Part shown: positions 1 through 64,000 of the stretch, piece by piece
Layout: each line of letters begins with the position of its first letter
How positions within the stretch are numbered: the stretch's first letter is position 1
Source: Candidatus Heimdallarchaeum aukensis
GTDB taxonomy: Archaea; Asgardarchaeota; Heimdallarchaeia; Heimdallarchaeales; Heimdallarchaeaceae
Assembly: GCA_021513695.1 (NCBI GenBank)
Contig: CP084166.1
Span: 2,912,001 to 2,976,000, forward strand
Length of the DNA stretch: 64,000 nt
Direction of reading: 5' to 3'
Notes under the pieces: generated by a model
Database searches by the model: none
Told to the model about the DNA's origin: nothing
The model's input: the letters and a program-made list of their open reading frames with translations, nothing else
Translations under genes and position numbers: made by a program

Positions 1-14
1 TTCTTATTTCAGAA

Positions 15-356
15 ATGATGAATTACTTCAATGAAAAAGAAGTGAGAGCGATATGTAATAAAGCAACAGAAGAAAGTAAAGCCATTTTTCTCTTTCCTCT
101 GGAAGAAATAGTTTCTCCTTCTGATTTTAATCACATTTTAGAATCATTGAAATCTGAGGGATATTCTTCAAATGAAATAGTGAAAATTTTTGTTGAACCA
201 GTAAAGATAATTAATTCTACACTTCGACAGAGAAACAAAAATAAAAGTGTAAAAATTTTTGCTGCTGTATTCAACAAACTAATAGAAAAACATGGTTTCA
301 CATTGGAAAGAATGGGTTTTCTTCATATTTTCTGCCCTGAAGAATATCTTTCTTAA
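15..356 (+). CDS. hypothetical protein (113 aa)
   Basis: Intact ORF in the track with no recognisable motif. Could be co-transcribed with the next gene. Confidence 0.3.
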   Translation: MMNYFNEKEVRAICNKATEESKAIFLFPLEEIVSPSDFNHILESLKSEGYSSNEIVKIFVEPVKIINSTLRQRNKNKSVKIFAAVFNKLIEKHGFTLERMGFLHIFCPEEYLS

Positions 357-407
357 AAGTTCATTTGAGAAACAATAATCTTTATTACTTCTTTTTCTTA
401 TATCCAA

Positions 408-1148
408 TTGATATTAATGTCTGAACATGATGAGAATAAGAGCCATGAAATTGCCCCTGGAATTTATTGGGTAGGCTTTGCAGATAGAAATGCAGGATTT
501 TCTAATAATCCTTACTTAATAATAGATAGTGACGGGACAGGAATTCTTATTGATCCTGGTTCAAGAGCCGATGAACATTTTAGCATTGTAAAAAGAAAAG
601 TTGAGGAGTTAATACCTTTTGAAAAAATTAAATATATTATAGTCCATCATCAAGATCCTGACCTTTGTGCTTCTATCCCTCTCTTTGAAGAATTAATTGG
701 TGTAGATAATGTTAAGATAATCACATCTCTAAGAACAAGTTTGTTTATTCCTTATTATGGAAGCAAAGCTGAGATCATCATTATTGAAGACGGAGATGAA
801 TTTGAACTTCCTTCTGGACGAATTTTGAAATTCGTCACTACTCCTTACGTTCACTTTGCAGGTTCATTTGTAACCTTTGATACAAAAGAACAAGTTCTTT
901 TCAGTAGTGATATATTTGCAGCCTTCAGTTTTGAATGGAAACTTTATGCTGATGATAATTATGTTCAAGCAGTAAAAGCTTTTACAGAACCATATATAGG
1001 TTGTAAAGAACCGGTAATTTCTGCTGCAAAAAAACTGGCTACTCTTCCAATTAAGATTATTGCTCCTCAACACGGATCTGTAATCAAGCAAGATATAGAG
1101 AAATACGTTAATGCATTATTTGAAATGCAATATGGAGCGTGGTTATAA
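408..1148 (+). CDS. metallo-beta-lactamase-fold protein (flavodiiron-protein-like N-terminal domain type)
   Basis: NPYLIIDSDGTGILIDPG is a typical MBL-fold N-terminus. IIVHHQDPD resembles a degenerate HxExDH di-iron/metal motif. The protein (246 aa) has no flavodoxin domain. Confidence 0.45.
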   Translation: MILMSEHDENKSHEIAPGIYWVGFADRNAGFSNNPYLIIDSDGTGILIDPGSRADEHFSIVKRKVEELIPFEKIKYIIVHHQDPDLCASIPLFEELIGVDNVKIITSLRTSLFIPYYGSKAEIIIIEDGDEFELPSGRILKFVTTPYVHFAGSFVTFDTKEQVLFSSDIFAAFSFEWKLYADDNYVQAVKAFTEPYIGCKEPVISAAKKLATLPIKIIAPQHGSVIKQDIEKYVNALFEMQYGAWL

Positions 1149-1453
1149 TGGTTTCAAAGCAAGAAGCTATTCTCTTAATAATTGAAAGAGGTACAGGTGT
1201 AATAGGACCAGTGAAGATGATGTCTCTAGTTTCTGAAGCAGGAATAACTCTAGAAGACGGCAAAGTTGTCTCTCAAGATATAGATGAAAGTTTTAAAAAA
1301 CTTACAGAGAGATTTGCTTCGATTGCTCCAACTACTAGAATTACGTTGTTATCTTTAGCTAAAATGCATGGATTCAGCATTGAAGAAGATAAGGATAAAA
1401 AAGAAAGAAAAACATTTTTACGATTTAGAAACTGGAAACTTTTTAGACGTTAA
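1139..1453 (+). CDS. hypothetical small protein (the true start is probably the ATG at 1148)
   Basis: ORF overlapping the stop of the upstream gene, with no motif recognised. Confidence 0.3.
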   Translation: MVIMVSKQEAILLIIERGTGVIGPVKMMSLVSEAGITLEDGKVVSQDIDESFKKLTERFASIAPTTRITLLSLAKMHGFSIEEDKDKKERKTFLRFRNWKLFRR

Positions 1454-1574
1454 ATTATAATTTTATATTTTAAACAAATTTTTATCTACTTTAAAGTAAA
1501 ATTCAGTTTTTTCTTGCTTTATCTATTTTTGAGAAAAAACTTATAAGAAACAAAAATATTCTTCCTTACAACTT

Positions 1575-2894
1575 TTGAAAAAGGTTGAAACAATGCAACA
1601 AAAGTTCCAAAGAATCCAAGAACTCGATTTCTTAAGAGGAATTGCAATTTTAGTTATGCTAGTCTTTCACAGTTCTTACTACTGGGATTCAACGATGACT
1701 AGTACAGAGATGAATAATTGGTTGAACAACCCTTTGGCAATTTTTGCTTTATTTATAGGTAAATTTGCGGGTATCTTCGCTGTTATCTCTGGAGCAGCTA
1801 ATGCAATTAGTATCAGTGCAAGAGTAGAAAATAAAAAAAATAAGATAGGAGGAATAATCTATAGTTCTTTTGTTTCAGGTTTGTGGATAATATTTCTAGG
1901 AAGAATACACACATCCATGTTCAATCATACAATTAAAGGTGATCTAGTAACACCCTATCCTGATGGACCAGAACAGTATAGTTTAATTGTTGGGAGTATA
2001 CAAACGGGAGAGCTACAACTTCCATCAGAATTTATTTTAATTTTTAAGAATACAGCTCTATTTGTTATCGGAATGAGTGTAATGTGCTCTGGAGTTTTTC
2101 TTGCATTATTGTCAAGAAAGAATAATCACCAAAAATTAAAAAGAAATTTAATAATAATAGGATCAGTAGCAACAATAGTCATTTTGGTAACAGAACCTTT
2201 AAAAATATGGTTAAGGCCAATTTGGGTTAGTTATGCACTTAATCATCAATATGTCAAAGGTTTTTTGTTAGGTTTTTTAATAGGAGATACTTATCCTTTT
2301 TTCCCTTACGCAGGTTTTGCTTTCTATGGGATGATTTTTGGAATAGCTTATTATCACCAAATAGATAGAAGAAAAGTAGCTAAAATAGGAGGAACTGTAG
2401 GCGGAATTTATTTAATTTCAGGAATAATTCTGTTAATTATTTTAGGCCATCCTGATATTACAGAAGTTTTTCAGACCTTGTCAATACAATGGAATCTCTC
2501 ACAGATCGGGTCAATGATATTAATAATGACACTTGTGTATTGGATACACTTTAACACAAAAATGACAAAAGTTCAAAGAATTTTCCGTTCTAGATTTGTT
2601 CGTAGATTTGGGCTCCAAACATTAACTGTGTTTTTCTTAGAACCAATAGTAGGAACTTCAATTAAAGTATATATCTTGGATAAGATCTTTCCCGGGTGGT
2701 CAATTCATTTATCACTAGCATTCGTTTATGGAATATCACTAATATTTTTATGGTTCTTAATTTTAAGAGGATGGGAAGAAATTGATTTTATTGGCTCTTT
2801 AGAATGGATAACAGCGAAGGTAATAAGCTGGTTAACCTTTAGAGAACCTACAAGATTAAAGATTAAAGAAAATCTATATCTTGAAGCAAAATAA
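1575..2894 (+). CDS. polytopic membrane protein, DUF1624 / acyltransferase-3-like (heparan-alpha-glucosaminide N-acetyltransferase-like)
   Basis: The N-terminus RIQELDFLRGIAILVMLVFH matches the R-x-x-x-L-D-x-L/F-R-G motif that opens that family. Many hydrophobic helices follow. Confidence 0.45.
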   Translation: MKKVETMQQKFQRIQELDFLRGIAILVMLVFHSSYYWDSTMTSTEMNNWLNNPLAIFALFIGKFAGIFAVISGAANAISISARVENKKNKIGGIIYSSFVSGLWIIFLGRIHTSMFNHTIKGDLVTPYPDGPEQYSLIVGSIQTGELQLPSEFILIFKNTALFVIGMSVMCSGVFLALLSRKNNHQKLKRNLIIIGSVATIVILVTEPLKIWLRPIWVSYALNHQYVKGFLLGFLIGDTYPFFPYAGFAFYGMIFGIAYYHQIDRRKVAKIGGTVGGIYLISGIILLIILGHPDITEVFQTLSIQWNLSQIGSMILIMTLVYWIHFNTKMTKVQRIFRSRFVRRFGLQTLTVFFLEPIVGTSIKVYILDKIFPGWSIHLSLAFVYGISLIFLWFLILRGWEEIDFIGSLEWITAKVISWLTFREPTRLKIKENLYLEAK

Positions 2895-2980
2895 ACCTAG
2901 TCTTACTTTCTAAGTTTCTTTAATTACTTTAAATTATTATTTACTTAAAATTTAATAATAACTGTTTTCTATAAGGAATC

Positions 2981-4060
2981 GTGATCAATTTAACATTTAG
3001 TACTTTAATAATGTTTATTTCTACAATACCAGAGTTTATTGCTTTGGTAATGTGTGCAATAAATTTTAGGAAAAAAAGGTATTTGCATTATCTATATATG
3101 TTTGCAACTTGGTTCTTCCTTTGGCTAGGGAACCTTCTATTAGCAATTGGATATTTAACTCTGAATCTGGTTGTTTACAAAGTAGGTTTACTTGTTACTA
3201 TACCTTTAACATTTTTTATAATGTTGCTAGTTGATTCTATCTCTAGAGAATCAATTGAACCCTTTAAATTATCCATTGTTATGATAGTTTCAACTTTAGC
3301 TTTTGCTTTTGGTCTTGAGAAAAATGTAGTAGCATTAAATGTTTCAAAGTTGGGTGAAGTTGGGCCTATCGTGGTTGGAAGGTTCAATTATGCGCTAGCT
3401 GCATCATTTTTAGTCTCTTCTGTGCTTTGGTTTTACTATTTCTTGGTTTTATATTTGAAATCTCCAAAAAATTTGAGAAAAATAGCTTCTATTAATCTAT
3501 TGGGAGCTATTATTGGTGGACCTCTTGCTGGATTAGTTTATGCATCTGGAATTGTATGGTATTTACCAGGGACTGACTATTTCTTAATAGCAATTGGTGC
3601 TTTATTAACTACTTATAGTTTTTCAAAAGAGCCAAAATTAGGTTATATCTTGCCTTTTAAAGTCTCAAGGCTTTTATTAATAGATATAGAATCTGGTTTA
3701 CCTTTATTTTCTCACACTTGGGATAATTCAGGATTAGTTGATAGTTACTTATTTTCTGGAGCAATTCATGGAATTACAAACATATTGAATGAGAGTCTTC
3801 ACAAAGGCCTAGTTAAAGAGATTAGGTTAGAAGAAGCTTCGTTAATTATCAAAGCTTCAGAAGAAAAGGACTATCCAGTTGCTTTTGTTCTGATTACAAA
3901 TAAAACAAGTGCGATATTATCTCAGTCGTTAGATCTTTTGGAAAAAAATATTACAAGAACTATTCCTAAGGAAAAAATAGAGGAAATAACGATTAATCAA
4001 TCATCAAATCTTGAAAGCTATATAGAGTCTGCCTTCCCTTACGTTGTATCCTATACTTGA
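2981..4060 (+). CDS. membrane protein with a C-terminal ~100-aa Roadblock/LC7-like domain
   Basis: GTG start. About 230 aa of TM helices are followed by a soluble domain (LLLIDIESGLPLFSHTWDNSGLVDSYLFSGAIHGITN...). This domain aligns with the C-terminus of the protein encoded at 37035-39077. Confidence 0.4.
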   Translation: MINLTFSTLIMFISTIPEFIALVMCAINFRKKRYLHYLYMFATWFFLWLGNLLLAIGYLTLNLVVYKVGLLVTIPLTFFIMLLVDSISRESIEPFKLSIVMIVSTLAFAFGLEKNVVALNVSKLGEVGPIVVGRFNYALAASFLVSSVLWFYYFLVLYLKSPKNLRKIASINLLGAIIGGPLAGLVYASGIVWYLPGTDYFLIAIGALLTTYSFSKEPKLGYILPFKVSRLLLIDIESGLPLFSHTWDNSGLVDSYLFSGAIHGITNILNESLHKGLVKEIRLEEASLIIKASEEKDYPVAFVLITNKTSAILSQSLDLLEKNITRTIPKEKIEEITINQSSNLESYIESAFPYVVSYT

Positions 4061-4131
4061 ATATCTACAAAGCAAAAAACTGCTTTTAAGATAAAAAAAG
4101 ATAGTAGAAATTCTTACAACATTTCTATTTT

Positions 4132-5268
4132 TTAAATTTCTGTAAAGGATTCAACAACTTGTTTATTTAATCTTTTCAATGCTTCTACTATAAGTTCTAC
4201 TGTATTTTCCATATCATCAACAGAAATAATACCATTGTGACTATGAATGTGTCTAGTTGGGACACAAATAGCAAGAGAAGGACAACCAATTCCCGCTAAA
4301 TGAATGACTCCAGCATCTGTTCCACCAGGTACAGTAGATAATTGATAGGGAATATTTAGTTCTTCAGCTAAATCAATCATGAAATTTCTAAATCTTGGGT
4401 TGGGGATCATTGATCTATCATAAATAAACAAACTTGGGCCTTTACCCATTTTTGCAGGAGCTTTATCTCCAATTCCAGGGACATCTCCAGAGATATCTAC
4501 ATCAATTGCTATAGCCAAGTCAGGTAAAATTTTTTCTGCAGCAGTTCGTGCTCCTCTTAACCCTACCTCTTCTTGTGTAGTTGAGCAACCGTAAACAGTG
4601 TTTGGATGTTTAATATTCTCTTCTTTAAGCCTTCTGATAATTTCAGCAGTTAAAACTGCTCCTACACGATCATCAAAAGCTTTTCCTACTACAAATTTCT
4701 TCATTTCAAATTTCTTTTCCTTACCTTCCCCGTCTTCTGATTCTATTAATCTAGGTCTTTCCCAAATTTCAAACTTAGCATCAGGCATAACAGGATCTCC
4801 TTCACGAATACCAAGTTCTTTTACTTCTTCCTTTGATGTGCATCCAACATCGATATACATTTTATCTTTTACAACTACTTTGTTTCTATCTTCTGGTGAA
4901 AGAACGTGAGGAGGTTTGGCAGTAATAATTCCTGGGATAAACTCTCCTTTATGAGTTCTAATAATTACTCTTTGACTGAGAAGAGTTTGATCCCACCATC
5001 CACCAAGTTGATGAAATTTAAGAAAGCCATCTTTGGTGATAGATTTGATCTGAAAACCTATTTCATCAATATGCCCAGCAATCATTATTTTAGGGCTATC
5101 CTCTGTTCCCTTTTTAGTGAAAATTAGAGAACCAGTTCTATCTTTATCGATGTGATCAGCAAATTTCTCGACATAATTACGCATCTTTTTTTGGACTTCC
5201 CATTCAAAACCTGAAGGACCAAAATCATTAGTTAACTCTTCTAATAGGTTGAGATTTATTTTAGACAT
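4132..5268 (-). CDS. M42 family (TET/FrvX-type) aminopeptidase
   Basis: The IAGHIDEIGF motif (the AHxDEIG M42 signature) and overall M42 layout at 378 aa. Confidence 0.8.
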   Translation of the reverse strand: MSKINLNLLEELTNDFGPSGFEWEVQKKMRNYVEKFADHIDKDRTGSLIFTKKGTEDSPKIMIAGHIDEIGFQIKSITKDGFLKFHQLGGWWDQTLLSQRVIIRTHKGEFIPGIITAKPPHVLSPEDRNKVVVKDKMYIDVGCTSKEEVKELGIREGDPVMPDAKFEIWERPRLIESEDGEGKEKKFEMKKFVVGKAFDDRVGAVLTAEIIRRLKEENIKHPNTVYGCSTTQEEVGLRGARTAAEKILPDLAIAIDVDISGDVPGIGDKAPAKMGKGPSLFIYDRSMIPNPRFRNFMIDLAEELNIPYQLSTVPGGTDAGVIHLAGIGCPSLAICVPTRHIHSHNGIISVDDMENTVELIVEALKRLNKQVVESFTEI

Positions 5269-5344
5269 AAATAAGAAAAAAAGTAAGCACTTTAATATTT
5301 TGTGCTTGTAAGCTCATTCTATTTTAAAACTTGAAGAGTGTAGT

Positions 5345-6544
5345 TTAATCCATTATGTTAAGTTTAAAGTTGTTTAGTATAAAGAAAAAAGGAAGTAATA
5401 AAGTAGCTCCTAACGTTGCAGAAAAGACAGTAGTATCAATGGTTACATTGTAAAAGTTTAGGAATAAACTGTAGATGAAGAAAGCTAAGTTTGTTAATGC
5501 AGAGATAAATGAAGTAAATGTAGCTCGAAGATCCGAACTCAGTTTTCTTTGTATCATTTGACTTATAATTGGTACACGTCCTCCTCTTGTAATCTGCAAG
5601 GCATAGATAGCTGTAAGAATTAATAGTGAATGTAGTTTCCAGATAACAAGGTAACTTATTGTTTCAATAACAAGAAAAGCATAAACTGCCAACAGTTCGA
5701 ACTCTTGTTTTACTTTTCCCATTATTGTAGAGCTCAGAGCAGCAATAAGATTCATTGTGGCGAAAATTAATCCAATTTCAAATGTACTAATGTTTAAGGC
5801 AAATAATTTTGGTTGATATGACCAGAATACTGCTCGTCCAAAGACAGATAGCGAGAATGTAGCAATGAAAATGGATATTAGGAACTTAGAATGGATGAAT
5901 AGTTTAATAGATTTAACAGTAGCTCCGTTAATACTTTCTGCTTTTTTCCTCTCTGGTTCATAAACGAAGAGAAACATAACAGCTTTAAATCCAAAGGAAA
6001 TGCTAATTATTAGCAAAGGAGTATATAGATTATGAAGGGCTATTAATCCTGAGATGGGTAAAGAAATCATTGCAGTTAAGAAACTAAGAGTGGTTGCTTT
6101 GCTGAGGATTTGCTTATATCGTTCAGTTTCATTTATCTCAATCAGACCATCATAGACCAAGCTAACATCCGAGCCTGAAATTACTGCACCTCCAACTCCA
6201 AATAGAGCTTCAGCAAGAGCATAAGCAGTAAAGGATCTTCCTATGAAATATAAGAAACAGGCAACAGTTAGGATAGAATAACCAGTTACTAATACCAGTT
6301 TTCTTTTGAACATATCAGAGAAAGCACCAGAAGGAATCTCAAATATCATTATACTTAATGCAAATATTCCTTGCAATAGTAGCATTTGAGCAAAAGATAG
6401 GTTTGCTAACTCCCAAACTTTTACTATTACAGGAATAACCATTGCAGTAATATCTAACTTAGAAAGGATAAAGAAAAGATTATTTCTTTTAATTAATTTT
6501 TCTTTTTCTTTACCTTTCAATTCATTTGTTGAGGAGCACATCAT
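5345..6544 (-). CDS. MFS-type transporter
   Basis: About 12 predicted TM helices in a two-halves organisation (399 aa). Confidence 0.5.
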   Translation of the reverse strand: MMCSSTNELKGKEKEKLIKRNNLFFILSKLDITAMVIPVIVKVWELANLSFAQMLLLQGIFALSIMIFEIPSGAFSDMFKRKLVLVTGYSILTVACFLYFIGRSFTAYALAEALFGVGGAVISGSDVSLVYDGLIEINETERYKQILSKATTLSFLTAMISLPISGLIALHNLYTPLLIISISFGFKAVMFLFVYEPERKKAESINGATVKSIKLFIHSKFLISIFIATFSLSVFGRAVFWSYQPKLFALNISTFEIGLIFATMNLIAALSSTIMGKVKQEFELLAVYAFLVIETISYLVIWKLHSLLILTAIYALQITRGGRVPIISQMIQRKLSSDLRATFTSFISALTNLAFFIYSLFLNFYNVTIDTTVFSATLGATLLLPFFFILNNFKLNIMD

Positions 6545-6649
6545 TTTTTCACTTCCTTTAATATTTTTGCAACAAGTAGCGAAAGGTTGAAGATAGCGTA
6601 GGCTAACAATTTGGCTAAAAACAAGTCGAGAAATTTCTTATTCACCAGA

Positions 6650-6781
6650 AAGAATGGACGAAAAGCCAGAACAGAGTTAAGACCCTGGTGAAGAAGTAAA
6701 CTTCTACTTTTAATATGGTGTGAGGACGATAGCATACGCTACAAAAAACCAATTATCAAGCGTATGAGTTCGTCCATTCTT
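6650..6781 (-). ncRNA. candidate structured RNA / 5'-UTR regulatory element (riboswitch-like) upstream of the MFS transporter
   Basis: A GC-enriched patch within otherwise extremely AT-rich intergenic DNA. A 13-bp perfect inverted repeat AAGAATGGACGAA (6650-6662) / TTCGTCCATTCTT (6769-6781) closes an internal 8-bp hairpin (6733-6740 with 6759-6766), an AGAAG/CUUCU hairpin and a CCAG/CUGG hairpin. It lies 106-237 nt upstream of the transporter start. Strand and class are unproven. Confidence 0.25.
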
Positions 6782-7194
6782 AAACATCTTAACTCTAAAG
6801 TTTAATTCTTCTGTATTGTATTTAAACGTTTTCAAAATAGTTTTTCAACTTACAGAAAAAAGTAGAAATCTATTTAGGAAAAAACTGTTTGATTATATTT
6901 ATATATTGTATGTCTAATAAATACTCGATAAAATGACTAGCTTCTTTAGAACAATCATTGATTATATAATAGGAAAAATAACACGGGTAGATAAAAATAA
7001 ACTTAAAGTAAAAATGGACATAAAGGAAAAAGAATCAAAGGTATTTCGAGGAATAAAAGGGACAAAAAGTAAAGCAGAAACAGTTGTCCAAATAATGAAC
7101 TCATTTAGAATATAGTGTATCTACATGAAACTTCGCCAAATCTTTTTACATAAAAAAATTAAAAAAGTAGATTTCTAGCTATTTTTGTGCAAAA

Positions 7195-8238
7195 ATGATA
7201 ATAAAAGAAAAAAGGACTTCTTTGATAAAAAATCTTTTTCCTTCACATGTTCCTCAAATATGGTGTCCTCCTCTTACCCATTACAATGAGAATGGAGAGA
7301 TTGATTTTAACAGAATGAAAAAACATATTGAATTCTTGATACCATATATTCACTCTTTTTTAATCCCTGGTTCAACAGGAGATGGTTGGGAATTAAAACT
7401 AAGTGAGTACAAGTCTATTCTTGAATTCATTCACAAAGAATTTGGAACTAAAAACAAGATTAACTTAATCATTGGTTTGTTAAGAGAGGATCCTAAAGAT
7501 AGAATGGAATTTTTAGACCATGCTATAAGTTTCCTTAAAGAGAAAAATATTGAAATCAAAGCAAATGGTTCTAATTTTGGATACTTCAAGGGTTTTGTCA
7601 TATGTCCAAAAAAAGGAAAAGAATTGACTCAAGATGAAATTAAAGAAGATATTATAGAGTTACTCGAAAAAGACTATCCTTTTGTTCTTTATCAACTTCC
7701 TCAAGTTACAGAAAATGAATTAACTCCTGAATTAGTAGAATATCTTGTAAAAAGTTACTATAATGTATATATGCTAAAAGATTCAAGTGGAGCTGATAGA
7801 ATCGCTAACTCCGATAGAGATTATCGCAGTCTAGTGATTTTAAGAGGAGCAGAAGGGAATTATTTTGAACAACTTAAAGTAGTTGGAGGAAGGTATGATG
7901 GTTTTTTACTAAGCACTGGAAATAGTTTTCCTAAAGAACTTTACTCGCTAGTTGATTTAATAAATAAAGGAAAAAACGAACAAGCACAAAAACTTTCAGA
8001 AAGATTAACTAATGCAGTGAATGAAGTGTTTAAACTTGCTCAAACAATCCCGGAAGGAAATGCTTTTACAAATTCTAATAAGCTAATAGATCATTTTAAT
8101 GCCTATGGAGAAAAATGGAGAGACTTTCCAGCTCCTAGACTTCATAGTGGAAAAAGAATTGATGATACTCTATTAGAACAAACTGTAAAAATTCTAATTA
8201 AGTATGAATTTTTGAAAAAAGAAGGATACATGTTCTAA
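7195..8238 (+). CDS. DapA/N-acetylneuraminate-lyase family (class I aldolase)-like protein
   Basis: ENGEIDFNRMKKHIEFLI...IPGSTGDGWELKLSEYKSILEF resembles the DHDPS N-terminus (GTTGE..LS..E). MLKDSSG resembles the Schiff-base Lys motif (IKdssG). Confidence 0.4.
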   Translation: MIIKEKRTSLIKNLFPSHVPQIWCPPLTHYNENGEIDFNRMKKHIEFLIPYIHSFLIPGSTGDGWELKLSEYKSILEFIHKEFGTKNKINLIIGLLREDPKDRMEFLDHAISFLKEKNIEIKANGSNFGYFKGFVICPKKGKELTQDEIKEDIIELLEKDYPFVLYQLPQVTENELTPELVEYLVKSYYNVYMLKDSSGADRIANSDRDYRSLVILRGAEGNYFEQLKVVGGRYDGFLLSTGNSFPKELYSLVDLINKGKNEQAQKLSERLTNAVNEVFKLAQTIPEGNAFTNSNKLIDHFNAYGEKWRDFPAPRLHSGKRIDDTLLEQTVKILIKYEFLKKEGYMF

Positions 8239-8270
8239 AAATTAAAGAAAAAAGGAAAAAAGGAAAAAAG

Positions 8271-11162
8271 CTATGCTTTGAACTTTTTGAACTTTTTAGC
8301 TACAATGGCAACTATAGGCAAAGCAATAAATATACTCCACATATTAAAAGGTAAGTCTAATGTTTGTTTATCTTGTGTCGTAGTTGGTTCTGATGGGTCA
8401 GATGGGTCAGATGGGTCAGTTGGGTCAGTTGGGTCAGTTGGGTCAGTTGGTTGGGAATCGGATGAAGCTTGAACTGTTAATGTTATGTTATTTGAATTTC
8501 CATAAGTGTCTGTAGCTGTAATGAAAATAGTGTGTTTTCCTGAAGTAGTTATGTAGTCTTTTAGATTGGCTGAATATGTATCTCCATTACTGTAGGATCC
8601 TGACAAAATTAGTTTTCCATCTATGTAAAATTCGAACCAGTCTGGGTTATCATCGTAGAGGGTGAAAGTAAATTCTTTATCTGTACCTATTATATAGTCA
8701 AAAGGATCTTCTAGGTTTGTGTAAATTTGAGGTGGATTGTAGTCATATTCATAGCTGCTATTGTAACTGTTTACATAAAATGTTATATTGTTATTATTTC
8801 CCCATTGATCAAATGCTTCGATATAAATCTCATAGGTTCCTTCTTCAAAGATATAGTCACTCAATAAGAAATGTTGCTCATTCTCTGGATACCATCCATA
8901 GCCAACATAAGGAACATCAGAAAGAACAAGTGTGCCATTGATGTAAAGGTTGTATATATCAGGATATTCATCCATTATGTAGAAGGTATAGTTGTAATAA
9001 TCACCTATTGTATAATAGCTTACATTGTATATGTTCTCAAATCTAGGTGGGTCAGTTTCTGGTTGGCTAGAAACAACATTAATTTTCCATTCATAATATC
9101 TTTCATTTCCTGAGGTATCATTAGCAAAGAATGATAAAATATGTCCTCCTGTTTCACTAAATAATTCTTTTCCAGTAAAGTAAAGCTCAAAATAGTTCGG
9201 GTCATAGTTTCCTGAAGAAAGAATTACACCATCTAATGTTATTTGGTAATAATCTGGATTTTGCTCATTAATTGTAAAGCTATACCTCTTTGCACTTCCT
9301 AGTTCATAGTAGGTATCTACACTCCATCCTAAACTTGGTTTTTTAATATCTGTTCCTTCGGGATAAGCTTTTACCCAGAATGATTCTTTTTTGTAATTAT
9401 CAAACATATCGTAAGCTATTACAGTAAGATTATGTAAGCCTGTTCCACTGATTAAATCATTAAAATTATAGTAATAAGTATAAAATTCTGAATAATTTCC
9501 TGTGTCATATATAATTCCATCAACGTAAAACTCAAAGTAATTTGGATTTCCATCCTGTACATCAAACCAGAAGTTTTCATTACTTCCTAGAGCCCATTTA
9601 TAAGGTTCTCCCAAATTTTTCCCTTCATACCAAAGCGTATATAGATATGGAGGATCTACATCTGTTCCACTAGGGTAGATAGTTAAAGGAACAATTTTAG
9701 AATAAGTAGTGTTGACTGCGTCAGTAAAAGTTATGTTAACTGTATAGTCTCCAACTGCCCATGTATTACCAATCCATAAATCTAAAGTTTTGTTTCCATA
9801 ACCTCTATAATAGTTTGAATAATATTGTGTTAAATCTGATTGGTTATAATAGAATTTAACTTCTAATTCCCAAATAGTGTCAGAATAGATATAGATGTAT
9901 TTTAGAGATAGATCTATATCTTCTACCCCTTTATATAATTTATTTGTCTCGATTTGGCTCTTCCATTCAGGAATTGGGTATCTATCATCTTCTATCGATT
10001 GGAACCTTACATATGAATTTCCTTTAGCGTCATAAACTATAATTTTGAAATCTTTCCAAGTAGAATCAAGATTATACTCAAAATAATCTGTTGGAACGGT
10101 GTAATATAGATCTGTACTAGAAATGGGCAGACTGTCAACTAAAACCCAACGCCAATAATTATACTTGTAATTCATTACATAGAATTCTAATTTTACAACA
10201 TCTTCTGAGAATTGTAGTGGAAAAGTTATTTCTATTGTGCTATTGGTTATAGGTTTATTCCAGCTGTAATCCTTGAAAGTGAAATAGGGAACAAAGGAAT
10301 TATCACTTGTAGAATAAAAGTTGCTTGCTTTAGTTAAAGTATAAGAGTACTCTGACTTAGTATTTTCTACACGAGTAAAATTAACATAGGTGCCATAGTC
10401 ATCTAAATATTCATAGAAACTGTAAATATAATCATAATGATAGATTTTTTTGAATTCTAGTAAAGTTCCTGTATTATTGTCAACATAGTAATAATACTCT
10501 TCATAATTATAGTTAAGTGTATCAGCATCAACGCCATACCATGAAGAGGTCCAAGAACTTTGCCAAACTTCTGTTTTATAATAATAAACATCTATTTGCA
10601 AAGTAAAAATAACATTATTTACTGTATATTCTCTAGTTTCTTGGCCTATAAATGATGTTTGATAAAAATAATCTAGAGGATCGAAAACTAGATTAGTGTA
10701 ATTGTTTAAAGTTCTATAATATGCATCACCTGAATCCCATGATTCATAGATTTTTTCGTATTCGTAAGTACTACTTTCGTACCAATCATTATTTTGCCAT
10801 CTATAATATGTATTGGCATAGTAATAAGAATAGTTATTGGTACCTGTAGTAACGTCAAAAACCTCAATATAACTTGAACCTAAGTTTGTATTTGTAATAT
10901 TAAAAGCTCGAAAAGAATTTCTTACATCTCTATTGTAGTAAATATTTTGATAAGCATAACTATCTTTATTCTCATCAGGAAGGAATACCTCACTGGTATT
11001 AGTTTCATAAACTCTCTTATAATTATAAATGAATGTATCTCCATTATTTAACTGATAAATCTCTGCATTCACACATGTCGTTTGAAAACTTATGAAAGAA
11101 GTAAATGTAGCAATCAAGATCAAAGCAATAATTAAATTACTTTTCTTTATCAACATAAACAC
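8271..11162 (-). CDS. giant secreted surface (S-layer/adhesin-like) glycoprotein, paralog A (963 aa)
   Basis: An N-terminal signal peptide (IIALILIATFTSFIS...VNA|E). Extreme Tyr/Asn/Asp/Thr bias with dozens of N-x-S/T sequons. 4-5 tandem ~100-aa repeats of the type NPDYYEFYVDG...SG.Y.....PEGTD. A TDP/SDP linker, a C-terminal TM helix and a KKFKKFKA tail. GTG start preceded by GGGGTG. Confidence 0.7.
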   Translation of the reverse strand: MFMLIKKSNLIIALILIATFTSFISFQTTCVNAEIYQLNNGDTFIYNYKRVYETNTSEVFLPDENKDSYAYQNIYYNRDVRNSFRAFNITNTNLGSSYIEVFDVTTGTNNYSYYYANTYYRWQNNDWYESSTYEYEKIYESWDSGDAYYRTLNNYTNLVFDPLDYFYQTSFIGQETREYTVNNVIFTLQIDVYYYKTEVWQSSWTSSWYGVDADTLNYNYEEYYYYVDNNTGTLLEFKKIYHYDYIYSFYEYLDDYGTYVNFTRVENTKSEYSYTLTKASNFYSTSDNSFVPYFTFKDYSWNKPITNSTIEITFPLQFSEDVVKLEFYVMNYKYNYWRWVLVDSLPISSTDLYYTVPTDYFEYNLDSTWKDFKIIVYDAKGNSYVRFQSIEDDRYPIPEWKSQIETNKLYKGVEDIDLSLKYIYIYSDTIWELEVKFYYNQSDLTQYYSNYYRGYGNKTLDLWIGNTWAVGDYTVNITFTDAVNTTYSKIVPLTIYPSGTDVDPPYLYTLWYEGKNLGEPYKWALGSNENFWFDVQDGNPNYFEFYVDGIIYDTGNYSEFYTYYYNFNDLISGTGLHNLTVIAYDMFDNYKKESFWVKAYPEGTDIKKPSLGWSVDTYYELGSAKRYSFTINEQNPDYYQITLDGVILSSGNYDPNYFELYFTGKELFSETGGHILSFFANDTSGNERYYEWKINVVSSQPETDPPRFENIYNVSYYTIGDYYNYTFYIMDEYPDIYNLYINGTLVLSDVPYVGYGWYPENEQHFLLSDYIFEEGTYEIYIEAFDQWGNNNNITFYVNSYNSSYEYDYNPPQIYTNLEDPFDYIIGTDKEFTFTLYDDNPDWFEFYIDGKLILSGSYSNGDTYSANLKDYITTSGKHTIFITATDTYGNSNNITLTVQASSDSQPTDPTDPTDPTDPSDPSDPSEPTTTQDKQTLDLPFNMWSIFIALPIVAIVAKKFKKFKA
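8396..8467. repeat. 9-bp tandem repeat (about 7 units of GGGTCAGAT/GGGTCAGTT) encoding the TDPTDPTDPTDPSDPSDPSEP linker of paralog A
   Basis: Read directly from the sequence at 8396-8458. Confidence 0.85.
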
Positions 11163-11494
11163 CCCAAAATAAATTTTCTCAGAAATATTATATAAAAATT
11201 ATTTAATATGCAATCGAGTAGAATGCTTGTCTTTATTATCTTCTATAACTTCTTAACTTTGTTTTTTTCTATATTTTTGAAAATTGCTAAAATTGATCAA
11301 TGCGTATTAATTTTAAATTGAATATTGAATAAGTTAAGAATCGAACTTAATATTATCTTTAAACTAACTTAATTTTAATTAATAGAGTTTTTTCAATCTT
11401 ATAATGCCAAACTAAAAAATAGAAGAAATGAATTCTGTTTTAGTTATAGATTCAAAATTAATTCTCGATAAAAAAGAAGAAAAAGTAAGTAAAT

Positions 11495-13140
11495 TTATGT
11501 TTTATACTTTTTGAACTTTTTAGCTATAATAGTTATTACAGGTAAAGCGATAAAAATACTCCATACACTAAATGGTAAATCTATTGTTTGTTTATCTTGT
11601 GTAGTAGTTTCATTAGTATTATCAGAACTTGATTCATAAATTGCTTTTATTGATAATTTTAATTCATTGCTATTTCCAAAAACATCATAAGCAACCATTT
11701 TTATTGTATGTATTCCTTCTTCTGTAATGTAGGTATTAAGGTTAAATGAGATAGTAGTCCCATCAGTGTAACTATCGGTTTTAATCAATTCGTCGTCAAT
11801 GTAGAGTTCATAATAATCAGGATTTGCATCATATAATGTAAATTTCACTGTTTTACTAGTACCTATTACGTATTCAATTGCATGCCAATAGTCCATGTTA
11901 GTATCTATCTGGGGTGCATCATAATCATCTTGATAGGCTTCAGTATAGGCATTAACGTAAATTGTAATATTATTATTGTTTCCCCATTGATCGAAGGCTT
12001 CTATGTAGATTTCATTGGTTCCTTCTTCAAAGATATAATCTCGCAATTGCAAATGTTGCTCATTCTCTGGATACCATCCATAACCTTCATAAGGTACATT
12101 GGAAAGCGTTAGATTTCCATTAATATAAAGATTGTAAGTATCAGGATATTTATCGTTAATGTAGAAGGAAATGTCGTAATAATCCCCAATTCTGTAATAG
12201 TCAACATCATATATATTCTCGAATGTGGGAGGATCAGTCTCCGGTTGACTAGGAACGACATTAATTTCCTTTTCATAATACATTTCATTTCCTGAGGTAT
12301 CATTAGCAAAGAGGGATAAAATATGTCCGCCTGTTTCACTAAATAATTCTTTACCAGTAAAGTATATCTCAAAGTAGTTCTGATCATAGCTGCCTGATGA
12401 AATAATTTCATCGTTTAGTCTAATTTCGTAATAATCAGGGTTTTTCTCATTAAACCAAAAACTATATCGTTCTGCGCTTCCTAATTCATAGTAAGAGTTA
12501 ACATTCCACCATAAATCTGGTCTTTTTAAATCTGTTCCTTCAGGATAAGCTTTTACCCATACTGATTCTTTCCTATAATTTCCAAATTGATCATAGGTTA
12601 TAACAGTAAGGTTGTGCAATCCAACTTCATTAATAAGATCATTAAAGTTGTAGTAATAGTTAATTTGTTCAGAGTAATTTCCTGTATCATATAGAACTCC
12701 ATCAACATAAAATTCATAGTAATTTGGGTTATCATCCCAAGTATTGAACCAGAATTCTTCATAATCTCCGATAGCCCATTTATGTGGTTCTCCAAAATTT
12801 TTTTCTTCATACCAAGGCACATTTAAATCTGGAGGGTCTACATCCGTTCCACTGGGATAGATAGTTACAGGAACAATAGTAGAATAAGTAGTATTGACCG
12901 CGTCAGTAAACGTTATGTTAACTGTATAGTCTCCAACAGCCCATGTACCACCAATCCAAACATATAGTGTCCTATTTCCATAACCCTCATAATAGTTTGA
13001 CCAAAATTGTGTCAAATCTGACTGGTTATAATAGAATCTTGTTTCTACTTTCCAAGTAGTATCAGAATAAATATAAAGACATTTTAAGATCAGTTCCTTG
13101 TCTTCTACTCCTTTATATTCTTTATTTGTTTCTATTTGAC
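11495..13140. repeat. left arm of a ~1.4-1.65-kb near-identical inverted repeat (3' part of paralog B)
   Basis: Identical antisense ORFs occur at mirrored coordinates: 11882-12112 and 36009-36239, 12109-12411 and 35710-36012, 12598-12822 and 35299-35523. Mirrored coordinates sum to 48121. Confidence 0.85.
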
Positions 13141-14338
13141 TCTGCCAATCGGGAATAGGGTACCTGTCATCTTTTAATGAATAGGATTTTACGAATAAGT
13201 TGCCTTTTGCATCGTAAACTATTATTTTAAAATCTTTATGTATATCATACTGTATATATCCAAAGTAGTCAATTGGAGCGGTATAATTCAACTCTGTGCT
13301 AGTAATTGTTTGACTATCTACTAAATCCCATCTCCAAAAGCCATATTGATAGTTATGCACATAAAATTCCATTTTAACAACATCTTTAGAGAATAGGAAT
13401 GGAAAAGTTATTCCTGTTGTACTATTAGTTATAGGTTGAGTCCAGCTATTGTCCTTAAAAATAAAATATGGGACAAAAGAATTATCACTTGTAGAATAGA
13501 ACTTGCTTGCTTTAGTTAGAGTATATGTTTCAGAATTTTGGTTATTTTCCACACGGGTAAAATTAACATATGTATTGTAATCAGGTAAATATTCATAGAA
13601 ACTATAAAAAATATCATTATGATAATTTTTCTTATATTCTAGCAAAATTCCGGTGTTGTTGTCAACATAGTAATAACATTCATCGTAATTATAGCTGTGT
13701 GCTGTAGTCTCAACATCGTACCATGTCGAATTCCATGTGTCTTCCCACTCATTCATTTTACAATAATATATGTCTACTTGTAAAGTAAATACTTCACCAT
13801 TAACAACATATGTTCTAGTTTCTTGAGAAATGAATGTTGATGCTCCAAAATAACCTATTGGATCAAAAACTAGATCAGTGTAATTATTAAGGGTCCTATA
13901 ATCAGTATATCCCGAATCCCAAGAATAATTGATTATATCTTCATATTCATTTGAATTGTCTTTATACCAACCATCTGAATTCCATCTGTAATATGTGCTG
14001 TTCCAATAATAGATATAATCGGTGGCTCCCGTTGCAACATCAAAAACTTCAATATAGCTTGAACTTAGGTTTGTGTTTGTAACATTAAAAGCCCTAAGAA
14101 AATTATATTCTTCTTTCCTAAAGTGTACAGATTTGTAAGCATAATTTTCCTTATTATCATCTGGAAAGAATATTTCATTTGTATTAGATTCATAAACTTT
14201 CTTATAATTATAAACGAATTTATCTCCATTATTTAACTGATAAATCTCGGCATTTACTCCTACAGTTTGCAAACTTATGAAAGAAGTAAATGTAGCAATT
14301 AAGATCAAAGCAATAATTAAATTACTTCTTCTTATCAA
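11495..14338 (-). CDS. giant secreted surface glycoprotein, paralog B (947 aa)
   Basis: Same architecture as paralog A. TTG start preceded by GGGGTG. The C-terminal ~470 aa are identical to paralog C apart from a few residues. Confidence 0.7.
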   Translation of the reverse strand: MIRRSNLIIALILIATFTSFISLQTVGVNAEIYQLNNGDKFVYNYKKVYESNTNEIFFPDDNKENYAYKSVHFRKEEYNFLRAFNVTNTNLSSSYIEVFDVATGATDYIYYWNSTYYRWNSDGWYKDNSNEYEDIINYSWDSGYTDYRTLNNYTDLVFDPIGYFGASTFISQETRTYVVNGEVFTLQVDIYYCKMNEWEDTWNSTWYDVETTAHSYNYDECYYYVDNNTGILLEYKKNYHNDIFYSFYEYLPDYNTYVNFTRVENNQNSETYTLTKASKFYSTSDNSFVPYFIFKDNSWTQPITNSTTGITFPFLFSKDVVKMEFYVHNYQYGFWRWDLVDSQTITSTELNYTAPIDYFGYIQYDIHKDFKIIVYDAKGNLFVKSYSLKDDRYPIPDWQSQIETNKEYKGVEDKELILKCLYIYSDTTWKVETRFYYNQSDLTQFWSNYYEGYGNRTLYVWIGGTWAVGDYTVNITFTDAVNTTYSTIVPVTIYPSGTDVDPPDLNVPWYEEKNFGEPHKWAIGDYEEFWFNTWDDNPNYYEFYVDGVLYDTGNYSEQINYYYNFNDLINEVGLHNLTVITYDQFGNYRKESVWVKAYPEGTDLKRPDLWWNVNSYYELGSAERYSFWFNEKNPDYYEIRLNDEIISSGSYDQNYFEIYFTGKELFSETGGHILSLFANDTSGNEMYYEKEINVVPSQPETDPPTFENIYDVDYYRIGDYYDISFYINDKYPDTYNLYINGNLTLSNVPYEGYGWYPENEQHLQLRDYIFEEGTNEIYIEAFDQWGNNNNITIYVNAYTEAYQDDYDAPQIDTNMDYWHAIEYVIGTSKTVKFTLYDANPDYYELYIDDELIKTDSYTDGTTISFNLNTYITEEGIHTIKMVAYDVFGNSNELKLSIKAIYESSSDNTNETTTQDKQTIDLPFSVWSIFIALPVITIIAKKFKKYKT

Positions 14339-14746
14339 CTTAACACCCCAAAATAAAGTTTCTCAGAAATAATATTTAAAAATTACTAATTAAGTAATCG
14401 AGCTGAAATTTTTTTCTATTCTCTTTTTAGAACTTACTAATGATTCTTTTTTCCTTTTTCAGAAAAATTGTTATAATTGGCTGATGATTATAAATCTTAA
14501 AATCGAATATAGATACATTCAGAACTAAAGTTGTAATTATCTTTTAATTGATTTTATTTCATCTCATTCCACTTCATTTAATTTCATTTAATTTCAGTCT
14601 CAATGTTAAGCTAAAAAAGAGAGAATAGGATTCAATTAAAACAATTTTTCTTTCTTTTTTTAAAGCAGAATTTCTTCATTTTCTTATTAGTTTTAAAAAG
14701 TCTAAGATTCAATATTAGTTCTTTTCACTTTTGTTGAAAGTAAGTG

Positions 14747-15712
14747 TCATTTTTTCTTTTCAGCATTTTTTATGGCTACTATTTCTGCAGCTATACTTAT
14801 TGCTATTTCTTCTGGAGTTATACTGTTAATACTTATTCCTATTGGAGAGTGAACTTTTTCTAGCAATTCATCAGATATTCCTTTTTGCTTTAGATTCTCA
14901 AAAAGTTTCTTTTTCTTTGACTTACTAGCCATTAAGCCTATGTATTTGAATTTTTTATGGATAAGTTTTTCTAAAACCAATTCGTCGTACTTATGTCCAA
15001 ACGACATAATAGTTACATACACATTATTTCCTTCTGGTACATATTTTTCTATTTCTTCATAATCTATTACTTTTTTCACATTTGCGTAGTTATTGTTTTT
15101 CATTGTATCGAGATTTTCTCTATTGTCATAAACCGTAATATGGAAATCCAACGTTTTCATTATTCTAGAAAAGGCTAAAGATACATGTCCTCCTCCTACG
15201 ATTATTAATCTATTTCTCAAGCCTATATTTTCTTTAAATGTCCATTTTTCTCCTTCTTCTATGAATTCGTACTGCTTTTCTGACATTTTATCCAGTTCTA
15301 TTTTTAGTCCTTTTTCATTTATTGTAATTATTGCTTGTTCCGCCTTGTTATAAGCGTTTATTATTTTTTGTACTTCACTTTTATCTTTTTCAACTATAGG
15401 AACTATTGCAAACGTTTGTGTTCCTGAGCATACCATCCCTGATTTATGTTCTCCTCCTTTTTCATTATGTATCATAAACTCTTTTTCTGTAGTAAAGTCA
15501 TTTTTTCTTAGTTTTTCTTTCGCTCTTTCTATTAGTTGATATTCCGATAAGCCTCCACCCACTGTTCCTTCTGCTTTTTCTAGTGTTACAAACATTTTTG
15601 CTCCTTCTGCATTGGGAGCTGAACCTTTTCTTTCTATTATTTCTACTAGAACAACGTTTGAGCCTTTTTGAAGCTCAGATAATACACTTTTCCAAAACTT
15701 TTCATCATTCAC
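14747..15712 (-). CDS. xdhC: XdhC/CoxI-family molybdoenzyme maturation factor
   Basis: N-terminal SAPNAEGAKMFV...GTVGGG (XdhC_CoxI) and a C-terminal Rossmann segment LIIVGGGHVSLAFSRIM. Confidence 0.7.
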   Translation of the reverse strand: MNDEKFWKSVLSELQKGSNVVLVEIIERKGSAPNAEGAKMFVTLEKAEGTVGGGLSEYQLIERAKEKLRKNDFTTEKEFMIHNEKGGEHKSGMVCSGTQTFAIVPIVEKDKSEVQKIINAYNKAEQAIITINEKGLKIELDKMSEKQYEFIEEGEKWTFKENIGLRNRLIIVGGGHVSLAFSRIMKTLDFHITVYDNRENLDTMKNNNYANVKKVIDYEEIEKYVPEGNNVYVTIMSFGHKYDELVLEKLIHKKFKYIGLMASKSKKKKLFENLKQKGISDELLEKVHSPIGISINSITPEEIAISIAAEIVAIKNAEKKK

Positions 15713-15730
15713 GTTTCATCACTTTAGATT

Positions 15731-17989
15731 TTAAGAATTATTTTCATATAGGTAAAGTAAAAGTTTTTCTGGCGTTAATGGAGCCGAGTAAACCCATTCT
15801 TTATCTTTCCTAAATGCTCTTGTAGCGTTTTTTATAGCAAAATATGCTCCGATTCCGTACATGAATGGTGGCTCTCCTATAGCTTTAGATTTTAAAACTG
15901 CTTCTGGATTTTCTGCATTTTCTAGAAACTTCACCTTTATTTCGGGGGTGAATGGAAGATTTGGTACTTTATACGTTGCAAAGGAATTTGTCAAGATATG
16001 TCCTTCTTTGTACATTAGTTGCTCTATTGTCATCCACCCTATTCCTTGAAGTAACCCTCCTTCTGTTTGTCCTAAATCAACCAGATAATTTATACTCTTT
16101 CCTGCATCATGAACAATTGTTACTTTATCTATTGTATATGTTCCTCTTAAGCAATCTATTGTTACTTCTGTTAATGCTGCTCCAAAAACGTGGTAAGCAA
16201 AGGGTTTTCCTTTCTTTTCTTCTTTGTTAAAGAATATTTTAGGTGTAGCATACAAAGCTTGACTTGAAAGATTTACTCTACTCATGTATGCTGAATTTAC
16301 AAGTTCATTCCAACCTAGTTCTGTTTTCTTTCCTTTAACATATACATAATCTTCTTTTATTTCTATTTCCTCTGGTTGAACTTGAAGTTTCTCAGAAGCT
16401 ACTTTTTTCAGTCTTTCTACCAATCTATTACAAGCTATCTCTGCTGCCTTCCCATTCAAATCAGCCCCTGTACTCGCTGCTGTGGGTGAGGTGTTGATCA
16501 CTCTTGTTGTATTCGTACTTTCTATTCTTATTCTTTCAGGGTCTATTCCGAGAGCTAATGAAACTATGTGTCTAATTTTAACATTTACTCCTTGTCCCAT
16601 CTCTATGGCTCCAGTGCTTACACTTACGCTCCCATCTTTGTAAATATTCACTAGCGCTCCTGCTTGATTTAGAAAAGTACTTGTAAACGAAATGCCAAAG
16701 CAAATTGGCATGATTGAGAGACCTTTTTTCATGTACTTGTTCGATTGATTAAATTCTTCTATTTCTTTTTTCTTTTGTTCAAAATTCGTTTCTTTTAGTA
16801 GTTCTTCGAAGCTTCTTCTTGCATTTGATCTTTCTACTTTTTGCCCATAATGAAACTCGTCTCCTTCATTTAACAGATTTTTCTCTTGTAGAACATGTTT
16901 TGGAACACCCATTACTTCTGCAGCTTTGTCAATGGCTGCTTCTATCAAGAACATTCCTTGTGGTCCTCCGAACCCTCTAAAGGCTGTGAAAGGAGGTAAG
17001 TTTGTTTTACATGGATAACCTGTTACTTTTACATTTGGGATATAATATGAATTAGTAGAATGGAAAAGAGTTCTACTTAAGATAGCTGTTGATAGATCAG
17101 CACTTGCTCCAGAGTTCTGGTAAATAGATGCTTCAAAAGCTATAATTTTTCCCTCTTTTGTTAGACCTATTTTGTAATCACTTGAGTAGGGGTGTCTTTT
17201 TCCTGTCATCTGTATATCTTCTTTTCTGTTTAGAACAAGTTTTACTGGCCTTTTTGTATGGTATGCACCTAAAGCGCAAATAGCTGCCCACTGTGTAGCT
17301 TGATCTTCTTTTCCACCAAACCCTCCTCCTATTCTCTTAACATCTACTTCTATCTTATTCATATCTAAACCGAGTATTTTTGCTGTTGTACCTTGAACAG
17401 TAGTGGGAGCTTGAGTGCTGGAATAGATAAGAATCTTATCATTTTCATCAGGAATAGCTAATGCTGCTTGAGTTTCAAGATAAACGTGTTCTTGTCCTCC
17501 ATTTTCTACTGTTCCTTCAATAATAACATCACATTTTTCCCAAGCTGCATCGACATCTCCATTTGAAAGAGTATTAGATGGAGCAATAAAAAGACCTTTT
17601 TCTGCTGCTTCTCTCGGATCAAAAACTGCAGGAAGTTCTTCATACTCTATTTCTACCAACTTACTTGCATTTTTAGCTTGTTCTTTTGTTTCAGCTAAAA
17701 TTATCGCTATCGGTTGTCCTACGAATTCTACTTCGTCTTCTACTAATAGCACTTCATCTTGAATAATTCGCCCTAATTGATTTTCTCCAGGAATATCTTT
17801 AGAAGTAAGAATCTTGCATACTCCGGGGCTCTTTTCAGCTTTTTCTAAATTTAATTTAACTATTTTTCCGTGAGGAATTGTTGAAGTAAAAACAAATGCA
17901 TGTAACAAATTAGATGGTTCTGGTAAATCATCTACATACAAAGATTCTCCTTTTGTATGAGGAGCTAAAAATTCTTTAATTATTTTCAT
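15731..17989 (-). CDS. xdhB: xanthine dehydrogenase/aldehyde oxidoreductase family molybdopterin-binding subunit
   Basis: Contains the RIGGGFGGKED Mo-cofactor motif and an N-terminal a/b hammerhead region (752 aa). The 4-bp overlap with the upstream gene suggests translational coupling. Confidence 0.85.
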   Translation of the reverse strand: MKIIKEFLAPHTKGESLYVDDLPEPSNLLHAFVFTSTIPHGKIVKLNLEKAEKSPGVCKILTSKDIPGENQLGRIIQDEVLLVEDEVEFVGQPIAIILAETKEQAKNASKLVEIEYEELPAVFDPREAAEKGLFIAPSNTLSNGDVDAAWEKCDVIIEGTVENGGQEHVYLETQAALAIPDENDKILIYSSTQAPTTVQGTTAKILGLDMNKIEVDVKRIGGGFGGKEDQATQWAAICALGAYHTKRPVKLVLNRKEDIQMTGKRHPYSSDYKIGLTKEGKIIAFEASIYQNSGASADLSTAILSRTLFHSTNSYYIPNVKVTGYPCKTNLPPFTAFRGFGGPQGMFLIEAAIDKAAEVMGVPKHVLQEKNLLNEGDEFHYGQKVERSNARRSFEELLKETNFEQKKKEIEEFNQSNKYMKKGLSIMPICFGISFTSTFLNQAGALVNIYKDGSVSVSTGAIEMGQGVNVKIRHIVSLALGIDPERIRIESTNTTRVINTSPTAASTGADLNGKAAEIACNRLVERLKKVASEKLQVQPEEIEIKEDYVYVKGKKTELGWNELVNSAYMSRVNLSSQALYATPKIFFNKEEKKGKPFAYHVFGAALTEVTIDCLRGTYTIDKVTIVHDAGKSINYLVDLGQTEGGLLQGIGWMTIEQLMYKEGHILTNSFATYKVPNLPFTPEIKVKFLENAENPEAVLKSKAIGEPPFMYGIGAYFAIKNATRAFRKDKEWVYSAPLTPEKLLLYLYENNS

Positions 17990-19362
17990 AATTTAACCTC
18001 CATTTCAGGAAATAATGTCATAAAATGCGCAATAATTAATTGACGAACTAGTAGTCTTTTGTATTTTGCACTTCCTCTTACATCACTTATAGGACTTATT
18101 TCTGAGTCAGCTATTTCTAACGCTTCTCTAACTACTTCAGAATTAACCTCTTTATCATTTAGAAAGTTTGAAGTTTTTTCTAAATATTTAGGAACGGGAG
18201 CTACTCCTCCTACAGATAAATGGACATTCTTGATCTTATTTTCTTCTTTTTCAAACGATATTGCGCTGTTTACACTTGCTATATCTACATATTTTCGCAT
18301 AGCTACTTTTTCAAAATTGAAAAATCTCTTTTTTGATTTAATTCTTAACGATTCTACCACTTCTCCTTCTTCTAAATCCATTTGTTTGTATCCTTTGTAA
18401 AAATCTTTAAGAGGTAGAATTCTACTTTTTTCTCCTTTTCTCAATGATATTTCTGCTCCTAATCCTAAAAAATAGATTGTTAAATCTCCTATTGGAGACG
18501 CATTAACTAGGTTCCCTCCTAAAGTCGCTCTTATTCTTATTGGTAACGCAGAAACAACTCTTAAATCATTCTTTATATCAAAAAGCTCATTCAACTCTTC
18601 TGATAAGCGAATATCTTCCATACTCGCTAAAGCACCAATGTAAATATACCCATCTTCTTCCCAAATATCGTTTCTAATTTGCAGTTGAGACAGAAAAACA
18701 GGTTTTTCTATTTTCTCTCTTTGAACAAGTAAATCTGTTGCTCCTGCGACATTTGTTCCTTTACCATTTGATTCTAATTTTTCATTTAATTTCTCTAATT
18801 TTTCATGTATATTTTTAAAATATTCAGGAATAACGCCTAATTCAATTAGATAATTAACTCTCGCCGAATAATTAAGATCTTCTACTTTTATTTTTTCAGC
18901 TATTTTTTCTGCAGCACGCTTTATTGCTGCATAAGTTCCACATCTACACAAATTACCTTCAATTGCTGTTAAGATATCTTCTTTTACAAAAATTTCATTT
19001 AAGAAAAATCCAGTCAAACTCATAACAAAACCAGGAGTGCAAAATCCACACTGTGAAGCTCCTTCCTCCACTATTGCTTCTTGAATTGGAGTTAACTTTT
19101 CTTGATTTATTCCTTCAATAGTTACAACATGTTTTCCTATTATTTCTCCTAGAGGTAATATACAAGAAGTAACAGCTTTATATTTTACTGTAGATTCTTC
19201 CATTTCTCCAAGTAAAATCATACAAGCGCCACATTCTCCTTCATGACAAGCTTCTTTTACTCCAGTGAATCCTTTTTTTCTTAAAAAATCTAAAGTTGAA
19301 CTTCCTAAAGGAGCATCTATTTCTTCAATTTTGTTATTTAGTACGAACTTCATTTTTTTCAC
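17986..19362 (-). CDS. xdhA: xanthine dehydrogenase family 2Fe-2S + FAD-binding subunit (fused small/medium subunits)
   Basis: 2Fe-2S motifs CHEGECGACM, QCGFCTPGF and NLCRCGTY are followed by a CO-dehydrogenase-flavoprotein-like FAD domain. Confidence 0.85.
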   Translation of the reverse strand: MKKMKFVLNNKIEEIDAPLGSSTLDFLRKKGFTGVKEACHEGECGACMILLGEMEESTVKYKAVTSCILPLGEIIGKHVVTIEGINQEKLTPIQEAIVEEGASQCGFCTPGFVMSLTGFFLNEIFVKEDILTAIEGNLCRCGTYAAIKRAAEKIAEKIKVEDLNYSARVNYLIELGVIPEYFKNIHEKLEKLNEKLESNGKGTNVAGATDLLVQREKIEKPVFLSQLQIRNDIWEEDGYIYIGALASMEDIRLSEELNELFDIKNDLRVVSALPIRIRATLGGNLVNASPIGDLTIYFLGLGAEISLRKGEKSRILPLKDFYKGYKQMDLEEGEVVESLRIKSKKRFFNFEKVAMRKYVDIASVNSAISFEKEENKIKNVHLSVGGVAPVPKYLEKTSNFLNDKEVNSEVVREALEIADSEISPISDVRGSAKYKRLLVRQLIIAHFMTLFPEMEVKL

Positions 19363-19519
19363 TGTTTTCTATTCTACCAAACATATCATAGCTCAAAGTT
19401 TACCTTTTAATGAGCTATAATATACTCTATTTATTACAAAGTTTCTAATTTTACGATATAAGTCTTATTAATCAAACAATTTATTTTCTTATTTTTTATG
19501 CAAGTGATTTGTTTTTCAA

Positions 19520-20758
19520 TTATTGAGTTTCGAACATCTTAACTATTTCTTCTTTTGAATATGACTTACTTGAGATAACTCCTTCTACAGCTTTAATATC
19601 TTTTAATCCATTTCCAGTTACAGCGACACAGACAGAATCTTCTTTTCTTATTTTTCCTTCTTTTATTAATTTTTTCAATCCTGCATATGGTGCTACAGCA
19701 GCTGGTTCTGCAAATAAGCCTGTTTCTTTTCCTAATTCTGAAATTGCTTCCAATATTTCTTCATCACTTACAGTCACATAGTATCCTCCACTTTCAGCGA
19801 CATATTTACAAGCTTTAATTACATCCCTTGGTGTTCCCACACTTATACTATCGGCAACTGTTGAGCCTTTAATTGGATGAGGAGTATAAGGTTCTCCTTT
19901 GTCAAAAACATGTTTAATTGCAGCTATTCCTTCTGCTTGTACTCCTATTATTTTAGGTATTGATTCTATTAATCCTATTTCCTTAAACTCTTTAAAACCC
20001 TTATACAGAGAACTTACTACTGTTCCATCTCCCACTCCTACAAGAACATAATCTGGAACTTTGAAATCATTTTGTACTGCAATCTCAAAGGCTCCCGTTT
20101 TTTTTCCCTCCAACAAATAAGGATTTATTGCTGCATGTCTGCAATACCACCCTTTCTTCAACCCAAGTTCCAAAGATAGATCATAAACTTCATCATATGT
20201 TCCTTCTACAGCGAAAACTTTTGCTCCTGATATTTCTAGTTGAGCTCTCTTTCCTCCGGGTATAGTTGAGGGGACGAAAATATAAGTTTCCATGGGCGTA
20301 TGAGCATTTAGCATAGCTAAAGAAGAGGCAGCATTACCTGTTGAAGCACAGAAAACAGTATCATTTTTTTCATCCAGAGCCATATTTATTGCTATTGAAC
20401 TTGCTCTATCTTTGTAAGAACTTGAAGGATTAGACCCATCATATTTTAACATTAAATCTTTTAAACCCAGTAAATCGAATTTATATAAGGGAGTTCCTCC
20501 TACATAGGGATCAAATTTTCCTTTTGCCTTTGTTGGTAAAAGAAAATCAAATTGATACATTGAAGCTTTTTTATAGAAATTCTTCTGAACTACGACGGGG
20601 TTCTCTTTTATCTTTTCATAGTCATAGATCACTTCAAGTGTACCCATAATTGGTCCACATTTTTCACAGAAGTATAGTCCTGGTCTAGGTTCATATTCTT
20701 TTTTGCAAGAAATGCAACGAAGGAAGTAGCTGCTCATTTGAATTCCTCTTTTTTTCAT
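19520..20758 (-). CDS. threonine-synthase-like fold-type-II PLP enzyme with an N-terminal Cys4 zinc ribbon
   Basis: N-terminal CISCKKEY...CEKCGP plus the PLP-lysine motif SNPSSSYKDRAS. The position inside the catabolic cluster suggests a non-ThrC role. Confidence 0.55.
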   Translation of the reverse strand: MKKRGIQMSSYFLRCISCKKEYEPRPGLYFCEKCGPIMGTLEVIYDYEKIKENPVVVQKNFYKKASMYQFDFLLPTKAKGKFDPYVGGTPLYKFDLLGLKDLMLKYDGSNPSSSYKDRASSIAINMALDEKNDTVFCASTGNAASSLAMLNAHTPMETYIFVPSTIPGGKRAQLEISGAKVFAVEGTYDEVYDLSLELGLKKGWYCRHAAINPYLLEGKKTGAFEIAVQNDFKVPDYVLVGVGDGTVVSSLYKGFKEFKEIGLIESIPKIIGVQAEGIAAIKHVFDKGEPYTPHPIKGSTVADSISVGTPRDVIKACKYVAESGGYYVTVSDEEILEAISELGKETGLFAEPAAVAPYAGLKKLIKEGKIRKEDSVCVAVTGNGLKDIKAVEGVISSKSYSKEEIVKMFETQ

Positions 20759-21837
20759 GTTAATACTCCACTAATTGCATCATAAGGACAACGAGATTCG
20801 CATAAACCGCACTGGATGCATTTGTTTTTGTCAACAATAATTTTTCCATCCTCTGATAATGCTCCAGCAGGACATATTTTCACGCAAAGACCACATAATG
20901 TGCACTTTTCATTAAATTCTGGAAAATTATTCTCTTTTTCTTCTTCAACTCTGAAAATAGTCTCCTTCCTTACTTTTCTTATTTCCTCAATTGATGAGAA
21001 ACCATACTTTTCCAATGCCTTAGGTAGATCTTTCACTATTTTATCGTAAAGATATCTCCCTTTAATTAAAGCGGAAGAAAGCATTTGAACCAAATCAGCT
21101 CCTGCAAAAATGAACTCTAACACATCTTCAGCTTTTGCTATTCCTCCTACTCCAATAATTGGTAAATCAGGAAAAGCTTTTCTTATATGATATACTCTAT
21201 GCAAAGCTATAGGTTTGATAGCTGGTCCACTGATCCACACTTCATCTCCAAGTAAGAGAGAACGGTTCTTTAGATCTACTGCAGTAGCTGGTCCTAAAGA
21301 GTTTATTGCTACTATTCCTGTAGCTCCAGCGTCAATTACTGTTTTTACGAAACCCAGATAGTCTGTTACATGAGGGCTGAGTTTCATAAAAATAGGTTTA
21401 TCTGTATTTTCCCTTATACTTCTCACGATTCCATCTAGATTTTCTTTGACATAATGTGTTGAAATTTCAAAGAAATCAGCAAAAGGGTCTAGCTTTGGAA
21501 TTAAATATCTAAAGTCTTCTTCTACATATCCTGCACTTATAATCAGTGGTTTATTTTTTTCCGAGTGAACTTTCGGTAGAATAGTTTCTATCCATTCATC
21601 AGAATGAAGTTCTGACCATAATTCTCTGTTATAAATTGTGTTTGATGTACCAGCTATACAAGGTTTCTTTACTACTGCTCCTTTTATTGAAATGGTTTTT
21701 GAGACCATGTAACCACAAGAATTGTTATTAAAAAACAGCATATTCTCTAATCCTTCACATAACGGTCCAGCAGCAGGACCTAAAGGGTTTGAAAATTTTT
21801 TTCCTAATAGTTCTATTGACAGATCCATTTTTTTCAC
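20755..21837 (-). CDS. dihydroorotate/dihydropyrimidine dehydrogenase (PreA/PydA)-family TIM-barrel flavoenzyme with a C-terminal 2x[4Fe-4S] ferredoxin domain
   Basis: A class-1 DHODH-like N-terminus with two CxxCxxCxxxCP motifs (CTLCGLCVKICP and CIQCGLCESRCP). Overlaps the upstream gene by 4 bp. Confidence 0.7.
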   Translation of the reverse strand: MKKMDLSIELLGKKFSNPLGPAAGPLCEGLENMLFFNNNSCGYMVSKTISIKGAVVKKPCIAGTSNTIYNRELWSELHSDEWIETILPKVHSEKNKPLIISAGYVEEDFRYLIPKLDPFADFFEISTHYVKENLDGIVRSIRENTDKPIFMKLSPHVTDYLGFVKTVIDAGATGIVAINSLGPATAVDLKNRSLLLGDEVWISGPAIKPIALHRVYHIRKAFPDLPIIGVGGIAKAEDVLEFIFAGADLVQMLSSALIKGRYLYDKIVKDLPKALEKYGFSSIEEIRKVRKETIFRVEEEKENNFPEFNEKCTLCGLCVKICPAGALSEDGKIIVDKNKCIQCGLCESRCPYDAISGVLT

Positions 21838-21844
21838 TTTCCAA

Positions 21845-23155
21845 TTAATTCATTTTTTCTATTCTTTCCCATAATTTTTTAGAAGCATCAGTTGCTTCTT
21901 TGTAAATCGTTTCTTCTTCAAAAATACTATTGTACTCTTTTATTAGAGGTTTGCCTTTTACAAATACCCAAGAAGGTTTAAGGTTATCAAATATTCCAAA
22001 GAATAAATGGCCAAAAACGTTATTCTCATTCATTGTTGTGGGTTGAATATAGTCAACTAATATAAAGTCAGCAACATAATCTTCTTTTATTTTTCCGATT
22101 TTTATATTCATCATCTTTCCAAAATATTCGTAAGAATGAACAATATGTTCTTTTATCTCATCTAAGCCTATTCCTACAGGATTTTTCATTCCTGCTTTTC
22201 CTAAGTAAAACAGGTTAGTCCATTCTTTGGCTATATTTGTACCTAGACCATCAGTTCCTATCAAAATAGGGATATTGAATTGTTTATAAAGAGAGTAGTT
22301 GAAAAATCCTACAGCGTTGTTTAGATTAGAAGTTGGATTAAGAGCTATATAGGCTCCTTTTTTACTCATTATTTCTGCTTCTTTTTCATTAATATGAACA
22401 CAATGTGCAAAAATCGAGTTTTCATTAATTAAATTGTAATCATCATATCTTTCTACCACTCTTTTACCGTATTTAGATAAAGAATCGTCTTCATCTTCTT
22501 TACTTTCTGCTACATGAACATGTATAGGATTTTTTTCGATTATTTTACTTATTTTCTCCAAAGTTTCATTCGATAAGCTCATCGAAGCATGTAAACCGAA
22601 CATACCTTTAGCATCAGAGGAGTTAAAAGCTAGTCCTGAGAGATTTTCTTCAATACACTCTTCAACATCAAACCTGTCACTTGTTTCAAAGCAAAAAATC
22701 CCTCTCATTCCTAAGGTTTCAACTATTGCTCTTTTTAATTCAGTTAAACTGCCTTTAATATCTATTCCACTTGCATGATGGTCTATAAGAGATGTAACTC
22801 CATTTTTCAGTGATTCTATTCCATAAACTAACCCACTGTAATAGATTGTTGGGTTATCTAATTGACTGTCAAACTTCCACCAAAGTTGTTCTAACAATTC
22901 TTTGAAGCTTGTAGGGTTGAAAGGTATGGAAGCTCCTCTTACTAATGTAGAATAAATATGTGTATGAAAATTGATTAAACCAGGAAGGAGAAGCTTGTTT
23001 TTACCGTCTATTACTTGATCAATCTCATCATTTTTTCTGAAATTATCCATTGAACCTACTTCAACGATTTTTTCATTGAACAAGCAATAACCATCATCAA
23101 TAAATGTATCATAGTCATAGATTTTCACGTTAACAATAGCTTTCATATACATCAC
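21845..23155 (-). CDS. SsnA/chlorohydrolase-type metal-dependent aminohydrolase
   Basis: LLPGLINFHTHIYSTLVRG and HVHVAESKED are typical of the amidohydrolase-1/SsnA/guanine-deaminase-like family. Confidence 0.7.
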   Translation of the reverse strand: MMYMKAIVNVKIYDYDTFIDDGYCLFNEKIVEVGSMDNFRKNDEIDQVIDGKNKLLLPGLINFHTHIYSTLVRGASIPFNPTSFKELLEQLWWKFDSQLDNPTIYYSGLVYGIESLKNGVTSLIDHHASGIDIKGSLTELKRAIVETLGMRGIFCFETSDRFDVEECIEENLSGLAFNSSDAKGMFGLHASMSLSNETLEKISKIIEKNPIHVHVAESKEDEDDSLSKYGKRVVERYDDYNLINENSIFAHCVHINEKEAEIMSKKGAYIALNPTSNLNNAVGFFNYSLYKQFNIPILIGTDGLGTNIAKEWTNLFYLGKAGMKNPVGIGLDEIKEHIVHSYEYFGKMMNIKIGKIKEDYVADFILVDYIQPTTMNENNVFGHLFFGIFDNLKPSWVFVKGKPLIKEYNSIFEEETIYKEATDASKKLWERIEKMN

Positions 23156-23162
23156 AATAGTC

Positions 23163-24494
23163 TTAGAAATTATAATGTTTTCTTTTCAGATAGTTTCCTT
23201 TAACATCTTTTCCTACAAATTTTCTTTCTTTAACTAAAAATTGTCCTCTTTGAATCGTACTTTCTACAATTCCTTTAACTTTTATTCCTTCATATGGACT
23301 ATAATCTGACTTAGAGTGTCCTGCATCTATAGTTAATTCTCTGTTTGGGTCAAATATAACCAAATCAGCATCAGAATCTTCTTGTACAACTCCCTTTTGA
23401 GGATAGAGACCGTGTATTTTTGCAGGATTTATAGTAAACTTATCTATAATGCTTGTACCAAAAAGGTTGTACATCAGTGAGAAGCTATATTCAATTCCTC
23501 CTATTCCTTTTGGGACTTTACTAACTTCAGAATATCTGTACTTTTCTTCCTTTGTGAAAGGGCAATGATCAGTGCCTATAGTATGTATAAGATCAATGTT
23601 TTTCCTTAATCTTCCTTGTTCTTCTTTTGAACGCAGAGGAGGAGCAAGTAAGAACAACCTCCCATCATCTCTTTTGTACACTTCTCGAGTTAACCAAAAA
23701 TACTGAGGGCAACTCTCTAAAAAGAGGTTTTTTCCTAATAAATCATTACAATCTTCTTTCATAAATTCTAAAGCTGTGCCTGTAGTTAAATGAACAATAT
23801 ATGCTCTTCCCTCTGTTTCTTTAACTATAGTTGAAAGTTTCTCAACTTCTTTTAACTCTGCTTCTACAGGCCTAGAGCTCTCATATTGACTTAATATTTC
23901 ATATTTTTTTGAATTTAAAATTATATTGTCGTTCTCTGCATGAATTAAGATTAATAAATTTTCAACCTTGGAAAGTTGTAACAATTCTTTTAGTTTTTCA
24001 TCTGAAATCTTTCTATCACTTTCAGAGTAAGTAGTAAAGAGTTTAATTGAGGGGATACCATGTTTTAGAGAAATTTTTACTAATTCATCCACTTTGTCTT
24101 TATAATTTCCTACTGTTGTATGAAAACTAAAGTCAATATGGGAAAGTTTTGACTCTTCAAGTTTTTGATCAAACTTTTCTTTAAATTCACTAACAAAACT
24201 TATTGGTTCTAAAAAGTCTATAAATGTTGTAACTCCTCCAAAAGCTGCTGCAATAGAACCACTTTCGTAATCGTCTGCAGAGATAAACTCTCCAAGATTT
24301 AAATTTAGATGTACATGAGGATCAATAAAACCTGGAAGAATTATCTTTCCTTCACAATTTATTTCTTCACTACAATCATGCTTTTCCTTGTTAGATGTAA
24401 TTTTTTTGATTTTTTCTCCATCTATGTAAATATTTTCATGAGTTAATGAACCATTTCTATAAACTAAGCCATTTATCAATCCTAAACTATACAT
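23163..24494 (-). CDS. cyclic amidohydrolase (dihydropyrimidinase/hydantoinase/allantoinase family)
   Basis: LPGFIDPHVHLNL, a candidate carbamylated Lys in SIKLFTTYS, and HAEND. Confidence 0.75.
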   Translation of the reverse strand: MYSLGLINGLVYRNGSLTHENIYIDGEKIKKITSNKEKHDCSEEINCEGKIILPGFIDPHVHLNLNLGEFISADDYESGSIAAAFGGVTTFIDFLEPISFVSEFKEKFDQKLEESKLSHIDFSFHTTVGNYKDKVDELVKISLKHGIPSIKLFTTYSESDRKISDEKLKELLQLSKVENLLILIHAENDNIILNSKKYEILSQYESSRPVEAELKEVEKLSTIVKETEGRAYIVHLTTGTALEFMKEDCNDLLGKNLFLESCPQYFWLTREVYKRDDGRLFLLAPPLRSKEEQGRLRKNIDLIHTIGTDHCPFTKEEKYRYSEVSKVPKGIGGIEYSFSLMYNLFGTSIIDKFTINPAKIHGLYPQKGVVQEDSDADLVIFDPNRELTIDAGHSKSDYSPYEGIKVKGIVESTIQRGQFLVKERKFVGKDVKGNYLKRKHYNF

Positions 24495-24588
24495 TAATTT
24501 GATTTTAAATTTTTCACAAATATAGTTTTGGTTGAGTTTCTGTTTTCAATACAAACAATTTAATATATATTTTATTTTTTACTAATTA

Positions 24589-26052
24589 ATGACATTAATT
24601 CCTTTAGATATTAACTCTGAAACCAGAAAAGAGAACATTGAAAGAATAAAAGAGAGAGATATTATTATTCCTACTTTTGCTCAAATGAGGAATCCAGAAC
24701 TTATACCTTCCTCTATTAAAGAAGAATTAAAAGAGATTGGTCTATGGGATATTCATCCACGAAATCTCTTTAGAATAACTTGGAAAAATGAACCTGTTAA
24801 ATTCGGAGGAGGTTTTGGAGAACCTAACTACATTGAGCTTCCTCCTGAATTAACTGGAGTTGAAGCTAGAATCATTGCTTTGGTTGGAAAGTATTTTCCC
24901 ACTGGTGCTCACAAAGTAGGTGCAACTTTTGGTTGTTTAGCACCGCATTTAGTTTCTGGATCTTTTGATGTTAAAAGAATGAAAGCTGTGTGGCCAAGTA
25001 CAGGAAATTACTGTAGAGGAGGAGCTTACGTAGCTTCTTTATTAGCTTGTGAATCTATAGCTATCCTTCCAGAAGAAATGTCTCAAGAAAGGTTTAACTG
25101 GCTCAAAACTGTTGCTGGAGAGATTATTGCAACTCCAGGTTCAGAAAGTAATGTTAAGGAAATTTACGACAAAGTCTGGGAATTAAGAGCAGAGAGAGAA
25201 AATATTTTTGTTTTTAACCAATTTGAAGAATTCGGAAACTCTCTATTCCACTATGATGTCACTGGAAATGCTTTCAAAGAAGTTTTAAACAAAGAACTTG
25301 GTGGAGGAAGGTATCGTGGTGTTACTTTAACAACTGGTTCAGCGGGAACAATTGCCGTTGGAGATTTCCTCAAGGAATTATATCCCTCATCAAAAATTGC
25401 TGCAGGAGAAGCTTTACAATGTCCAACAATGTTACTAAATGGCTTTGGAGCGCATACAATTGAGGGAATAGGTGATAAACACATTCCGTGGATTCATAAC
25501 GTCAAAAACACAGACATGGTTATTGCAATCGATGACAGAGATGTAATGTCAATTATGCGTCTTTTCAATGAAGAAGAAGGAAAGAAATATCTGGTTGAAC
25601 AAGGAGTTTCAGAAGAAATCGTGAATAAACTTGATTTGTTGGGTCTATCCAGTATTGCTAACATGCTTATGGCTATAAAATTCTCAAAGTATTATGAACT
25701 TACAAGAGAAGATGTTGTACTCACAGTATTCACTGATAGCATGGAACTTTACCAATCTAGGATTTTAGAAATGAGACAAAAATATGGAGATTATAATGTT
25801 AGAGATGCAATTAAAGACTTTCATCTCAGTTTACATGGTCAAAAGTTAGATAACTTACTTGAACTTACTTATCCACAAAAAAGAAGGATACACAACCTCA
25901 AATATTTCACTTGGATTGAGCAACAAGGAAGGCAGTTAGAAGAACTTAATGAACAGTGGTACAACGACTCTTACTGGAAAGAATTACGAACTTACCCTGA
26001 TAAAATTGATGAATTAATTAATCAATTCAACGAAGAAGTGGGATTAATATAA
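24589..26052 (+). CDS. fold-type-II (TrpB-like) PLP-dependent enzyme of unknown specificity
   Basis: PTGAHKVGAT resembles the S/A-F/H-K-x-x-G PLP-lysine motif of fold-type-II enzymes (for example DpaL). At 487 aa it carries a C-terminal extension. Confidence 0.4.
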   Translation: MTLIPLDINSETRKENIERIKERDIIIPTFAQMRNPELIPSSIKEELKEIGLWDIHPRNLFRITWKNEPVKFGGGFGEPNYIELPPELTGVEARIIALVGKYFPTGAHKVGATFGCLAPHLVSGSFDVKRMKAVWPSTGNYCRGGAYVASLLACESIAILPEEMSQERFNWLKTVAGEIIATPGSESNVKEIYDKVWELRAERENIFVFNQFEEFGNSLFHYDVTGNAFKEVLNKELGGGRYRGVTLTTGSAGTIAVGDFLKELYPSSKIAAGEALQCPTMLLNGFGAHTIEGIGDKHIPWIHNVKNTDMVIAIDDRDVMSIMRLFNEEEGKKYLVEQGVSEEIVNKLDLLGLSSIANMLMAIKFSKYYELTREDVVLTVFTDSMELYQSRILEMRQKYGDYNVRDAIKDFHLSLHGQKLDNLLELTYPQKRRIHNLKYFTWIEQQGRQLEELNEQWYNDSYWKELRTYPDKIDELINQFNEEVGLI

Positions 26053-26067
26053 ACAAAAAAAGAAAAA

Positions 26068-27924
26068 TTATTTTTTTCTTTTTAATTTTTTAACTCTGGC
26101 CAGTTTGCGAATAAAATAAAGAAATGTCACGAGAAAAACTATCCCAAAAGTTGGTGCATAGAAAATAAAGTCATTAGTATAAATAAAAAGATCAATGTTA
26201 TCATTAAAGCCATCAAAATCTGTATCTTTAGAAAAGGGATTTGTTCTTTTATTATATTCTTTGGCATTCGAAACCCCATCGTCATCAAAATCTTCATTCC
26301 CATCATTAACACCGTTATTATCACTGTCAATACAAGTAGGAGAAGTGTTGAGACATGAAATTTCATAACCATCAGGAAGAGAATCATTATCTGTATCCTT
26401 TTCAGCAACATTAGTTCCGTACAAATGCTCGCTATAATCAGATAAGCAATCATTATCTTGGTCTACTGCTAAAGAGCTCCCTCGTTGTAACGAATTACCT
26501 CTTGCTGTTCCCCAATAGATCCTTTTTCCTGTTAATCCTTGAGAGAAATCGTAGGCATAAATACCTAATCCTGACCAAAGAAGAATGACTTCATTTTCTC
26601 CATCATTATCTAAATCAACAATGGCGCCTGTATCTACAATATCTACAGAATCAAGTCTTTCTTCACTAGATGGATTGCTTATCTTCCATAAAGTTTCACC
26701 TGTTTTACCATTTAAAGCATAGTAAGATTCACATCCACCAATTAGCACATCAAGTCTATTATCATTATTGAGGTCGCCTATTAGAGGAGTTGAAAAAGTA
26801 ATGTAGAAGCAATCACAATCTGGAATATTAAGAGATTTTCCAAATTTAAAAGACCAAATAAGTCTTCCTTTTAAACCATCAAGCACATATAATTTTCCAT
26901 CTTCGCTTGTGAATATTATATCTAGAACGCCATCACAGTTCAAATCTCCTAAAGATGAACGACTACCTATATTACCTCCAGTCATATACTCCCAAATCTT
27001 TCTTCCTGACTCAGCATCTATAGCATAGAAGAAATCATTATTTGATCCAACAAAAATTTCTAGTTTTCCATTCTCATCTACATCTGCAATTAATGGAGTT
27101 TTGAGAGTGTTATCTTTAGAATCTTTTTTCACAAAACTATGTTCCCAAAGTAGAGTATGGGTTTTTCCATCAACCGCTAACAGACTATCTAAATAGGTTC
27201 TAACAATAATATCATCGCATCCATCATCATTCAAATCCGTAACAGCAATAGTTCCAGATATGATTCGATAATCTTCATACTTCCATAATTCTGTTCCATT
27301 TTCAGGAGAAAGGCTAACAATTCCTCCTGGGTTGATTTGTTTATCCTTTTTCGAAGAAGAATAAGAAACTAAAACCTCTTGCTTTAAGTCATTATTTGTA
27401 TCTCCAAGTAGAGCATTACCAATATTATCTCCTGGAGGACTATAAGACCATATATTTGTAGAATCTTTCTCAAAAGCATATACAGTTCCATTTAAACCCA
27501 CGCTTAAAATAATTTCAAGTTCATTGTCCTTGTCTAAATCAAAAAGGTTAGCGCCGTAACACCATACAGTGGGAAACCAACAGCTTTCACATGTAAAGTT
27601 TTTACTCCAAAAAATGGAACCATTTAATCCATTAAGAGCGAATAAACCTAGATCACTAATACCTACTAGAACATCTAAGTTGTTATCATTGTTTATATCA
27701 ACAAATGAAATATCACCATAATTAGGAGATGGATTAATTAATCTCCATAAAACCTTATAATTACTATCGTTGAAAGAGGAGCTTCTAATACCAATGTTAT
27801 GTGTATTATTTGATTTACAAAAAGGAAAATCAAGTGCAACTGTAATATTTTTAATTGAAATAAAAGATAGTAACACAAAAAGTATTGTTGTTAAAAGAAG
27901 AATTTTTCTTTTATATATCGTCAT
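26068..27924 (-). CDS. cell-surface protein with a 7-8-blade FG-GAP (integrin-alpha-like) beta-propeller, thrombospondin-type-3-like Ca-binding repeats and a C-terminal TM anchor
   Basis: A signal peptide. Repeated D-x-N/D-x-D-G-x-x-D/E motifs (DINNDNNLDVLVG, DLDKDNELEIILS, DLNDDGCDDIIV, DVDENGKLEIFVG, DLNCDGVLDIIFT, DLNNDNRLDVLIG, DLDNDGENEVILL). A C-terminal DTDNDSLPDG/DSDNNGVNDGNEDFDDDGVSN/DTDFDGFND stretch is followed by a TM helix and RKLARVKKLKRKK. Confidence 0.65.
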   Translation of the reverse strand: MTIYKRKILLLTTILFVLLSFISIKNITVALDFPFCKSNNTHNIGIRSSSFNDSNYKVLWRLINPSPNYGDISFVDINNDNNLDVLVGISDLGLFALNGLNGSIFWSKNFTCESCWFPTVWCYGANLFDLDKDNELEIILSVGLNGTVYAFEKDSTNIWSYSPPGDNIGNALLGDTNNDLKQEVLVSYSSSKKDKQINPGGIVSLSPENGTELWKYEDYRIISGTIAVTDLNDDGCDDIIVRTYLDSLLAVDGKTHTLLWEHSFVKKDSKDNTLKTPLIADVDENGKLEIFVGSNNDFFYAIDAESGRKIWEYMTGGNIGSRSSLGDLNCDGVLDIIFTSEDGKLYVLDGLKGRLIWSFKFGKSLNIPDCDCFYITFSTPLIGDLNNDNRLDVLIGGCESYYALNGKTGETLWKISNPSSEERLDSVDIVDTGAIVDLDNDGENEVILLWSGLGIYAYDFSQGLTGKRIYWGTARGNSLQRGSSLAVDQDNDCLSDYSEHLYGTNVAEKDTDNDSLPDGYEISCLNTSPTCIDSDNNGVNDGNEDFDDDGVSNAKEYNKRTNPFSKDTDFDGFNDNIDLFIYTNDFIFYAPTFGIVFLVTFLYFIRKLARVKKLKRKK

Positions 27925-28046
27925 TAATCTATTATTAAAAAAAGCGTATATTAATATTAACTATCCAAGCTTACAAATTTAAACTCTTTAAAAAATGAAA
28001 AGAGAATATAAAAAATTTTAATTTACTAGGAAGAAAATTTCTTTTT

Positions 28047-29021
28047 TTATCCCATTGTTAGCCACATAACTGCTTTTGCTGTATGTAACCTATTTTCTGC
28101 TTCATCATAGATAACAGAATTTGGTCCATCTATTACTGAATCTTCTACCTCATTTCCCCTATCAGCTGGTAGAGCGTGCATGTAGATTACATCTTTTTTG
28201 GCTAGTTTCATCATCTCTTCTGTACATTTCCAGTCTTTGAATTGAGAGATATCTACATCTCCTTTTTTACCACTCCAGCTTCCCCAGTTTTTAGGTATGA
28301 CAACGTCTGCGTCTCTATAAGCTTCTTCCATATCATGTGTTATTCTAAATGATCCTCCATTTTCTTCAGCATTCTTTCTTGCTTCTTCTATAACCCAATC
28401 TGGCATCTCAAATCCTTCAGGGTAAGCTAAAGTCACATCCATTCCATATCTTGGGAAAAGTAAACTTTGTGTAAGTGGTACTGAAATGGGTTTCTTATGT
28501 GATGTAGCATAAGCCCAGATTATTGAAACTTTGAGGTTTTTTGTTTCTTTTTTCTTTTCAATAATTGTCATAAGGTCAGCTATTCCTTGCATTGGATGAT
28601 AAAGGTCATCTTGTAGACTCATAATAGGCACTCTTGAGTGTTTAGCCATGTCGTTCAAATATTTATTTCCAATTCCCCAGAAGCAGTTTCTGCAAGCTAT
28701 TGCATGGCCATATCTTGAAAGTACTGAAGCAGTATCTTTTGCTACTTCTCCATGAGATATTTGCATTGTAGAAGTATCAAGATAATTAGCATGTCCTCCC
28801 AACTGAGCTATTCCTGCTTCCATAGAGTTTCTGGTTCTTGTAGATTGTTCAAAAAACATCAAAAAAATCGTTTTATATGGCAGATAAGGTGTAGGTTCTC
28901 CTTTCAAGAATTTCTCTTTTAACTCAAAAGACACTTCTAGTAAAGTATCTATTTCTTCTTTTGTCCAATCACGTAATGTGATGAAATCTTTTCCTCTTAA
29001 TTTAGATCTCATATTTCTCAC
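28047..29021 (-). CDS. YgeW/ornithine-carbamoyltransferase-family carbamoyltransferase
   Basis: STRTR carbamoyl-phosphate motif, HPMQ, and HALP in place of HCLP. Confidence 0.8.
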   Translation of the reverse strand: MRNMRSKLRGKDFITLRDWTKEEIDTLLEVSFELKEKFLKGEPTPYLPYKTIFLMFFEQSTRTRNSMEAGIAQLGGHANYLDTSTMQISHGEVAKDTASVLSRYGHAIACRNCFWGIGNKYLNDMAKHSRVPIMSLQDDLYHPMQGIADLMTIIEKKKETKNLKVSIIWAYATSHKKPISVPLTQSLLFPRYGMDVTLAYPEGFEMPDWVIEEARKNAEENGGSFRITHDMEEAYRDADVVIPKNWGSWSGKKGDVDISQFKDWKCTEEMMKLAKKDVIYMHALPADRGNEVEDSVIDGPNSVIYDEAENRLHTAKAVMWLTMG

Positions 29022-29042
29022 CTATTTTTTTTCTTTTTATTT

Positions 29043-30248
29043 CTATTCTTTCTTCATCATTTCAGAATATTTCATTGGAATTAATGCATAAACCGCTGTA
29101 GCAATATCTAACTCTTTCTTAAACGTTTTTTCGTTAGGTGCATGAGCTTCTTCCTCATGTCCAGGACCAAAGCCTATGCAAGGAACATTGTGCATTCCCA
29201 TAATATATACTCCATTTGTGGAGAATGTCCATTTATCTAAAAGTGGCTTCTTTCCCATTATTTCTTCTGCGGTTTCTACCATCATCCCACAAAGAGGATG
29301 ATCTTCTTCTAAAACCCAAGTGGGGAAATAGCTATCCACTAGAGTGCGATAGCCAGTGTAAGAAGGTTCATTGTATGTGTACATTTCTACTTTTGCATTG
29401 TATTTTTTCACAGAAGGAAGATTTTTGATTTCATTTAGAGCTGTTTCTTTTGTTTCTCCAAAAGTTAACCTTCTATCTACTGATATGCTACATCCATCTG
29501 CTACAGCGCATCTTGATGGTGAACTTGAAAATATTTCTGTTACAGTTAAAGAGCCTTTTCCTAGAAACTCATCATTTTTTAGATCTCCATGTAGTTTTTC
29601 CAACTCTTGAATGATTTTAGCCATTTTATAGATAGCATTTTCTCCTCTTTCTGGAGCAGAACCATGAGCACTTATTCCTGTGGTTGTTACTTTTATTTCC
29701 ATTCTCCCTCTCTGTCCTCTGTTTACTTTCAAGGATGTTGGTTCAGTTAAAACTACAAATTCAGGTTCAATAACTTTTTCAGTCAAAATATGGTGCCAAC
29801 ATAGTCCATCACAGTCTTCTTCCTGAACAGAGCCTACTATCCAAACAGTGGTGTCCCCGACTATATCTAAATCTTTGATTATTTTTCCAGCATAGACCAT
29901 ACAAGCAAAGCCACCCTCTTGATCACTTGCTCCTCTTCCATAGATTATTTCGTCGTCTTCATATCCTTCATAAGGATCGTGTGTCCAGTTTTCTCTATTT
30001 CCCACGTCTACAGTGTCGATATGTGCGTCAAAAGCTATAACATGTTTTCCGTTTCCTATCCTTCCTAGAATGTTACCCATTTTATCTATCTTTATCTCAT
30101 CATAACCTAATTTTTCCATTTCTTGCTTTATACGTTCAATTAGTTCTTTTTCTTTCCCACTTGTACTGGGAATGCGAATCATATCCCTTAGGAATTTATA
30201 CATATCTTTTTTGTATTCTTCAATTTTTTCCATTACTTTATCTTTCAT
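29043..30248 (-). CDS. M20 family metallopeptidase/deacylase (YgeY-like)
   Basis: [12 protein letters not shown] and VQEEDCDGL metal-ligand motifs, and the position next to the carbamoyltransferase. Confidence 0.8.
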
Positions 30249-30257
30249 TTTTAACCC

Positions 30258-32903
30258 TCATCTTTTTTTTCTAGCTATAGGGAGCTCTGTTCTCCACTTT
30301 CCATCATATTGATAGAACGCGCCTGTTACTGCTCCTGCAGTTGGTACTAAACCTATTTCTCCCACACCCTTTGCTCCAAAACCACCAATTTCTTCAGGTT
30401 CTTCAATTATTATTACTTCTATTTCTGGAGTATCTTTAGCCTTTAATATTTGCAGATCTCTAATTTTTAATGAAACTGGAACACTCTTTGTTGTTGGAAA
30501 GTCCTCTGATAAAGTGTGACCTAAACCCATATGTATTCCTCCTTCTATCTGACCTGCAACAGCCAAAGGATTTACTGCTCTACCCACATCGTGAGCAGCC
30601 AGTATTTTCTTCAGTTTCCCGTTTTCATCAAGAAAAGCTACTTGAACTGCATAACTGAAAGCTAAATGTGTAATTGGGTTATCTACTGGGGTACCTGGCT
30701 TAACTGTTATGTTGGTAACATACTCACCATGATACTCTTTTCCTACTAATTCCTTAGGAGAGTGGTTTTTTAGGTCTTCTGCAAGTTTTTCTGCAGCATA
30801 CTTTGCCGCCATAGTATCAAGTGCTGTTGCTCTTGAAGCAGTTGTCATTCCACACTTTGTTTTATCGTAACTTATCGATTTTACATCCATCTTTGAAGGG
30901 TGGATATTTGTTAATTCGCTAACTGCTTGCGTTAAAACAGTAAATAATCCTTGTCCCATTTCAGTAAAACCAGTCAATATTTCCAACCTTTCGTCTTCAA
31001 GAACACGGATTAATACTCTACCTGTATCTTCGAGAGCGTTACCTATTCCTGTGTTTTTGATTCCACAAGCGATACCTTTTGGTCCTTTATAATTCTTATA
31101 CTGCTCTTTAACTGCATCTAAACATTTCTGTAAACCAACAACTGTTTTTGTCATTATTTGTCCAGTAGCAAAACGTTTTCCTTCTCTCAAGATGTTTCGT
31201 TCTCTTATATCAAAATCATCTATTTCCTTTCCATCATCCCTCATCATCGCAGCAATCATGTTTAAACATGTTTCTATTGCAAAAGAGGTTTGATTTACTC
31301 CAAATCCTCTCATAGCTCCACAAGGAGGATTATTAGTGTAAACAGCTGTTGCATCTACATCTATTGCAGGCAAATAATATGGACCGCATGAGTGCCCTGC
31401 AGCACGTTCAACTACAGCTCCTCCAACAGAAGCATAAGCACCAGTATCGCCTATTATCCTTATTCTTGCTCCAGTTAGCTTACCATTTTCATCAGCTCCA
31501 ACTTCATATCGCATAATCATTGGATGGCGTTTAGGATGCATTCTCAAAGATTGCTCCCTAGTTAGAACTGTTTTCACTGGTTTCTTCAAGAGATAAGCTG
31601 CAAGAGCTGTTTGGGCTTGAACAGACAGATCTTCTTTACCTCCAAAAGCTCCCCCATTTGTTACCAGTTCAACTATTACATTCTCTTTTTCTAATCCTAG
31701 CACTTCTGCTATTTGTCTCTGATCTTCATGTACTCCTTGCCCTTGACTATAAACATGTACACCTTTGTCTGTGGGTAAAGCAAGCGAAGCTTCTACTTCT
31801 AGAAAAGCATGTTCTATTCTTTGAGTTCTAAATTCTTGTTTAACAAAATATTTTGAATTCCTAAAAGCTTCTTCCACATCTCCCCTGCTGAAAACAGTTC
31901 GGCTGAGTATATTACCGCTTTCATGTATTTTTTCAGCTGTAGTGTCCATAGCTTTTATAGGGTCATCTAAAGGTTCGAGTACCTCATATTCCACCTTAAT
32001 TTTTTCTACTGCTGCACGTGCATGAAACATACTATCTGCTACTACCATAGCTATTACATCGCCAACATAGCGAGTTGTTTCTCCTTCATCTACAAAAATT
32101 GGCCAATCAGGAATAATATGACCAATGAATCTTTTTCCAGGGACATCTTTAGCAGTAAGTATTTTGACTACACCGCAAGCTTTTTCTGCTTCTGTAAGGT
32201 CAATTTTCTTTATTACTGCTCTAGGGTGTTCACTCAATAAAAATGCTCCATGAAGCATTCCTTCTACTTTCATATCAGCAATATATGGTTTTTGACCTAG
32301 AGCCATGTCTAGACCACGATATCTTTTTGTACTATAACCTACTCCATCTTTCTTTGGTTCATATTCTCTCTTTAAACCATATTTTTCTCCAAAGAAATCT
32401 GCTCTTCGTGGAGGATCATCAACATTAACGGGAGTTTTTGTTTTCCAATGTTCCTCTGCTGTTTCTATCGCATCTATAATACGTTGATAACCTGTACATC
32501 TACATAAATTAGGACTTAATGCCCTAGCTTTCTCTTCTCTTGTAGATTTTGGATGAGTGTCAAGAAAAGACTTTATCCTTAACATAATTCCAGGTGTGCA
32601 GAAACCACATTGTATTCCTCCCTCTTTAACTAATGCGTTAGCTAATAGCAATTTTTCTTCTTTTTCAAGACCTTCTATTGTTATAATGTTTTTTCCTTCT
32701 ACACTTGATGGATCGCGATTACAAGAAGTCATAGCTTTTCCATCGATTAAAACTGTACATGCTCCGCAGTATCCTTGTCCAGAACATCCATCTTTACAAC
32801 TGGTGATATCACATTTTTCTCTTAAAACGTCTAATAAACTCATACCTTCTTCATATTCTATTGTAATTTCTTCTCCATTAAGAATAAATGTTGTTTCTTT
32901 CAT
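30258..32903 (-). CDS. XdhD-like fused 2Fe-2S + molybdopterin-binding xanthine-dehydrogenase-family oxidoreductase
   Basis: An N-terminal CKDGCSGQGYCGACTV / QCGFCTPGIM / NLCRCTGY domain is followed by the Mo domain with GGAFGGKED (881 aa). Confidence 0.85.
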   Translation of the reverse strand: MKETTFILNGEEITIEYEEGMSLLDVLREKCDITSCKDGCSGQGYCGACTVLIDGKAMTSCNRDPSSVEGKNIITIEGLEKEEKLLLANALVKEGGIQCGFCTPGIMLRIKSFLDTHPKSTREEKARALSPNLCRCTGYQRIIDAIETAEEHWKTKTPVNVDDPPRRADFFGEKYGLKREYEPKKDGVGYSTKRYRGLDMALGQKPYIADMKVEGMLHGAFLLSEHPRAVIKKIDLTEAEKACGVVKILTAKDVPGKRFIGHIIPDWPIFVDEGETTRYVGDVIAMVVADSMFHARAAVEKIKVEYEVLEPLDDPIKAMDTTAEKIHESGNILSRTVFSRGDVEEAFRNSKYFVKQEFRTQRIEHAFLEVEASLALPTDKGVHVYSQGQGVHEDQRQIAEVLGLEKENVIVELVTNGGAFGGKEDLSVQAQTALAAYLLKKPVKTVLTREQSLRMHPKRHPMIMRYEVGADENGKLTGARIRIIGDTGAYASVGGAVVERAAGHSCGPYYLPAIDVDATAVYTNNPPCGAMRGFGVNQTSFAIETCLNMIAAMMRDDGKEIDDFDIRERNILREGKRFATGQIMTKTVVGLQKCLDAVKEQYKNYKGPKGIACGIKNTGIGNALEDTGRVLIRVLEDERLEILTGFTEMGQGLFTVLTQAVSELTNIHPSKMDVKSISYDKTKCGMTTASRATALDTMAAKYAAEKLAEDLKNHSPKELVGKEYHGEYVTNITVKPGTPVDNPITHLAFSYAVQVAFLDENGKLKKILAAHDVGRAVNPLAVAGQIEGGIHMGLGHTLSEDFPTTKSVPVSLKIRDLQILKAKDTPEIEVIIIEEPEEIGGFGAKGVGEIGLVPTAGAVTGAFYQYDGKWRTELPIARKKR

Positions 32904-33514
32904 TGTTCATTCACATACTTTTTCCATTCTTCTAAAGTGTTTAGATTAAGTGTAACTTTTCTATCATTAACATTAATAATACGCACTTCATCATTTTTTT
33001 CTATTTTCTTTAATTCATAATCTAACCTATGATCGCTAGAACAAGACAATATATGATCAATAAACTTAGGAGATAGAAAGACAGGATGACCTTTTTTTCC
33101 TTTAAAACTAGGGATTACTGCAGAAACACCTTCAACCGCTTCAAGTATCTTGAACCAAGTCTCCTTATCTGGGCAAGATACATCAATTGGTAAAACAAAG
33201 GCTCCTTCATCACTAAACTCTCTCACTTTTTTTAATCCACATTGAATAGAAAAAAACTGACCTTTTTCTGTTTGTAAATTTCTAACGAGTATTTCTTTTC
33301 TTAATTTTGGAACTAGATCAACATAAAGATCATAATCTTTTCCAAGAACAATAACTATCTTTTCAAAACCAATCTCTTTTAGCTTTTCTATTTGGTTTTG
33401 TATAAAAAAAGTTCCTTTATAATCTAACAATCCTTTAGGTTTTCCCATTCTCCTTGAATCCCCTGCAGCAAGAATAATAACAGGAGGAAAAAAAAGATCT
33501 CTTTTCACATTCAA
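32900..33514 (-). CDS. mocA: MobA-like NTP transferase, molybdenum cofactor cytidylyltransferase (MocA/YgfJ-like)
   Basis: VIILAAGDSRRMGKPKGLL signature. Overlaps the XdhD-like gene by 4 bp. Confidence 0.75.
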   Translation of the reverse strand: MNVKRDLFFPPVIILAAGDSRRMGKPKGLLDYKGTFFIQNQIEKLKEIGFEKIVIVLGKDYDLYVDLVPKLRKEILVRNLQTEKGQFFSIQCGLKKVREFSDEGAFVLPIDVSCPDKETWFKILEAVEGVSAVIPSFKGKKGHPVFLSPKFIDHILSCSSDHRLDYELKKIEKNDEVRIINVNDRKVTLNLNTLEEWKKYVNEQ

Positions 33515-33767
33515 CCTTATCTTTCCAACATTCTTTTTATAGTAGTCATTTTTAAATAAATAAAAAGTTTATGAAATGAAAAAATAACTGATATTATTTA
33601 ACTAAATGCAAGGATTCAGAAAAACAAGTCTTATAATTCTAATGGAAGTAAAAAACAAAAAATTCTTTTTCTTTCTTTTCATCTAATGGAGGTTACAATA
33701 TACGTTTTCAGAATTTTTTAGAAGATAATAAAACAATGTTTAAATAATCCTTCATGCAAATTTAGTT

Positions 33768-36626
33768 TTGAGGTCATTCGTGTTGAAGAAGAAAAAAAGT
33801 TTAATTATAGCTTTAATTTTGGTTGCAACATTCACCTCTTTTGTAAACTTTCAAACAGCAGTTGTGAATGCAGAGAATTATCAGTTAAATAATGGAGATA
33901 CATTCGTCTATGATCATATATACAATTATGAAACTAATACAAGGGAAATATTCTTTCCTGATGAAAATAGAAATGATTATGCATATGAATCTATCTATAT
34001 TAATCAAGAAGAACATAAATACCTTAGAGGTTTTAATGTTACAAATACAGATTTAAGTTCAGATTACATCGAAGTTTTTGAAGTTAAAACAGGTGCCACT
34101 ATTTACTCTTATTATCAAAATAACACGTATTATAGATGGGGAGCAGATGGTTGGTATAAAGACTACTCAAATGAATACAACGATATCACATATTATTCTT
34201 GGGATTCAGGAAATGCTAATTATAGGAATTTAAATAATTATTCCAATCTAGTTTTTGATCCAACTGGTTATTTTGGAATATCAACATTTATCTCACAAGA
34301 AACTAGAGCATATAATGTTAATGGTGAAGTATTTACTTTACAAATAGATGTTTACTATTGTAAAACGAATGAGTGGGAAGATACATGGAATTCGACATGG
34401 TATGGTGTTGAGACTCCAACGCACAGTTTTAATTACGATGAATATTATTACTATGTTGACAACAACACTGGAATCTTGCTAGAATATAAGAAAATTCATC
34501 ACTATGATGTTACTTACAAATTTTATGAATACTTAGCTGATTATAATACTTATGTTAATTTCACACGTGTAAGAAATAAAAAGACTACAGATACATACAC
34601 ACTAATTAAATCTAGTAACTTCTATTCTACTGTTGATAATTCCTTTGTCCCATATTTTATTTTTAAGGACAATAGCTGGACACAACCTATAACAAACAGT
34701 ACAACAGGAATAACTTTTCCATTCCTATTTTCTAAAGACGTCGCGAAACTAGAATTTTATGTGTATAACTACCTATATGGATGTTGGAGATGGGATTTAG
34801 TAAATAGCCAAACAATTACTAGCACAGAGTTGAATTATACTGTCCCAATAGACTACTTTGGATATATACCTAATAATGTAAATAAAAATTTCAGAATTAT
34901 AGTTTATGATACAAAAGGCAACTTATTTATACAGTACCAATCTATTGAGGATGATAGGTACCCTATTCCCGATTGGCAGAGTCAAATAGAAACAAATAAA
35001 GAATATAAAGGAGTAGAAGACAAGGAACTGATCTTAAAATGTCTTTATATTTATTCTGACACTACTTGGAAAGTAGAAACAAGATTCTATTATAATCAGT
35101 CAGATTTAACACAATTTTGGTCAAACTATTATGAGGGTTATGGAAACAGGACATTAAATATTTGGATTAGCGGTATATGGGCTGTTGGAGACTATACAGT
35201 TAACATAACGTTTACTGACGCGGTCAATACTACTTATTCTACTATTGTTCCTGTAACTATCTATCCCAGTGGAACGGATGTAGACCCTCCAGATTTAAAT
35301 GTGCCTTGGTATGAAGAAAAAAATTTTGGAGAACCACATAAATGGGCTATCGGAGATTATGAAGAATTCTGGTTCAATACTTGGGATGATAACCCAAATT
35401 ACTATGAATTTTATGTTGATGGAGTTCTATATGATACAGGAAATTACTCTGAACAAATTAACTATTACTACAACTTTAATGATCTTATTAATGAAGTTGG
35501 ATTGCACAACCTTACTGTTATAACCTATGATCAATTTGGAAATTATAGGAAAGAATCAGTATGGGTAAAAGCTTATCCTGAAGGAACAGATTTAAAAAGA
35601 CCAGATTTATGGTGGAATGTTAACTCTTACTATGAATTAGGAAGCGCAGAACGATATAGTTTTTGGTTTAATGAGAAAAACCCTGATTATTACGAAATTA
35701 GACTAAACGATGAAATTATTTCATCAGGCAGCTATGATCAGAACTACTTTGAGATATACTTTACTGGTAAAGAATTATTTAGTGAAACAGGCGGACATAT
35801 TTTATCCCTCTTTGCTAATGATACCTCAGGAAATGAAATGTATTATGAAAAGGAAATTAATGTCGTTCCTAGTCAACCGGAGACTGATCCTCCCACATTC
35901 GAGAATATATATGATGTTGACTATTACAGAATTGGGGATTATTACGACATTTCCTTCTACATTAACGATAAATATCCTGATACTTACAATCTTTATATTA
36001 ATGGAAATCTAACGCTTTCCAATGTACCTTATGAAGGTTATGGATGGTATCCAGAGAATGAGCAACATTTGCAATTGCGAGATTATATCTTTGAAGAAGG
36101 AACCAATGAAATCTACATAGAAGCCTTCGATCAATGGGGAAACAATAATAATATTACAATTTACGTTAATGCCTATACTGAAGCCTATCAAGATGATTAT
36201 GATGCACCCCAGATAGATACTAACATGGACTATTGGCATGCAATTGAATACGTAATAGGTACTAGTAAAACAGTGAAATTTACATTATATGATGCAAATC
36301 CTGATTATTATGAACTCTACATTGACGACGAATTGATTAAAACCGATAGTTACACTGATGGGACTACTATCTCATTTAACCTTAATACCTACATTACAGA
36401 AGAAGGAATACATACAATAAAAATGGTTGCTTATGATGTTTTTGGAAATAGCAATGAATTAAAATTATCAATAAAAGCAATTTATGAATCAAGTTCTGAT
36501 GATACTAATGAAACTACTACACAAGATAAACAAACAATAGATTTACCATTTAGTGTATGGAGTATTTTTATCGCTTTACCTGTAATAACTATTATAGCTA
36601 AAAAGTTCAAAAAGTATAAAACATAA
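33768..36626 (+). CDS. giant secreted surface glycoprotein, paralog C (952 aa)
   Basis: Same architecture as paralogs A and B. TTG/GTG start after GAGGT. Its 3' ~1.65 kb is the inverted copy of the 3' part of paralog B. Confidence 0.7.
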   Translation: MRSFVLKKKKSLIIALILVATFTSFVNFQTAVVNAENYQLNNGDTFVYDHIYNYETNTREIFFPDENRNDYAYESIYINQEEHKYLRGFNVTNTDLSSDYIEVFEVKTGATIYSYYQNNTYYRWGADGWYKDYSNEYNDITYYSWDSGNANYRNLNNYSNLVFDPTGYFGISTFISQETRAYNVNGEVFTLQIDVYYCKTNEWEDTWNSTWYGVETPTHSFNYDEYYYYVDNNTGILLEYKKIHHYDVTYKFYEYLADYNTYVNFTRVRNKKTTDTYTLIKSSNFYSTVDNSFVPYFIFKDNSWTQPITNSTTGITFPFLFSKDVAKLEFYVYNYLYGCWRWDLVNSQTITSTELNYTVPIDYFGYIPNNVNKNFRIIVYDTKGNLFIQYQSIEDDRYPIPDWQSQIETNKEYKGVEDKELILKCLYIYSDTTWKVETRFYYNQSDLTQFWSNYYEGYGNRTLNIWISGIWAVGDYTVNITFTDAVNTTYSTIVPVTIYPSGTDVDPPDLNVPWYEEKNFGEPHKWAIGDYEEFWFNTWDDNPNYYEFYVDGVLYDTGNYSEQINYYYNFNDLINEVGLHNLTVITYDQFGNYRKESVWVKAYPEGTDLKRPDLWWNVNSYYELGSAERYSFWFNEKNPDYYEIRLNDEIISSGSYDQNYFEIYFTGKELFSETGGHILSLFANDTSGNEMYYEKEINVVPSQPETDPPTFENIYDVDYYRIGDYYDISFYINDKYPDTYNLYINGNLTLSNVPYEGYGWYPENEQHLQLRDYIFEEGTNEIYIEAFDQWGNNNNITIYVNAYTEAYQDDYDAPQIDTNMDYWHAIEYVIGTSKTVKFTLYDANPDYYELYIDDELIKTDSYTDGTTISFNLNTYITEEGIHTIKMVAYDVFGNSNELKLSIKAIYESSSDDTNETTTQDKQTIDLPFSVWSIFIALPVITIIAKKFKKYKT
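34980..36626. repeat. right arm of the inverted repeat (3' part of paralog C)
   Basis: See the left-arm entry. Identity decays about 16 nt past the stop codons. Confidence 0.85.
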
Positions 36627-37034
36627 ATTTACTTACTTTCTTATTTTTTTATTAATGACTAATTTTAGAATAACAACAAAAAATAAGATGGATAGATTCA
36701 AAAATTAATATAAAATGTGAATGGAGATATTCTTGTACATCAGGTAAGCATTTCTAAATGTTTCGTGCATTTAGATATTCTAAAAAGGAGAAAATAAAAG
36801 CGCTGAAACAGGAGAAAAAGTGAGTAAAAAGTATAGATCTCGCAAAAATCATTTCATTCTAGTGAAAATTGAAATTTAGCAAAAGAAGAAAATTTGTTAG
36901 TAATCTTATAGGAAAGATATAAAAGCATCTCAGTTTAGTTGGAATTAAGATTCCATATGTCATTAGTGATTTTTCTATACTTTTTTAAACAGTTTAATTT
37001 TCATTGATTTAAAAAAGTAAAACTTGTGATTTAA

Positions 37035-39077
37035 TTGAATATATTCCCAAAATATCATCGCTTATTTTCTTCTGATGATGCTATACTTTTACCAAATTTT
37101 TCTGAAATTTGTTCTATTTATGATTTTTATGAGACTTTAATAGATAATTGGGACAAGATAATCAGAAAACCTTTAACTTCTCCTCATTTATCCACAATTT
37201 CTTACATTCTAATGAGTTACTCTGACTATGAACGATTAAAGGAATTATTTGACTTATTTTCCTCTCTTGAGGTTGCTAGCAATTATATTAAACTTTTAGC
37301 CAATCAAGGTAAGAAAGACGAAATTGAAAAAATTTTGAACTCTTATAGTCGGCTAAAAGAACCTATTGAATGTTGGTTGGACTTGATTGGTTGGGGGATT
37401 TACCATTTTAGTCAAATGCAACAAAAAAGTAAAATTTACGAGTTTTTAAAACAATTCGAAGAAGGTTTCCAAGAGCTTTCGAAATTAATGGAAAAGACTG
37501 ATCTTTCTTTTATTCATCTGCAAGCTTTTAAATTATTTATTGAGGGTTGCTCTTTGTATCATATGCAAGAGTACACTAAATCTGTTAAATTAGTAAAAAA
37601 AGCTGTTCATCTACTCACTAAAAACGATATTAAAGACAATTTTCTTCTTGGTTCAATATACAATCTTTTAGCAATCAACTACAGGTTTTCAGGTAGGGGA
37701 CCAGAGAAAGAGATGCTATACAAAGCTAGAGATACTTTTAATGAAGAAAAGATGGATAGGGGAGTAGCAATTGCAAAAGGGAATCTAGCCTATTTATTGA
37801 TACGTGAAGGAAAGTTCGAAGAAGCAATGACCTTACTTCTTGAATTTGATGAAATAATGAGAAAATATAGTGAAATAAGGAATTTAATCCTGAATTACAG
37901 TGATATTTACTATTGTTTAAAATCTCTAGGTAAAATGGATGAAGCTGAAAGGAACCTTGAAATTGCCATGCAACTGATGGAAGAATACAATTCTCCTAAT
38001 GAAGATATTTATATAGATGCCACAGAATTTTATGCATTGAAAGGTGAAATAGAAAAAGCAGAATTCTTTCTAAATAAATACATTCAATTTTTAGATGTAG
38101 AAGAAAAAGGAGAAACAGTCAAAAACGCTACTACACTTATTTATCAAGGTTTTATTGATTTTAGAAAGAAAAATTTTTATGATGCGGAAGTGAAATTAAA
38201 GAAAGGTCTAAGTATTGCTAGAAAACAGAATGTTATTCCTCTTGTTTTGCAGGCCCTAATATATTTGATAGAGTTAAACATATCAAAATACAAGATAGAA
38301 GCGAGTTCTTTTGTGAAAGAAGAAATAATAGAAGAAATAGAACTATTAAGCCAAGAAACTATTGTTATCCTGAAATCACACGATAATATATTTCAGATGA
38401 TTAATTATCAACAGTTGCTTGCCTCTGCCTATATCTTGTCAAATAAGGTTTCTCTAGCTATTTCATTACTTGAAGAAGCAGAAAAAATAAGCTTAGAACA
38501 CAATATGATAGGACATGTTGAAAAAATCAAAGAATTGATTGGTTTAGCAAAATCAGTCAATAACTATATGAATGAAGCTAAAATACAAATCCATCGTGAA
38601 CTAGAAAAAGACTTGCAGACCTATTCAACAAAAGCTGTTAGAGAATTAACAATTATTAGAGATCAAGAGGAAGCACCTACTCCATTATCTCTTTTAGTTA
38701 TTCAAGAAAGTGGATTACCTTGCTTTTCCTATAATTTTAAGGATAAAAGTTTTACTACCGATGAACTATTACTTTCAGGATTGATAAACGCTATACAAAA
38801 ATTTGGTTCAGAAATATCTTGGAAGAAAGGAAAATTCAGACTTATGGCGCATTCCGATTATATATTACTAATTGACCCCCATGAAAAATTTTCTATAGCC
38901 TTATTTGTGGAAGGTTATGATTCGAGTTTCAGGGAAAAAATGAGCGAATTTGCAAAATATGTGAAACCATTAATAGATAAATTAGATAGCCAAAAATACC
39001 TTGATGGAGAGACTTATACAGATCTCGATTTTAATCTAAAAGGAATAGTAGAAAGAATATTTATCACGGGCAATTAA
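37035..39077 (+). CDS. TPR-like helical-repeat protein with a C-terminal Roadblock/LC7-like domain
   Basis: Long alpha-helical repeat region (680 aa). The C-terminal LLVIQESGLPCFSYNFKDKSFTTDELLLSGLINAIQKFGSEI... aligns with the C-terminal domain of the protein encoded at 2981-4060. TTG start. Confidence 0.4.
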   Translation: MNIFPKYHRLFSSDDAILLPNFSEICSIYDFYETLIDNWDKIIRKPLTSPHLSTISYILMSYSDYERLKELFDLFSSLEVASNYIKLLANQGKKDEIEKILNSYSRLKEPIECWLDLIGWGIYHFSQMQQKSKIYEFLKQFEEGFQELSKLMEKTDLSFIHLQAFKLFIEGCSLYHMQEYTKSVKLVKKAVHLLTKNDIKDNFLLGSIYNLLAINYRFSGRGPEKEMLYKARDTFNEEKMDRGVAIAKGNLAYLLIREGKFEEAMTLLLEFDEIMRKYSEIRNLILNYSDIYYCLKSLGKMDEAERNLEIAMQLMEEYNSPNEDIYIDATEFYALKGEIEKAEFFLNKYIQFLDVEEKGETVKNATTLIYQGFIDFRKKNFYDAEVKLKKGLSIARKQNVIPLVLQALIYLIELNISKYKIEASSFVKEEIIEEIELLSQETIVILKSHDNIFQMINYQQLLASAYILSNKVSLAISLLEEAEKISLEHNMIGHVEKIKELIGLAKSVNNYMNEAKIQIHRELEKDLQTYSTKAVRELTIIRDQEEAPTPLSLLVIQESGLPCFSYNFKDKSFTTDELLLSGLINAIQKFGSEISWKKGKFRLMAHSDYILLIDPHEKFSIALFVEGYDSSFREKMSEFAKYVKPLIDKLDSQKYLDGETYTDLDFNLKGIVERIFITGN

Positions 39078-39145
39078 AGAAGATTAATATTTCTTTTTTT
39101 TTATTTTGAAAAACGAAAAAAGAGAAAAAAGAATTCTTTATCCAT

Positions 39146-40201
39146 TTATTTTGATAAAATCGATTCTCTAAAGAGCTTATTCAATAATCCTTTGCCAGGT
39201 TTCTTATTTCCTTTTTCGATTTCTTTAATCGTTTTGATAAGCATTTCATTGGTAGGCATCTTTACACCCAGTTTACTGCCTATCTCGTACACTTTTCCGT
39301 TTAGGTAATCAATCTCTGTTGTTTTTCCATTTCTGATATCTTGTAACATTGAGACTATTGCATTCTTGTGAGGAGCAACTATTCTCTTTAGAACGTTTTT
39401 GGCTATTCCAAAACTGATTATGTCGTAAACGTATAACACCTCAGCGAATAAAACTCCTTGAAATGGATTTAACTTTAACCCTAAAGCTTTAGCTACGTCT
39501 ACCATCTCTTTCCAGTTCCATAAGGACAAATAGATGGCTGCCTTTGTTCTTGCAATTTCTCCTAAAGGCATATCTCCTATTGCACAAATAGGGTTGATTG
39601 TGCTGTTTATCATTAGTTTCATCCAAACATCAGAAATGATATTATCCGAAACTTTTGTTGGAGCTACAAATTCTAGCACTTTAGGAATAAAATCTGGCAC
39701 ATCCTCGCTTTTAACTTCTTTTTCTTTTCCTATTCTTCCGATAACCAAGTCTCCTTCTGAAGTTTGCTCTGCTATTCCAATATCTACTAATTTGACATTG
39801 AATCCTACAACACAAGCAATTACTTTTTTGAAGTGTGACTCTTTTGCTATTTCTTCTGCAATTAATCCATTTTGAAGAGAAACTATAGGAACTTCTGGGT
39901 CGTAAATTTGTTCAAGCTGATTTATCACTTCGATTGTAGAGCTAGCTTTTAAGGTAATTAATATCGCGTCAGGTTTCCACTCTTTTTCATCTTGTAAATC
40001 ATCGATTGTCACTCCAACTACTTTTCCTTCTAACTTTCCTTTAGAAGAATTATAAACCATCTTTTTCTTTGAGAAGAATTCTTTGTGTCTTTCTTTACCT
40101 AAAATCCTAACATAAATGTTATTTGCAGCAAGAGGTGTAGCAACAGCTGTTCCTATTGCTCCAGGTCCAACTACTAGTAAATTTATATTTTCTTTATCCA
40201 T
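39146..40201 (-). CDS. ketopantoate reductase (ApbA/PanE) family NAD(P)-dependent oxidoreductase
   Basis: An LLVVGPGAIGTAVATPLA Rossmann N-terminus and a size (351 aa) consistent with the family. Confidence 0.55.
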   Translation of the reverse strand: MDKENINLLVVGPGAIGTAVATPLAANNIYVRILGKERHKEFFSKKKMVYNSSKGKLEGKVVGVTIDDLQDEKEWKPDAILITLKASSTIEVINQLEQIYDPEVPIVSLQNGLIAEEIAKESHFKKVIACVVGFNVKLVDIGIAEQTSEGDLVIGRIGKEKEVKSEDVPDFIPKVLEFVAPTKVSDNIISDVWMKLMINSTINPICAIGDMPLGEIARTKAAIYLSLWNWKEMVDVAKALGLKLNPFQGVLFAEVLYVYDIISFGIAKNVLKRIVAPHKNAIVSMLQDIRNGKTTEIDYLNGKVYEIGSKLGVKMPTNEMLIKTIKEIEKGNKKPGKGLLNKLFRESILSK

Positions 40202-40809
40202 TTTTTACCCTCTTTGAAAGCTTTTTTATTAACTTGAGAAAGAAGAATGTTTTTCCCAAGAAGTTTCTTAACTATTTTTTCTCCAATTTCTTCAGTAATT
40301 CCCAATTCTTCGAAAGTTGTTAAAGCAGAAAATATCCCAACATTGTAAGGAATAAAATTACCTTTGAACTGTTTTTTAAAGTTCTCTCGGTCAAAAATGT
40401 AAAGTTCTTCAGCTCTTTCTTTGATCTCTTTGTCTATTTCTTCCTCTTCAGGAAAAACTTCTAAACCAAAATAGTTAGTATTTCTAATTTCAAAATAATC
40501 GAGTAAGATAACTTTTGGTTTCTGTTCTTTAATTCCATACAAGTATCTAAGAGTTTCCATTTTCTCTAGTCCAACAACTATGTCTACATCAGAACTAGCA
40601 AATAAAGGAGAACTTTCTTCATTTAATCGGAGAAAAGATTGAACTGACCCTCCACGCTGAGAAAGACCGTGTATCTCGTTGTAACAAACTTTTTTACCAG
40701 TATCAAGAGCTGATGTAGCTATCATTTTAGCCAAAGTAATGATTCCCTGACCGCCTAAACCTAAAAAGGCAATATTAACAGTTTCTTTGTTTTCTTTCAT
40801 CTTTCTCAC
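40183..40809 (-). CDS. iorB: indolepyruvate:ferredoxin oxidoreductase beta subunit
   Basis: FLGLGGQGIITLAKMIA matches the POR-gamma/IorB GGQG motif. Lies immediately downstream of iorA. Confidence 0.8.
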   Translation of the reverse strand: MRKMKENKETVNIAFLGLGGQGIITLAKMIATSALDTGKKVCYNEIHGLSQRGGSVQSFLRLNEESSPLFASSDVDIVVGLEKMETLRYLYGIKEQKPKVILLDYFEIRNTNYFGLEVFPEEEEIDKEIKERAEELYIFDRENFKKQFKGNFIPYNVGIFSALTTFEELGITEEIGEKIVKKLLGKNILLSQVNKKAFKEGKKWIKKI

Positions 40810-42699
40810 CTACTTTATTGCATTAACGGGACAAACCATGGCGCAATAACCGCACCCCGTACAAGTGTCCTGTTTGATGATTATTCTTCCATCTTCTTTA
40901 ACTATAGAAGGACAAGCAAAGTCTATTAAACAATTACCGCATCTAGTACAAAGTTCTTGGTCAATAGATAAAGGTTTAACGGGAGTTTTCATATTTCTGA
41001 GTTTATTAACAATACATTCTCCCTTGAAAATTAAAACAGATGGACCTTGATATTCCAAAGCTTCTTTAACTATTTTCACGTTCTCTTTAACGTTTATTGC
41101 TTGGACAGATTTAATCCATTTTACTCCCAATCCCTTAACTACTTCCTCAAGATTGATTGGGTTGAAATCCTTTCTTTTCCAAGTAGTTGAGGAAGGAGAA
41201 GGTTGACCTCCAGTCATGGCTGTCAAAGAGTTATCTAAAATTGCTAAGGTTATGTTGTGGTTGTATTCTACAGCATCAAGAAGAGCAGGCATACCTGCAT
41301 GGAAGAATGTTCCATCACCAATAATAGCAATAACTTTCTTTCCATTGACTTTGGACATGCCTAAAGCTGTTCCTAGTCCTCCCCCCATACATAACCAATA
41401 ATCTCCAACATCTACAGGCTGAACTTGACCAAGAGCATAACAGCCGATATCAGACGGAATAATGAAATCTTCACCAGTAGCCTTCTTAATGGAATAAAAA
41501 GCTCCACGATGAGAGCAACCATCGCACAATCGGGGAAGAGTACGAGGAATTAAAAGCTCTTCACTATCAAAAATCTTCGGAAGAGGAGAAGGATCAGGAA
41601 TCTCATAGAAAACTGAATCATCATTTGGGTCAGCAACTATACGACTAAAAGCTTCCTTTAAGGCATCGGGTCTCAAAGAATTTTCATAAGGAATCTGCAA
41701 CTTCTCTTTACCAAGAACAGTGACATTTAAGTTGTATCTTCCTATAATAGCCAGTATCTCCGTTTCTAAATAAGGTTCAAGCTCTTCAACAAAGTATACG
41801 TATTTGTATTTTTTAACAATTTCAGCAATCTTCTCTTCGTTCAAAGGAAAGATGGCTCCAATTTTCAAAATATCTCCATCAAAGTTGTAGAGTTCAGCCA
41901 TATATTCAACAATAGGATAAATAGCTCCATGGGTGATGATTAATCTCTCAGATGAAGAAGAAGACTCCTTAAGAGAGATAAATTCGTCAAAGAGAGGATC
42001 TTTAACAAGTTCTTTCAAACTCTTATGTAAACCCTTGTGTAATAGATACCTTGCAGGAATTTGATATTTTATCTCCCTAACAAATTCTCCATTCCAGCTA
42101 AGTTTTTCTTCGACAGGCCTATGCTTGACAATTCCAGTGCTTAAAGAAGTAAAATTAGTCATTCGAAGCATACAAAGCATATTGTATTTTTCAGATAAAT
42201 CATAGATCTTAGGAATAAAATCCCTAATTTCCTGAGGAGTGGAGGGCTCAAAAACAGGAATGTGAGCAAATTTGCCCCAGAACCTAGAATCTTGCTCGTT
42301 TTGACTAGACTGACAACCAGGGTCATCAACAGCAACAATAACCATACCTCCTTGAACACCAAAGTAAGCTAAGGCCATCATCGCATCAGAAGCAACATTA
42401 ACTCCAACATGTTTCATAATAACAGCTGAACGAACACCCGATAAAGCTGCAGCGGCAGAAACCTCAAAAGCAACTTTCTCATTAACAGAGTATTCAAAAT
42501 ATAATTGTCCCTTCTCATGAAGCTTAGCCAATCTAACTTGAATTTCAGTACTAGGAGTACCAGGATAAGCAGCAGTAAAACCAACACCAGCTTCAAGTAA
42601 CCCTTGAACAACAGCATGATTTCCCATGAAAAGAGCTTCTTCGGTTTCAGCTATTCCATTATCAATTTTGTTTTTTCTTTTAACAGACATAATAATCAC
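40810..42699 (-). CDS. iorA: indolepyruvate:ferredoxin oxidoreductase alpha subunit (TPP and 2x[4Fe-4S])
   Basis: TPP-binding GDGTFFHAGMPALLDAVEYNHNITLAILDN. C-terminal CTRCGNC...CPS and CTGCGYCAMVCP ferredoxin motifs. Confidence 0.85.
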   Translation of the reverse strand: MIIMSVKRKNKIDNGIAETEEALFMGNHAVVQGLLEAGVGFTAAYPGTPSTEIQVRLAKLHEKGQLYFEYSVNEKVAFEVSAAAALSGVRSAVIMKHVGVNVASDAMMALAYFGVQGGMVIVAVDDPGCQSSQNEQDSRFWGKFAHIPVFEPSTPQEIRDFIPKIYDLSEKYNMLCMLRMTNFTSLSTGIVKHRPVEEKLSWNGEFVREIKYQIPARYLLHKGLHKSLKELVKDPLFDEFISLKESSSSSERLIITHGAIYPIVEYMAELYNFDGDILKIGAIFPLNEEKIAEIVKKYKYVYFVEELEPYLETEILAIIGRYNLNVTVLGKEKLQIPYENSLRPDALKEAFSRIVADPNDDSVFYEIPDPSPLPKIFDSEELLIPRTLPRLCDGCSHRGAFYSIKKATGEDFIIPSDIGCYALGQVQPVDVGDYWLCMGGGLGTALGMSKVNGKKVIAIIGDGTFFHAGMPALLDAVEYNHNITLAILDNSLTAMTGGQPSPSSTTWKRKDFNPINLEEVVKGLGVKWIKSVQAINVKENVKIVKEALEYQGPSVLIFKGECIVNKLRNMKTPVKPLSIDQELCTRCGNCLIDFACPSIVKEDGRIIIKQDTCTGCGYCAMVCPVNAIK

Positions 42700-42839
42700 G
42701 ATATAGAAGTAATAGATGTATCTCTTGAAAGATGAAAGTATAGTTATTTATAAATTTAATTTAGCTAAAATAAAATATACTATTGTAGATTATTGAAATT
42801 TAATTCAGTCTAATCATCAAAAAATAAAGAATATCGTTT

Positions 42840-42868
42840 ATTTCAATTCCACTATGTCTGATTCTAAC
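42840..42868 (-). repeat. solitary degenerate CRISPR repeat (one substitution and a 1-nt deletion versus the consensus), same orientation as the array
   Basis: ATTTCAATTCCACTATGTCTGATTCTAAC versus the consensus ATTTCAATCCCACTATGGTCTGATTCTAAC. It lies 504 bp beyond the last canonical repeat. Confidence 0.6.
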
Positions 42869-42877
42869 GTAATTATC

Positions 42878-43192
42878 TTATTGTGTTTTTAAGAGTTTTA
42901 CCAGAGGTTGAATCAACTTGTCAATTCTATCAAAGGCTTCTTTTATATCTTGTTCATATGCCCAAACGTGTATGTCTCCTAACAGCAGTTCTAAATTTCT
43001 ATCTTTTTCTGTTTTCATTAAGGCAAAACCTAACCAATGTCTAACTAATGCTAAAAACCCATCAATTGAACAATTACCTTTTAAAACTTCATTATATTGT
43101 TTTATTATCAATTGTGCTGCTGCAGTAAGAGTTAGTTCTTCTTTGATTTCCTTTGTGTTAGATTTCATTAAGTATAGATTCCTTATAAACAA
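42878..43192 (-). CDS. hypothetical small alpha-helical protein (104 aa) lying between the array's terminal repeat and the solitary degenerate repeat
   Basis: Intact ORF with no motif recognised. Confidence 0.35.
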   Translation of the reverse strand: MFIRNLYLMKSNTKEIKEELTLTAAAQLIIKQYNEVLKGNCSIDGFLALVRHWLGFALMKTEKDRNLELLLGDIHVWAYEQDIKEAFDRIDKLIQPLVKLLKTQ

Positions 43193-43372
43193 ATAAAGGT
43201 TGTTTTTAGTAGTGTTAAAAATGCATTTAGGTGGTTTTTCAGCTCGTCCCTTTACTTTTTACGATGTTTCTAAACTTTTTAAATCTTCAGAAACGGAAAA
43301 AATTGTTAGAAAAAACGTTTCTTACATAATAAAGAAAGAATTTGAATATGTTATTACTAAACAGCTTAATAT

Positions 43373-45865
43373 ATTTCAATCCCACTATGGTCTGATTCTA
43401 ACAAGATTTAACTGATTTTGCTGCGTGTAATATTCCTAGATTTCAATCCCACTATGGTCTGATTCTAACGATTTTAACGAGGGTAACTCTGACGCTGAGC
43501 ATATAAATTTCAATCCCACTATGGTCTGATTCTAACTAAAATAAAATAAAATACAATAAAGGTGATTAATATAATTTCAATCCCACTATGGTCTGATTCT
43601 AACTATGTGGGTAACTTTATTAACTTTAGATGTTAAAAACATTTCAATCCCACTATGGTCTGATTCTAACGCAATCGAACAAACTGACACAAATATTAAC
43701 CTATACATTTCAATCCCACTATGGTCTGATTCTAACACATTTTTGAACCATTTAACAAGTCTAAATTGTTCTATTTCAATCCCACTATGGTCTGATTCTA
43801 ACATTAGTGTTTGGTTTTTTGCTCTATTATTGTCTTTAATTTCAATCCCACTATGGTCTGATTCTAACACAATGATCAAATTTATACCACAACAATTAAT
43901 GCGAAATTTCAATCCCACTATGGTCTGATTCTAACCTACTAATCATGAAGATATAATCTATTCATTTAGTTAATTTCAATCCCACTATGGTCTGATTCTA
44001 ACAAGATAAATGGTCTGAAATCAAAAAACATCATACTTATTTCAATCCCACTATGGTCTGATTCTAACTTAATCATATTCTTATTAATTATGCTTCTGCT
44101 AGTGCATTTCAATCCCACTATGGTCTGATTCTAACAGACTCTTCCCCATTTGTGTGTGAGCAACTAAACAAAATTTCAATCCCACTATGGTCTGATTCTA
44201 ACGATGATCTAAGAGAATTAAACGAATATATCAGCAGAATTTCAATCCCACTATGGTCTGATTCTAACTATGATCCTACGCTTGCTTTGTAATCCTGATG
44301 ATGAATTTCAATCCCACTATGGTCTGATTCTAACTAAGAAAAGAACGCATCAAGCGTTTTCTTGAAGAATAATTTCAATCCCACTATGGTCTGATTCTAA
44401 CTCATCATCAAAATGCCGACGGCTCGACTGAATTTTAATTTCAATCCCACTATGGTCTGATTCTAACTCATTCCTCAACTTGAGAGCGTCAGAATGAGAA
44501 AAAATTTCAATCCCACTATGGTCTGATTCTAACAGGTTATTAATCTGTGAAATAATATTGCTTTCAGTATATTTCAATCCCACTATGGTCTGATTCTAAC
44601 GCAATCGAACAAACTGACACAAATATTAACCTATACATTTCAATCCCACTATGGTCTGATTCTAACACATTTTTGAACCATTTAACAAGTCTAAATTGTT
44701 CTATTTCAATCCCACTATGGTCTGATTCTAACATTAGTGTTTGGTTTTTTGCTCTATTATTGTCTTTAATTTCAATCCCACTATGGTCTGATTCTAACAC
44801 AATGATCAAATTTATACCACAACAATTAATGCGAAATTTCAATCCCACTATGGTCTGATTCTAACGTGATTTTATTAATGATTTTGTTAATAAGCTTAAT
44901 TCATTTCAATCCCACTATGGTCTGATTCTAACTAACTTAACCATGATTGCTGAAGAAGGCGACCCATTAATTTCAATCCCACTATGGTCTGATTCTAACG
45001 GAATATTATTGTTACTGTTAGGTTTTTTGGCTACTTATTTCAATCCCACTATGGTCTGATTCTAACAAATACGAATATTTAGGTAAATGTATTGCTCGAG
45101 CTAATTTCAATCCCACTATGGTCTGATTCTAACAAATACGAATATTTAGGTAAATGTATTGCTCGAGCTAATTTCAATCCCACTATGGTCTGATTCTAAC
45201 TGATCTACACAGTTTATGCTTTGATTGATCGATATTGATTTCAATCCCACTATGGTCTGATTCTAACAGAATTAGCAAATTCAGAAAGAGAGTTAGTTAC
45301 CTGATTTCAATCCCACTATGGTCTGATTCTAACATATGGTCAGAAGTAAACGCAAGATTAGAATTTATTGATTTCAATCCCACTATGGTCTGATTCTAAC
45401 AGCATTTGCCAAAGTAATTAATGCCGAATTCTTGCTTATTTCAATCCCACTATGGTCTGATTCTAACAAAGCAGTACAAATCAAATACAATAATAGATTG
45501 ATAATTTCAATCCCACTATGGTCTGATTCTAACCCAGGAGTTCCTCGCATTCAAAGCATGGAAAGAAAGATTTCAATCCCACTATGGTCTGATTCTAACG
45601 CTCTATTCCATCGCTGAGGCCTAAGCCTAATGCACATTTCAATCCCACTATGGTCTGATTCTAACATTATGGCCTACATAATTTAACAATTAGTATTGTT
45701 AGATTTCAATCCCACTATGGTCTGATTCTAACAATGTCGTAAATGCAGGAATGGAGATTTCTATATTGAATTTCAATCCCACTATGGTCTGATTCTAACC
45801 CATTTACTGAATTCTCTACACATTTAGATCAACTCATTTCAATCCCACTATGGTCTGATTCTAAC
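43373..45865 (-). CRISPR. CRISPR array of 38 identical 30-bp repeats and 37 spacers of 36-37 bp
   Basis: The direct repeat ATTTCAATCCCACTATGGTCTGATTCTAAC recurs with a 66-67-bp period. Read on the minus strand it is GTTAGAATCAGACCATAGTGGGATTGAAAT, ending in the ATTGAAAT 8-nt handle typical of type I-B repeats. This sets minus-strand transcription, leader at the cas2 side. Confidence 0.97.
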
Positions 45866-45964
45866 ACTTCATATTTCCTATATTTTTGATAATAATAAGG
45901 CTTTTCTTTTTATTTACATTCGTGTTCCTCCCATTTGGTGTTTACTTTATAAATATCTACATTC
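45866..45964 (-). promoter_or_regulatory. CRISPR leader (~99 bp, AT-rich) between the cas2 stop and the first repeat
   Basis: Its position, and a TTTATAAA TATA-like element on the transcribed strand about 70-80 nt upstream of the first repeat. Confidence 0.5.
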
Positions 45965-46228
45965 TTATAATATATTTGATTTATTTCCTTTTTGTATTCC
46001 TATTTCTTTTCTTTCTAAATATTTTTCATCTCTTAATGTATATACTAATATACTATCTTCACTTTTTTTTATCATTTTTTCAATATTTTTTATTATTGAG
46101 CGCAATTCTGCTTTTGTTATTTCTCCTTCAAAAACACTATTTTGTATCCATTCCAGATATGTTTTCAGAAACCTTCTTACTTTGTCTATTCTTTCTACTT
46201 TTATATCATATACTATAATAACATACAT
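45965..46228 (-). CDS. cas2: CRISPR-associated endoribonuclease Cas2
   Basis: MYVIIVYDI...NSVFEGEIT matches the Cas2 signature (87 aa). Confidence 0.9.
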   Translation of the reverse strand: MYVIIVYDIKVERIDKVRRFLKTYLEWIQNSVFEGEITKAELRSIIKNIEKMIKKSEDSILVYTLRDEKYLERKEIGIQKGNKSNIL

Positions 46229-46231
46229 GCA

Positions 46232-47218
46232 TTACCACCACGATATAAGTGGTTTGTATTCTAATTCACCCAAAAAGTGTTTACAAAGCTTATATAATTC
46301 AAGCCTTATTAGCCTTTTGTAACTCACATTTCTTTTTAATTCTTTGTGTTTTATTCTTGTTTTTAATTTTTGGTCCCAAAGTTCAATGAATTTTCTTTTT
46401 CCTGTCTCTGATAGCAACAAGTTTCCTATTTTTCCTTCAAAATCTTTATCGTTGAGTATTTTCTTATTTACCAAAGTTAATATTACTCTATCTGATAATA
46501 TGGGTTTAAAAATCTCACTCACATCAAGAGCAAGAGAAAATCTTCTTTCAAAAGGTTCATGTAAATATGAAATTGTAGGATTCAGTTGTGTATTATATAT
46601 TTCTGAGAGTATTGTAGTGTATAGAAGCGAATTACCAAAACTAATTAAAGCGTTCATTCTATTTGTAGGAGGTCTTCTTTCTCTTTTCACAATCTTAAAT
46701 TCTTTAGGAACAATTTGATCAATAGCTAAGTAATATTTATTTCGAATACTGCCTTCCAATCCCATTATCTTCTTAATTTCTAATATTTCTTGAATTTTTT
46801 TTGTTTCTTCTTCTATTTTTGAAATTATGTCACCAATTATTGAATCTTTTCTTCTACTCTTTAGGATTTTAATTATGTTAAAAGCTGAACCTCGAACAAA
46901 TTTTTTAGCTAATTTCAATCTTTTTGGATAAGATAGATAGTGTGCTGCTTGTTTTATAATCATATCTCCGCTAAGCAGTGTTTCTCGGGGATATAATGTA
47001 CTTTTATACCAACCATAATGATCAAAAAAGTGCACTGGAATTCCTTTTTTTCCAAGAAATAATACCACTCCGCCTGATAGAGAAAGATTTCCATATGCGT
47101 AGATTGCATTTATTCTTTCAACAGGTAAAGCTCTTTTCACATCTTTACAATGGAAATACAATGTATTTTCTTTTCTGTATAAAATTCCATTTTTCACAAT
47201 ATAAAATTCTTTTTTCAT
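46232..47218 (-). CDS. cas1: CRISPR-associated integrase Cas1
   Basis: 328 aa with Cas1-like sequence, between cas4 and cas2. Confidence 0.85.
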   Translation of the reverse strand: MKKEFYIVKNGILYRKENTLYFHCKDVKRALPVERINAIYAYGNLSLSGGVVLFLGKKGIPVHFFDHYGWYKSTLYPRETLLSGDMIIKQAAHYLSYPKRLKLAKKFVRGSAFNIIKILKSRRKDSIIGDIISKIEEETKKIQEILEIKKIMGLEGSIRNKYYLAIDQIVPKEFKIVKRERRPPTNRMNALISFGNSLLYTTILSEIYNTQLNPTISYLHEPFERRFSLALDVSEIFKPILSDRVILTLVNKKILNDKDFEGKIGNLLLSETGKRKFIELWDQKLKTRIKHKELKRNVSYKRLIRLELYKLCKHFLGELEYKPLISWW

Positions 47219-47749
47219 CTAAACCACATAACAAAAGTCTTTATACGCACACTTTGTGCATTTTGATGTTTTGATTTTTTTTGGAAGCGGTTTTTCAATT
47301 ATTTTTTCAATTTTGTTCAAAATTAGAAGAAGTTCTTTTTTATTTTCTTCAGTTAAAGTGACATTTTTCTTTTTATTTTCCTTTGGGTAGCGAATTTCTC
47401 CTTCTGCTTTTACTCCGTATCGATCTAAAAAGTAAAGATAGTAAAGTAGCTGATAGTAGTCAGCTTCTTCGTTGATACTTGATTTTTTAACTTCATTTAA
47501 TATTAATTTGTTCTTTTTATGCAAAAAATCTACATTTATAGCATCTAAGATTGTAATGTTTTTTTTCTCTCTCCGATATGATTCTTCATGTATTTGCCTT
47601 CCAATCAAAACTTCTTCATTTTCATTTTCCAATTGAATATTCCTTGCATACAACCATAGTTTCCTTTTACAAATAAAATAATAAGATACCATTACTCCAG
47701 TTATTTGTTTTGAATGTCCAAATAAGTTATTCATCACGTTCACTTTCAA
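47219..47749 (-). CDS. cas4: CRISPR-associated RecB-like nuclease Cas4
   Basis: An N-terminal Cys (YYFICKRK) plus the C-terminal CTKCAYKDFC Fe-S cysteines. 176 aa. Confidence 0.8.
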   Translation of the reverse strand: MKVNVMNNLFGHSKQITGVMVSYYFICKRKLWLYARNIQLENENEEVLIGRQIHEESYRREKKNITILDAINVDFLHKKNKLILNEVKKSSINEEADYYQLLYYLYFLDRYGVKAEGEIRYPKENKKKNVTLTEENKKELLLILNKIEKIIEKPLPKKIKTSKCTKCAYKDFCYVV

Positions 47750-50577
47750 ATTATAAAACTCTGATCAAAAACTTCATTTAGTTTCCTTATATCCAATCCC
47801 TCTTCATAAGAAAACTTGATTAAGTTTAGAAATTCTTTGTTTACTTTAATGTATCCTCCTAATTCCTCAAATTCTCCTGTTCTGACCTTTTCTTTTATTA
47901 AGTGAATTAAAAGACGACTCTTTGAATCTATTTGTACGTATCTATTTGAAAGAGAGACAGTAAACTTGTTTAAATATTTTTGCAATTTCTTTATTTCAAT
48001 ATATCTCTCATTTTTATTTTGATTATTACAAGTAATTTGTAAAAACTTTTTCCAGACTTTTTCTCCACAAATATTAGAATCTTCAACAATCTCATTTTTC
48101 TCTAAAAACTCTTTTTCACTTTCAGGTAGTAGACTCGGGTTAATTTTTAATGATATAGGTAAAAAAATGCTAATAGTGTCACTGTTAATTACTCTGATTT
48201 TTCCTAATTCTTTAAATCTTAAATAGTTCATTGGTTCAATTATTTGCGATATTGTTATTCCATACTCACTTTCTTCTTTCTTTTTATACTCAATGGTATA
48301 CCTGTAGAACTCAGCAAATCTTTTTTCCTTGATAAATTCTTCTAATTCTTCTTTTCTATTTTCTTGGACCTTAAATCTTGTATCTACACCGTATATCATT
48401 TCCGCAGAATCCATATTGTAGACATAGAGTATGCTCTCTTCTTTACTTCTCTTATTTTCTCGATTGATCCTTCCAGCTATTTGTTCGATTGAATCAAGTA
48501 TTGCATATTCTCTAAATCCGAAATCACAATCAATATCTACACCCGCTTCTACTGATTGAGTTGATACCAAAACAACATTCCTTTCATGTGTTTCCTGATT
48601 CATTAATTGAATGATCTCTTTTCGCCTATCTGGAAGAATAGTTGAATTCAATAGGAGTAATTCAAAATTTTTTTTATCTAGATTGTTTTTTAAGTGCTGA
48701 AAGATGTTTATGGAGTTTTGTATTGTATTAGTCACGCAAAGAATTTTTTTCTTCCTTCTTTTACAACAATTTTCATATATTTTCTCTATGAAAAAGTCTA
48801 AAGAAGCAATTTCTTTAATATAGAAATTCAGAGTGTTACGAAGGAATAACTTGCTTTGAAAATACATATCAGAATTTTTTAAAAGAACTGAACATTTGTT
48901 CTTTTGCTCATTATCAAGAAATAGAGATAAATCAGGAAGCGTTGCACTCATTAAAATAAAATACATATTATAATTCTCTGCTAGTTCTCCTATGAGATTA
49001 ATAAAGGCATTCCAAAGATTTACAGGGATTGATTGTACTTCATCCATGATAATAATACTGTTAACAAAATTGTGCAGTTTTATATTAGCTTTTCTGGAAT
49101 TTCTGAAGAAAGTTTCAATAAAGTTAACACTACTAATGATATTGATCTGATTGTTCAGAAACATCTGATTAAGAAGAATTTTAGTCTCTTCGAATTCTTC
49201 CATAGTAAAATCCCATTCTATAAGTGAATAAATCTCTGAAATTGAAATATGTTCATTTTCACTAGAGAGCGTTTCTTTAATGACTTTTGCATTTTGTTCT
49301 ATAATATTAATGAAAGGAAAAACATAGTTGATTCGTTGTAAATTTTTTGTGTGTTGGTTGTTCAGAATGTCTAATGCCAGTTTTATTGACGTATTTGTTT
49401 TTCCGCTCCCTGTTGGTGATCTAAAAAAGAAAATTCGTTTTGCTTTATTTAACTCCTTCTCTAGAATACTACTACATTCAATCAAAATTCTTGTTCGTAG
49501 CTCATTTATATCTTCGATAAAGTTAATGTTTTTCTTTAACAGTTTATCAACTAAAGTTTTATCTTTAATTTGTTGATTAAATATCTTGTTTTTAAAAAAG
49601 TTAGAAACCAAGTTTTTTTTACATTTTTCATCAATTAAATTGAATTCAAGTTCACTTATATCCCAGTTATTTACAAAAGAAGCTGTAGCATAGCTATCAG
49701 CTGAAATTAAGAGAGAAAATATAAGTTTATAAAAATGAAATAGAGTATTTCCATCTTGTAATTTCTCCAAAGTAAATTTTCTTATCTTCGAATTATTGCA
49801 ATATCTTCTGAAAAGACTTAAGTTATCATCTGATATTTCAATTAATGTGCATTTTTTAATAAAGTTTATGTTCCTCTCTTCTAGTAGTTTTTTTTCTCTC
49901 TCCTCTAAATACTCTTCTATATTCTTTAATCTAGAATGATGTCTATTTACACTACTATTTAGAACTAGACTTAAGAAAAACAATTGAAAAGTTAAAAGAA
50001 GAATCTTTTTTTCTTTTTTTTCTCCCTTTTTTTGCTGAATCCCTTTCATAATGTTAAAGATCTCTTGTATGTTAAAATAATCTAAAAATATCTGCCCAAA
50101 CTCACTGTGATTTTTTGAATTACCAAAGAAATTTTCTACCGTTTCCTTTATTTTTTGATCTAATTGTTGAAATGAAAGATTTAATTTTAACACTTTTCTT
50201 TGATAGTTTGGATTTATTTTTCCAAAGTCGTGAAAATAGATTATTCTTGCAATATTTGTTTTTATGAAATCTCCAAATTTGTTTAAAGAAAGAATATCTT
50301 GATCTATATTTAATGCATTATAAATTTTTGTTATCATGTTATTGAAAATATCTTTTAATTTATACTCCTTAATAATTCTTTCAAAAATTTTTAAAGTAAG
50401 TTCAGAGTGTTGAGATAAACTTTCTACTTCGCCTGTTGGAGACATGTGGGCTTTTATTGAACTTTCAACTAATTTAGAAAACTCTTCTACAAGGAATTTA
50501 TCATAACTATATTCACCTAAAATATTAGAACAGGAAAATTGTTTCTCCATTTTCATCACTAACAAGAATATATTCAT
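47746..50577 (-). CDS. cas3: Cas3 HD-nuclease/helicase fusion
   Basis: HD motif IYFHDFGK, Walker A SPTGSGKTN and DExQ box IIMDEVQ. The 5' end overlaps cas5 by 53 bp; the true start may be the Met 8-10 codons downstream. Confidence 0.85.
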   Translation of the reverse strand: MNIFLLVMKMEKQFSCSNILGEYSYDKFLVEEFSKLVESSIKAHMSPTGEVESLSQHSELTLKIFERIIKEYKLKDIFNNMITKIYNALNIDQDILSLNKFGDFIKTNIARIIYFHDFGKINPNYQRKVLKLNLSFQQLDQKIKETVENFFGNSKNHSEFGQIFLDYFNIQEIFNIMKGIQQKKGEKKEKKILLLTFQLFFLSLVLNSSVNRHHSRLKNIEEYLEEREKKLLEERNINFIKKCTLIEISDDNLSLFRRYCNNSKIRKFTLEKLQDGNTLFHFYKLIFSLLISADSYATASFVNNWDISELEFNLIDEKCKKNLVSNFFKNKIFNQQIKDKTLVDKLLKKNINFIEDINELRTRILIECSSILEKELNKAKRIFFFRSPTGSGKTNTSIKLALDILNNQHTKNLQRINYVFPFINIIEQNAKVIKETLSSENEHISISEIYSLIEWDFTMEEFEETKILLNQMFLNNQINIISSVNFIETFFRNSRKANIKLHNFVNSIIIMDEVQSIPVNLWNAFINLIGELAENYNMYFILMSATLPDLSLFLDNEQKNKCSVLLKNSDMYFQSKLFLRNTLNFYIKEIASLDFFIEKIYENCCKRRKKKILCVTNTIQNSINIFQHLKNNLDKKNFELLLLNSTILPDRRKEIIQLMNQETHERNVVLVSTQSVEAGVDIDCDFGFREYAILDSIEQIAGRINRENKRSKEESILYVYNMDSAEMIYGVDTRFKVQENRKEELEEFIKEKRFAEFYRYTIEYKKKEESEYGITISQIIEPMNYLRFKELGKIRVINSDTISIFLPISLKINPSLLPESEKEFLEKNEIVEDSNICGEKVWKKFLQITCNNQNKNERYIEIKKLQKYLNKFTVSLSNRYVQIDSKSRLLIHLIKEKVRTGEFEELGGYIKVNKEFLNLIKFSYEEGLDIRKLNEVFDQSFII

Positions 50578-51319
50578 GAGTTATTGTTTCTTTCACCAAA
50601 AATTCAGAATTTGAAAAAACAACAGTTTTAAAAACATATTGATTTTCTCTGAAACCAATTGGATAATTTTGATAAAAGAAAAAGTCTATATCTGCATTTA
50701 CAATAAGATCTGTTTCATCTTTTGCTACAATATCATTAAAAACAATTGTTTTAAACCTTGTTTCTGTTTCACTAGTGATTTCTTTGTATTCATATTCTCC
50801 TTCATAAATAATACTTAATGGAAATTCGTTTTTCCCCATATAAGGCATGAAATGAGCTCGATTTTCTTGTAAATTTTTCTTTAGTTGAGCAAAAATGTTA
50901 TCTTGAGCAGTTCCTTTTTCTAAATAAATTCGATAAGCAGGCTTAATGAGAATTTGTTCATTTACAATTAAATTTCCTCCCGTTTCATAGCTTCCATAGC
51001 CATGAAAGTTAATAAATTGAATGAACTCTTTTCTTAAAGGCGAATAACTATTTTCAAAATCAGAGTCTTTATATGGTGCTTTAGAGCCTTTTTTAAGCTT
51101 TAAAGGTGTTATTCCAATTCTAATGCCAGAAAGTTTATCAATAAATTCAGGATTTTGCTTTTTTTCTCGATAACCTTCAAGACCTATCAGTGCTCCAAGA
51201 ATTCCAAGTACTGATGGTTTTGGAATAATATCATAGGTCAACTTTGTTTCAGTAATGTCAGGTTTACTAAAAGTTCCAAAGTCAGAAAAAATAATGAAGG
51301 ATAAAAGATTTCTCTTCAT
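50525..51319 (-). CDS. cas5: Cas5 (type I-B)
   Basis: The N-terminus FGTFSKPDITETKLTYDIIPKPSVLGILGALIGLEG matches the Cas5 signature. Confidence 0.8.
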   Translation of the reverse strand: MKRNLLSFIIFSDFGTFSKPDITETKLTYDIIPKPSVLGILGALIGLEGYREKKQNPEFIDKLSGIRIGITPLKLKKGSKAPYKDSDFENSYSPLRKEFIQFINFHGYGSYETGGNLIVNEQILIKPAYRIYLEKGTAQDNIFAQLKKNLQENRAHFMPYMGKNEFPLSIIYEGEYEYKEITSETETRFKTIVFNDIVAKDETDLIVNADIDFFFYQNYPIGFRENQYVFKTVVFSNSEFLVKETITHEYILVSDENGETIFLF

Positions 51320-51327
51320 ATCCTCAC

Positions 51328-52350
51328 CTAACTACTTAAAATGCTCCCGGTTAAGAGATTTTTTATCTCAAAGGTAATTTTCTCGTTTGTACTACTTTTT
51401 TCGATTTCAGTTTTAGCAGGGTCGATATAAACTTCAACTGTTATAGGATTATTCGGTGATAACACTTCTTTATTTTGGTTGATATAGTCCAATAATCTGT
51501 TTATCTTTATTCTAATTTTTCCTTTTTCTTCTGTATTTTCAAAATCTACAAAGTGTTTAAGGTTTTGAAGACAAATTGGATTATCATATTCAATATAGAT
51601 GAAACACTCTGTTTCAGAACCTATTTTTGTTGTTGAATTAACATTATGGACTCCTAATCTTGCTGCTTCCTTGAATATATCTATATCTGAATTAGATAAA
51701 AGGTATTGTTCTTTTTTTTCTAGTTTTTGAAGAACAAAATCTGACATTAAAGCATTTGGATTAATGATGTAATCAAATACATAGTGTATCTCTAATGCTT
51801 TTGTTTCTTCACCTATAGTTGTGTGCTTTGCTTCCTGTCCTTCTTTATCATCTCTATATGGAGATAATATCTGATTTATGTAATGGATATTCTCTTTTGT
51901 TGCGTTGATCCCATAGGAAATTTGTATTGGTCCTGTTATCGATAAACTTGAAAGATTTTTGCTTTTTGGAGCAAAAGTTACTCCAAACATTCTTACATCA
52001 ATGCAAGAAAGCAAATTTCTTAGGATTTGTCTGTCATCTTCTTTTTTATTTTTGTCATCAGAACTAAATAATGCATAGTAATTTTCCTCTAAGGTCATTG
52101 GACTTAGGTTGTCATTCCTTCTTCTCCAAGCGAAAATCTTAGAATCAGTTTTATTGTCTAGGATATATTTTCTGATGCAGTATTTCAGCGATTTATCTGT
52201 AGCATATATAGTCCCTTTCTCATCAGGAAGTCTTCTTGGCGTTCCTGAAAAGTCAGCATTGAAATTACTGTTTACTGACTTTACAATGATTAAGCCACTT
52301 ACGTGCTTTTCAAAAAGGTTATTTTCTGTATTGTTTTGATTTTCTTTCAA
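51328..52350 (-). CDS. cas7: Cas7 (Csh2/Cst2-type backbone subunit)
   Basis: GLIIVKSVNSNFNADFSGTPRRLPDEKGTIYATDKSLKYCIRKY matches the Cas7 N-terminal signature. Confidence 0.85.
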   Translation of the reverse strand: MKENQNNTENNLFEKHVSGLIIVKSVNSNFNADFSGTPRRLPDEKGTIYATDKSLKYCIRKYILDNKTDSKIFAWRRRNDNLSPMTLEENYYALFSSDDKNKKEDDRQILRNLLSCIDVRMFGVTFAPKSKNLSSLSITGPIQISYGINATKENIHYINQILSPYRDDKEGQEAKHTTIGEETKALEIHYVFDYIINPNALMSDFVLQKLEKKEQYLLSNSDIDIFKEAARLGVHNVNSTTKIGSETECFIYIEYDNPICLQNLKHFVDFENTEEKGKIRIKINRLLDYINQNKEVLSPNNPITVEVYIDPAKTEIEKSSTNEKITFEIKNLLTGSILSS

Positions 52351-52352
52351 TT

Positions 52353-54425
52353 TTAATCCTCCTTTTTCATGAAAAATATATTTTCATCAAAAAATCCAAC
52401 GTAGAAACTCATTTTAATCTCATTAAAGGGTTGTGAAAAGTTATTTGCCAAATAATTCAGTGTCTCAGCAAAAACGATGTGTCTAAAGTCCTTGTATTCA
52501 GAGATTTCATGAAGATATTTTTCTAGATATTTTTCTAACAAAATTCTCTTTAAGTTTATAGGCGATTGTACAGACACTAAAGGTGTTAGTAGTTTCATTT
52601 TTTTATCTGCGTTGGATTTGCTGATTAAGTAGTAAACCATTTGTCCTAAATAATAGGCAAATTTTTCAGGGGAATCGATCTTAAAAGATTCTCCGTTAAT
52701 TATTTTCTTTTTTTCTTCTCTTATTTTGTCTAACATGATCTCACCATTTTTATTTTTTTTAATAAAATTATCATTTACTTTACTAAAAAGATCAGCGTTA
52801 AGATAAAAGTTTAAAATTTCATGTATCTGACTTTTTGTTGAAGTATTTTTTCCAGTTTCACTGTGCATTATAAATTTATTTTCTAATAATTTAGTTGTAA
52901 TTTCAGCAATATCGTTATCTGTTAAACATATCTCGCTTCTATAAATTGTATCAAAGAATTTTTTTCTATACTTGTAGATAAGATATTTTTGTTCTGTTAT
53001 ACCACTTTTTTTCTTTGTGTCTAAATCCCCAAAGAACTTGATCTTAAGATCAAAAATTTTTTTTAACTTTTTCAACAAATCTTCTTTTCCAAATTTCTTA
53101 CTAGATTGTGTTCCAAGATATTCTTTATATTCGGAATTTCCGTTGAAGTACAGACGATAGTTAGATATGTAATCAAAAAAAATGATCGATTTTTTATTTA
53201 TTATATTTACTAATATGATATCAAATGAATTTAGGTTGCTTCTTTTTTGAATTTCCTTTATTGTCAAAAAAAAGAATTTTCTTTTATTTTTATTATCCTT
53301 TTCTAATGATTTTAATGACTTAATAAAGTCTATTTGTTCTTTAACTAAGCTTTCTTTGATAAAAAGTGGAAAAATGTTTATCTTATTTTCTTTAAGAAAA
53401 TAGAGAAAGTTATTAAAATATTCTGCGCATGAAATACAAATTTTTATTGTATGTTTAAGATGCCTGTCAAATTTAATAGAAAAAGGCTTTTTTTCATTAA
53501 ATGATGTATAATTTGAAATATTTCCCATTTCTCCTTTTCTTCCACAAACAGGGCAAGTAGACTCAATAATTGTGTCTCTGGTAACAAACAACTTAAGAAT
53601 AATGTATTGTTCAAAAAGCTCTTCTATAACTTGATAGTTTTTATAGTTTAAGAAAACATATGCTTTGTCACATAATCTCAATAGTATATTTAGTTTTTTT
53701 AGTAAACTATACTCTTGTTCTGATACTTGATTTCTTATATTATCTATGTACTTTTTGCTTTTAATATTCTTATATTCTCCTTCTTGTAAATTAGTTCCAC
53801 CTAAAATATCCTTATTATTTTGGTCTAATAAACCAAATATGTTAAGTAATTCTCGATAAAAATGTTCATAAGTGAGCATAATCTTTGTCTTTTCTTTGTT
53901 TTTGTTTGAAGTAATTATCTCATTGATAAATTCCTTTGTTTTGTTATTTTTGACTGTATTTAAAATTAATTTCAAGTATTCGTTTTTTAAGTTAAGTTTT
54001 GAGATTCTTTCGAGAGGTTTATTTTTTCCCTTTTCATAAAGCGGATTTCTGAATAAACTTCCTAGTTTAAAATGAAATAATGAAAAAGTGTTTAATCCGC
54101 TTGTACTTCCTATGTACTTATTAGAATCTGATATTGTGGAAGTATATTTTTTAAAATCTAGTACTTTTATTAGTTCTTTTTCTTTTCTTAAAAGACTAAA
54201 AGGTTCTTTATTTGGAAAATCTTGAACAAGCTCATCATTTAGATCGGTTATTATTCTAAATCCTTTATATGAATTTTCTAGATTCCAATCTACTTCAATG
54301 AGAAAAATAACAGGAAATTGTTCTTTAATAGAATCAATATCATAATCTTCACTTACTACTAACTGTTGAGTGTTTTTTTCCATCTTTTCAAGTTCTTTCA
54401 TAAATTTAATTGATTCGATTATCAT
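52353..54425 (-). CDS. cas8b: Cas8b (type I-B large subunit)
   Basis: A 690-aa protein between cas6 and cas7 with an internal Zn-finger-like CPVCGRKGE...CISCAEYF. Confidence 0.65.
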   Translation of the reverse strand: MIIESIKFMKELEKMEKNTQQLVVSEDYDIDSIKEQFPVIFLIEVDWNLENSYKGFRIITDLNDELVQDFPNKEPFSLLRKEKELIKVLDFKKYTSTISDSNKYIGSTSGLNTFSLFHFKLGSLFRNPLYEKGKNKPLERISKLNLKNEYLKLILNTVKNNKTKEFINEIITSNKNKEKTKIMLTYEHFYRELLNIFGLLDQNNKDILGGTNLQEGEYKNIKSKKYIDNIRNQVSEQEYSLLKKLNILLRLCDKAYVFLNYKNYQVIEELFEQYIILKLFVTRDTIIESTCPVCGRKGEMGNISNYTSFNEKKPFSIKFDRHLKHTIKICISCAEYFNNFLYFLKENKINIFPLFIKESLVKEQIDFIKSLKSLEKDNKNKRKFFFLTIKEIQKRSNLNSFDIILVNIINKKSIIFFDYISNYRLYFNGNSEYKEYLGTQSSKKFGKEDLLKKLKKIFDLKIKFFGDLDTKKKSGITEQKYLIYKYRKKFFDTIYRSEICLTDNDIAEITTKLLENKFIMHSETGKNTSTKSQIHEILNFYLNADLFSKVNDNFIKKNKNGEIMLDKIREEKKKIINGESFKIDSPEKFAYYLGQMVYYLISKSNADKKMKLLTPLVSVQSPINLKRILLEKYLEKYLHEISEYKDFRHIVFAETLNYLANNFSQPFNEIKMSFYVGFFDENIFFMKKED

Positions 54426-55141
54426 TCAATCACCTCAATACAACCAAATCCCAACCCTGTTTTCTCTCCAAGGCCTGTATTGTATGCAAATTTTAACAAT
54501 TCTCTACTCGCTTGGACATCAAATGTCATCAAAGTACATCTTCTGTAGCTATTTTTTATTAAAACTCTTTTTAGTTTTAAATTGCGAATACTCGTTATTT
54601 CAAAGAAGTCTTGCTTCGGTTTTCTTCCAAAATATCTATAATATCTTTCTAACAGGTTTTTATGTAAATTTTCACTAAATTTAAGATCCCTTGGTGTAAG
54701 GTCATAAGGTTTTAGCTTTCCTTCTTTGTTGCGTCTCAAAGTCTTAACATATATTGGAGAAAGTGTTTTTAAAGTACAATCTGATTTAATATTTTTTTTA
54801 TTTTCAATTTTAATTCTCTTTACTACAAACTGCTGGGTCCCTAAATGGAATTTTAAATCTTTAAAAACGCCTGTTGCTAATCCGTCTAAAAATTCGTTAT
54901 CGATGGATGTAAAGTAAAAGAATGCTTCTTTAAAATATAATCCTTTTTTTGAAAATTTTTTCTCTTCTATTATTAAATTTGAAAAATTGTAATATTTGAA
55001 CTTTGTTTTTCTGTGTAATCTTTGTGAGACTTCTTTCTTTGAATCACTGATTTTTCTTAATATTGCACTAGTTAACCAATGTTGATAATTAAAATTTAAT
55101 GGACCATCAGTGATCTTTTCAACAAAGATTTTTAATCTCAT
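54422..55141 (-). CDS. cas6: Cas6 pre-crRNA endoribonuclease
   Basis: The C-terminal glycine-rich loop GLGEKTGLGFGCIEV. First gene of the operon. Confidence 0.8.
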   Translation of the reverse strand: MRLKIFVEKITDGPLNFNYQHWLTSAILRKISDSKKEVSQRLHRKTKFKYYNFSNLIIEEKKFSKKGLYFKEAFFYFTSIDNEFLDGLATGVFKDLKFHLGTQQFVVKRIKIENKKNIKSDCTLKTLSPIYVKTLRRNKEGKLKPYDLTPRDLKFSENLHKNLLERYYRYFGRKPKQDFFEITSIRNLKLKRVLIKNSYRRCTLMTFDVQASRELLKFAYNTGLGEKTGLGFGCIEVIE

Positions 55142-55306
55142 AATATCACATTTTCATTATATAATTGTCCTACACATATAAAAATATTTCGTATTTTTGC
55201 AACAATGTTATTTTTTTGGGACAGTATCGTATTACTATGACTGTTTTATTATCTATTGACAATCTTTTACCAAAAGATTTATTTTAAATAAATCAAATCT
55301 TTTCAT

Positions 55307-55945
55307 GTGAAGACAATTATAACTCCCTCTGGATTTGAGCCAAAGCCAATTATTTCTTTTATTGTTAAAGAAGGAATTAGTAAAGAAGATAGAATAATCA
55401 TCATAAGACCAAAAGAAGATAAGATGCCTAAAGATGCAAAAGATGCTCTCTCAGAAATTAAAAAATTTATTAGTTTAATATCAGAAGATATTGAAATAGA
55501 TCTTAAATTCGTTGACATTTCTGATTTCGATATTCTTCTAATTGATTTACTTGAAATATTCAAAAATATAAATGGAGAAGTTATTGTAAATACTTATGGA
55601 AGTGTTAGAGAAATTACAATTGGCTTAACAATAATTAATCTTCTTTTTAAAAGAAATATATCAAAAGTTTATCATTATTCGAGAATGGATGAAGAATGCT
55701 TCTTACTAAATCTACCTGCAATTGTCTTCCCATTGGAGGGTATGGAAAAAAAAATACTTTTATTACTGGAAAACTCTGCTATTAATGATTATAACAGTTT
55801 GGCTAAAACTTTAAAAGTTTCAAAAAGTACAATCTCACGCGTAGTCCATATTTTAAATGACAAGAAGCTGGTTTCTGTTACAGAAACAGGGAAGAAAAAA
55901 ATAATAAAATTGTCTGTATCAGGACGATTATTAGCAAATTTATGA
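55307..55945 (+). CDS. csa3: Csa3-like CRISPR-associated transcriptional regulator (CARF-like N-domain plus C-terminal wHTH)
   Basis: 212 aa. The C-terminal SLAKTLKVSKSTISRVVHILNDKKLV is an HTH. Transcribed divergently from cas6. Confidence 0.55.
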   Translation: MKTIITPSGFEPKPIISFIVKEGISKEDRIIIIRPKEDKMPKDAKDALSEIKKFISLISEDIEIDLKFVDISDFDILLIDLLEIFKNINGEVIVNTYGSVREITIGLTIINLLFKRNISKVYHYSRMDEECFLLNLPAIVFPLEGMEKKILLLLENSAINDYNSLAKTLKVSKSTISRVVHILNDKKLVSVTETGKKKIIKLSVSGRLLANL

Positions 55946-55973
55946 AAAAATTTCTTTTCTTAATATTTCACTT

Positions 55974-56003
55974 TTTATAATCAGACCATAGCGGGATTGA
56001 AAT
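55974..56003 (+). repeat. solitary degenerate CRISPR repeat in crRNA orientation on the plus strand (3 mismatches versus the consensus)
   Basis: TTTATAATCAGACCATAGCGGGATTGAAAT versus GTTAGAATCAGACCATAGTGGGATTGAAAT. It lies 29 bp after the csa3 stop. Confidence 0.55.
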
Positions 56004-56324
56004 TATTATTCTATTTAGTTTGACTTATTATACTGGTCTGTTTGTAGAAATTTTCAAAGCAACTTTCGATAGTTACAGAAAAATCGTTATCTAATATCCA
56101 TGCGATGAAGAAACAGATGAAAGACTGATTCAATACTTTTTTGGAGATAAAAATGGAATTTTTTTAAATATCTTTTCTATATGCTTTTTAACAATGTTTT
56201 TAACAACTGCTTCTTTTTTTTGTTCTTTATTTTTAGTTTGTGATGCAAAGTTCTTTTTTCTATAAACTTCTCTGTCTTAAAGAGAATTTTCTTCATTTAT
56301 AAATAATCTTTTGAATTTTTAATT

Positions 56325-57305
56325 ATGACAGTCATACTTCAAACTAGAAATTTGTATAAGACATATGATAAAAAGGTTAAAGCCGTACAAGGAATAGATT
56401 TAGAAATAAAAAATGGAGAAGTTTTTGGATTACTTGGTCCAAATGGCGCAGGAAAAACGACTTTAATAAAGATGCTCGTTGGAATCTTGAAACCTGACAA
56501 AGGAGAAATTTTGTTCAATGGCATTAAATTAAACGGTACGACTGAACTAAAAGGACTGATAGGTTATGCTCCACAAGAATTAGTTTTCTATCCTTTCTTA
56601 ACTGTCTTAGAAAACATGCAACTTTTTGCTAGTCTTTACTCGATTAAAAATGCAAGAAAACGTATAGATGAAATTTTAGAACTTTTTCAACTTACAGAGT
56701 TGTCAAAAAGACAAGCTGAAAAGATGTCAGGAGGTCAGAAGCGTCGATTAAATATTGCTTTAAGTTTACTTCACTCACCACAGATTCTCTTTTTAGATGA
56801 ACCTTCTTCAGGTATGGATCCGCAGAGTAGAAATGTGTTATGGGAAAGTGTAGAACAATTAAAAGAGAAAGAAGGGGTAACCATCCTTTTATCAACTCAT
56901 TTAATGGAAGTAGCTGATAAACTGAGCGATAGAGTTGCGATAATTGATCATGGAAAGGTTCTAACAGTTGGAACACCTGATGAGTTAAAATCAAAACATG
57001 CATCTATTGAGACAGTGGAAATTCAATTTGCAAAAAATATTTCTCCTTTAATACAAGAAAAAATAACTCTTCAGTTGAAAGATAAGTATGAACAGCTTTC
57101 GACAGCAAATGACAGGTTCTTTATTAAAACAAAAAACGGTTTGAAAGCAATATCTGATATTATGAAAACTATTGAAAGTCTAGCAGTTCTTTCCTACTTA
57201 CAAGATATACAACTTCGTCTTGGAACGTTAGAAGATGTATTTTTGAATCTAACAGGAAAAGAACTTAGAGAAAATAATTTTAGTTTTGGAGGTGATAGGA
57301 GATGA
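56325..57305 (+). CDS. ABC transporter ATP-binding protein (ABC-2 exporter type)
   Basis: Walker A GPNGAGKTT, signature LSGGQKRRL and Walker B LFLDEPSSGMD. Confidence 0.9.
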   Translation: MTVILQTRNLYKTYDKKVKAVQGIDLEIKNGEVFGLLGPNGAGKTTLIKMLVGILKPDKGEILFNGIKLNGTTELKGLIGYAPQELVFYPFLTVLENMQLFASLYSIKNARKRIDEILELFQLTELSKRQAEKMSGGQKRRLNIALSLLHSPQILFLDEPSSGMDPQSRNVLWESVEQLKEKEGVTILLSTHLMEVADKLSDRVAIIDHGKVLTVGTPDELKSKHASIETVEIQFAKNISPLIQEKITLQLKDKYEQLSTANDRFFIKTKNGLKAISDIMKTIESLAVLSYLQDIQLRLGTLEDVFLNLTGKELRENNFSFGGDRR

Positions 57306-58603
57306 ATTTGAGAAATAACAAGTTTGTTCAACTATTAAGTGTAAACCTTAAAGCAATTTATAGACAAAGAATGGTTCTTTTCTTTACGCTTCTCTTTCCC
57401 TTGATATTTATTGGTGTTTTCGGTATATCCTATGGTGGAGATGGGGCAACAACTCGTACTATGGATCTTATAGTAATTAACAATGATTTAGGTATTCCTG
57501 AAAACACTGTAGCTTTTTATGGAAATGAAACTGTTTCAGGGACATTTTACTCTGAAAAGTATTTAGAATTACTAGGCAATCTTGTTTACCCGGATTCAAA
57601 AGACAATAAATCTGTTTTTTTTATTACTGTCATCAATGAAACAGAAAGAGACAATGCACTGTTCAAACTTGAACGAAGAGAAATCGTTGCTCTTCTTACT
57701 TTACCTGAAGATTTTAGTTTAGGTATACTCTTTAGTTTTAGAACACAATTTAGCAACGATAGCTTCTTTTCTTTATTGACTAACAATTGGTCTGGTTACC
57801 CAGAAAGCTCACTTTCGGTAGAAATTACTATACTAGGAGACTCAAGTACAGAAGAGTTTGCTATTGCAGGGCCTATTATAAATGAATTCAGTAAAATGTT
57901 TTTTCAGCTAGGAAATGAACAACAAACTGGAGTGAATGTTAACATAATCGGAAACTACCAAACTAAAGGTTTCAGCACATTTTACTATATTGTTCCTGGT
58001 GTTATAATTTTCGGTGTGTTGCAATCCCTCACTTCTGGAGCAAGCAGAACTATGCGCGATGTAGACTCAAAGAATTTGGAAAGAATTCGTTTAACTCGTG
58101 TAGCTTCTTATACTTATGTAAGCGCGCTTATTGTTAGTCAAGCCTTGTTAGTTGCTATTCAAGTACCAATAATGTTTGTAACAGCAATGCTTTTTGGATT
58201 AGAACTATCGATACATGTATTAAGCGGAATAATTGTAGGAATTATTCTTTCTTTCGCCACTACAGGAATAGCCTTTTTGCTTGCTGGACTTGTACGTAAA
58301 GGTGACGAAGCAGAAGGGTTAGCTAATCTTATAGCTGTTCCAATGGCTTTTCTCTCTGGATCTTTTACCGTTATGCCAAACCCTGAAATTCTTCCTAATG
58401 TTGGCTGGTTAGGAGGAAACTCTTTGCGATTGTTTGATTTCTTGCCTTCTACCCCTGCTGTAAGAATATTACGTTCTTTAATTCTTGGACAAAGAACTTT
58501 AGGTGAGAATTGGTTTGATCTATGTCTATTAACTCTGCTAGCCTTTCTCTACCTTGGACTGGGGTTGGGTGTATATATTCAAAAACACTTGAGAATGAAA
58601 TAG
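57302..58603 (+). CDS. ABC-2 type transporter permease
   Basis: An N-terminal TM helix, a large extracytoplasmic loop and a C-terminal multi-TM bundle. Start overlaps the ATPase gene by 4 bp. Confidence 0.75.
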   Translation: MNLRNNKFVQLLSVNLKAIYRQRMVLFFTLLFPLIFIGVFGISYGGDGATTRTMDLIVINNDLGIPENTVAFYGNETVSGTFYSEKYLELLGNLVYPDSKDNKSVFFITVINETERDNALFKLERREIVALLTLPEDFSLGILFSFRTQFSNDSFFSLLTNNWSGYPESSLSVEITILGDSSTEEFAIAGPIINEFSKMFFQLGNEQQTGVNVNIIGNYQTKGFSTFYYIVPGVIIFGVLQSLTSGASRTMRDVDSKNLERIRLTRVASYTYVSALIVSQALLVAIQVPIMFVTAMLFGLELSIHVLSGIIVGIILSFATTGIAFLLAGLVRKGDEAEGLANLIAVPMAFLSGSFTVMPNPEILPNVGWLGGNSLRLFDFLPSTPAVRILRSLILGQRTLGENWFDLCLLTLLAFLYLGLGLGVYIQKHLRMK

Positions 58604-58628
58604 TTCTTTATCTCTTTTTTGAGAATTT

Positions 58629-58976
58629 TTATCCTTCTTTTTTTTCTTCTAGTATGGTTGTTAATGCTGTGGTCATTAGATTTGCATACTCTTGGATAGA
58701 GTTTACCCCTTTCTCTGTTAAATATAAAATAGTTGTAGGTTTGGCTTTAATGAACGCTTTTTGAACTTCAATTAATCCATTCTCTTCTAGTTTCTTAATG
58801 TGAGAAGAAAGATTACCTGCAGTTAAGTCTAAAACCTTTTGAACTTCAGTGAAAAGAGCTTTTCCTTTAGGTAAAAGAAATATCATAATCGCTAGTCTAA
58901 CAGGTGTGTGAATAATATCATTAACACTAGCGACTTCTTTGAGAACATTCTCCTCCTCAGAACTCTCTTCACGCAT
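58629..58976 (-). CDS. ArsR/SmtB-family winged-helix transcriptional regulator
   Basis: PVRLAIMIFLL...FTEV...TAGNLSSHIKKLEENGLI HTH pattern (115 aa). Confidence 0.65.
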   Translation of the reverse strand: MREESSEEENVLKEVASVNDIIHTPVRLAIMIFLLPKGKALFTEVQKVLDLTAGNLSSHIKKLEENGLIEVQKAFIKAKPTTILYLTEKGVNSIQEYANLMTTALTTILEEKKEG

Positions 58977-59055
58977 TCAATACACACTTAATCATTAATA
59001 TTATTAAACTCTTAATTAGTATTTCTGCTGAGAAATTTGTATAATTAATGCAAAG

Positions 59056-59150
59056 TGTTTAAACTAAACTTAGACATGTCAAATGATGCTCATCTTTTCT
59101 AGGAGAAGTTTTATTAGGCATGTTTAAACTAAACTTAGACATGTCAAATG
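59056..59150. promoter_or_regulatory. two 30-bp perfect direct repeats (TGTTTAAACTAAACTTAGACATGTCAAATG at 59056-59085 and 59121-59150) in the divergent promoter region; candidate operator sites
   Basis: Read directly from the sequence. They sit between the ArsR-like gene start (58976) and the start of the gene at 59242. Confidence 0.5.
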
Positions 59151-59241
59151 GCTTACCATATTCTCTTTTTTTACTCTTAAATAGACTTTGTGAAGCAAAC
59201 TTCCTTCTTAGTTTAAATAAACATAAATCAATTACCATATA

Positions 59242-59898
59242 ATGGCAGAGGATATATCATCTAGCGAAATTAGAGAATTATTAAGTTATATGGAAAAAAT
59301 CAAAAATTTTGAGAAAAAGTATAAACTACAACTTGAATCAGTTCAGAAGATGATATGGGGATGTTTACTCCTTATTGCAGGTATTTTAGATTTCGTTTTT
59401 GCAGCTTATCTATTTAGATATGGTCCTGTTTTTATCCCCTGGATATTTATTGTCCCTGTCAGTGTGCTCTTAATGAATTTTGTTAGTAACCGTCCAATTT
59501 TAACAGAAGAAAAAAAGAAGAAAAAGCCATTCTATAAAGAACCAATCTATATTGGGCTTCTTTTAGTTATAGTTGTAATGATCGCTTTTGGAAATGCTAA
59601 CTTATACTATTTAATTATGCCAAGTATAGCAGTAATTATGGGGGTAGCAATCCTTGTTGATCATAAGTTTGTCTTAACAGGTAAAGAAAGGGCAATTGAA
59701 TATCTCACTCCTGTTCTGACCATAGCAACAGCTCTAGTAAATCTTTTAGGTTATTTCTTTATAAAGGAAATCAGTATTCCTGCCCTGGCTATTGAACCTA
59801 CAAACTTTACTATCTTTCACGGGTTAATCTTTGGCTTTGTTTTTGGTATAATGGAGATAATAGAGGCTATCTTGACGAGAAAAAAAACTTTTGCATGA
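59242..59898 (+). CDS. hypothetical polytopic membrane protein
   Basis: 5-6 predicted TM helices and no motif. Confidence 0.4.
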   Translation: MAEDISSSEIRELLSYMEKIKNFEKKYKLQLESVQKMIWGCLLLIAGILDFVFAAYLFRYGPVFIPWIFIVPVSVLLMNFVSNRPILTEEKKKKKPFYKEPIYIGLLLVIVVMIAFGNANLYYLIMPSIAVIMGVAILVDHKFVLTGKERAIEYLTPVLTIATALVNLLGYFFIKEISIPALAIEPTNFTIFHGLIFGFVFGIMEIIEAILTRKKTFA

Positions 59899-59978
59899 CA
59901 AAAGACTTCCTCAAAATAATACCCTTTATCCCTCTCTTTCTCCTCTCGGACAAATAGTTAAAGCTCATCTTTTCTATC

Positions 59979-60251
59979 TTGGTTTTTATCGTCATAATCA
60001 ACATCCCTAGTGTTTTAGTAGTGTTAAACAAGTTTTGCTCTCCTCAAACTCTCTTTTTCTCTTTCCTTGATCGTTTACCTCTACCATCTTTAATTGTGGG
60101 ATTGATTGCTGGAATTGCAACAGGAGGACTTCTTCTTTTTGAACTGTTCCTGAGTTTTGATATGGATGTTTTAAAAAAAATCAGACTGGCTTTTTCAATA
60201 ATTGCAACAATATTGTCGATTATTCTAACGCTTATCAAGTTTTTAATGTGA
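59979..60251 (+). CDS. hypothetical small membrane protein (2-3 TM)
   Basis: Hydrophobic ORF, possibly co-transcribed with the gene at 59242. Confidence 0.25.
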   Translation: MVFIVIINIPSVLVVLNKFCSPQTLFFSFLDRLPLPSLIVGLIAGIATGGLLLFELFLSFDMDVLKKIRLAFSIIATILSIILTLIKFLM

Positions 60252-60901
60252 TAACTTGATCAAATAGAGTTAAAGTTAGGTGTCATTCTCTTTGGAGGAA
60301 GTTTCGGAATTAGTGGAGTAATAAGTAATTTATTCAAGAACAATTAAAAGTTAAAAGATGTAATAGCTTCTTTTATTCCTTTTTTATACATTCCATTTGC
60401 TTACCTGCAATCAATTTACTTTAATTTCTAAAATAATTGTTTTATTCTTATTGACTAAATAAAGAAGATTTGTATTTAACATGTAATCTTGTTAATTTTA
60501 ATTAACAAGTTTTAATAGAAAGAAAACTCATCATCAACTACTACTTTTTATCAAAATAGTTCTTTATTATAAGTTGTTATCTAATAAGGAGATACATACA
60601 AGAAGGAAGATAATTTTACTCATGAAGAGTCCTTTTAACGAATATGAACGTAAAATGAGCTTAAAAAGAATAAATATCAACTTAATTTCGTATAAGGAAT
60701 ACATAAGTATGTACAAATCCAAGATTATGTTGCAAGAATGAAGCTGATTTACTGTAGTTCTCTTTTTTACTAATAATTATTTTTTGAAAAAGAAAAAATG
60801 GCTGTAATAACAAACAGTGATTGTGTGATGATATTAATTTCTTGTTAATGAAAGAGAAAAATTTATAGAAAATTGTCGATTAATCAACTTTGTGAATTTA
60901 T

Positions 60902-61984
60902 ATGAGAAACAAGGTTAGATTTTTCTTTAGTTTCTTATCAATTATAATCACTATTGTTTGTATATTGACCACTTTAGAATATACAACAGTGGGTAACAGA
61001 TCTCCAACTTCGACACAGATAATAATTATGAGTGATAGTGACTTTGATACATATGGTTTTCCTGGTTCTGGTTCATTGAAAGATCCTTATATCATTGAAG
61101 GTCTTAACATCGTAGGTGATGGTGATATAGGTATATACATCGCTAACACTTATATTTCCTATTATATCATTCGCGACTGTGTGATTCAAGGCTATGATTT
61201 CGGGATAGTGATTGACAGTAGTTATAAAACAGCTAGTATTGAAAACTGTGAGATTAACGTTAACTCGGTAGGAATAACCGTTATACAAAGTGCTAGTTTT
61301 TATGTAATAAATAACACTGTTCAAGCAAATTCTGCTGGTATTACTGTTGATGCTGGATATAATGCAATAGTTAATAACACAATTGTCGATACACCTTATG
61401 GTATTACAGCTTCACTTGTAGCAAAAGAAGGATTGATTTTAAATAATACAATCATCAATGCAGAGTGGGGAATAACAACAGATATTGAAGTAAAGAATAC
61501 TCAGATATGCTGGAATAGTATTATTAACGTATACTTTGCAGGTATAGGTATTAATACAGTGGATGATGTAACTAATTTAACAATACATCATAACACAATA
61601 ATTGCTGGAGAACAATTTGATTATAAAACGTTAGGAAGACAAGAAGGCGTTAATGATCAAGTATTTTGGTATGATAGCGAAACAAACGAAGGTAACTATT
61701 GGTCAGATTGGAGTCAAGTTGGTGAGTATGATATTTTAGATATTCAAGATGAAAAAACAAATAGTGATCTATATCCCCTAACAGAAGCACCAACACCACA
61801 AAATGCATTTCCGAGTCTTCCTATAAATCCTGAAGATAAAGTAGAACCAACTACTCCAAGCCCAACTTCAAATGATAACGGCGAAGAAGATACAAATAGT
61901 TTAACAATTAACATTAGTATTATCCTGATATCTTCAGTAATAATTACACTAATTAGGTCTAGAAAACTAAAAAAACGACATTAA
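60902..61984 (+). CDS. secreted right-handed parallel beta-helix (PbH1/NosD-like) repeat protein with a C-terminal TM anchor
   Basis: A signal/TM N-terminus, repeated G-I-x-V...N-N-T-I turns, a Pro/Thr linker, and a C-terminal TM plus RSRKLKKRH. Confidence 0.6.
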   Translation: MRNKVRFFFSFLSIIITIVCILTTLEYTTVGNRSPTSTQIIIMSDSDFDTYGFPGSGSLKDPYIIEGLNIVGDGDIGIYIANTYISYYIIRDCVIQGYDFGIVIDSSYKTASIENCEINVNSVGITVIQSASFYVINNTVQANSAGITVDAGYNAIVNNTIVDTPYGITASLVAKEGLILNNTIINAEWGITTDIEVKNTQICWNSIINVYFAGIGINTVDDVTNLTIHHNTIIAGEQFDYKTLGRQEGVNDQVFWYDSETNEGNYWSDWSQVGEYDILDIQDEKTNSDLYPLTEAPTPQNAFPSLPINPEDKVEPTTPSPTSNDNGEEDTNSLTINISIILISSVIITLIRSRKLKKRH

Positions 61985-62315
61985 TAAGCAAATTCTAATA
62001 ATTTCTTATTTTTAGTTCATTTTTTCAAAATTTTGTCATATTAATAATTTTTTGTAACAAGTTTTATTTTATTAATTTCAGTTAGCAAACACGCAAACAC
62101 GCAAAAAACGAATAGATTAAATCAAAAATAAAAGAAAAAAGAAATTAAGGCAGTGAAACAGCTAAATTTTTCTTCTAGTCTTTAATTTCATTTTAAGATT
62201 GCTGTTATTAAATAGAAAACGATTGAAAAATAAACAAATTTAGCATCTGAATTGAGCAATAGTAATTTTTACAAAAAGAATATTTAAATATCTACAAATA
62301 ATTTTTTATAATGGA

Positions 62316-62501
62316 ATGAGTGAAATAACTGTGAAATTAAATATTTCAGAAAAGATTCTTCAAAAAGTTGATATTGATTCTATAATTAAAAGAATAGAAA
62401 AAGAGATATTGTTAGAATACAATCTAAATGAACTTCAGGGCTCTATGAAAGATAAAAATCTTGATGTTTTATTAGACGAGGTTGAAGAAGAGTGGAGTTA
62501 A
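62316..62501 (+). CDS. small acidic protein (61 aa), possibly an RHH-like partner of the downstream gene
   Basis: Abuts the next ORF. Very tentative. Confidence 0.2.
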   Translation: MSEITVKLNISEKILQKVDIDSIIKRIEKEILLEYNLNELQGSMKDKNLDVLLDEVEEEWS

Positions 62502-63689
62502 TTGATGACTCGCCTTTTTATTACTGAGAACATTTCAAGAGAAGCAGAGGAAGATCTTGAGCGATTGTTGTTGTCAGTTGATAAACGAGCTGAGTTATTT
62601 AATTACTCTCCTTTTATTCTCAGGATAGTTAATGAACTACTATTAGAACAAGGTTATACTGTAGGTCTAGGTTATAAATCTACACGAACAATTATTGACA
62701 ATTATTGGAAAGGCATTCGTCTTCCTATTCAAAGTGATGTTATTATAAGAATTACAGACAGAGTTAACATAGATTATTTTTGGGGTATAGTTGTCCTTCT
62801 AAGAGATAGAGTTGTTCACAATAAGATGTGGGCTGACCTTTACTCAATAACTAAGTTAAAACCTAAAAATGATCTAATTTTCCGCGGGATTTTTTCTAAT
62901 TTTGAAGAAAATGCTCTTAATTCGGTAGTGGAACAAATAAAATCTATAGTTGATAAGCACTCTTTAAGTTGTAAAATTGAGAACTATACTCTCTACAAAA
63001 GAACTAAGATAGTTGAAGATAAGGTTGTAGACCTTTATTTACCTTCAGATACTTCTTTTTCTTGTAAAATGTGCTCGATATGTGAGCTCCCTAGTAATTA
63101 TTCAATTAATCCTATTCCAAACAAATCTACTCAACATTTTCAAAGTTTATTTACTTGTCAAAGAATAGGTTTTCCATCTAATTTAGCATGCCTTACTCTC
63201 CAAGAAGCAATTGAAATCTCGACAAAAAGACAGGAGAGGCTAGAAAAGTTCTGTAAACCTGTTATGTTTTCAAAAAATGAAGAAGGGGTCATAGTAGATT
63301 ACCAATTAGCTCTTAATCAGAATGACGGATTATGTATCTTTTTTGACAAAGACAAAGGATTATGTAAAATTCATGAGTACAAACCTTTGAATTGCTTTAG
63401 TTATCCTTTTCTTATCACGAAGATCAATGATACGCAAATTTCAATTGAGCTGGATTTTTCTTGTCCTGGATTGTTTAAAGGAAAAACTGACAATTTATCT
63501 TCCTTTTTGGAAGCTATTTATTTTCGACTACTTCAAGGAGATAACTCTAGGATTGAGTTTAATAATGTTTATTCACTAAAATGGGATCTATCATCTTATT
63601 TTGGCGATTACGAAAGAGTGAAAGAAGAAGATATTGAAGAAACTTTAGGTTATTTATATCAAAAATACAACCAATTTATTGAGAAATAA
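62502..63689 (+). CDS. YkgJ/UPF0153-like CxxCxxCC metal-chelating domain protein
   Basis: CKMCSICELP and GLCIFFDKDKGLCKIHEYKPLNCFSYPF match the C..C..CC ... C.IYe.RP..Cr.fP pattern. The start is probably the ATG at 62505. Confidence 0.45.
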   Translation: MMTRLFITENISREAEEDLERLLLSVDKRAELFNYSPFILRIVNELLLEQGYTVGLGYKSTRTIIDNYWKGIRLPIQSDVIIRITDRVNIDYFWGIVVLLRDRVVHNKMWADLYSITKLKPKNDLIFRGIFSNFEENALNSVVEQIKSIVDKHSLSCKIENYTLYKRTKIVEDKVVDLYLPSDTSFSCKMCSICELPSNYSINPIPNKSTQHFQSLFTCQRIGFPSNLACLTLQEAIEISTKRQERLEKFCKPVMFSKNEEGVIVDYQLALNQNDGLCIFFDKDKGLCKIHEYKPLNCFSYPFLITKINDTQISIELDFSCPGLFKGKTDNLSSFLEAIYFRLLQGDNSRIEFNNVYSLKWDLSSYFGDYERVKEEDIEETLGYLYQKYNQFIEK

Positions 63690-64000
63690 TTGTATCTATA
63701 CTTTTTGACTTCAAAGAATATAAGTAGAATGTTAAATGAGAAAAAGCTCTTTATTTTCTTTATTTAGAGTTGTTTAAAAAAAAAGAAAAAAATACTTTAC
63801 CAGAACCACAAATATTGGGAAGGAATGAATATATTTACTAATAATCCTAAGATAAGGGTGAGTCCTGAAAGTCGAATTAAATGAAATGCAAATCCTACAT
63901 ACCATAGAGGCCATATAGGCCAATCTTTTGGAGGTTCCTCTGGTTTAGGCTTTAGGTAGTTTTTTGTTACAAATATGTATCTTGGAATTGACAGAAATGT

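Follow-up and report, generated by a model that had tools for sequence, protein, structure and literature searches.

Inverted paralogs with near-identical 3' halves flank a purine-catabolism cluster that is reversed between two Heimdallarchaeum species

In the 64-kb window of the Candidatus Heimdallarchaeum aukensis genome analysed here (the window being the whole stretch of DNA studied), two genes of one family, paralogs B and C, lie in opposite orientations on either side of a purine-catabolism cluster, are near-identical in their 3' halves, and contain the breakpoints of an inversion that distinguishes H. aukensis from its sister species Heimdallarchaeum endolithica. This confirms the near-identical inverted repeat reported in an earlier note on this DNA. 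The near-identity of the 3' parts arose most likely through gene conversion, and it is very probable that general homologous recombination between B and C gave rise to both the conversion and the inversion, as it does for tufA and tufB of Salmonella. Gene conversion and a sister-species inversion with breakpoints in the converted genes are thereby documented in Heimdallarchaeum, a member of the Asgard clade closest to eukaryotes according to Wu et al. 2022, the source of the H. aukensis genome; a search of that paper for the terms inversion, rearrangement, gene conversion and xanthine found no mention of them. The features of the locus are as follows.

8271-11162, minus strand: paralog A, a 963-aa ORF in tandem with B, 72-80% identical to B and C
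11495-14338, minus strand: paralog B, 947 aa (K9W45_12915, UJG40722.1), whose promoter side and 5' half match the H. endolithica gene P0002
33783-36626, plus strand: paralog C, 947 aa (K9W45_12985, UJG40736.1), from the annotated ATG; the mechanical ORF start is 33768
14747-33514, minus strand: purine-catabolism (xdh) cluster, 19 kb, flanked by inverted B and C
11482-12944, minus strand: left arm of the near-identical inverted repeat, 1463 nt, one mismatch at 11620
35177-36639, plus strand: right arm of the near-identical inverted repeat, the reverse complement of 11482-12944
12975-13165, minus strand: second-tier tract, 3 mismatches in 191 nt, 98.4% identical to 34956-35146
12945-35176, no strand: invertible segment, 22,232 nt between the tracts, with the two 5' halves and the xdh cluster
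12109-12411, minus strand, and 35710-36012, plus strand: mirrored 100-aa ORFs, out-of-frame sense ORFs within B and C

A repeat search of the window returned inverted arms at 11450-14339 and 33782-36671 (2890 nt, 91% complementary, 19,442 nt apart), and these were resolved into tiers by base-by-base ungapped comparison at coordinate sum 48121, where the two genes, both of 947 codons, align without an indel. The main tract, with 99.93% identity over 1463 nt, extends 13 nt beyond the stop codon, and its sole mismatch (A at 11620, G at 36501) gives Asn or Asp at residue 907. A divergent patch at 12945-12974, with 7 mismatches in 30 nt, lies between this tract and the second tier; taken together, identity is 99.3% over 1684 nt. 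From 13166 up to the start codons B and C are ~80% identical, and beyond their homology the flanks match at random level. The repeat length of 1.4-1.65 kb, the ~22-kb bracketed segment, the near-identity of the last ~470 codons (here residues 466-947, 482 codons with one differing position) and the differing 5' halves and flanks given in the earlier note are all in agreement with these measurements, while two of its details need amending. The near-identity does sit in the 3' halves, but the homology spans the whole 2.9-kb genes; and the spurious ORFs are indeed mirrored at the coordinate sum, but they share the strand of B and C rather than being antisense.

Divergence between B and C is distributed as a mosaic, with dS falling from 0.68 (residues 1-395) through 0.19 (residues 396-470) to 0 (residues 471-947). 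Chance identity is excluded, because the tract has no synonymous difference at 279 synonymous sites while the 5' part of the same pair has diverged so far. In the tract, dS to the H. endolithica ortholog is 0.28, compared with 0 between B and C. Since a third copy occupies the same position in H. endolithica, and flanking orthologs of the two species differ by dS of 0.09-0.49, the duplication predates the species split. In a ~290-nt overlap of contigs from related metagenome-assembled genomes (MAGs), L010, a copy linked to xdhC, has the same 3'-end haplotype as L013-L016, the copies linked to TPR, whereas H. aukensis B and C have another in common, and such lineage-specific haplotypes of linked copies point to concerted evolution. 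The gene conversion proposed earlier is therefore supported by the dS mosaic, the age of the duplication and the shared 3' haplotypes alike.

Conversion has left traces in the sister genome as well, where the gene at the A position and a pseudogene have exact tracts of 305, 318, 132 and 93 nt in common. The related gene L004 is a mosaic of a C-type tip, a divergent stretch and a B-like stretch, and its identity to the arm begins only at about 12214, so that tract boundaries differ among relatives. Paralog A has no exact run of 80 nt or more in common with B or C and shows no recent conversion tract with them. Conversion probably ran from C to B, although polarity by outgroup was ambiguous: H. 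aukensis and L010 differ at 37 tract sites, and P0002 sides 14:19 there. The related MAG contigs diverge unevenly from H. aukensis, by 0.2 to 14% per 500 nt with a near-identical block at ~15600-12975, and recombination between strains is therefore a further possible cause of the jump seen at the tract edge. The jump between B and L008-L010 was considered as proof of a pre-conversion allele; the patchy background makes it only supportive.

For comparison of gene order we used a long-read assembly of the sister species H. endolithica. Its outer flanks are collinear with the window (H. endolithica 1-3907 with window 4467-8376, and 28838-37904 with 33805-42873), and the xdh cluster between them is reversed (9604-27139 corresponding to 33911-14648). 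The single flanking gene P0002 combines the promoter side of B with the downstream flank of C: its upstream region matches that of B, its 5' half resembles B more closely than C in most 150-nt windows, and 447 of 461 positions of its 3' flank agree with the flank of C. At the other end of the cluster, which was found through the ortholog of the MocA-like gene, the 5' tip and upstream region of C have their counterpart in the pseudogene adjoining that gene. The inversion breakpoints lie inside the paralogs. The earlier reading that recombination between the arms would invert the segment is supported by this reversal of the whole cluster. Contigs of related MAGs were examined on both the TPR side and the DHDPS side; every one stops within a paralog or no more than ~325 nt from the 3' end, leaving orientation unreadable. 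No outgroup has this locus, and the inversion is therefore described relative to H. endolithica. The A/B/C locus is rearranged differently in every genome examined.

These observations would be explained if general, RadA-type homologous recombination acts between inverted B and C. Non-reciprocal repair would have made the 3' 1.46 kb identical while the 5' halves retained their old divergence, and a crossover in the homologous 3' parts would have turned the 22-kb interval around with respect to its orientation in H. endolithica. Because a crossover now falls in identical sequence, inversion leaves both coding sequences intact, altering at most one residue (N907D); it would only swap the pairing of promoter and 5' half with downstream flank, and reverse the cluster on the chromosome. 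We infer that inversion is continuing today.

The tufA and tufB genes of Salmonella enterica are likewise inverted, kilobase-scale paralogs on one chromosome that are near-identical through non-reciprocal recombination, and recombination between them gives conversion, as well as inversion of the interval in up to 50% of events, leaving coding unchanged and fusing the promoter side of one copy to the downstream flank of the other (PMC6735719; PMC5485169). B and C resemble that system in being inverted homologs on one replicon that are more alike in the tract than orthologs of close relatives and that hold the breakpoints of an inverted interval. Unlike tufA and tufB, they are homogenised in the 3' half only, with 5' halves ~20% divergent; they encode fast-evolving orphan proteins, predicted to lie at the surface, rather than an essential conserved factor; a third, tandem copy is present; the host is an Asgard archaeon, with RadA presumed in place of RecA; and the evidence for inversion is a fixed difference between sister species instead of a laboratory measurement. 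Homologous recombination between inverted rRNA operons or IS copies also flips the segment between them in bacteria and archaea, and such repeats are classic break points of short-read assemblies; the repeats described here differ in being protein-coding paralogs of one archaeal family. We read this locus as a genuine, though mechanistically ordinary, textbook example of recombination between inverted repeats.

In H. aukensis each of the three copies is a full-length ORF that has an upstream region of its own; A and B have a conserved upstream stretch of ~65 nt in common, and the upstream region of C differs. Searches of A, B and C against Pfam returned no family, and NCBIfam gave only sub-threshold OmpL47-type matches, none above the curated cut-off. 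Only 5 clusters of the family turned up among 5.8 billion proteins, the exact sequence of protein A was absent from the records searched, and scans with the family alignment found no match in metagenome contigs and one H. endolithica locus only in genome contigs. A single DDE transposase adjoins the H. endolithica copy only. We regard A/B/C as an orphan, predicted surface protein that has so far come to light in Heimdallarchaeaceae alone. Its predicted architecture begins with a signal peptide, read by eye only, and an N-terminal region left unmodelled, followed by four Ig-like beta-sandwich domains and, at the C-terminus, a membrane anchor. The AF2 model, built on an alignment of 7 sequences, has a mean pLDDT of 57 and leaves residues 1-289 unmodelled; its four beta-sandwich domains reach pLDDT 75-90, a helix spans 923-946, and Foldseek matched it to generic multi-Ig proteins only (TM <= 0.17). 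Members carry 18-20 NxS/T sequons and 12-13% Tyr.

The alternative that fares best is a selected variation system, in which the three-copy locus reshuffles surface-protein modules, for instance in evasion of viruses, with the inversion as a by-product. We regard this as unlikely. In line with it, relatives such as L004 carry different mosaics, the H. endolithica pseudogene has exact tracts in common with its intact neighbour, the arrangement of the locus varies from genome to genome, and family dN is 0.08-0.24 against 0.013-0.055 in neighbouring genes. On the other hand, family omega is 0.06-0.38 and gives no sign of positive selection on the scale of the gene, the part homogenised in H. aukensis is the conserved Ig-like stalk and not the variable N-terminal part, and concerted evolution of adjacent paralogs requires no selection for variation. 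Gene-conversion mosaics among surface-protein paralogs are familiar from babA/babB of Helicobacter pylori and pilE/pilS of Neisseria, and exchange of segments within a small family, the pseudogene tracts in the sister genome and the differing mosaics in relatives recall them. Unlike these systems, H. aukensis has no architecture of expression site and silent cassettes: where pilE/pilS-, vlsE- or msp2-type loci have one expressed copy whose variable region is exchanged with promoterless partial cassettes, its copies are full-length, and it is the conserved C-terminal half that is converted. There is a correspondingly small chance that frequent exchange among the three clustered copies, one of which has decayed to a donor pseudogene in the sister species, builds new mosaics of the variable N-terminal module of a major surface protein on a homogenised stalk, possibly driven by viruses, with the xdh flip as a recurrent polymorphism at population level. 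As a fast-evolving orphan family of predicted surface proteins, A/B/C could in any case be a candidate for cell-envelope or virus-receptor studies.

The history of the assembly bears on whether the repeat is real. Wu et al. 2022 built it with metaSPAdes from 150-bp Illumina reads, joined the pieces with LRScaf on the basis of Nanopore reads of MDA-amplified DNA, and then polished with Pilon; their Methods describe a ~1 kb unresolved stretch that was closed by PCR and Sanger sequencing. All three published primers were located in the window.

11385-11422, plus strand: forward gap-closing primer of Wu et al. 2022, exact match in the unique A-B intergenic flank
12999-13024, minus strand: reverse gap-closing primer 1, exact match, with one mismatch at the C copy (35097-35122)
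13421-13446, minus strand: reverse gap-closing primer 2, exact match, with three mismatches at the C copy (34675-34700)

The primers bracket the B arm, so the B/C repeat explains the single unresolved gap in the published 'closed' genome, and the earlier description of the repeat as a classic site of assembly error was apt. It also accounts for the breakage of short-read MAGs of Heimdallarchaeaceae at A/B/C genes, which matters for synteny and gene counts in Asgard MAGs. An assembly artefact, in which a collapsed short-read repeat contig was used at two places or Nanopore scaffolding gave the 22-kb interval an arbitrary orientation, so that neither identity nor orientation is biological, would fit a short-read assembly that left this locus unresolved before polishing. 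We nevertheless consider it highly improbable. The B arm was sequenced independently, in an amplicon with one end in the unique A-B flank and the other in 5' sequence specific to B. Logan contigs from two independent read sets (SRR15988954 and SRR15988959), 100% identical to the window, start at 36610, exactly 30 nt inside the edge of the C arm, and a break at k-1 = 30 nt is expected for an arm with two genomic contexts. Primers around the B arm and contig ends in the C arm are thus assembler-independent evidence that two copies are present, and show the repeat to be real and the weak spot of the assembly; the collapse considered in the earlier note is accordingly argued against. Short-read contigs of related MAGs also break inside A/B/C-type genes. 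The arms, moreover, are not literally identical, having one mismatch and more differences past 12944, although polishing with multi-mapping reads could have erased a few true differences. Orientation is fixed because the PCR joins the A flank to the 5' half of B, itself joined to xdhC by unique sequence, with the qualification that the primers are specific to the assembled isomer and that the other isomer would go unreported.

Equally hard to credit is a programmed site-specific inversion, that is, an inverton- or shufflon-type switch in which a dedicated recombinase acts at short sites inside the genes. Surface-protein genes are the usual targets of such switches, and the third H. endolithica copy, a pseudogene, has a 1.29-kb segment inverted in place, with junctions at conserved motifs, one of them within ~30 nt of the H. 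aukensis tract edge. This internal inversion, however, has no inverted repeat at its junctions, the H. aukensis repeats are 1.46 kb of coding sequence instead of short inverted repeats, and a scan of the ORFs of the 64-kb window, apart from a few of 100-240 aa, turned up no recombinase, integrase or invertase domain. As the H. aukensis inversion changes neither protein, it cannot serve as a coding switch. Successive crossovers among the paralogs were considered for the 1.29-kb segment, and no such series reproduces its inversion. Inversion mediated by IS elements was rejected, with no IS at the H. aukensis junctions and one IS copy only in H. endolithica. Finally, had one gene undergone a recent partial duplication, of its 3' half, near-identity with a sharp boundary would likewise result, but we give this reading scarcely any weight, since both genes are full-length and indel-free with old homologous 5' halves running in frame into the arms, H. 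endolithica has a copy at the corresponding position, a second, older tract lies past the divergent patch, and tract boundaries vary in relatives.

The cluster carried between the arms encodes XdhC, XdhB/XdhA-type subunits, a PLP enzyme, a PreA/PyrD-like Fe-S enzyme, SsnA and a D-hydantoinase-like enzyme, together with a second PLP enzyme (on the plus strand), a PQQ/FG-GAP protein, a YgeW/OTCase-like enzyme, YgeY, a selenium-dependent XDH and a MocA-like transferase.

The three paralogous orphan genes A, B and C, for predicted surface proteins, are arranged so that B and C, in opposite orientation, flank the xdh cluster.

Paralogs and tiers of B/C identity in the window
8271-11162, minus strand: paralog A, open reading frame of ~950 codons
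11495-14338, minus strand: paralog B, open reading frame of ~950 codons
33768/33783-36626, plus strand: paralog C, open reading frame of ~950 codons
11482-12944 against 36639-35177: main tract, 1463 nt with one mismatch
12945-12974: divergent patch, 30 nt with 7 mismatches
12975-13165: second tract, 191 nt with 3 mismatches
13166 to the start codons: 5' part of B and C, ~80% identity

A repeat search of the window recovered B and C as a pair of inverted arms (2890 nt, 91% complementarity) spaced 19,442 nt apart, and A and B as tandem direct repeats with 72-80% identity. Base-by-base comparison of B with C at a coordinate sum of 48121, the mirror that an earlier note had read from the bare sequence, revealed a tiered mosaic of identity with zero indels along the whole gene. 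Both analyses bore out the near-identical inverted 3' halves described in that note, and its statement that the 5' halves and flanks differ also holds, the former being ~80% identical and the latter unrelated to each other. The 100-aa open reading frames that it reported as antisense are indeed mirrored but are out-of-frame on the coding strand. The sole mismatch in the main tract, at 11620/36501, is an Asn/Asp difference at residue 907, and the tract runs on 13 nt beyond the stop codon. By the Nei-Gojobori method, B and C differ at dS 0.68 and dN 0.15 over residues 1-395, with 0 synonymous differences in 279 synonymous sites over residues 471-947.

We read A, B and C as predicted membrane-anchored surface glycoproteins. 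A Pfam search with the three proteins matched no family, an NCBIfam search gave matches below threshold only, and homologues among 5.8 billion proteins fell into just five clusters, of which four belong to Heimdallarchaeaceae and one is an unnamed protein from a JGI metagenome. Read by eye, the N-terminus is a hydrophobic signal-like segment; Tyr makes up 12-13% of residues, there are 18-20 NxS/T sequons, and the C-terminus is a hydrophobic helix and then KKFKKYKT. AlphaFold2, given a 7-sequence alignment, returned a model (mean pLDDT 57) that left residues 1-289 unmodelled and placed beta structure at residues 290-500, four Ig-like sandwiches at residues 500-900 (pLDDT 75-90) and a helix at residues 923-946; Foldseek matched this model to generic multi-Ig proteins only. 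The tract boundary (residue 465/466) coincides with the invariant motif GDYTVNITFTDAVNTTYS, which separates the variable N-terminal half of the paralogs from the repeat-containing C-terminal half.

Gene conversion between B and C, as proposed in the earlier note, is supported by the B/C dS mosaic, by haplotypes shared within lineages and by tract boundaries that vary among strains. Flanking orthologs of H. aukensis and the sister species H. endolithica differ at dS 0.09-0.49, so that a dS of 0.68 dates the B and C 5' halves to the species split or earlier, an age that fits the presence of a third copy in H. endolithica. By the same measure the arms, at dS 0, are far younger than the 5' halves. 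Related MAG contigs were available from GCA_054384295.1 and JGI 3300033148, 3300033149 and 3300033156 (L004, L007-L010, L013-L016), and all of them break inside paralog genes. Contig L010 extends B-type 5' sequence, which is itself linked to xdhC by L008 and L009, and in its 3' half 37 of ~1420 sites depart from the H. aukensis arm; its states are matched by the TPR-linked copies L013-L016 over the last 135-325 nt. At one such site, L010 and L013-L016 carry GTGTTCACTC, in agreement with P0002, the intact paralog of H. endolithica, and H. aukensis B and C both carry GAATACATAC. Each lineage thus has its own 3'-end haplotype, common to both copies, which is the signature of concerted evolution. 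The L004 gene at the C position combines a C-type tip, a divergent stretch, a 95-97% B-identical stretch and a 75-89% stretch, and is identical to the arm only from ~12214. In H. endolithica, the A-position gene and a paralog pseudogene have exact runs of 305, 318, 132 and 93 nt in common, indicating that conversion operates in the sister genome too.

Divergence of the cluster between H. aukensis and related strains is patchy, at 0.2-14% per 500 nt; window 13762-22763 shows 1 to 69 mismatches per 500 nt against L007/L008, and a block at about 15600-12975 is near-identical between strains. This pattern suggests frequent homologous exchange among strains of the population, so between-strain recombination may be part of the reason why divergence jumps at the tract edge, and we do not rest the case for conversion on that jump.

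We compared the window with 41.7 kb of the long-read (Canu) H. endolithica genome (CP084167.1, 3157839-3199497), obtained by joining L006 and L001 and numbered here as endo.

Alignment of H. endolithica with the window
endo 1-3907 = window 4467-8376: left flank, 94% identity
endo 9604-15486 = window 33911-28035: reversed block
endo 15471-22020 = window 26084-19533: reversed block
endo 22294-27139 = window 19495-14648: reversed block
endo 28838-37904 = window 33805-42873: right flank, 89.6% identity

Both outer flanks are collinear, the left with an M42 peptidase, an MFS transporter, a DHDPS-like gene and the 3' tip of the A-position gene, the right with a paralog followed by TPR, ApbA and POR genes. 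Between them the entire xdh cluster is reversed relative to the window. The earlier note had argued that recombination between the arms would invert the interval and had proposed looking for the inverted form in relatives; a reversed cluster between collinear flanks, with breakpoints inside the paralogs, bears out the predicted inversion. P0002 lies between xdhC and the TPR gene. The 90 nt upstream of it and, by per-window identities, its 5' half are B-like, and its 3' flank is that of C (447/461 identical). At the cluster's other end, beside the MocA-like gene, sits the decayed third paralog copy, whose 5' tip and upstream sequence are contiguous with the 5' tip of C (92% alignment from endo 9604) and whose 3' half (endo 6857-8316) shares 82.6% identity with the arms. 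Un-inverting H. aukensis by a crossover between the arms gives DHDPS, A(-), C5'-B3'(-), MocA ... xdhC(+), B5'-C3'(+), TPR, exactly the H. endolithica order, and the predicted inversion therefore occurred after the species split. By these alignments, the inversion has its breakpoints within the paralog bodies, and since P0002 is B-like over most of its 5' half, the crossover falls within the 3' ~1.6 kb.

General homologous recombination between the inverted paralogs is the best-supported explanation. Non-crossover repair would leave conversion tracts, one recent of 1463 nt and one older of ~190 nt, and crossover resolution would invert the interval, so that each downstream context receives the other's promoter and 5' module and the xdh cluster is flipped. 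Because the arms differ by one SNP, both proteins are essentially unchanged by the inversion, as anticipated by the earlier note's claim that neither gene would be disrupted. In Salmonella, up to 50% of recombination events between tufA and tufB yield an inversion, and coding sequence is preserved in the hybrids, in which one promoter is fused to the other terminator (PMC6735719; PMC5485169); H. aukensis B and C resemble this pair in undergoing conversion and inversion with coding sequence essentially kept. Selection for variation at the paralog locus would fit the different mosaics in relatives and the elevated dN of 0.08-0.24, but omega values of 0.06-0.38 and the fact that the homogenised part is the conserved stalk make such a function unlikely. 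A site-specific switch is improbable, given that the window ORFs that were scanned contain no recombinase or integrase domain, that short inverted-repeat sites are absent and that the inversion is without coding consequence. Nor is a partial duplication of one gene's 3' half likely, as B and C are both full-length and indel-free, their 5' halves are old and the sister species has a third copy. The source paper (PMC8813620) mentions neither inversion, gene conversion nor the xdh cluster. Recombination between the paralogs, which is well supported by comparison with relatives, is new as an instance of a well-known phenomenon, and its host is of great interest for evolution.

Paralogs C and B match K9W45_12985 and K9W45_12915, respectively, of Candidatus Heimdallarchaeum aukensis without a difference. 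Its genome, one of the two from Asgard archaea that Wu et al. 2022 circularised, is a metaSPAdes assembly of 150-bp Illumina reads that LRScaf joined into scaffolds by means of Nanopore reads (PMC8813620). The warning that such repeats are the classic place for an assembly error was apt in that the B arm is the gap of the published assembly, as shown by primers that bracket it: the published forward primer matches exactly at 11385-11422 in the unique A-B intergenic flank, and the published reverse primers match exactly at 12999-13024 and 13421-13446 in the diverged 5' part of B, with 1 and 3 mismatches to the C copy. The gap-closing amplicon, with B-specific anchors on both sides, verifies the B copy and the junction of A flank, arm and B 5' half, and since unique sequence joins that 5' half to xdhC, cluster orientation is verified too. 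Independently of the primers, Logan contigs of two runs that probably belong to the H. aukensis enrichment project (SRR15988954, SRR15988959), 100% identical to window 36610-43402 and 36610-39099, both begin within the C arm, exactly 30 nt from its outer edge at 36639, and the longer stops 30 nt inside the first CRISPR repeat, as expected for 31-mer graph branching at the start of a repeat, a 31-mer assembler being assumed. Because of the amplicon anchoring and these contig breaks, we reject an assembly artefact as the source of B/C identity or orientation. During Pilon polishing, multi-mapping reads could have led to the loss of a few genuine differences between the B and C arms. A further Logan SRR15988954 contig (L017, 58.9 kb) is collinear, by gene calls only, with the window's left part and terminates within the 3' end of paralog A, at window 8531.

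The label of xdh/purine-catabolism cluster proved right. The interval encodes XdhC, XdhB/XdhA-type subunits, SsnA and YgeY, a selenium-dependent XDH scoring above the curated NCBIfam cut-off, D-hydantoinase-like and YgeW/OTCase-like enzymes, two PLP enzymes, a PreA/PyrD-like Fe-S protein and a MocA-like transferase. Window 14747-33514 is a bacterial-type anaerobic purine-degradation cluster that several contigs of Heimdallarchaeaceae conserve; Wu et al. 2022 (PMC8813620) make no mention of xanthine. A 1.95-kb insertion amid the cluster (26085-28033) occurs only in H. aukensis, being missing from H. endolithica and MAG contig L004, and codes for a 618-aa PQQ/FG-GAP beta-propeller protein whose N-terminus is signal-like and whose C-terminal membrane anchor carries a basic tail.

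In addition, the H. endolithica third paralog (L006 6857-9760; CP084167.1 ~3164695-3167598) is a pseudogene with ORFs of 304, 64, 59 and 279 aa, in which 1.29 kb of the 5' part (8316-9603) has been inverted in place. Its junctions sit at the conserved motifs NNGDTF| and GDY(S/T)(I/V)N|ITF, one of them ~30 nt or less from the H. aukensis tract edge; neither is marked by an inverted repeat, and no series of paralog crossovers reproduces the structure. An IS element with a 327-aa DDE_Tnp_1 transposase (L001 8417-9400) lies between xdhC and P0002 in H. endolithica and is missing from the equivalent 400-nt spacer of H. aukensis. In two MAGs near H. endolithica (L002 8493 and L003; GCA_054387635.1, GCA_054387415.1), a remnant of the third-paralog 3' half stops ~150 nt before the usual junction and adjoins unrelated metallophosphatase, deoxyhypusine synthase, rhodanese and NosD genes, not the xdh cluster, a further rearrangement at the same locus. 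The positional orthologs beside the DHDPS-like gene (window 8271-11162 and L006 3802-6651) are alike only at their 3' tips (~94%); their bodies differ at dS >1.2, and the H. endolithica gene is nearer to B and C than to A. The tandem paralog copies have been reshuffled.

Finally, the right part of the window carries a type I CRISPR-Cas locus. In the array (43373-45865) the 30-nt repeat is ATTTCAATCCCACTATGGTCTGATTCTAAC and each unit spans 66-67 nt; a block of ~300 nt (43641-43940) recurs at 44571-44870 with 99% identity, an internal duplication that takes in several spacers. The adjoining region (46232-55945) encodes type I cas1, cas4, cas3 and cas7, a Csa3-like regulator and two ORFs without a Pfam match. 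H. endolithica has a homologous CRISPR-Cas locus with different spacers.

Follow-up and report, generated by a model that had tools for sequence, protein, structure and literature searches.

A reductive uric-acid (2,8-dioxopurine) pathway was described in bacteria in 2025, and we follow the pathway definition given by Li et al. 2025 (10.1101/2025.05.19.654654) and Liu et al. Li et al. showed that in C. difficile UacX acts in place of YgfK, and in clusters of the C. difficile type UacX is reported to co-localize with the SsnA neighborhood. Published accounts still disagree on the order in which the ureido groups are cleaved and on the stereochemistry of the intermediates. Among the Heimdallarchaeia, Imachi et al. 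2025 reported Xdh expression in a cultured strain of Hodarchaeales and read it as antioxidant production. We found no report in the literature of a cluster for the reductive urate pathway in an archaeon.

Layout and flanks of the cluster

Here, we analyzed a 64-kb stretch (the window) of the circular genome of the Asgard archaeon Ca. Heimdallarchaeum aukensis. Positions 14747-33514 hold 13 genes, 12 of them co-directional on the minus strand and one on the opposite strand. They are listed below with their profile matches (scores versus model cutoffs):

14747-15712, minus strand: XdhC-family Mo-cofactor insertion/maturation factor (XdhC_CoxI and XdhC_C domains)
15731-17989, minus strand: XdhB, Mo-binding subunit of canonical xanthine dehydrogenase (TIGR02965, 833 versus 849.5, just below)
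17986-19362, minus strand: XdhA, canonical xanthine dehydrogenase subunit with two [2Fe-2S] and FAD (Fer2, Fer2_2, FAD_binding_5, CO_deh_flav_C)
19520-20758, minus strand: ThrC-derived PLP enzyme, annotated "threonine synthase" (PF00291; TIGR00260, 193 versus 167, above)
20755-21837, minus strand: UacX/PydAc-like FMN reductase (DHO_dh, PF01180, E=3e-35; Fer4 matches)
21845-23155, minus strand: SsnA-like aminohydrolase (PRK07203, 367 versus 444; TIGR03314, 334 versus 455; both below)
23163-24494, minus strand: HyuA-like cyclic amidohydrolase, hydantoinase/dihydropyrimidinase-like (Amidohydro_1; TIGR02033, 307.6 versus 393, below)
24589-26052, plus strand: PALP487, a 487-aa CysK/CBS-fold (fold-type II) PLP enzyme (PF00291; best NCBIfam match CysK, 89 bits versus 351)
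26068-27924, minus strand: 618-aa beta-propeller/Ca-binding-repeat surface protein (PQQ_2 and FG-GAP matches)
28047-29021, minus strand: short (324 aa) YgeW-type carbamoyltransferase (OTCace_N and OTCace domains)
29043-30248, minus strand: YgeY-type M20 amidohydrolase (TIGR03526, 632 versus 321.5)
30258-32903, minus strand: XdhD/DOPDH-like Mo hydroxylase (TIGR03311, 896.9 versus 830.45)
32900-33514, minus strand: MocA/MobA-like nucleotidyltransferase (NTP_transf_3, PF12804, E=4e-27)

Every open reading frame checked was present at the coordinates given in an earlier sequence-only reading of this DNA, and Pfam and NCBIfam profile searches of each protein agreed with the domain content listed there. 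The curated equivalog cutoffs were passed by YgeY and the FAD-less Mo enzyme, and the SsnA-, HyuA-, XdhA/B-, and MocA-like proteins scored under the NCBIfam equivalog cutoffs. Within sub-operons, genes are separated by −4 to 21 bp, and the gene set is shared by 7 further Heimdallarchaeota species and >50 bacterial loci, which together argue that the arrangement is not due to chance. Circularization of the genome and the Asgard paralogous genes flanking the cluster make contamination unlikely. From these comparisons, we consider it likely that the cluster encodes a variant of the bacterial-type reductive uric-acid pathway in an archaeal chromosome, with what looks like a complete gene set for anaerobic breakdown of purines and uric acid.

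The cluster lies between the arms of an inverted repeat (2,890 nt, 91% complementary) and had been described as part of an invertible segment:

11450-14339, left arm: 947-aa surface protein (ORF 11495-14338, minus strand), not part of the pathway
33782-36671, right arm: 952-aa surface protein (ORF 33768-36626, plus strand)

The repeat is real, but its arms are two diverged paralogous surface-protein genes, the products of which are 88.5% identical at the amino acid level; no recombinase was found, and no alternative orientation was present in other assemblies, so we do not retain the proposed inversion. The left-arm protein has no Pfam or NCBIfam match and is 67% identical to a third paralog at 8271-11162. 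In an independent assembly (L001), the surface-protein gene has the same orientation beside the MocA-like gene, and Ca. H. endolithica likewise has paralogs upstream of its cluster.

The gene at 26068-27924 on the minus strand was missing from the sequence-only gene list. Its product has a signal peptide, a C-terminal transmembrane segment, and a basic tail. The gene is absent from the sister species Ca. H. endolithica, in which the two flanking genes are 36 bp apart, and from all homologous bacterial clusters. It is a passenger, inserted without relation to the pathway, and its product is secreted or anchored.

Molybdenum enzymes, reductase, and hydrolases

We infer all pathway steps from homology and synteny. 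In step 1, XdhAB, matured by XdhC and the MocA-like protein, would oxidize hypoxanthine and xanthine to urate, with XdhB as the proposed oxidizer. XdhB contains all three hallmark motifs (GGGFGGKE, FRGFGGPQ, and GEPP) and is 66% identical to its homolog in the Asgard locus L005; XdhA, which is below the cutoff of TIGR02963 (324 versus 467), is 57% identical to the homolog at the equivalent position in that locus. The XdhC-family protein is under the NCBIfam cutoffs, shares 49% identity with its L005 homolog, and gave the only match, a partial one, to YqeB in the window. The MocA-like protein, also below its model cutoff (TIGR03310, 105 versus 186), is a candidate molybdenum-cofactor cytidylyltransferase for the XDH-family enzymes; its gene overlaps the XdhD-like gene by 4 bp and occupies an equivalent position in six other Heimdallarchaeota loci.

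In step 2, the XdhD-like enzyme is proposed to reduce urate to 2,8-dioxopurine by a putative 6-dehydroxylase activity. Two [2Fe-2S] clusters are fused to its MoCo-binding domains and an FAD domain is lacking, which is the architecture described for C. sporogenes DOPDH. At the head of YgfK-SsnA-YgeY clusters in Acidobacteria and Gemmatimonadota are orthologs with 58% identity, which are translationally coupled to a YgfK-like reductase, followed by SsnA, PALP487, YgeY, short YgeW, and ThrC-like genes; an Acidobacteria locus of this type also has a carbamate kinase. Counting against the urate assignment, E606 of E. coli XdhD, which lies within a GEGK insertion and was suggested to orient urate (Li et al., 10.1101/2025.05.19.654654), is not conserved in the window's XdhD-like protein.

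In tblastn searches with the E. coli proteins, YgfK, YqeA (carbamate kinase), and YqeC had no match in the 64 kb, and Pfam scans of the window's other large ORFs identified no carbamate kinase, bearing out the earlier statement that YgfK and carbamate kinase are not encoded here. The PreA-like protein named at that time as a candidate substitute for YgfK fits C. difficile UacX in its architecture and its adjacency to SsnA. This UacX-like protein has two CxxCxxCxxxC motifs (two [4Fe-4S]) without an FAD/NAD domain and is 54 to 56% identical to homologs in clostridial clusters. By analogy, it is proposed to replace YgfK as the dearomatizing 2,8-dioxopurine reductase (step 3), with ferredoxin as the probable donor. 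Starting from hypoxanthine, the route would be redox-neutral, with XDH releasing 4 electrons and the two reductases consuming 4.

In step 4, two amidohydrolases would open both rings to give 2,3-diureidopropionate. The SsnA-like enzyme, whose proposed role is opening of the reduced purine ring, is encoded directly upstream of the UacX-like gene and shares 29% identity with E. coli SsnA, 48 to 54% with clostridial homologs, and 68% with another Asgard homolog. The HyuA-like enzyme (29% to E. coli HyuA and 44 to 46% to clostridial cluster homologs) is proposed to open the hydantoin ring.

The short YgeW-type carbamoyltransferase is proposed to phosphorolyze one ureido group to carbamoyl phosphate (step 5), from which a putative carbamate kinase encoded elsewhere would generate ATP; an in-cluster carbamate kinase is present in 3 of the 7 other Heimdallarchaeota species and is 50 to 55% identical to E. 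coli YqeA. The assignment of the carbamoyltransferase to the YgeW type in the sequence-only reading stands, with the qualification that the protein is short and scores under both the OTC (264 versus 281) and YgeW (189 to 201 versus 453 to 500) models. It retains STRTR and HPxQ, has PKNW at the position of DVWASMG in OTC and thus no SMG loop, has WAY..S..KP.SVP and PK.W in common with E. coli YgeW, and is 74 to 77% identical to clostridial cluster homologs. YgeY, which is 60% identical to E. coli YgeY and 64 to 67% to clostridial cluster homologs, is proposed to hydrolyze the remaining ureido group, yielding 2,3-diaminopropionate (step 6).

These genes might instead degrade pyrimidines or another N-heterocycle by a reductive Pyd-like route (PydA-like reductase, dihydropyrimidinase, and M20 ureidopropionase), with the XDH-family enzymes serving other hydroxylations, e.g., of the nicotinate type. 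The PydAc/PreA architecture of the UacX-like protein, dihydropyrimidinase as the best NCBIfam match of the HyuA-like protein, the scores of SsnA and HyuA under their family cutoffs, and one Chloroflexi locus that pairs both PLP enzymes with a pyrimidine-nucleoside phosphorylase would fit this alternative. We consider it improbable, however, given that YgeY is far over its equivalog cutoff, that the xanthine-specific motifs of XdhB are complete, and that pyrimidines would not require an SsnA-like gene beside the reductase, a YgeW-motif carbamoyltransferase, or two XDH-family enzymes. Moreover, the same downstream genes occur in variants with a true YgfK-like reductase, and several homologous clostridial/Bacillota clusters include adenine and other nucleobase deaminases. 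Together with identities of 29 to 35% between the SsnA-, HyuA-, and YgeW-like proteins and those of E. coli, the YgeY match and the deaminases support the earlier proposal of an anaerobic purine/urate island akin to E. coli ygeW-ygeY-ssnA-hyuA-xdhD, and no top homologs from unrelated pathways were seen.

PLP enzymes and the terminal step

No credible YgeX is encoded in the 64 kb (tblastn with E. coli YgeX gave one 54-aa alignment, E=0.003), and none of 60 loci with a short YgeW has YgeX, while 39 of the 60 contain a ThrC-like and/or PALP487 gene. The absence of YgeX had gone unremarked in the sequence-only reading, which listed the two PLP enzymes among substitutes for YgfK and carbamate kinase. 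They cannot replace either and are candidate replacements for YgeX (diaminopropionate ammonia-lyase) instead. The pair recurs in bacterial loci with pathway genes. To our knowledge, both belong to uncharacterized families.

The ThrC-like protein has no match to E. coli YgeX. Compared with four crystallized ThrCs, its signatures are altered from ASTGNT to ASTGNA, from NPxR(L/I)EGQKT to NPY(L)LEGKKT, and from PVGNAGN to VGDG, while the PLP lysine K116 is retained. These changes at invariant positions, which would correspond to phosphate ligands in the T. thermophilus structures, are present in all cluster-linked homologs checked (37 aligned plus L077-L079). The gene overlaps the UacX-like gene by 4 bp and adjoins XDH genes in all contexts examined. 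We propose that this enzyme, its phosphate site probably lost, replaces YgeX as the terminal lyase and would catalyze the final beta-elimination to pyruvate and NH3 (step 7). In Marinitoga, a ThrC-like gene lies beside XDH without SsnA or UacX within 10 kb, which is compatible with a function linked to the Mo enzyme and not to diaminopropionate.

PALP487 is possibly an accessory enzyme of the terminal steps, for example, a racemase or second lyase. Its AF2 model (pLDDT 79, pTM 0.86) has the CBS/OASS catalytic core as best PDB folds (20 to 26% identity); the TM-score on the query is ~0.5 because these folds have no counterpart to its helical extensions at the N and C termini. Homologs within pathway loci are 43 to 45% identical in Clostridia, 62 to 68% in Atribacterota/Spirochaetota/Synergistota, and 53 to 54% in Acidobacteria/Gemmatimonadota. 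PALP487 may nevertheless be outside the pathway here, since its gene runs opposite to the others, the clusters of the other Heimdallarchaeota lack it, and it is conserved widely among Asgard archaea outside the urate context (~70% identity in Thor- and Lokiarchaeota, where no urate genes are close by). Overall, enzymes resembling "threonine synthase" and "cysteine synthase" appear to have been repurposed for the last step.

A reductive urate pathway with different end chemistry is somewhat unlikely, though less so than the pyrimidine route. Here, the PLP enzymes would act on a mono-ureido intermediate (e.g., 3-ureidoalanine/albizziin, by beta-elimination or replacement) or turn diaminopropionate into serine or cysteine, such that pyruvate formed by the chemistry of diaminopropionate ammonia-lyase would not simply be the product. 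Both enzymes co-vary with a YgeW of the short type and with the lack of YgeX, beta-replacement enzymes typically have the CysK/CBS fold, and the ThrC-like pocket has lost polar/basic residues (now Ala/Leu) and gained an Asp; the dispute over cleavage order and stereochemistry also leaves room for this chemistry. On the other hand, the close match to E. coli YgeY suggests retention of the same step that forms diaminopropionate, and the Acidaminobacter cluster has only the ThrC-like gene and locus L029 neither, so that two-enzyme chemistry is not obligatory.

Distribution and origin

The gene set recurs in Bacillota and other bacteria; loci from at least 8 bacterial phyla and 8 Heimdallarchaeota species keep the same seven to nine genes together, in many cases with translational coupling. 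The order YgeY-short YgeW-(PALP)-HyuA-SsnA-UacX-ThrC-like-XDH is common to Dethiosulfatibacter, Acidaminobacter, ML8_F1, and ~20 other Bacillota loci.

This conserved linkage bears on whether the genes could be chance neighbors, with XdhAB making urate as an antioxidant next to a threonine synthase, an ornithine carbamoyltransferase, a dihydroorotate dehydrogenase, a dihydroorotase, and a cysteine synthase, as annotated. Such a reading would be in line with the antioxidant interpretation of Heimdallarchaeia Xdh by Imachi et al. 2025, the TIGR00260 score behind the "threonine synthase" name, and P. furiosus OTC as the best PDB match of the carbamoyltransferase. It is nonetheless very improbable given the linkage, the below-cutoff scores of all "biosynthetic" matches other than ThrC, and the alteration of the conserved ThrC positions, the OTC SMG loop, and the DHODH-type context. 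In addition, XdhAB is directly downstream of and co-directional with the degradative genes in three Asgard loci.

Returning to the reductive uric-acid pathway, the core genes of the window are 44 to 77% identical to those of the Bacillota loci and the Mo subunits only 26 to 28%. In neighbor-joining trees of two genes, the Heimdallarchaeota form a monophyletic clade inside a Bacillota group, and this nesting points to a bacteria-to-archaea transfer of the central genes, in agreement with the horizontal acquisition by an archaeon that had been suggested. The ring-processing core probably passed from Bacillota-like bacteria to an ancestor of the carrier Heimdallarchaeota; the two Mo enzymes are of a descent other than the core, and the cluster was rearranged later. 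The carrier of this putative urate fermentation cluster is a close archaeal relative of eukaryotes.

Gene layout of the proposed purine-catabolic cluster and its surroundings

An ORF listing together with Pfam and NCBIfam scans recovered the genes listed in the sequence-only reading at exactly the coordinates assigned there, and its guess of an AT-rich archaeal genome was correct (GC about 0.30). The cluster sits in a circular 3.08-Mb genome (UJG40734.1 and neighbours), and exact-sequence look-ups identified near-identical copies in Ca. H. endolithica and other Heimdallarchaeaceae MAGs. The minus strand encodes, from 33514 to 14747 and in this order, a MocA-like protein, an XdhD-like protein, YgeY, a carbamoyltransferase, a beta-propeller protein, a hydantoinase-like protein (HyuA-like), an SsnA-like protein, a DHO_dh protein with two [4Fe-4S] motifs (UacX-like), a ThrC-like protein, XdhA (Fe-S and FAD), XdhB (MoCo) and XdhC.

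Features of the cluster and its flanks
First gene from 33514, minus strand: MocA-like nucleotidyltransferase (Pfam/NCBIfam)
30258-32903, minus strand: XdhD-like protein, 881 aa, 2Fe-2S and MoCo domains, no FAD domain (TIGR03311)
28047-29021, minus strand: carbamoyltransferase, 324 aa (profile scans and motifs)
26068-27924, minus strand: PQQ_2/FG-GAP beta-propeller with Asp-rich Ca-binding-type repeats, a signal peptide and a C-terminal anchor
24589-26052, plus strand: CysK-like PLP enzyme, 487 aa (scans)
20755-21837, minus strand: UacX-like protein, PF01180 and two CxxCxxCxxxC motifs (Pfam and motif search)
19520-20758, minus strand: ThrC-like PLP enzyme (TIGR00260)
8271-11162, 11495-14338 and 33768-36626: three paralogous Asn/Tyr-rich surface proteins of ~950 aa, 66-88% identical

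The beta-propeller gene was missing from the earlier gene list; this insertion is present in the purine cluster only in H. aukensis, and the same site is empty in Ca. H. endolithica. Genes within sub-operons overlap by 4 bp or are spaced by 7-21 bp, and wider spacing at 27924-28047, 24494-24589 and 19362-19520 points to three or four transcription units. Rfam and tRNA scans detected no RNA elements in the window and, thus, no purine riboswitch.

The cluster had been described as lying inside an invertible segment, a claim that the data do not support: no recombinase domain was found in the flanking ORFs, and no alternative orientation was seen. We rejected a site-specific invertible segment as unsupported. 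The repeats are 2.9-kb diverged paralogous genes (91% nucleotide identity). They encode oppositely oriented paralogues with 88.5% amino acid identity, and the orientation is unchanged in an independent assembly that extends to the right arm. In principle, the region could be inverted by homologous recombination. The three ~950-aa paralogues, each with a signal peptide, internal repeats and a C-terminal TM anchor, have no Pfam or NCBIfam match; the one outside the repeats (8271-11162) adjoins them. Ca. H. endolithica has additional copies upstream of its cluster, and the paralogues probably represent a lineage-specific surface-protein family.

Farther along the window, the ORF-free stretch at 42850-45870 holds a long CRISPR array of some 45 units that repeat about every 66-67 bp; a 300-nt block of the array is duplicated with 99% identity (43641-43940 and 44571-44870). 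The adjoining type I-B-like cas operon (cas genes at 46232-55141 and 55307-55945) encodes Cas1, Cas3, Cas7, a 690-aa protein called Csh1 in UniRef and a Csa3-like regulator.

Assignment of the enzymes

Two 2025 studies defined an anaerobic reductive urate pathway (10.1101/2025.05.19.654654, 10.1101/2025.04.24.650524). In this pathway, XdhD/DOPDH converts urate to 2,8-dioxopurine, which is then dearomatised by YgfK or, in C. difficile, by the PF01180-type UacX; SsnA and HyuA open the rings, giving 2,3-diureidopropionate; YgeW (with the carbamate kinase YqeA and an ATP yield) or the hydrolase UacY takes one ureido group and YgeY the other; and YgeX finally converts 2,3-diaminopropionate to pyruvate. 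The E. coli locus (ygeW-ygeX-ygeY-hyuA-yqeA ... mocA-ygfK-ssnA-ygfM-xdhD) and, likewise, the C. sporogenes 2,8-dioxopurine pathway (10.1101/2025.04.24.650524) have MocA, an XdhD-type enzyme, SsnA, HyuA, YgeY and a YgeW-related carbamoyltransferase in common with the window, as well as the logic of two reductions, two ring openings and two ureido cleavages. In contrast to E. coli, the window lacks YgfK, YgfM, YgeX, YqeC and carbamate kinase. Using tblastn with the E. coli proteins as queries, we detected no match to YgfK, YgfM, YqeA or YqeC in the 64 kb, no credible match to YgeX (a single 54-aa alignment, E=0.003) and only a partial match of YqeB to the XdhC-family gene. A carbamate kinase was likewise absent from the other large ORFs when these were scanned with Pfam. 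In the Heimdall loci, YqeC was also missing, and YqeB was matched only partially by XdhC-like genes.

The C. difficile-type cluster (XdhD without YgfM, UacX, SsnA, HyuA, UacY, YgeY and YgeX; 10.1101/2025.05.19.654654) shares with the window an FAD-less Fe-S/Mo enzyme, a PF01180 and [4Fe-4S] reductase beside SsnA with no YgfK, HyuA and YgeY homologues, and a presumed ferredoxin-type electron supply. It differs in that the window has a short YgeW-type carbamoyltransferase where C. difficile has the hydrolytic UacY, has a ThrC-derived and a CysK/CBS-like PLP enzyme instead of YgeX, adds a canonical, FAD-containing XdhAB-XdhC to the gene string and belongs to an archaeon. The classic Rabinowitz clostridial purine pathway and the aerobic uricase route were rejected, as Pfam and NCBIfam scans found no matching enzymes in the window.

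Among the individual steps, those of YgeY and the XdhD-like enzyme are based on curated equivalog thresholds, and the others on synteny and sub-threshold homology. YgeY scored 632 with TIGR03526 (cut-off 321.5) and is 60% identical to E. coli YgeY. The XdhD-like protein scored 896.9 with TIGR03311 ("selenium-dependent XDH"; cut-off 830) and is 25% identical to E. coli XdhD. XdhB holds the three hallmark XDH motifs GGGFGGKE, FRGFGGPQ and GEPP, the counterparts of bovine E802, R880 and E1261; exact GGGFGGK and GEPP strings are absent from the XdhD-like protein, which has GGAFGGKE and GVGEIG instead. The GEGK insertion of E. coli XdhD, which carries E606, is missing from the XdhD-like protein in a locally uncertain alignment, and for this reason E606 was not used as a diagnostic of urate 6-dehydroxylation. 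The insertion is present in the XDH2 "MoCo2" subunits of three clostridial loci (L003, L008 and L009; e.g., L003 12400-14685), so that the choice between the two clostridial XDHs as the urate 6-dehydroxylase may differ from the assignment in Heimdallarchaeum.

The UacX-like gene lies 7 bp downstream of the SsnA-like gene. That a PreA-like protein replaces YgfK, as the sequence-only reading proposed, is already established for bacteria in the form of C. difficile UacX; the window copy, a candidate UacX, matches it in architecture and position. The N.SCP(H/N) active-site loop motif, sought as a DHODH/DPD-type pattern, was found in none of five UacX-like proteins (the window, L005 from an Asgard archaeon, L003, L008 and L009). 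For the SsnA-like protein, SsnA models ranked at the top but below their cut-offs (367 versus 444 and 334 versus 455), with 29% identity to E. coli SsnA and synteny conserved across homologous loci. Similarly, the HyuA-like protein scored 307.6 with TIGR02033, under the cut-off of 393, is 29% identical to E. coli HyuA and is conserved in position.

The carbamoyltransferase retains the carbamoyl-phosphate motifs STRTR and HPxQ, and its PKNWGSW aligns to the ornithine loop DVWASMG of P. furiosus OTC. PK.W, WAY..S..KP.SVP and MH.LPAD are common to it and E. coli YgeW (35% identity), whose insertions and C-terminal extension (~70 residues) it lacks. It scored below both the YgeW and the OTC cut-offs (for OTC, TIGR00658 gave 264 versus 281). 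An ornithine carbamoyltransferase was rejected on the basis of the absent DxxxSMG loop and this TIGR00658 score, and based on its motifs, we read 28047-29021 as a putative minimal YgeW (short YgeW). A second, divergent carbamoyltransferase with 47% identity to short YgeW adjoins the carbamate kinase gene in a Heimdallarchaeota cluster (L014 7412-8269), and in several Atribacterota and Spirochaetota clusters the additional copy has 27% identity.

The ThrC-like protein is named "threonine synthase" in GenBank because its TIGR00260 score exceeds the cut-off. With class I ThrC it shares the fold, the PLP-lysine motif and the N-terminal Zn-ribbon type, whereas genes of the window type are always embedded in XDH/purine-catabolic clusters. 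We aligned this protein and 37 cluster-linked homologues with four crystallised threonine synthases (PDB 1UIM, 2ZSJ, 6CGQ and 2D1F). The PLP lysine is retained in the ThrC-like protein and all cluster-linked homologues checked, while ASTGNT is changed to ASTGNA, NPxR(L/I)EGQKT to NPY(L)LEGKKT and PVGNAGN to VGDG. Numbered as in T. thermophilus ThrC, the substitutions are T88A, R160L, Q164K and N188D, and the pair N154-S155 is either displaced or altered. The signature changes occur in all cluster-linked homologues checked, i.e., the 37 aligned and those from Chloroflexi, Acidobacteria and Gemmatimonadota loci (L077-L079), and in none of the four solved ThrCs. In T. thermophilus ThrC, T88, N154, S155, R160 and N188 presumably bind the substrate phosphate. 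Loss of the Arg and Thr together with the gained Asp would be in keeping with a leaving group that is ammonium or neutral and no longer an anionic phosphate. A threonine synthase was rejected for 19520-20758, since residues conserved in the crystallised ThrCs are not kept. In an NJ tree, the ThrC-like family forms a clade apart from true ThrCs. Neither window PLP enzyme had a significant blastp match to YgeX of the E. coli locus (E<1e-3). In Marinitoga sp. 1137 (L007 10001-16088), the gene for a ThrC-like member shows translational coupling to those for XDH subunits; MoeA, MoaD/ThiS-like and AOR genes lie in the vicinity, and no SsnA, UacX or HyuA gene is located within 10 kb. This context hints that the Mo enzyme is the tightest partner of the ThrC-like protein.

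The 487-aa PLP enzyme (PALP487) carries a TGAHK lysine motif. Its AF2 model is confident (pLDDT 79, pTM 0.86); a PDB fold search with the model returned only generic CBS/OASS catalytic cores at 20-26% identity, and neither structure prediction nor fold search gave a functional clue from its extensions. Conservation of PALP487 across Heimdall-, Thor- and Lokiarchaeota is about 70%, also in loci free of purine genes. In Thor- and Lokiarchaeota (L075 8001-9470 and L076 8001-9467), it lies beside PPDK and unknown genes, with no purine genes near it, and we therefore do not claim it as a dedicated pathway gene in Asgard archaea. Bacterial homologues sit inside the clusters. Because of the purine-free Asgard loci and the absence of PALP487 from the clusters of other Heimdallarchaeota, its membership in the pathway in H. 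aukensis is uncertain. In a Chloroflexi MAG (L077 5498-9461), PALP487 lies beside a ThrC-like member, a nucleoside-type ABC transporter and a pyrimidine-nucleoside phosphorylase.

Related loci and origin of the cluster

Bacterial loci with a closely matching layout were reached through homologues of the ThrC-like protein. In Dethiosulfatibacter aminovorans and the MAG ML8_F1, the order is XDH1-YgeY-carbamoyltransferase-PLP (~460 aa)-HyuA-SsnA-UacX-ThrC-like-XDH2-adenine deaminase-second deaminase, and Acidaminobacter has the same order as D. aminovorans minus the larger PLP gene.

Identity of the window proteins to those of the bacterial loci
Carbamoyltransferase: 74-77%
YgeY: 64-67%
ThrC-like: 56-59%
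UacX: 54-56%
SsnA: 48-54%
HyuA: 44-46%
Large PLP enzyme: 43-44%
Mo subunits: 26-28%

A scan of a genome collection with the carbamoyltransferase as the query identified 65 loci, which were annotated by blastp. The bacterial loci belong to Bacillota, Atribacterota, Spirochaetota and Synergistota. Seven further Heimdallarchaeota species have the order MocA-XdhD-(carbamate kinase)-YgeY-carbamoyltransferase-HyuA; three of the seven (L011, L012 and L014) contain an in-cluster carbamate kinase with 50-55% identity to E. coli YqeA, and in one of these three (L005 and L014), the SsnA-UacX-ThrC-like-XdhA-XdhB-XdhC half is found on the same contig at a distance of about 10 kb. YgeX was found in none of the 65 loci fetched by the short-YgeW scan and, accordingly, in none of the 60 with a carbamoyltransferase at least 69% identical. 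Among these 60, at least 32 have the ThrC-like gene, at least 34 the large PLP gene and at least 39 one or both, counts that are lower bounds as many contigs are short.

In Acidobacteria and Gemmatimonadota, the XdhD-like gene is translationally coupled to a shortened YgfK-like reductase, followed by [HyuA]-SsnA-PALP487-YgeY-short YgeW-ThrC-like; a carbamate kinase gene comes after the ThrC-like gene in the Acidobacteria locus and is missing from the Gemmatimonadota locus. Thus, the same gene set, including both PLP enzymes, recurs with either reductase type in at least seven bacterial phyla, the assignments of which include several MAGs. The YgeX-less variant was seen in Bacillota, Atribacterota, Spirochaetota, Synergistota, Acidobacteria, Gemmatimonadota and Heimdallarchaeota. 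This uncharacterised bacterial variant (D. aminovorans, Acidaminobacter, Fusibacter, and the Atribacterota, Spirochaetota, Synergistota, Acidobacteria and Gemmatimonadota loci) shares with the window the central order YgeY-short YgeW-(PALP~470)-HyuA-SsnA-UacX-ThrC-like-XDH at 44-77% identity and the identical ThrC-like signature (ASTGNA, NPx..EGKKT, VGDG). It differs in having three-subunit XDHs (26-28% to the window Mo subunits), in often adding adenine or other nucleobase deaminases and carbamate kinase and, in Spirochaetota, Acidobacteria and Gemmatimonadota, in having YgfK-like reductases where the window has UacX.

In NJ trees of the carbamoyltransferase and the ThrC-like protein (without bootstrap values), Heimdallarchaeota are monophyletic and nested in UacX-type Bacillota, with a Peptostreptococcaceae MAG as their neighbour; this Bacillota group excludes Atribacterota, Spirochaetota, Acidobacteria and others. 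Similarity to bacterial counterparts is far lower for the Mo enzymes than for the core genes. XdhAB has two subunits, with Fe-S and FAD domains fused, and outside Asgard archaea the XdhD-like protein is closest (57-60%) to proteins from Acidobacteria and Gemmatimonadota, in which the orthologues head the same pathway cluster. Together, these observations suggest that the ring-processing core passed once from Bacillota-like bacteria to an ancestor of the cluster-bearing Heimdallarchaeota, after which both XDHs may have been replaced at the same positions. Later rearrangements would have followed, in which the PLP gene was inverted, the propeller inserted (in H. aukensis) and the carbamate kinase lost or relocated. 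The cluster would then be a clear case of operon-scale gene transfer from bacteria to Asgard archaea with the Mo enzymes replaced in place.

Predicted pathway and its implications

In the predicted pathway, the XdhD-like protein would act as the urate 6-dehydroxylase, a regiospecificity that is itself predicted, and the ThrC-like enzyme would take the terminal PLP step in place of YgeX. XdhAB would oxidise hypoxanthine to urate with the release of four electrons, and because XdhAB and the urate reductases are encoded in one gene string, the pathway could amount to a redox-neutral hypoxanthine fermentation. About 6-9 kb from the cluster, the region 39146-42699 encodes an IorA/IorB-type 2-oxoacid:ferredoxin oxidoreductase (TPP and 4Fe-4S; POR gamma-like subunit) and a ketopantoate-reductase-family dehydrogenase; speculatively, the IorAB-type enzyme, at a distance of 7 kb, might supply reduced ferredoxin to the FAD-less reductases.

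We tentatively propose, with doubt still outweighing confidence in the composite, that Heimdallarchaeia may ferment purines by a bacterially derived reductive urate pathway, in which a ThrC-derived lyase and a CysK/CBS-like partner replace diaminopropionate ammonia-lyase, and that this is a widespread, unrecognised variant. What we describe is a known pathway in a variant form, with an unexpected host and an uncharacterised terminal enzyme family. Li et al. (10.1101/2025.05.19.654654) scored neighbourhood "YgeX" and "YgeW" by Pfam family only (PF00291 and PF00185), which would hide a YgeX-less or short-YgeW variant. Neither this study nor 10.1101/2025.04.24.650524 mentions archaea or threonine-synthase-like enzymes, the Ca. 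H. aukensis genome paper does not mention purines, xanthine or molybdenum, and we found no report of the reductive urate pathway in archaea in the literature searched; a commentary describes the pathway as restricted to anaerobic bacteria. The cluster would extend this pathway, worked out only in 2025, to Asgard archaea (at least eight Heimdallarchaeota species) and would bring to light a broadly distributed, uncharacterised variant whose substitutes for YgeX carry the annotations "threonine synthase" and "cysteine synthase". The variant provides concrete enzyme targets and may bear on the order and stereochemistry of ureido cleavage.

Heimdallarchaeia are the archaea closest to eukaryotes. 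Imachi et al. 2025 interpreted Heimdallarchaeia Xdh as a source of antioxidant urate that supports aerotolerance. In three Asgard loci, XdhAB directly follows the degradative genes, and this position suggests a catabolic rather than an antioxidant role, at least in Heimdallarchaeaceae, offering a testable alternative. If the proposed fermentation by this pathway variant is real, xanthine dehydrogenase in Heimdallarchaeia would mark anaerobic purine catabolism and not antioxidant or aerotolerance capacity, and one argument for oxygen tolerance in the archaeal ancestor of eukaryotes would be weakened.

Follow-up and report, generated by a model that had tools for sequence, protein, structure and literature searches.

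Propellers of the VCBS type contain a DxDxDG motif, include the α-integrins and lectins and typically recognise carbohydrates, and PQQ propellers bridge them to the WD40 propellers (PMC9218822). The eight-bladed, velcro-closed propeller of Vibrio cholerae Bap1/RbmC binds directly to VPS (PMC10102183). In integrin α the propeller is seven-bladed, has DxDxDGxxD Ca hairpins between strands 1 and 2 of its C-terminal blades, and belongs to a type-I protein with a short basic tail, while the bacterial TSP3 (PF18884)/thrombospondin type-3 repeats, including those of Myxococcus CglD, are 23-residue acidic units of the pattern DxDxDGxxDxxE...GT(N/D)P...D. YxaL and BamB, the closest solved structures to the protein described here, act via protein-protein contact and not by glycan binding; we know of no Ca loop in every blade of either.

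The gene analysed here lies in a 64,000-nucleotide stretch of the Candidatus Heimdallarchaeum aukensis contig CP084166.1 (positions 2,912,001 to 2,976,000, hereafter the window). Its features, in window positions, are as follows.

26068..27924, minus strand: complete gene for a predicted 618-aa type-I membrane surface protein (stop codon 26068-26070; ORF list).
27832..27924, minus strand: signal peptide/N-terminal hydrophobic segment, aa 1-31 (MTIYKRK-ILLLTTILFVLLSFISI-KNITVA; hydropathy, model).
26509..27762, minus strand: eight-bladed β-propeller, aa ~55-472.
27673-27699, 27514-27540, 27376-27402, 27211-27237, 27058-27084, 26920-26946, 26749-26775 and 26590-26616, minus strand: the eight propeller Ca-loop motifs.
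26179..26508, minus strand: conserved junction (RIYWGTARGNSLQRG) and acidic TSP3-like stalk with five DxDxD(G) motifs, aa 473-582.
26110..26169, minus strand: single C-terminal transmembrane (TM) helix, aa 586-605 (hydropathy; helix 583-617 in the model).
26071..26109, minus strand: short cytoplasmic Lys/Arg tail, IRKLARVKKLKRKK (direct sequence reading).

The initial annotation had described the propeller from seven to eight calcium loops at ~60-aa spacing; the regularity of the repeats stands, with the count now eight and the spacing 46–57 aa (mean about 52). The protein contains 13 matches to the pattern D-x-[DN]-x-[DN]-x-x-x-[DE], against 0.37 ± 0.62 (maximum 5) in 20,000 shuffles of its own 618-aa sequence. 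Eight of the 13 matches are the blade loops, at aa 76, 129, 175, 230, 281, 327, 384, and 437, each of them complete at ligand positions 1, 3, 5 and 9 (DxNxDGxxD/E). Structure prediction, which had been proposed as a way of counting the blades, gave a propeller of eight four-stranded blades matching the eight motifs, with each loop positioned between the inner two strands of its own blade; an N-terminal strand (aa 56–63) appears to complete blade 8 in a “velcro” closure. The face opposite the Ca loops carries longer inter-blade loops that are conserved among orthologs, those at aa 112–124 and 361–372 among them.

Domain searches, likewise proposed at the outset, were positive for FG-GAP_3 (PF13517; 52.5 bits over six stretches, cut-off 26.9), in agreement with the original reading of a β-propeller with FG-GAP-type Ca loops, and for PQQ_2 (PF13360; 66 bits against 27.6), while FG-GAP itself (PF01839; 17 bits against 22.1) and the TSP3 models remained below threshold. 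The protein is a member of the VCBS/FG-GAP_3 supercluster and of the PQQ_2/BamB-like eight-bladed propellers. BamB and YxaL are the top structural matches of the model, and the family profile matches the archaeal PQQ-like structure 3hxj (E 1e-54), Bap1 (4e-34), YxaL (5e-33), and BamB (1e-19). Bap1/RbmC (PDB 6mlt) has strong fold and profile similarity to the propeller, but is secreted, has β-prism lectin inserts and lacks a TSP3-like stalk, whereas the protein here is TM-anchored, has 18% identity to it, and has no β-prism domain. BamB identity, suggested by the PGAP name “BamB family” on the orthologs, was rejected on the grounds that the host is archaeal and that the equivalog models TIGR03300 and NF008351 score far under cut-off (33 bits against 285.2 and 30.7 against 423, respectively). 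To our knowledge, neither a BAM machine nor an outer membrane is expected in an archaeon, so the name describes the fold and not the function.

Some of these profile matches also raise the case of an extracellular enzyme built on a propeller platform, for example a dehydrogenase dependent on PQQ or a metal, a polysaccharide lyase of the PL11 type or a hydrolase resembling carrageenase. There are partial PQQ dehydrogenase matches (PF01011, 25 bits; TIGR03075, 33 bits), a Pfam λ-carrageenase propeller match at 3e-10, and profile matches to the PL11 lyases YesX (7.5e-20) and YesW (1.3e-16) and to tetrathionate hydrolase (7e-18). However, all scores against enzyme families lie well under the curated cut-offs (TIGR03075, 32.7 against 480; PF01011, 25.1 against 26.7), and the matches span single blades only (about 70 aa for PF01011), in place of the full-length PF01011 or TIGR03075 match that would mark a PQQ-dependent alcohol or glucose dehydrogenase. 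Across 75 homologs the only nearly invariant columns are the structural ones, loop Asp and blade Gly/Trp, with no catalytic constellation apparent in the conserved columns, and the best structural neighbours are non-enzymatic binders. These observations make an enzyme improbable. The fold is of a generic PQQ-like/VCBS eight-blade type without dehydrogenase signatures, and thus coincides in fold, though not in those signatures, with the generic PQQ/WD40 enzymes that the initial annotation had set against its own proposal. Catalysis is not part of the most likely role, yet stays formally conceivable because the supercluster, some members of which are enzymes, includes PL11 lyases, tetrathionate hydrolase and PQQ dehydrogenases.

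The topology of the protein (signal peptide, Ca-loop propeller, stalk, TM, short tail) is that of integrin α, and putative DxDxDGxxD-type Ca hairpins are present in all eight blades. An archaeal integrin-α homolog, that is, a eukaryote-type adhesion receptor shared specifically by Asgard archaea and eukaryotes (as a precursor or relative of integrin α, DEX1, FAM234 or ITFG proteins), would also be consistent with the Heimdallarchaeaceae host, with detection of integrin αV blades 4–7 by the family profile (E 2e-15), with a Pfam FAM234A/B match at 1e-9, with eukaryotic matches (DEX1, an oyster protein) in the range 1e-7 to 1e-9, and with the integrin-repeat proteins among the listed Asgard eukaryotic signature proteins, as cited in PMC9258230. 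In contrast to the seven blades of integrin α there are eight here; PF01839 is subthreshold; the integrin leg domains (thigh, calf-1, calf-2) were not found with Pfam at E≤1, the region after the propeller being modelled as acidic repeats and short helices over about 110 aa; and a GFFKR motif is absent from the cytoplasmic tail on reading its sequence. Integrin α identity was rejected on this basis, so that the label “integrin-alpha-like” does not hold in the sense of an integrin, and specific homology of this kind is considered very unlikely.

The stalk motifs are located at aa 488, 510, 533, 541/545, and 567, with a period of 22–23 aa, in a region modelled at pLDDT 90–97, and aa 504–579 align to the CglD repeat region in NCBIfam (E 3e-6). 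The run of TSP3-like repeats proposed earlier is therefore retained at the motif level, but not as a Pfam domain: TSP3_bac (PF18884) gives E 0.26 and 11.6 bits against a gathering score of 25 bits, and TSP_3 (PF02412) gives E 2.1. The orthologs score somewhat better with PF18884 (E 0.002–0.07; 13.5–18 bits against the same 25 bits). Although the acidic repeat pattern is shared with bacterial TSP3, the stalk has no more than about three full repeats plus two short ones, and several of the Gly positions are Ser, Cys or Asn. In four homologs (P0006, P0007, P0008, and P0027) PF18884 adjoins the same propeller, and the junction and stalk are likewise conserved in P0225, P0160, P0163, P0218, and P0179.

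The open reading frame is intact, and an identical copy is present in the Logan assembly of SRR15988958. Kyte-Doolittle maxima at aa 5–33 identify the N-terminal hydrophobic signal, which the predicted model presents as a helix (residues 2–20) followed by a disordered linker (aa 25–53, pLDDT <50); we infer the position of the signal peptide cleavage site. This signal and the single TM (aa 586–605), followed directly by the basic tail, agree with the initial description of a membrane-anchored extracellular protein in which a TM and a Lys/Arg tail follow the repeats. A sortase/archaeosortase-type sorting signal was rejected in favour of a plain TM anchor, because the equivalent TM is internal in the long orthologs and the only match, to srtB_target (E 0.42), is meaningless. 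The same style of anchor is seen in other surface proteins of the window, for example those ending in ...AKKFKKYKT and ...SRKLKKRH.

Orthologs within the Heimdallarchaeaceae have 76%, 60%, and 51% identity to the protein. The nearest (P0002, 76%; 932 aa) and another from H. aukensis (P0004, 51%; 920 aa) extend at the C-terminus by ~300 residues, in which two further hydrophobic segments lie, and adjoin a peptidase C14 gene; the third (P0003) lies elsewhere. The window protein ends just past the first TM, and no remnant of the long forms' C-terminal extension was found in the window, as would be the case if the gene were a relocated copy, cut short, of a longer three-TM receptor; such a copy may have lost signalling and may be a decaying or decoy paralog. 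Truncation is nonetheless unlikely: the open reading frame is undamaged, the four orthologs share many invariant positions in a highly conserved ectodomain, and short proteins that end in the same way occur commonly across the wider family (P0003, P0163, P0218, P0225), which argues that the short form is a normal functional architecture.

The protein is best explained, and probably so, as a Ca2+-stabilised, stand-alone surface binding/adhesion protein, a non-catalytic propeller on a stalk that acts outside the purine pathway. It would be exported by Sec and then anchored as a type-I membrane protein at the surface of the Heimdallarchaeaceae (Asgard) cell. Since each blade has a complete loop, one face of the propeller would be stiffened by as many as eight Ca2+ ions, and the opposite face, with its longer inter-blade loops, may form the binding surface. 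The ~100-aa acidic TSP3-like stalk, with about five more potential Ca sites, would keep the propeller away from the membrane, to which the single TM helix with its positive-inside tail would anchor it. By analogy with the eight-bladed propeller of Vibrio Bap1/RbmC, a binder of biofilm polysaccharide, the most likely function would be Ca2+-dependent binding to a partner surface or an extracellular polymer, be it glycan/EPS or protein. The main value of the analysis lies in a correct annotation, as a Ca-loop eight-bladed surface propeller and not an integrin, a BamB or a component of the purine pathway.

The protein belongs to a large, already known prokaryotic family. An exhaustive search returned 26,636 cluster representatives at E≤1e-3, of which 7,311 reach E≤1e-10, with the best prokaryotic matches (104–107 bits; Planctomycetota, cyanobacteria) outscoring those to oyster (54 bits) and plant DEX1 (49 bits), contrary to the earlier view that this combination of eukaryote-type adhesion modules is uncommon in prokaryotes. 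Among the top 150 matches, at least 20 align from the propeller through the stalk. The combination of propeller, junction, stalk, TM and basic tail recurs in many proteins, the named ones being from Heimdallarchaeota or Promethearchaeota. The heimdallarchaeotal “VCBS repeat-containing protein” MBY9002016.1, for example, is collinear with the protein here over its full length. Members of this Asgard family share the junction G-x-R-I-Y-W...GGN..R and the stalk end D-P-F-P-x-F-P-D-G-W-F-Y-W, followed by the TM and basic tail, but have only 35–38% identity to the protein, and some, unlike it, carry additional TMs, a zinc-ribbon tail or an extension into the cytoplasm. No annotation beyond a generic fold-based name was found for any family member retrieved, a literature search on Asgard and FG-GAP found nothing, and the Heimdallarchaeum genome paper makes no mention of integrin, propeller, purine or xanthine. 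A conserved “propeller + TSP3-like stalk + TM” cassette appears to be in use among Asgard archaea, and proteins with it are reasonable candidates for the surface contacts on which syntrophic Asgard archaea depend. A bolder proposal is that of an Asgard-wide family of Ca2+-dependent type-I receptors that mediate cell-cell/cell-matrix contact and share specific ancestry with eukaryotic FG-GAP proteins (integrin α, DEX1, FAM234, ITFG1/2), some members having extra TMs or cytoplasmic domains and some adjoining or being fused to caspase-like C14 peptidases. If true, it would offer a view, from the prokaryotic side, of how integrin-type adhesion arose, but we regard it as decidedly improbable.

The purine-catabolism neighbourhood noted initially is real, in that ygeY/ygeW/ssnA/hydantoinase/xdhABC-type genes flank the propeller gene. 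Immediately upstream of the gene is the following feature.

27925..28046, minus strand: 123-bp AT-rich spacer from the stop codon of the ygeW-like gene to the ATG of the propeller gene (sequence reading).

The spacer contains oligo-T runs and TATA-like tracts, and because of these it probably holds a promoter belonging to the propeller gene and an upstream terminator. Read-through co-transcription with ygeW is possible, since the two genes share a strand. The gene sits at a junction, variable in content, where two transcription units of a bacterial-type ygeW/ygeY/xdh cluster would meet. Its location between the ygeW-like and hyuA-like genes, on the ygeW strand and within the 19.4-kb cluster, is what a functional component of purine/N-heterocycle catabolism, e.g. 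a substrate-capturing or co-regulated surface receptor, might be expected to show. However, a propeller homolog was found at none of 80 ygeW loci in other genomes, two Heimdall MAGs included (±10 kb, E<1e-20), and four further family members have unrelated neighbours, such that, with the three orthologs, all seven examined are in unrelated contexts. In Acidaminobacter (L045) ygeY-ygeW-hyuA-ssnA-preA are contiguous, and in a Heimdall MAG (L006) the same junction is occupied by a flavin reductase, a resolvase/TnpB-like pair and a restriction-modification (R-M) methylase. Together with the T-runs in the spacer, these comparisons render a part in purine catabolism exceedingly improbable. The description of the gene as embedded in the operon is not supported, its position being at a transcription-unit junction and not conserved; that of a gene with no obvious functional link to its neighbours is, as nothing linking them was found. 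The location of the stand-alone surface protein in a purine-degradation cluster appears to be an accident. The cluster itself seems to derive from bacteria, and a 2.9-kb inverted repeat flanks it on both sides, a combination that may outweigh the propeller gene in evolutionary interest.

The ORF at 26068–27924 (minus strand) is intact and encodes the propeller protein of 618 aa, in which 13 matches to D-x-[DN]-x-[DN]-x-x-x-[DE] occur, versus 0.37 ± 0.62 in its own shuffles (n = 20,000, none with more than five). Eight of these (aa 76, 129, 175, 230, 281, 327, 384, and 437) lie 46–57 aa apart (mean ~52), each between a hydrophobic strand and a following ‘...YA(L/I)(D/N)xxxGxxxW’ element; five further motifs (aa 488, 510, 533, 541/545, and 567), in the acidic stalk (aa 473–582), recur every 22–23 aa, in agreement with the bacterial TSP3 consensus DxDxDGxxDxxE...GT(N/D)P...D. 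Hydropathy places a signal-like segment at aa 5–33 and a single C-terminal transmembrane segment (TM) at aa 586–605, then IRKLARVKKLKRKK, as expected from the TM and Lys/Arg tail described in the initial annotation. The AlphaFold2 model, built from a 75-sequence alignment (mean pLDDT 87.5, pTM 0.84), likewise bears out the proposed propeller, with eight blades of four strands each; as read from strand order, the N-terminal strand (aa 56–63) appears to complete blade 8 in a velcro closure. Every Ca-type loop is positioned between strands 1 and 2 of its own blade, and pLDDT is 90–97 across the stalk (aa 480–570). The architecture comprises an export signal, a propeller whose eight blades each carry a complete cation-loop motif, an acidic repeat stalk, and a single TM anchor; the earlier sequence description holds overall, save for its spacing (~60 aa) and blade count (seven to eight).

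The assignment to Pfam FG-GAP/VCBS and TSP_3 held only in part. PQQ_2 scores 66 bits (cut-off 27.6) and FG-GAP_3/VCBS 52.5 bits (cut-off 26.9) over six stretches, and the lambda-carrageenase and FAM234A/B propeller models both exceed their cut-offs. The integrin-type FG-GAP model falls below its cut-off (17 versus 22.1 bits), and integrin identity was rejected. The Pfam PQQ dehydrogenase model covers only ~70 aa, and the NCBIfam BamB and PQQ-dehydrogenase models are an order of magnitude under their cut-offs; the sole NCBIfam match on the C-terminal repeats is the Myxococcus CglD repeat region (E 3e-6). Because the stalk scanned alone gives E 0.26 for TSP3_bac and 2.1 for TSP_3 (0.002–0.07 in orthologs), the term “TSP3-like” holds for motif run and period, and fails as formal membership.

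The family profile matches designed proteins made from archaeal “cell surface protein” blades, the archaeal PQQ-like structure 3hxj (1e-54), Bap1 (4e-34), YxaL (5e-33), the PL11 lyases YesX (7.5e-20) and YesW (1.3e-16), BamB (1e-19), CRTAC1 (2e-18), and blades 4–7 of integrin alphaV (2e-15); these profile matches point to a homology with integrin blades that is real yet distant. The DxDxDG-bearing VCBS hub, which takes in alpha-integrins and lectins, is connected to WD40 by PQQ-type propellers (PMC9218822), and the propeller protein falls at this VCBS-PQQ bridge. It belongs to a kind already known, as a surface protein from an Asgard-wide family with an eight-bladed, VCBS/PQQ-like Ca-loop propeller. 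The initial observation is confirmed and its interpretation supported in part. Specific ancestry shared with eukaryotic FG-GAP receptors is very improbable.

The closest matches are Heimdallarchaeaceae orthologs: P0002 (76%, 932 aa), P0003 (60%, 617 aa), and P0004 from Ca. Heimdallarchaeum aukensis (51%, 920 aa); the Logan assembly of run SRR15988958 also contains an identical copy. Next in the ranking come Promethearchaeota, Woesearchaeota, and numerous bacterial sequences, and the eukaryotic matches (an oyster protein and plant DEX1), which appear only at 1e-9 to 1e-7, stand under Planctomycetota and cyanobacteria. At E ≤ 1e-3 an exhaustive search returned 26,636 cluster representatives, with 7,311 left at ≤ 1e-10 and 590 at ≤ 1e-30; these counts and rankings contradict the view that the combination is uncommon in prokaryotes. 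At least 20 of the best 150 representatives align from propeller through stalk in one stretch, and the eight of these that were read have the same full architecture, sharing the propeller-stalk junction G-x-R-I-Y-W...GGN..R, acidic repeats, a ‘DPFPxFPDGWFYW’ motif, TM, and basic tail. Pfam TSP3 models lie beside the propeller in 7/120 word-indexed matches, and those relatives with the full architecture that carry a name come from Heimdallarchaeota, annotated as “VCBS repeat-containing” or “BamB family” proteins. On these alignments and architectures, the combination is common, not unusual, in Asgard archaea. Signal peptide, C-terminal TM, and basic tail also occur together in at least four other surface proteins of the window. 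Giant proteins of 5,000–6,500 aa from metagenomic contigs (P0121–P0127, P0170, P0177, and P0197) are huge TSP3-like arrays of the same repeat as the stalk, with up to 43 stretches resembling aa ~485–580 (39–44% identity).

P0002 and P0004 extend ~300 residues beyond the TM, adding two hydrophobic segments and a C-terminal domain of ~130 aa; the propeller protein and P0003 end after the first TM. The propeller gene is possibly a truncated, relocated duplicate of the long form; no remnant of the extension was found within the window. Short forms are frequent across the wider family, for which reason we treat the short form as normal architecture. Peptidase C14 (caspase-like) genes divergently adjoin the long-form orthologs in two genomes (L001 252–1316 and 5303–6361; L002 6990–8012), and in P0009 a C14 domain is fused to the propeller; a functional pairing is possible. 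An RtcB gene split by an intein also adjoins the P0002 ortholog (L002 11469–14444).

Around the propeller gene lie ygeY (632 bits, cut-off 321), ygeW-like carbamoyltransferase, ssnA-like, dihydropyrimidinase-like, and preA-like genes, two PLP enzymes, xdhA/B/C, and a second molybdenum hydroxylase, which makes “purine-catabolism cluster” a fair label. Membership of the propeller gene in that operon does not stand: homologs lie within ±10 kb in 0/80 loci fetched via the ygeW-like protein, two Heimdall MAGs included, and a functional tie was rejected. P0002 and P0004 border peptidase C14 genes, P0003 sits among unrelated genes, and four more family members each have different neighbors. In Acidaminobacter (L045) ygeY-ygeW-hyuA-ssnA-preA-PLP is contiguous, versus a two-gene interruption in the window, the propeller gene and an inverted PLP gene. 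The propeller gene is not a conserved cluster member. It is preceded by an AT-rich spacer of 123 bp that contains T-runs and TATA-like tracts, and its stop lies 15 bp from that of the convergent PLP gene; we infer that it may be transcribed independently and occupy a variable boundary where transcription units meet. The ygeW junction is an insertion hot spot: at the same ygeW/hyuA junction, Heimdall MAG L006 (11028–17490) carries a flavin reductase, a MerR/serine-resolvase gene with a 652-aa Cas12f/TnpB-like protein (IS607-type arrangement), and a type II/IIG-like N6 restriction-modification methylase. A duplicated XDH C-terminal fragment lies at L006 8370–8771.

The cluster (14747–33514) agrees in gene order with L045, and its ygeW-like carbamoyltransferase is 72–78% identical to Bacillota, Atribacterota, Synergistota, and Mycoplasmatota homologs (loci L008–L085), so the archaeal cluster looks bacterial in origin, possibly entering Heimdallarchaeia by horizontal transfer. 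An inverted repeat (2,890 nt, 91% identical; 11450–14339 and 33782–36671) flanks the 19.4-kb cluster, propeller gene included, an arrangement suggestive of either a segment able to invert or an island with duplicated genes at its borders. Each arm codes for one of the ~950-aa surface-protein paralogs:

8271–11162, minus strand: paralog of ~950 aa
11495–14338, minus strand: paralog of ~950 aa
33768–36626, plus strand: paralog of ~950 aa

Signal peptides and C-terminal anchors (...DLPFSVWSIFIALPVITIIAKKFKKYKT) are nearly identical among the three; the two that were scanned gave no Pfam match, and the set has the appearance of a lineage-specific family of uncharacterised surface proteins.

Ca2+ would occupy the loops on one propeller face and make the ring rigid, as it stiffens VCBS propellers, integrin alpha among them. 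The longer inter-blade loops would build the opposite face, which may be the binding surface; these loops are invariant across the four orthologs (e.g., W116–G124 and F359–D371). The stalk would set the head off from the membrane, and the protein may bind a polymer outside the cell or a partner surface. Its closest functional parallel is the Bap1/RbmC propeller, which directly binds Vibrio exopolysaccharide (PMC10102183); YxaL and BamB bind protein, which could equally apply here. Only structural Asp, Gly, and Trp are nearly invariant across 75 homologs, which argues against a shared catalytic site.

Other features of the window are:

42850–45870: long CRISPR array adjoining the cas genes, period 66–67 nt
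46232–55141, minus strand: type I CRISPR-Cas locus (cas6, large unassigned subunit, cas7, unassigned 264-aa ORF, cas3, cas4, cas1)
60902–61984, plus strand: NosD-like beta-helix protein, 360 aa, with N-terminal signal, C-terminal TM, and basic tail (RSRKLKKRH)

The array contains an internal 300-nt duplication (43641–43940 and 44571–44870, 99% identity). The NosD-like protein is anchored in the same style as the propeller protein, and a NosD/beta-helix protein with TSP3_bac repeats is encoded near the P0003 ortholog (L003).

Follow-up and report, generated by a model that had tools for sequence, protein, structure and literature searches.

CreTA modules were reportedly described in type I CRISPR-Cas loci by Li et al. 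in 2021. Type I-B systems show an enrichment of mini-arrays with partial complementarity to cargo genes, and likewise of repeat-like sequences close to cas6 (Shmakov et al. 2023, 10.1101/2023.03.03.530964). In the phage locus AcrIC5-RacrIC1, a copy of the repeat lies 11 nt downstream of the acr gene (Camara-Wilpert et al. 2023, PMC10651486). The integration of viral DNA into arrays by repeat recombination has been proposed (Faure et al. 2019, as cited in PMC8616872), and spacer-protospacer recombination is reportedly a staphylococcal transduction phenomenon (Varble et al. 2019). Foreign DNA and cargo genes in CRISPR loci are already known; what is new in the locus described here is a tiny gene family linked to repeats, and a mobile-element cassette lying in a spacer slot. 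CRISPR arrays tend to be treated as records of spacers and nothing else, with sequence past the last good repeat dismissed as decay. The comparison of sister genomes presented here shows that a spacer slot can hold a conserved and exchangeable mobile-element gene.

The feature is located in a type I-B CRISPR-Cas locus of Candidatus Heimdallarchaeum aukensis, within the 64,000-nt stretch of DNA that was analyzed as a whole (the window). The cas operon, on the minus strand (45965–55141), comprises cas6, cas8b-like, cas7, cas5, cas3, cas4, cas1, and cas2. Clear Pfam matches were obtained for Cas2, Cas1, Cas4, Cas3, and Cas6; the Pfam family of Cas7 was assigned via its orthologue in the H. endolithica locus, and the cas8- and cas5-sized genes of the window operon gave no Pfam match. 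The array on the same strand (43373–45865) consists of 38 perfect 30-nt repeats and 37 spacers of 36–37 nt. On the plus strand the repeat reads ATTTCAATCCCACTATGGTCTGATTCTAAC, and no perfect copy is expected by chance. Both the set of cas genes and the repeats of about 30 nt ending in ATTGAAA(N) are those of type I-B. The crRNA sense (GTTAGAAT...ATTGAAAT), in which the H. aukensis repeat reads GTTAGAATCAGACCATAGTGGGATTGAAAT, is the minus strand, the same as that of cas2 through cas6. Therefore, the cas2-proximal end is the leader end, and position 43373 is the trailer end. The window and a contig of a second strain (L003) have only the two spacers nearest 43373 in common, which identifies this side as the old end of the array. 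An Rfam search of positions 42000–46500 gave no match.

The initial annotation had reported a degenerate repeat in array orientation, 504 nt from the array, and this repeat (DR', 42840–42868, minus strand) was confirmed. Its local alignment score is 50, whereas shuffled windows reach at most 30. DR' is 29 nt long and reads GTTAGAATCAGACATAGTGGAATTGAAAT on the minus strand; relative to the consensus repeat, it has one deletion and a G>A substitution. The weak hairpin predicted for the repeat is lost with both mutations (MFE 0 versus −3.0 kcal/mol). The interval of 504 nt (42869–43372) separates DR' from the last perfect repeat (repeat 38, 43373–43402, minus strand), which forms the left border of the insert. 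It is thus enclosed by complete, full-length repeats of the same sense on both sides, as spacers are, but its length lies far outside the 36–37 nt found for all 37 spacers.

The position of DR' can be interpreted by comparison with H. endolithica, whose array was reached through its Cas2. That array contains 19 perfect repeats, the last of which abuts the upstream flank of iorA, with no insert. In BLASTN, positions 11558–20258 of the H. endolithica contig (L011) correspond to window positions 42873–34171 with 90% identity, the synteny starting at the terminal repeat in H. endolithica and at DR' in the window. Because the outer flank of DR' is orthologous to that of the H. endolithica terminal repeat, DR' marks the ancestral array end. 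By this synteny, DR' is the original terminal repeat, and the 504 bp occupy one spacer slot. The earlier suggestion that the ORF lies in a giant pseudo-spacer agrees with the flank identity. The T6 run that follows the terminal repeat is conserved in H. endolithica; in the window it lies 16 nt beyond DR' (42819–42824, minus strand). Archaeal RNA polymerase terminates at oligo-T, and this run is likely the native terminator of the array.

The insert is part of a divergent gene pair, comprising a truncated ATPase-like gene, about 50 bp of shared promoter region, and the complete gene ORF96. The truncated gene (43221–43372, plus strand; tblastn E 3.8e-21) is a P-loop ATPase-like remnant of the first 51 codons, which are free of stops and share 76% amino acid identity with the N-terminus of a gene on the metagenomic contig L009. 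The L009 gene continues into a Walker A motif, GLPGSGKS, whereas the window copy ends exactly at the repeat. The 180 bp originally described as a spacer-less gap are therefore not empty but contain this remnant together with a conserved promoter-like segment. The stretch that aligns with L009 begins at the repeat border and runs on for 9 nt after the stop codon of ORF96. On L009, the order is ATPase gene, promoter, and P0004, the ORF96 homologue, with both genes adjacent. P0004 is also present on a second contig, L008, among ORFans, and one neighboring ORF on L008 gave a hit to phrog_15706 (7.5e-8) and a weak one to fusellovirus VP2. On these matches, the donor element, known only from two short contigs of 3.2 kb and 0.9 kb (L008/L009), is tentatively called virus-like. 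The homology of the insert to this element and the truncated second gene support one candidate of the initial annotation, namely a remnant of an insertion.

Searches beyond these two contigs returned little. Viral contigs in IMG/VR contained neither the repeat nor any relative of the family, of the ATPase fragment, or of two L008 proteins. GenBank phage records held nothing related to the element, and an initial scan of metagenome contigs gave no match. On L008/L009, no CRISPR repeat was found near the P0004 gene. A comparison of about 380 spacers with the insert and with L008/L009 yielded nothing beyond chance matches of 12–16 nt. An identical copy of 622 nt, covering the insert and its flanks, is present in four other assemblies. 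The arrays of the insert-bearing strains have only the two oldest spacers in common, yet the insert is identical throughout. The array thus still acquires spacers in strains carrying the insert.

ORF96 (42878–43168, minus strand), the complete gene of the insert, is a genuine gene. It had been listed as a 104-aa ORF at 42878–43192. This longer frame exists, with a TTG start, but translation almost certainly begins at the ATG at 43168 and yields 96 aa, because a database entry matches with 100% identity and coverage and the same start is found in all homologues. The matching entry is the annotated hypothetical protein K9W45_13010. Comparison of ORF96 with its H. endolithica orthologue yielded a dN/dS of 0.22 and a dS of 0.55, similar to the cas genes. 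Selection on the gene during its time in the mobile element could account for part of this low ratio. The AF2 model is a confident four-helix bundle (pLDDT 88.6), for which the fold matches were generic helical bundles only, and the family alignment shows conserved columns over five sequences.

A profile search of 1.84 billion representative proteins returned four members of the ORF96 family, with no additional member among 5.8 billion clusters, and a scan of genome contigs returned only the H. endolithica locus. The four members are the two ORF96 orthologues, the paralogue 97a (41% identity), and P0004. They are found only in Heimdallarchaeum CRISPR-cas loci and in the one virus-like metagenomic element. 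The pI is 4.6–5.2 in three members and 6.7 for the window ORF96. A regulatory or anti-defence protein had been proposed, with a search of Acr/Aca and defence families as the check; no family in Pfam, NCBIfam, PADLOC, or PHROG was matched below E 0.05, nor did the search against PDB sequence profiles match any family. Two further candidates were rejected. Cas11-type small subunits, such as Cse2, Csa5, Cmr5, and Csm2, are small basic helical bundles, a description that does not fit ORF96. A type II toxin-antitoxin pair was discarded because ORF96 is a single gene without a TA family match. We would venture that the ORF96 product is most plausibly a binding or modulator protein that acts in host conflicts with related mobile elements, and that it probably has no part in the biogenesis of crRNA.

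Upstream of ORF96, the segment AACAACnTTTATTTGTTT (43169–43208, minus strand) is the only stretch kept in all family members, including the virus-like copy, and it contains a TATA-like box at 43190–43197, 21 nt before the ATG. From the archaeal BRE/TATA geometry, we infer that it acts as a promoter. In the interval between the array and ORF96, the pre-crRNA strand carries two T6 runs (43297–43315, minus strand), at 58–63 and 71–76 nt after the last repeat. The TATA-like box, these two runs, and the conserved T6 run beyond DR' together suggest an independent transcript. We propose that ORF96 is transcribed from its own TATA-like promoter into an mRNA that is probably leaderless, and that this transcript would end at the oligo-T stretch of the array just beyond DR'. 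The two T6 runs would largely insulate the gene from pre-crRNA read-through, and the earlier expectation that such read-through covers the ORF is doubtful in view of the runs and of the TATA-like element.

Both junctions of the insert coincide exactly with complete repeat ends, and recombination at repeats fits this precision better than random deletion does. By its homology, the insert is mobile-element-like DNA in one spacer slot at the trailer end. The explanation we favor, and consider probable, is that a mobile-element-like fragment was captured by recombination at repeat borders and that ORF96 is expressed from its own promoter. For the exact path, we infer that the mobile element and the array recombined at repeat borders to yield the fragment. 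Either an element would have integrated, with most of it deleted later, or the cassette would have been swapped between repeats. At the left junction, the microhomology between the repeat and the ATPase coding sequence was not significant (shuffle P = 0.82).

The timing of the capture may be approached through the ATPase remnant. Its open frame runs through the repeat to position 43415, and its dN/dS is 0.12. By this ratio, the remnant is too well preserved for pseudogene drift since the species split, pointing to a later capture or to continued constraint. The low dN/dS of the remnant suggests a more recent capture than is implied by the species divergence of ORF96 (dS 0.55). There may have been one ancestral capture followed by relocation, or several independent captures; the cas-like dS of ORF96 and the well-preserved ATPase remnant point in different directions.

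The ORF96 orthologue of H. endolithica does not lie at the array end; it is found across the cas operon from there, in convergent orientation with 97a. A very degenerate repeat is located 40 nt upstream of it (local P = 0.0015), and 97a starts 41 nt after the solitary repeat that trails csa3. In L007, a contig of a closely related strain, 97a is preceded by a two-repeat mini-array with one 37-nt spacer. All three host copies (3/3) are thus downstream of a CRISPR repeat in the crRNA sense, at 40, 41, or 204 nt, with the AACAACnTTTATTTGTTT element between the repeat and the ATG in each. The initial annotation had proposed conservation of the arrangement as a test. At the corresponding site, H. 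endolithica has the repeat alone, but the ORF is conserved elsewhere in the same CRISPR-cas locus, after the very degenerate repeat, so that the answer is mixed.

In the window, the csa3-like regulator gene (55307–55945, plus strand; Csa3_N domain, E 2.9e-11, plus wHTH) is divergent from cas6. It is followed on the plus strand (55974–56023) by a solitary repeat with three mismatches and about 12–20 nt resembling the start of the L007 mini-array spacer. The repeat itself occupies 55974–56003, and H. endolithica synteny resumes exactly there. The 97a/ORF96 pair that would follow is replaced by 4.6 kb of other genes. The homology of the two ORF96 cassettes spans only −38 to +9 around the coding region. 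Between H. endolithica and L007, the dS of csa3, cas6, and cas8 is 0.01–0.04, whereas that of ORF96 is 0.33, and the allele in L007 is mosaic, its central patch being aukensis-like. Therefore, ORF96 alleles are exchanged between lineages. A single inversion between two inverted arrays was rejected as the cause of the relocation, the orientation of ORF96 relative to the cas operon being the same in both species. A candidate repeat remnant 3' of the H. endolithica ORF96 did not pass the shuffle test (P = 0.71). The last H. endolithica spacer gave a shuffle P of 0.82 against the ORF96 3' end, and spacer 15 matched 97a no better than other spacers did.

A different reading of this repeat association is a CreTA/crlRNA circuit, in which Cascade, guided by a crRNA-like RNA that the conserved mini-array next to csa3 encodes, represses ORF96-family cargo genes, possibly toxin-like. 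These genes would then stay by the repeats as parts of a Cascade-dependent addiction or regulatory module. The L007 mini-array (repeat, 37-nt spacer, repeat) does lie between csa3 and 97a, and its spacer resembles, in one register, the antisense of the conserved 5' coding region of the family. It matches P0004 at 25/37 positions, the H. aukensis copy at 23/37, and the H. endolithica copy at 21/37. This likeness was equalled by 1 of 500 shuffles and ranked second among 381 real spacers. Additionally, the first 12 nt of the spacer are kept (10/12) after the solitary repeat of the window, and the arrangement fits the pattern of type I-B mini-arrays (Shmakov et al. 2023, 10.1101/2023.03.03.530964). 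However, the spacer match is only moderately significant (P about 0.002–0.005) and falls in coding sequence, not in a promoter. In the host copies, the seed is mismatched at position 8, and the PAM-side bases vary (TTA, TTG, GAA). L007 has the complete mini-array, whereas H. endolithica retains a single repeat of it and the window a single repeat with about 12–20 nt of spacer. The spacer is thus lost or truncated in two species in which ORF96 is intact, which is hard to reconcile with a repressed toxin, and ORF96 matches no toxin family. We regard such a circuit as unlikely.

ORF96 could instead be an Acr-type gene within a captured anti-CRISPR module. DR' would then derive from a Racr-like solitary repeat borne by the element, and the cassette would have entered the array when this element repeat recombined with the host terminal repeat. 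The gene product is small and in most members acidic, has a homologue in a mobile element, evolves fast, and has been exchanged between lineages. The gap from the gene to the repeat is 9 nt, compared with 11 nt at AcrIC5-RacrIC1 (PMC10651486), and viral integration through recombination of a solitary repeat with an array repeat has been proposed (Faure et al., as cited in PMC8616872). Conversely, neither the virus-like contigs near the gene nor any viral contig in IMG/VR bears the repeat, and the outer flank of DR' is chromosomal and orthologous, in contrast to a Racr repeat, which lies on a mobile element outside the host array. ORF96 matches no known Acr or Aca family, and its neighbors are the ATPase remnant and the repeats rather than an HTH gene of the Aca type. 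Strains carrying the insert still add spacers, which speaks against strong self-inhibition. An anti-CRISPR origin of the cassette is therefore improbable, as we see it.

It was also considered that the array serves as an expression site, with transcription begun at the leader (at csa3 in the case of the paralogue) extending into the gene and with Cas6 cutting at the flanking repeats, which would release a defined mRNA as a "giant crRNA". This would account for the position of every host copy in the crRNA sense after a repeat. The Shine-Dalgarno-like AAGGA(G/A), found 13 nt before the ATG in both the window ORF96 and 97a, would be usable only by transcripts that begin further upstream. Among other archaeal contigs of the same repeat family, the cargo is in the crRNA sense in 4/6 loci. 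However, read-through should be halted by the two T6 runs that separate ORF96 from the array, and DR' has no predicted hairpin, making its cutting by Cas6 doubtful. The conserved TATA-like box suits an independent leaderless transcript, and the gene on the virus-like contig works without any repeat. We think that release of the mRNA from flanking repeats is quite unlikely.

The insert could also be an oversized spacer, integrated as 504 bp into the young array by Cas1-Cas2(-Cas4) with duplication of the repeat. The junctions are repeat-exact at both ends, the fragment occupies the place of the oldest "spacer", and the spacers in the strain arrays include irregular lengths (21–77 nt). Recombination between repeats yields equally precise junctions, though, and the other family copies lie outside spacer slots. 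No CRISPR integrase is known to integrate DNA on the 504-bp scale, and we give this explanation little credence. Plain array erosion, one of the initial candidates, would make the 504 bp decayed spacers and repeats, the ORF a product of chance, and DR' a leftover, and, although degenerate terminal repeats are common, AT-rich sequence contains many chance ORFs, and the sister species lacks the ORF at the same site, this reading has next to no probability and is refuted by the lack of repeat remnants at the 66–67 nt period within the 504 bp, the homology of the region to a non-array contig bearing two genes, and the dN/dS of 0.22, four homologues, and confident fold of ORF96. Capture of a mobile-element-like fragment by recombination at the repeat borders remains the reading that we prefer.

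Other carriers of the repeat were also inspected. A 20-nt core of the repeat is present on 39 metagenome contigs, in most cases in the form of the GTTAAAATCAG... variant, and several of these contigs have genes between two repeats of the same sense. On an unrelated contig (L024), a UPF0175/DUF3368 toxin-antitoxin pair lies between the array end and a degenerate repeat, in the crRNA sense. Archaeal contigs carry, likewise between repeats and in the crRNA sense, a Fic gene, an MsrA/B fusion, and a cassette of catalase, ferritin-like, and flavodiiron genes. Antisense cargo, namely a transposase and one unknown gene, was seen in 2/6 loci. These loci give a hint of recurrent gene capture between the repeats of this family. 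One might go further and suppose that arrays of this family double as capture-and-expression sites, into whose spacer slots cargo recombines in the crRNA sense, with the repeats serving as Cas6 signals for mRNA release and as recombination sites through which cassettes pass between arrays and mobile elements, and with ORF96 as a mobile-element gene family homing to repeats; we doubt that this is so. On that supposition, the toxin-antitoxin, Fic, methionine sulfoxide reductase, and oxidative-stress cassettes of the other archaeal contigs would be further examples.

In an Asgard lineage, each of the three host contexts examined places one uncharacterised family downstream of a CRISPR repeat, which in one case is very degenerate. 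Should the recombination origin prove correct, the insert would be a concrete fossil of an exchange at repeats, between mobile elements and arrays, that has long been proposed. If ORF96 modulates CRISPR-Cas or excludes related elements, it would represent a new accessory or counter-defence factor from the closest archaeal group to eukaryotes. Array-calling tools would stop too early at this locus and miss such cargo.

Among the known systems, the CreTA and mini-array modules resemble the present locus in their stand-alone repeats and in a two-repeat mini-array near a type I-B cas6, with a spacer partly complementary to cargo of the same locus. However, the cargo here is a gene for a 96-aa protein, whereas that of CreTA is a small toxin RNA. 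The complementarity lies in coding sequence with an imperfect seed, and the mini-array is degraded in two of the three lineages. Furthermore, the window gene resides in the main array and not beside the mini-array. The Acr-Racr loci share with the insert the order of a small acidic gene followed within about 10 nt by a copy of the CRISPR repeat. In contrast to those loci, the repeat here is, by synteny, the terminal repeat of the host array itself, the gene has no similarity to a known Acr, and the array is active.

DR' itself resembles an ordinary degenerate terminal repeat, as it is mutated by a single deletion and a single substitution and abuts the trailer. Unlike such a repeat, it is cut off from its array by 504 bp of gene-bearing DNA instead of a spacer of about 37 nt. 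The likeness to the recombination events of Faure et al. (a hypothesis) and Varble et al. lies in the foreign DNA within an array and in the junctions at repeat or spacer borders, the present insert being homologous to a virus-like contig and placed between two complete repeats. Unlike in those events, neither an element-borne repeat nor a matching spacer was found here (about 380 spacers, L008/L009, and IMG/VR). This locus is further distinguished from them in that only a 504-bp fossil with one intact, conserved gene is left of the foreign DNA.

When the alleles of ORF96 (in the window, the 96-aa gene in a spacer slot at the trailer end of the type I-B array) were compared between H. endolithica, the sister species (L001, 10001-10291), and a strain close to it (L007, 3073-3309), dS was 0.33, and it was 0.01-0.04 for the adjoining csa3, cas6, and cas8 of the same two strains. 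The L007 allele carries an aukensis-like patch in its middle (nt about 184-255). This patch indicates allele exchange or gene conversion.

The P-loop ATPase-like gene truncated at the array retains a frame that runs uninterrupted across the terminal repeat (43221-43415, plus strand; 64 aa in total). Its dN/dS against the homologue on L009, a virus-like metagenomic contig, is 0.12. For a gene fragment, this degree of preservation is unexpected.

The regulator gene csa3 is followed by a lone repeat in both species (window, 55974-56023; L001, 10721-10750), and by a two-repeat mini-array instead in L007 (2548-2643). The mini-array spacer resembles the antisense of the conserved 5' coding region of the ORF96 family (best match 25/37, P about 0.002-0.005). 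The first 12 nt of this spacer are retained in the window 3' of the solitary repeat, with 10/12 matching. On the 5-kb contig L031, which shows neither an array nor cas genes, a lone Heimdallarchaeum repeat without mismatches (3501-3530) begins 5 nt past the end of a surface-protein-like gene of 327 aa, counted from its stop codon.

At the site of the H. endolithica pair formed by ORF96 and its paralogue 97a, the window holds about 4.6 kb (56004-60594) that includes an ABC-transporter ATPase gene (56325-57305), and synteny between the two genomes is back from 60595. Paralogy is also seen in the window, at 8725-13950 and 34171-36700: a large gene located downstream of the iorAB-apbA block recurs in part, as diverged paralogues, at other places in the window, with 74-86% of nucleotides identical to the copy in H. 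endolithica.

The arrays of the window (43373-45865) and of two other strain contigs, L003 and L005, comprise 37, 71, and 64 spacers, respectively, with nearly no overlap; the window and L003 have only the two trailer-most spacers in common. Irregular spacers of 21-77 nt occur in the L003 and L005 arrays. The window array contains two copies, 99% identical, of a 300-nt stretch that spans several repeat-spacer units (43641-43940 and 44571-44870), and in the H. endolithica array spacer 7 is identical to spacer 8.

Genes enclosed by two same-sense repeats, 0.8-3.9 kb apart, are also found in metagenome contigs of the same repeat family (L016/L050, L017, L024, L025, L027/L028, and L033). The cargo in crRNA sense consists of a UPF0175/DUF3368 toxin-antitoxin pair, Fic/DOC, an MsrA/B fusion, and a cassette of catalase, ferritin-like, and flavodiiron genes, and that in antisense of a DDE transposase and a 354-aa gene of no known kind.
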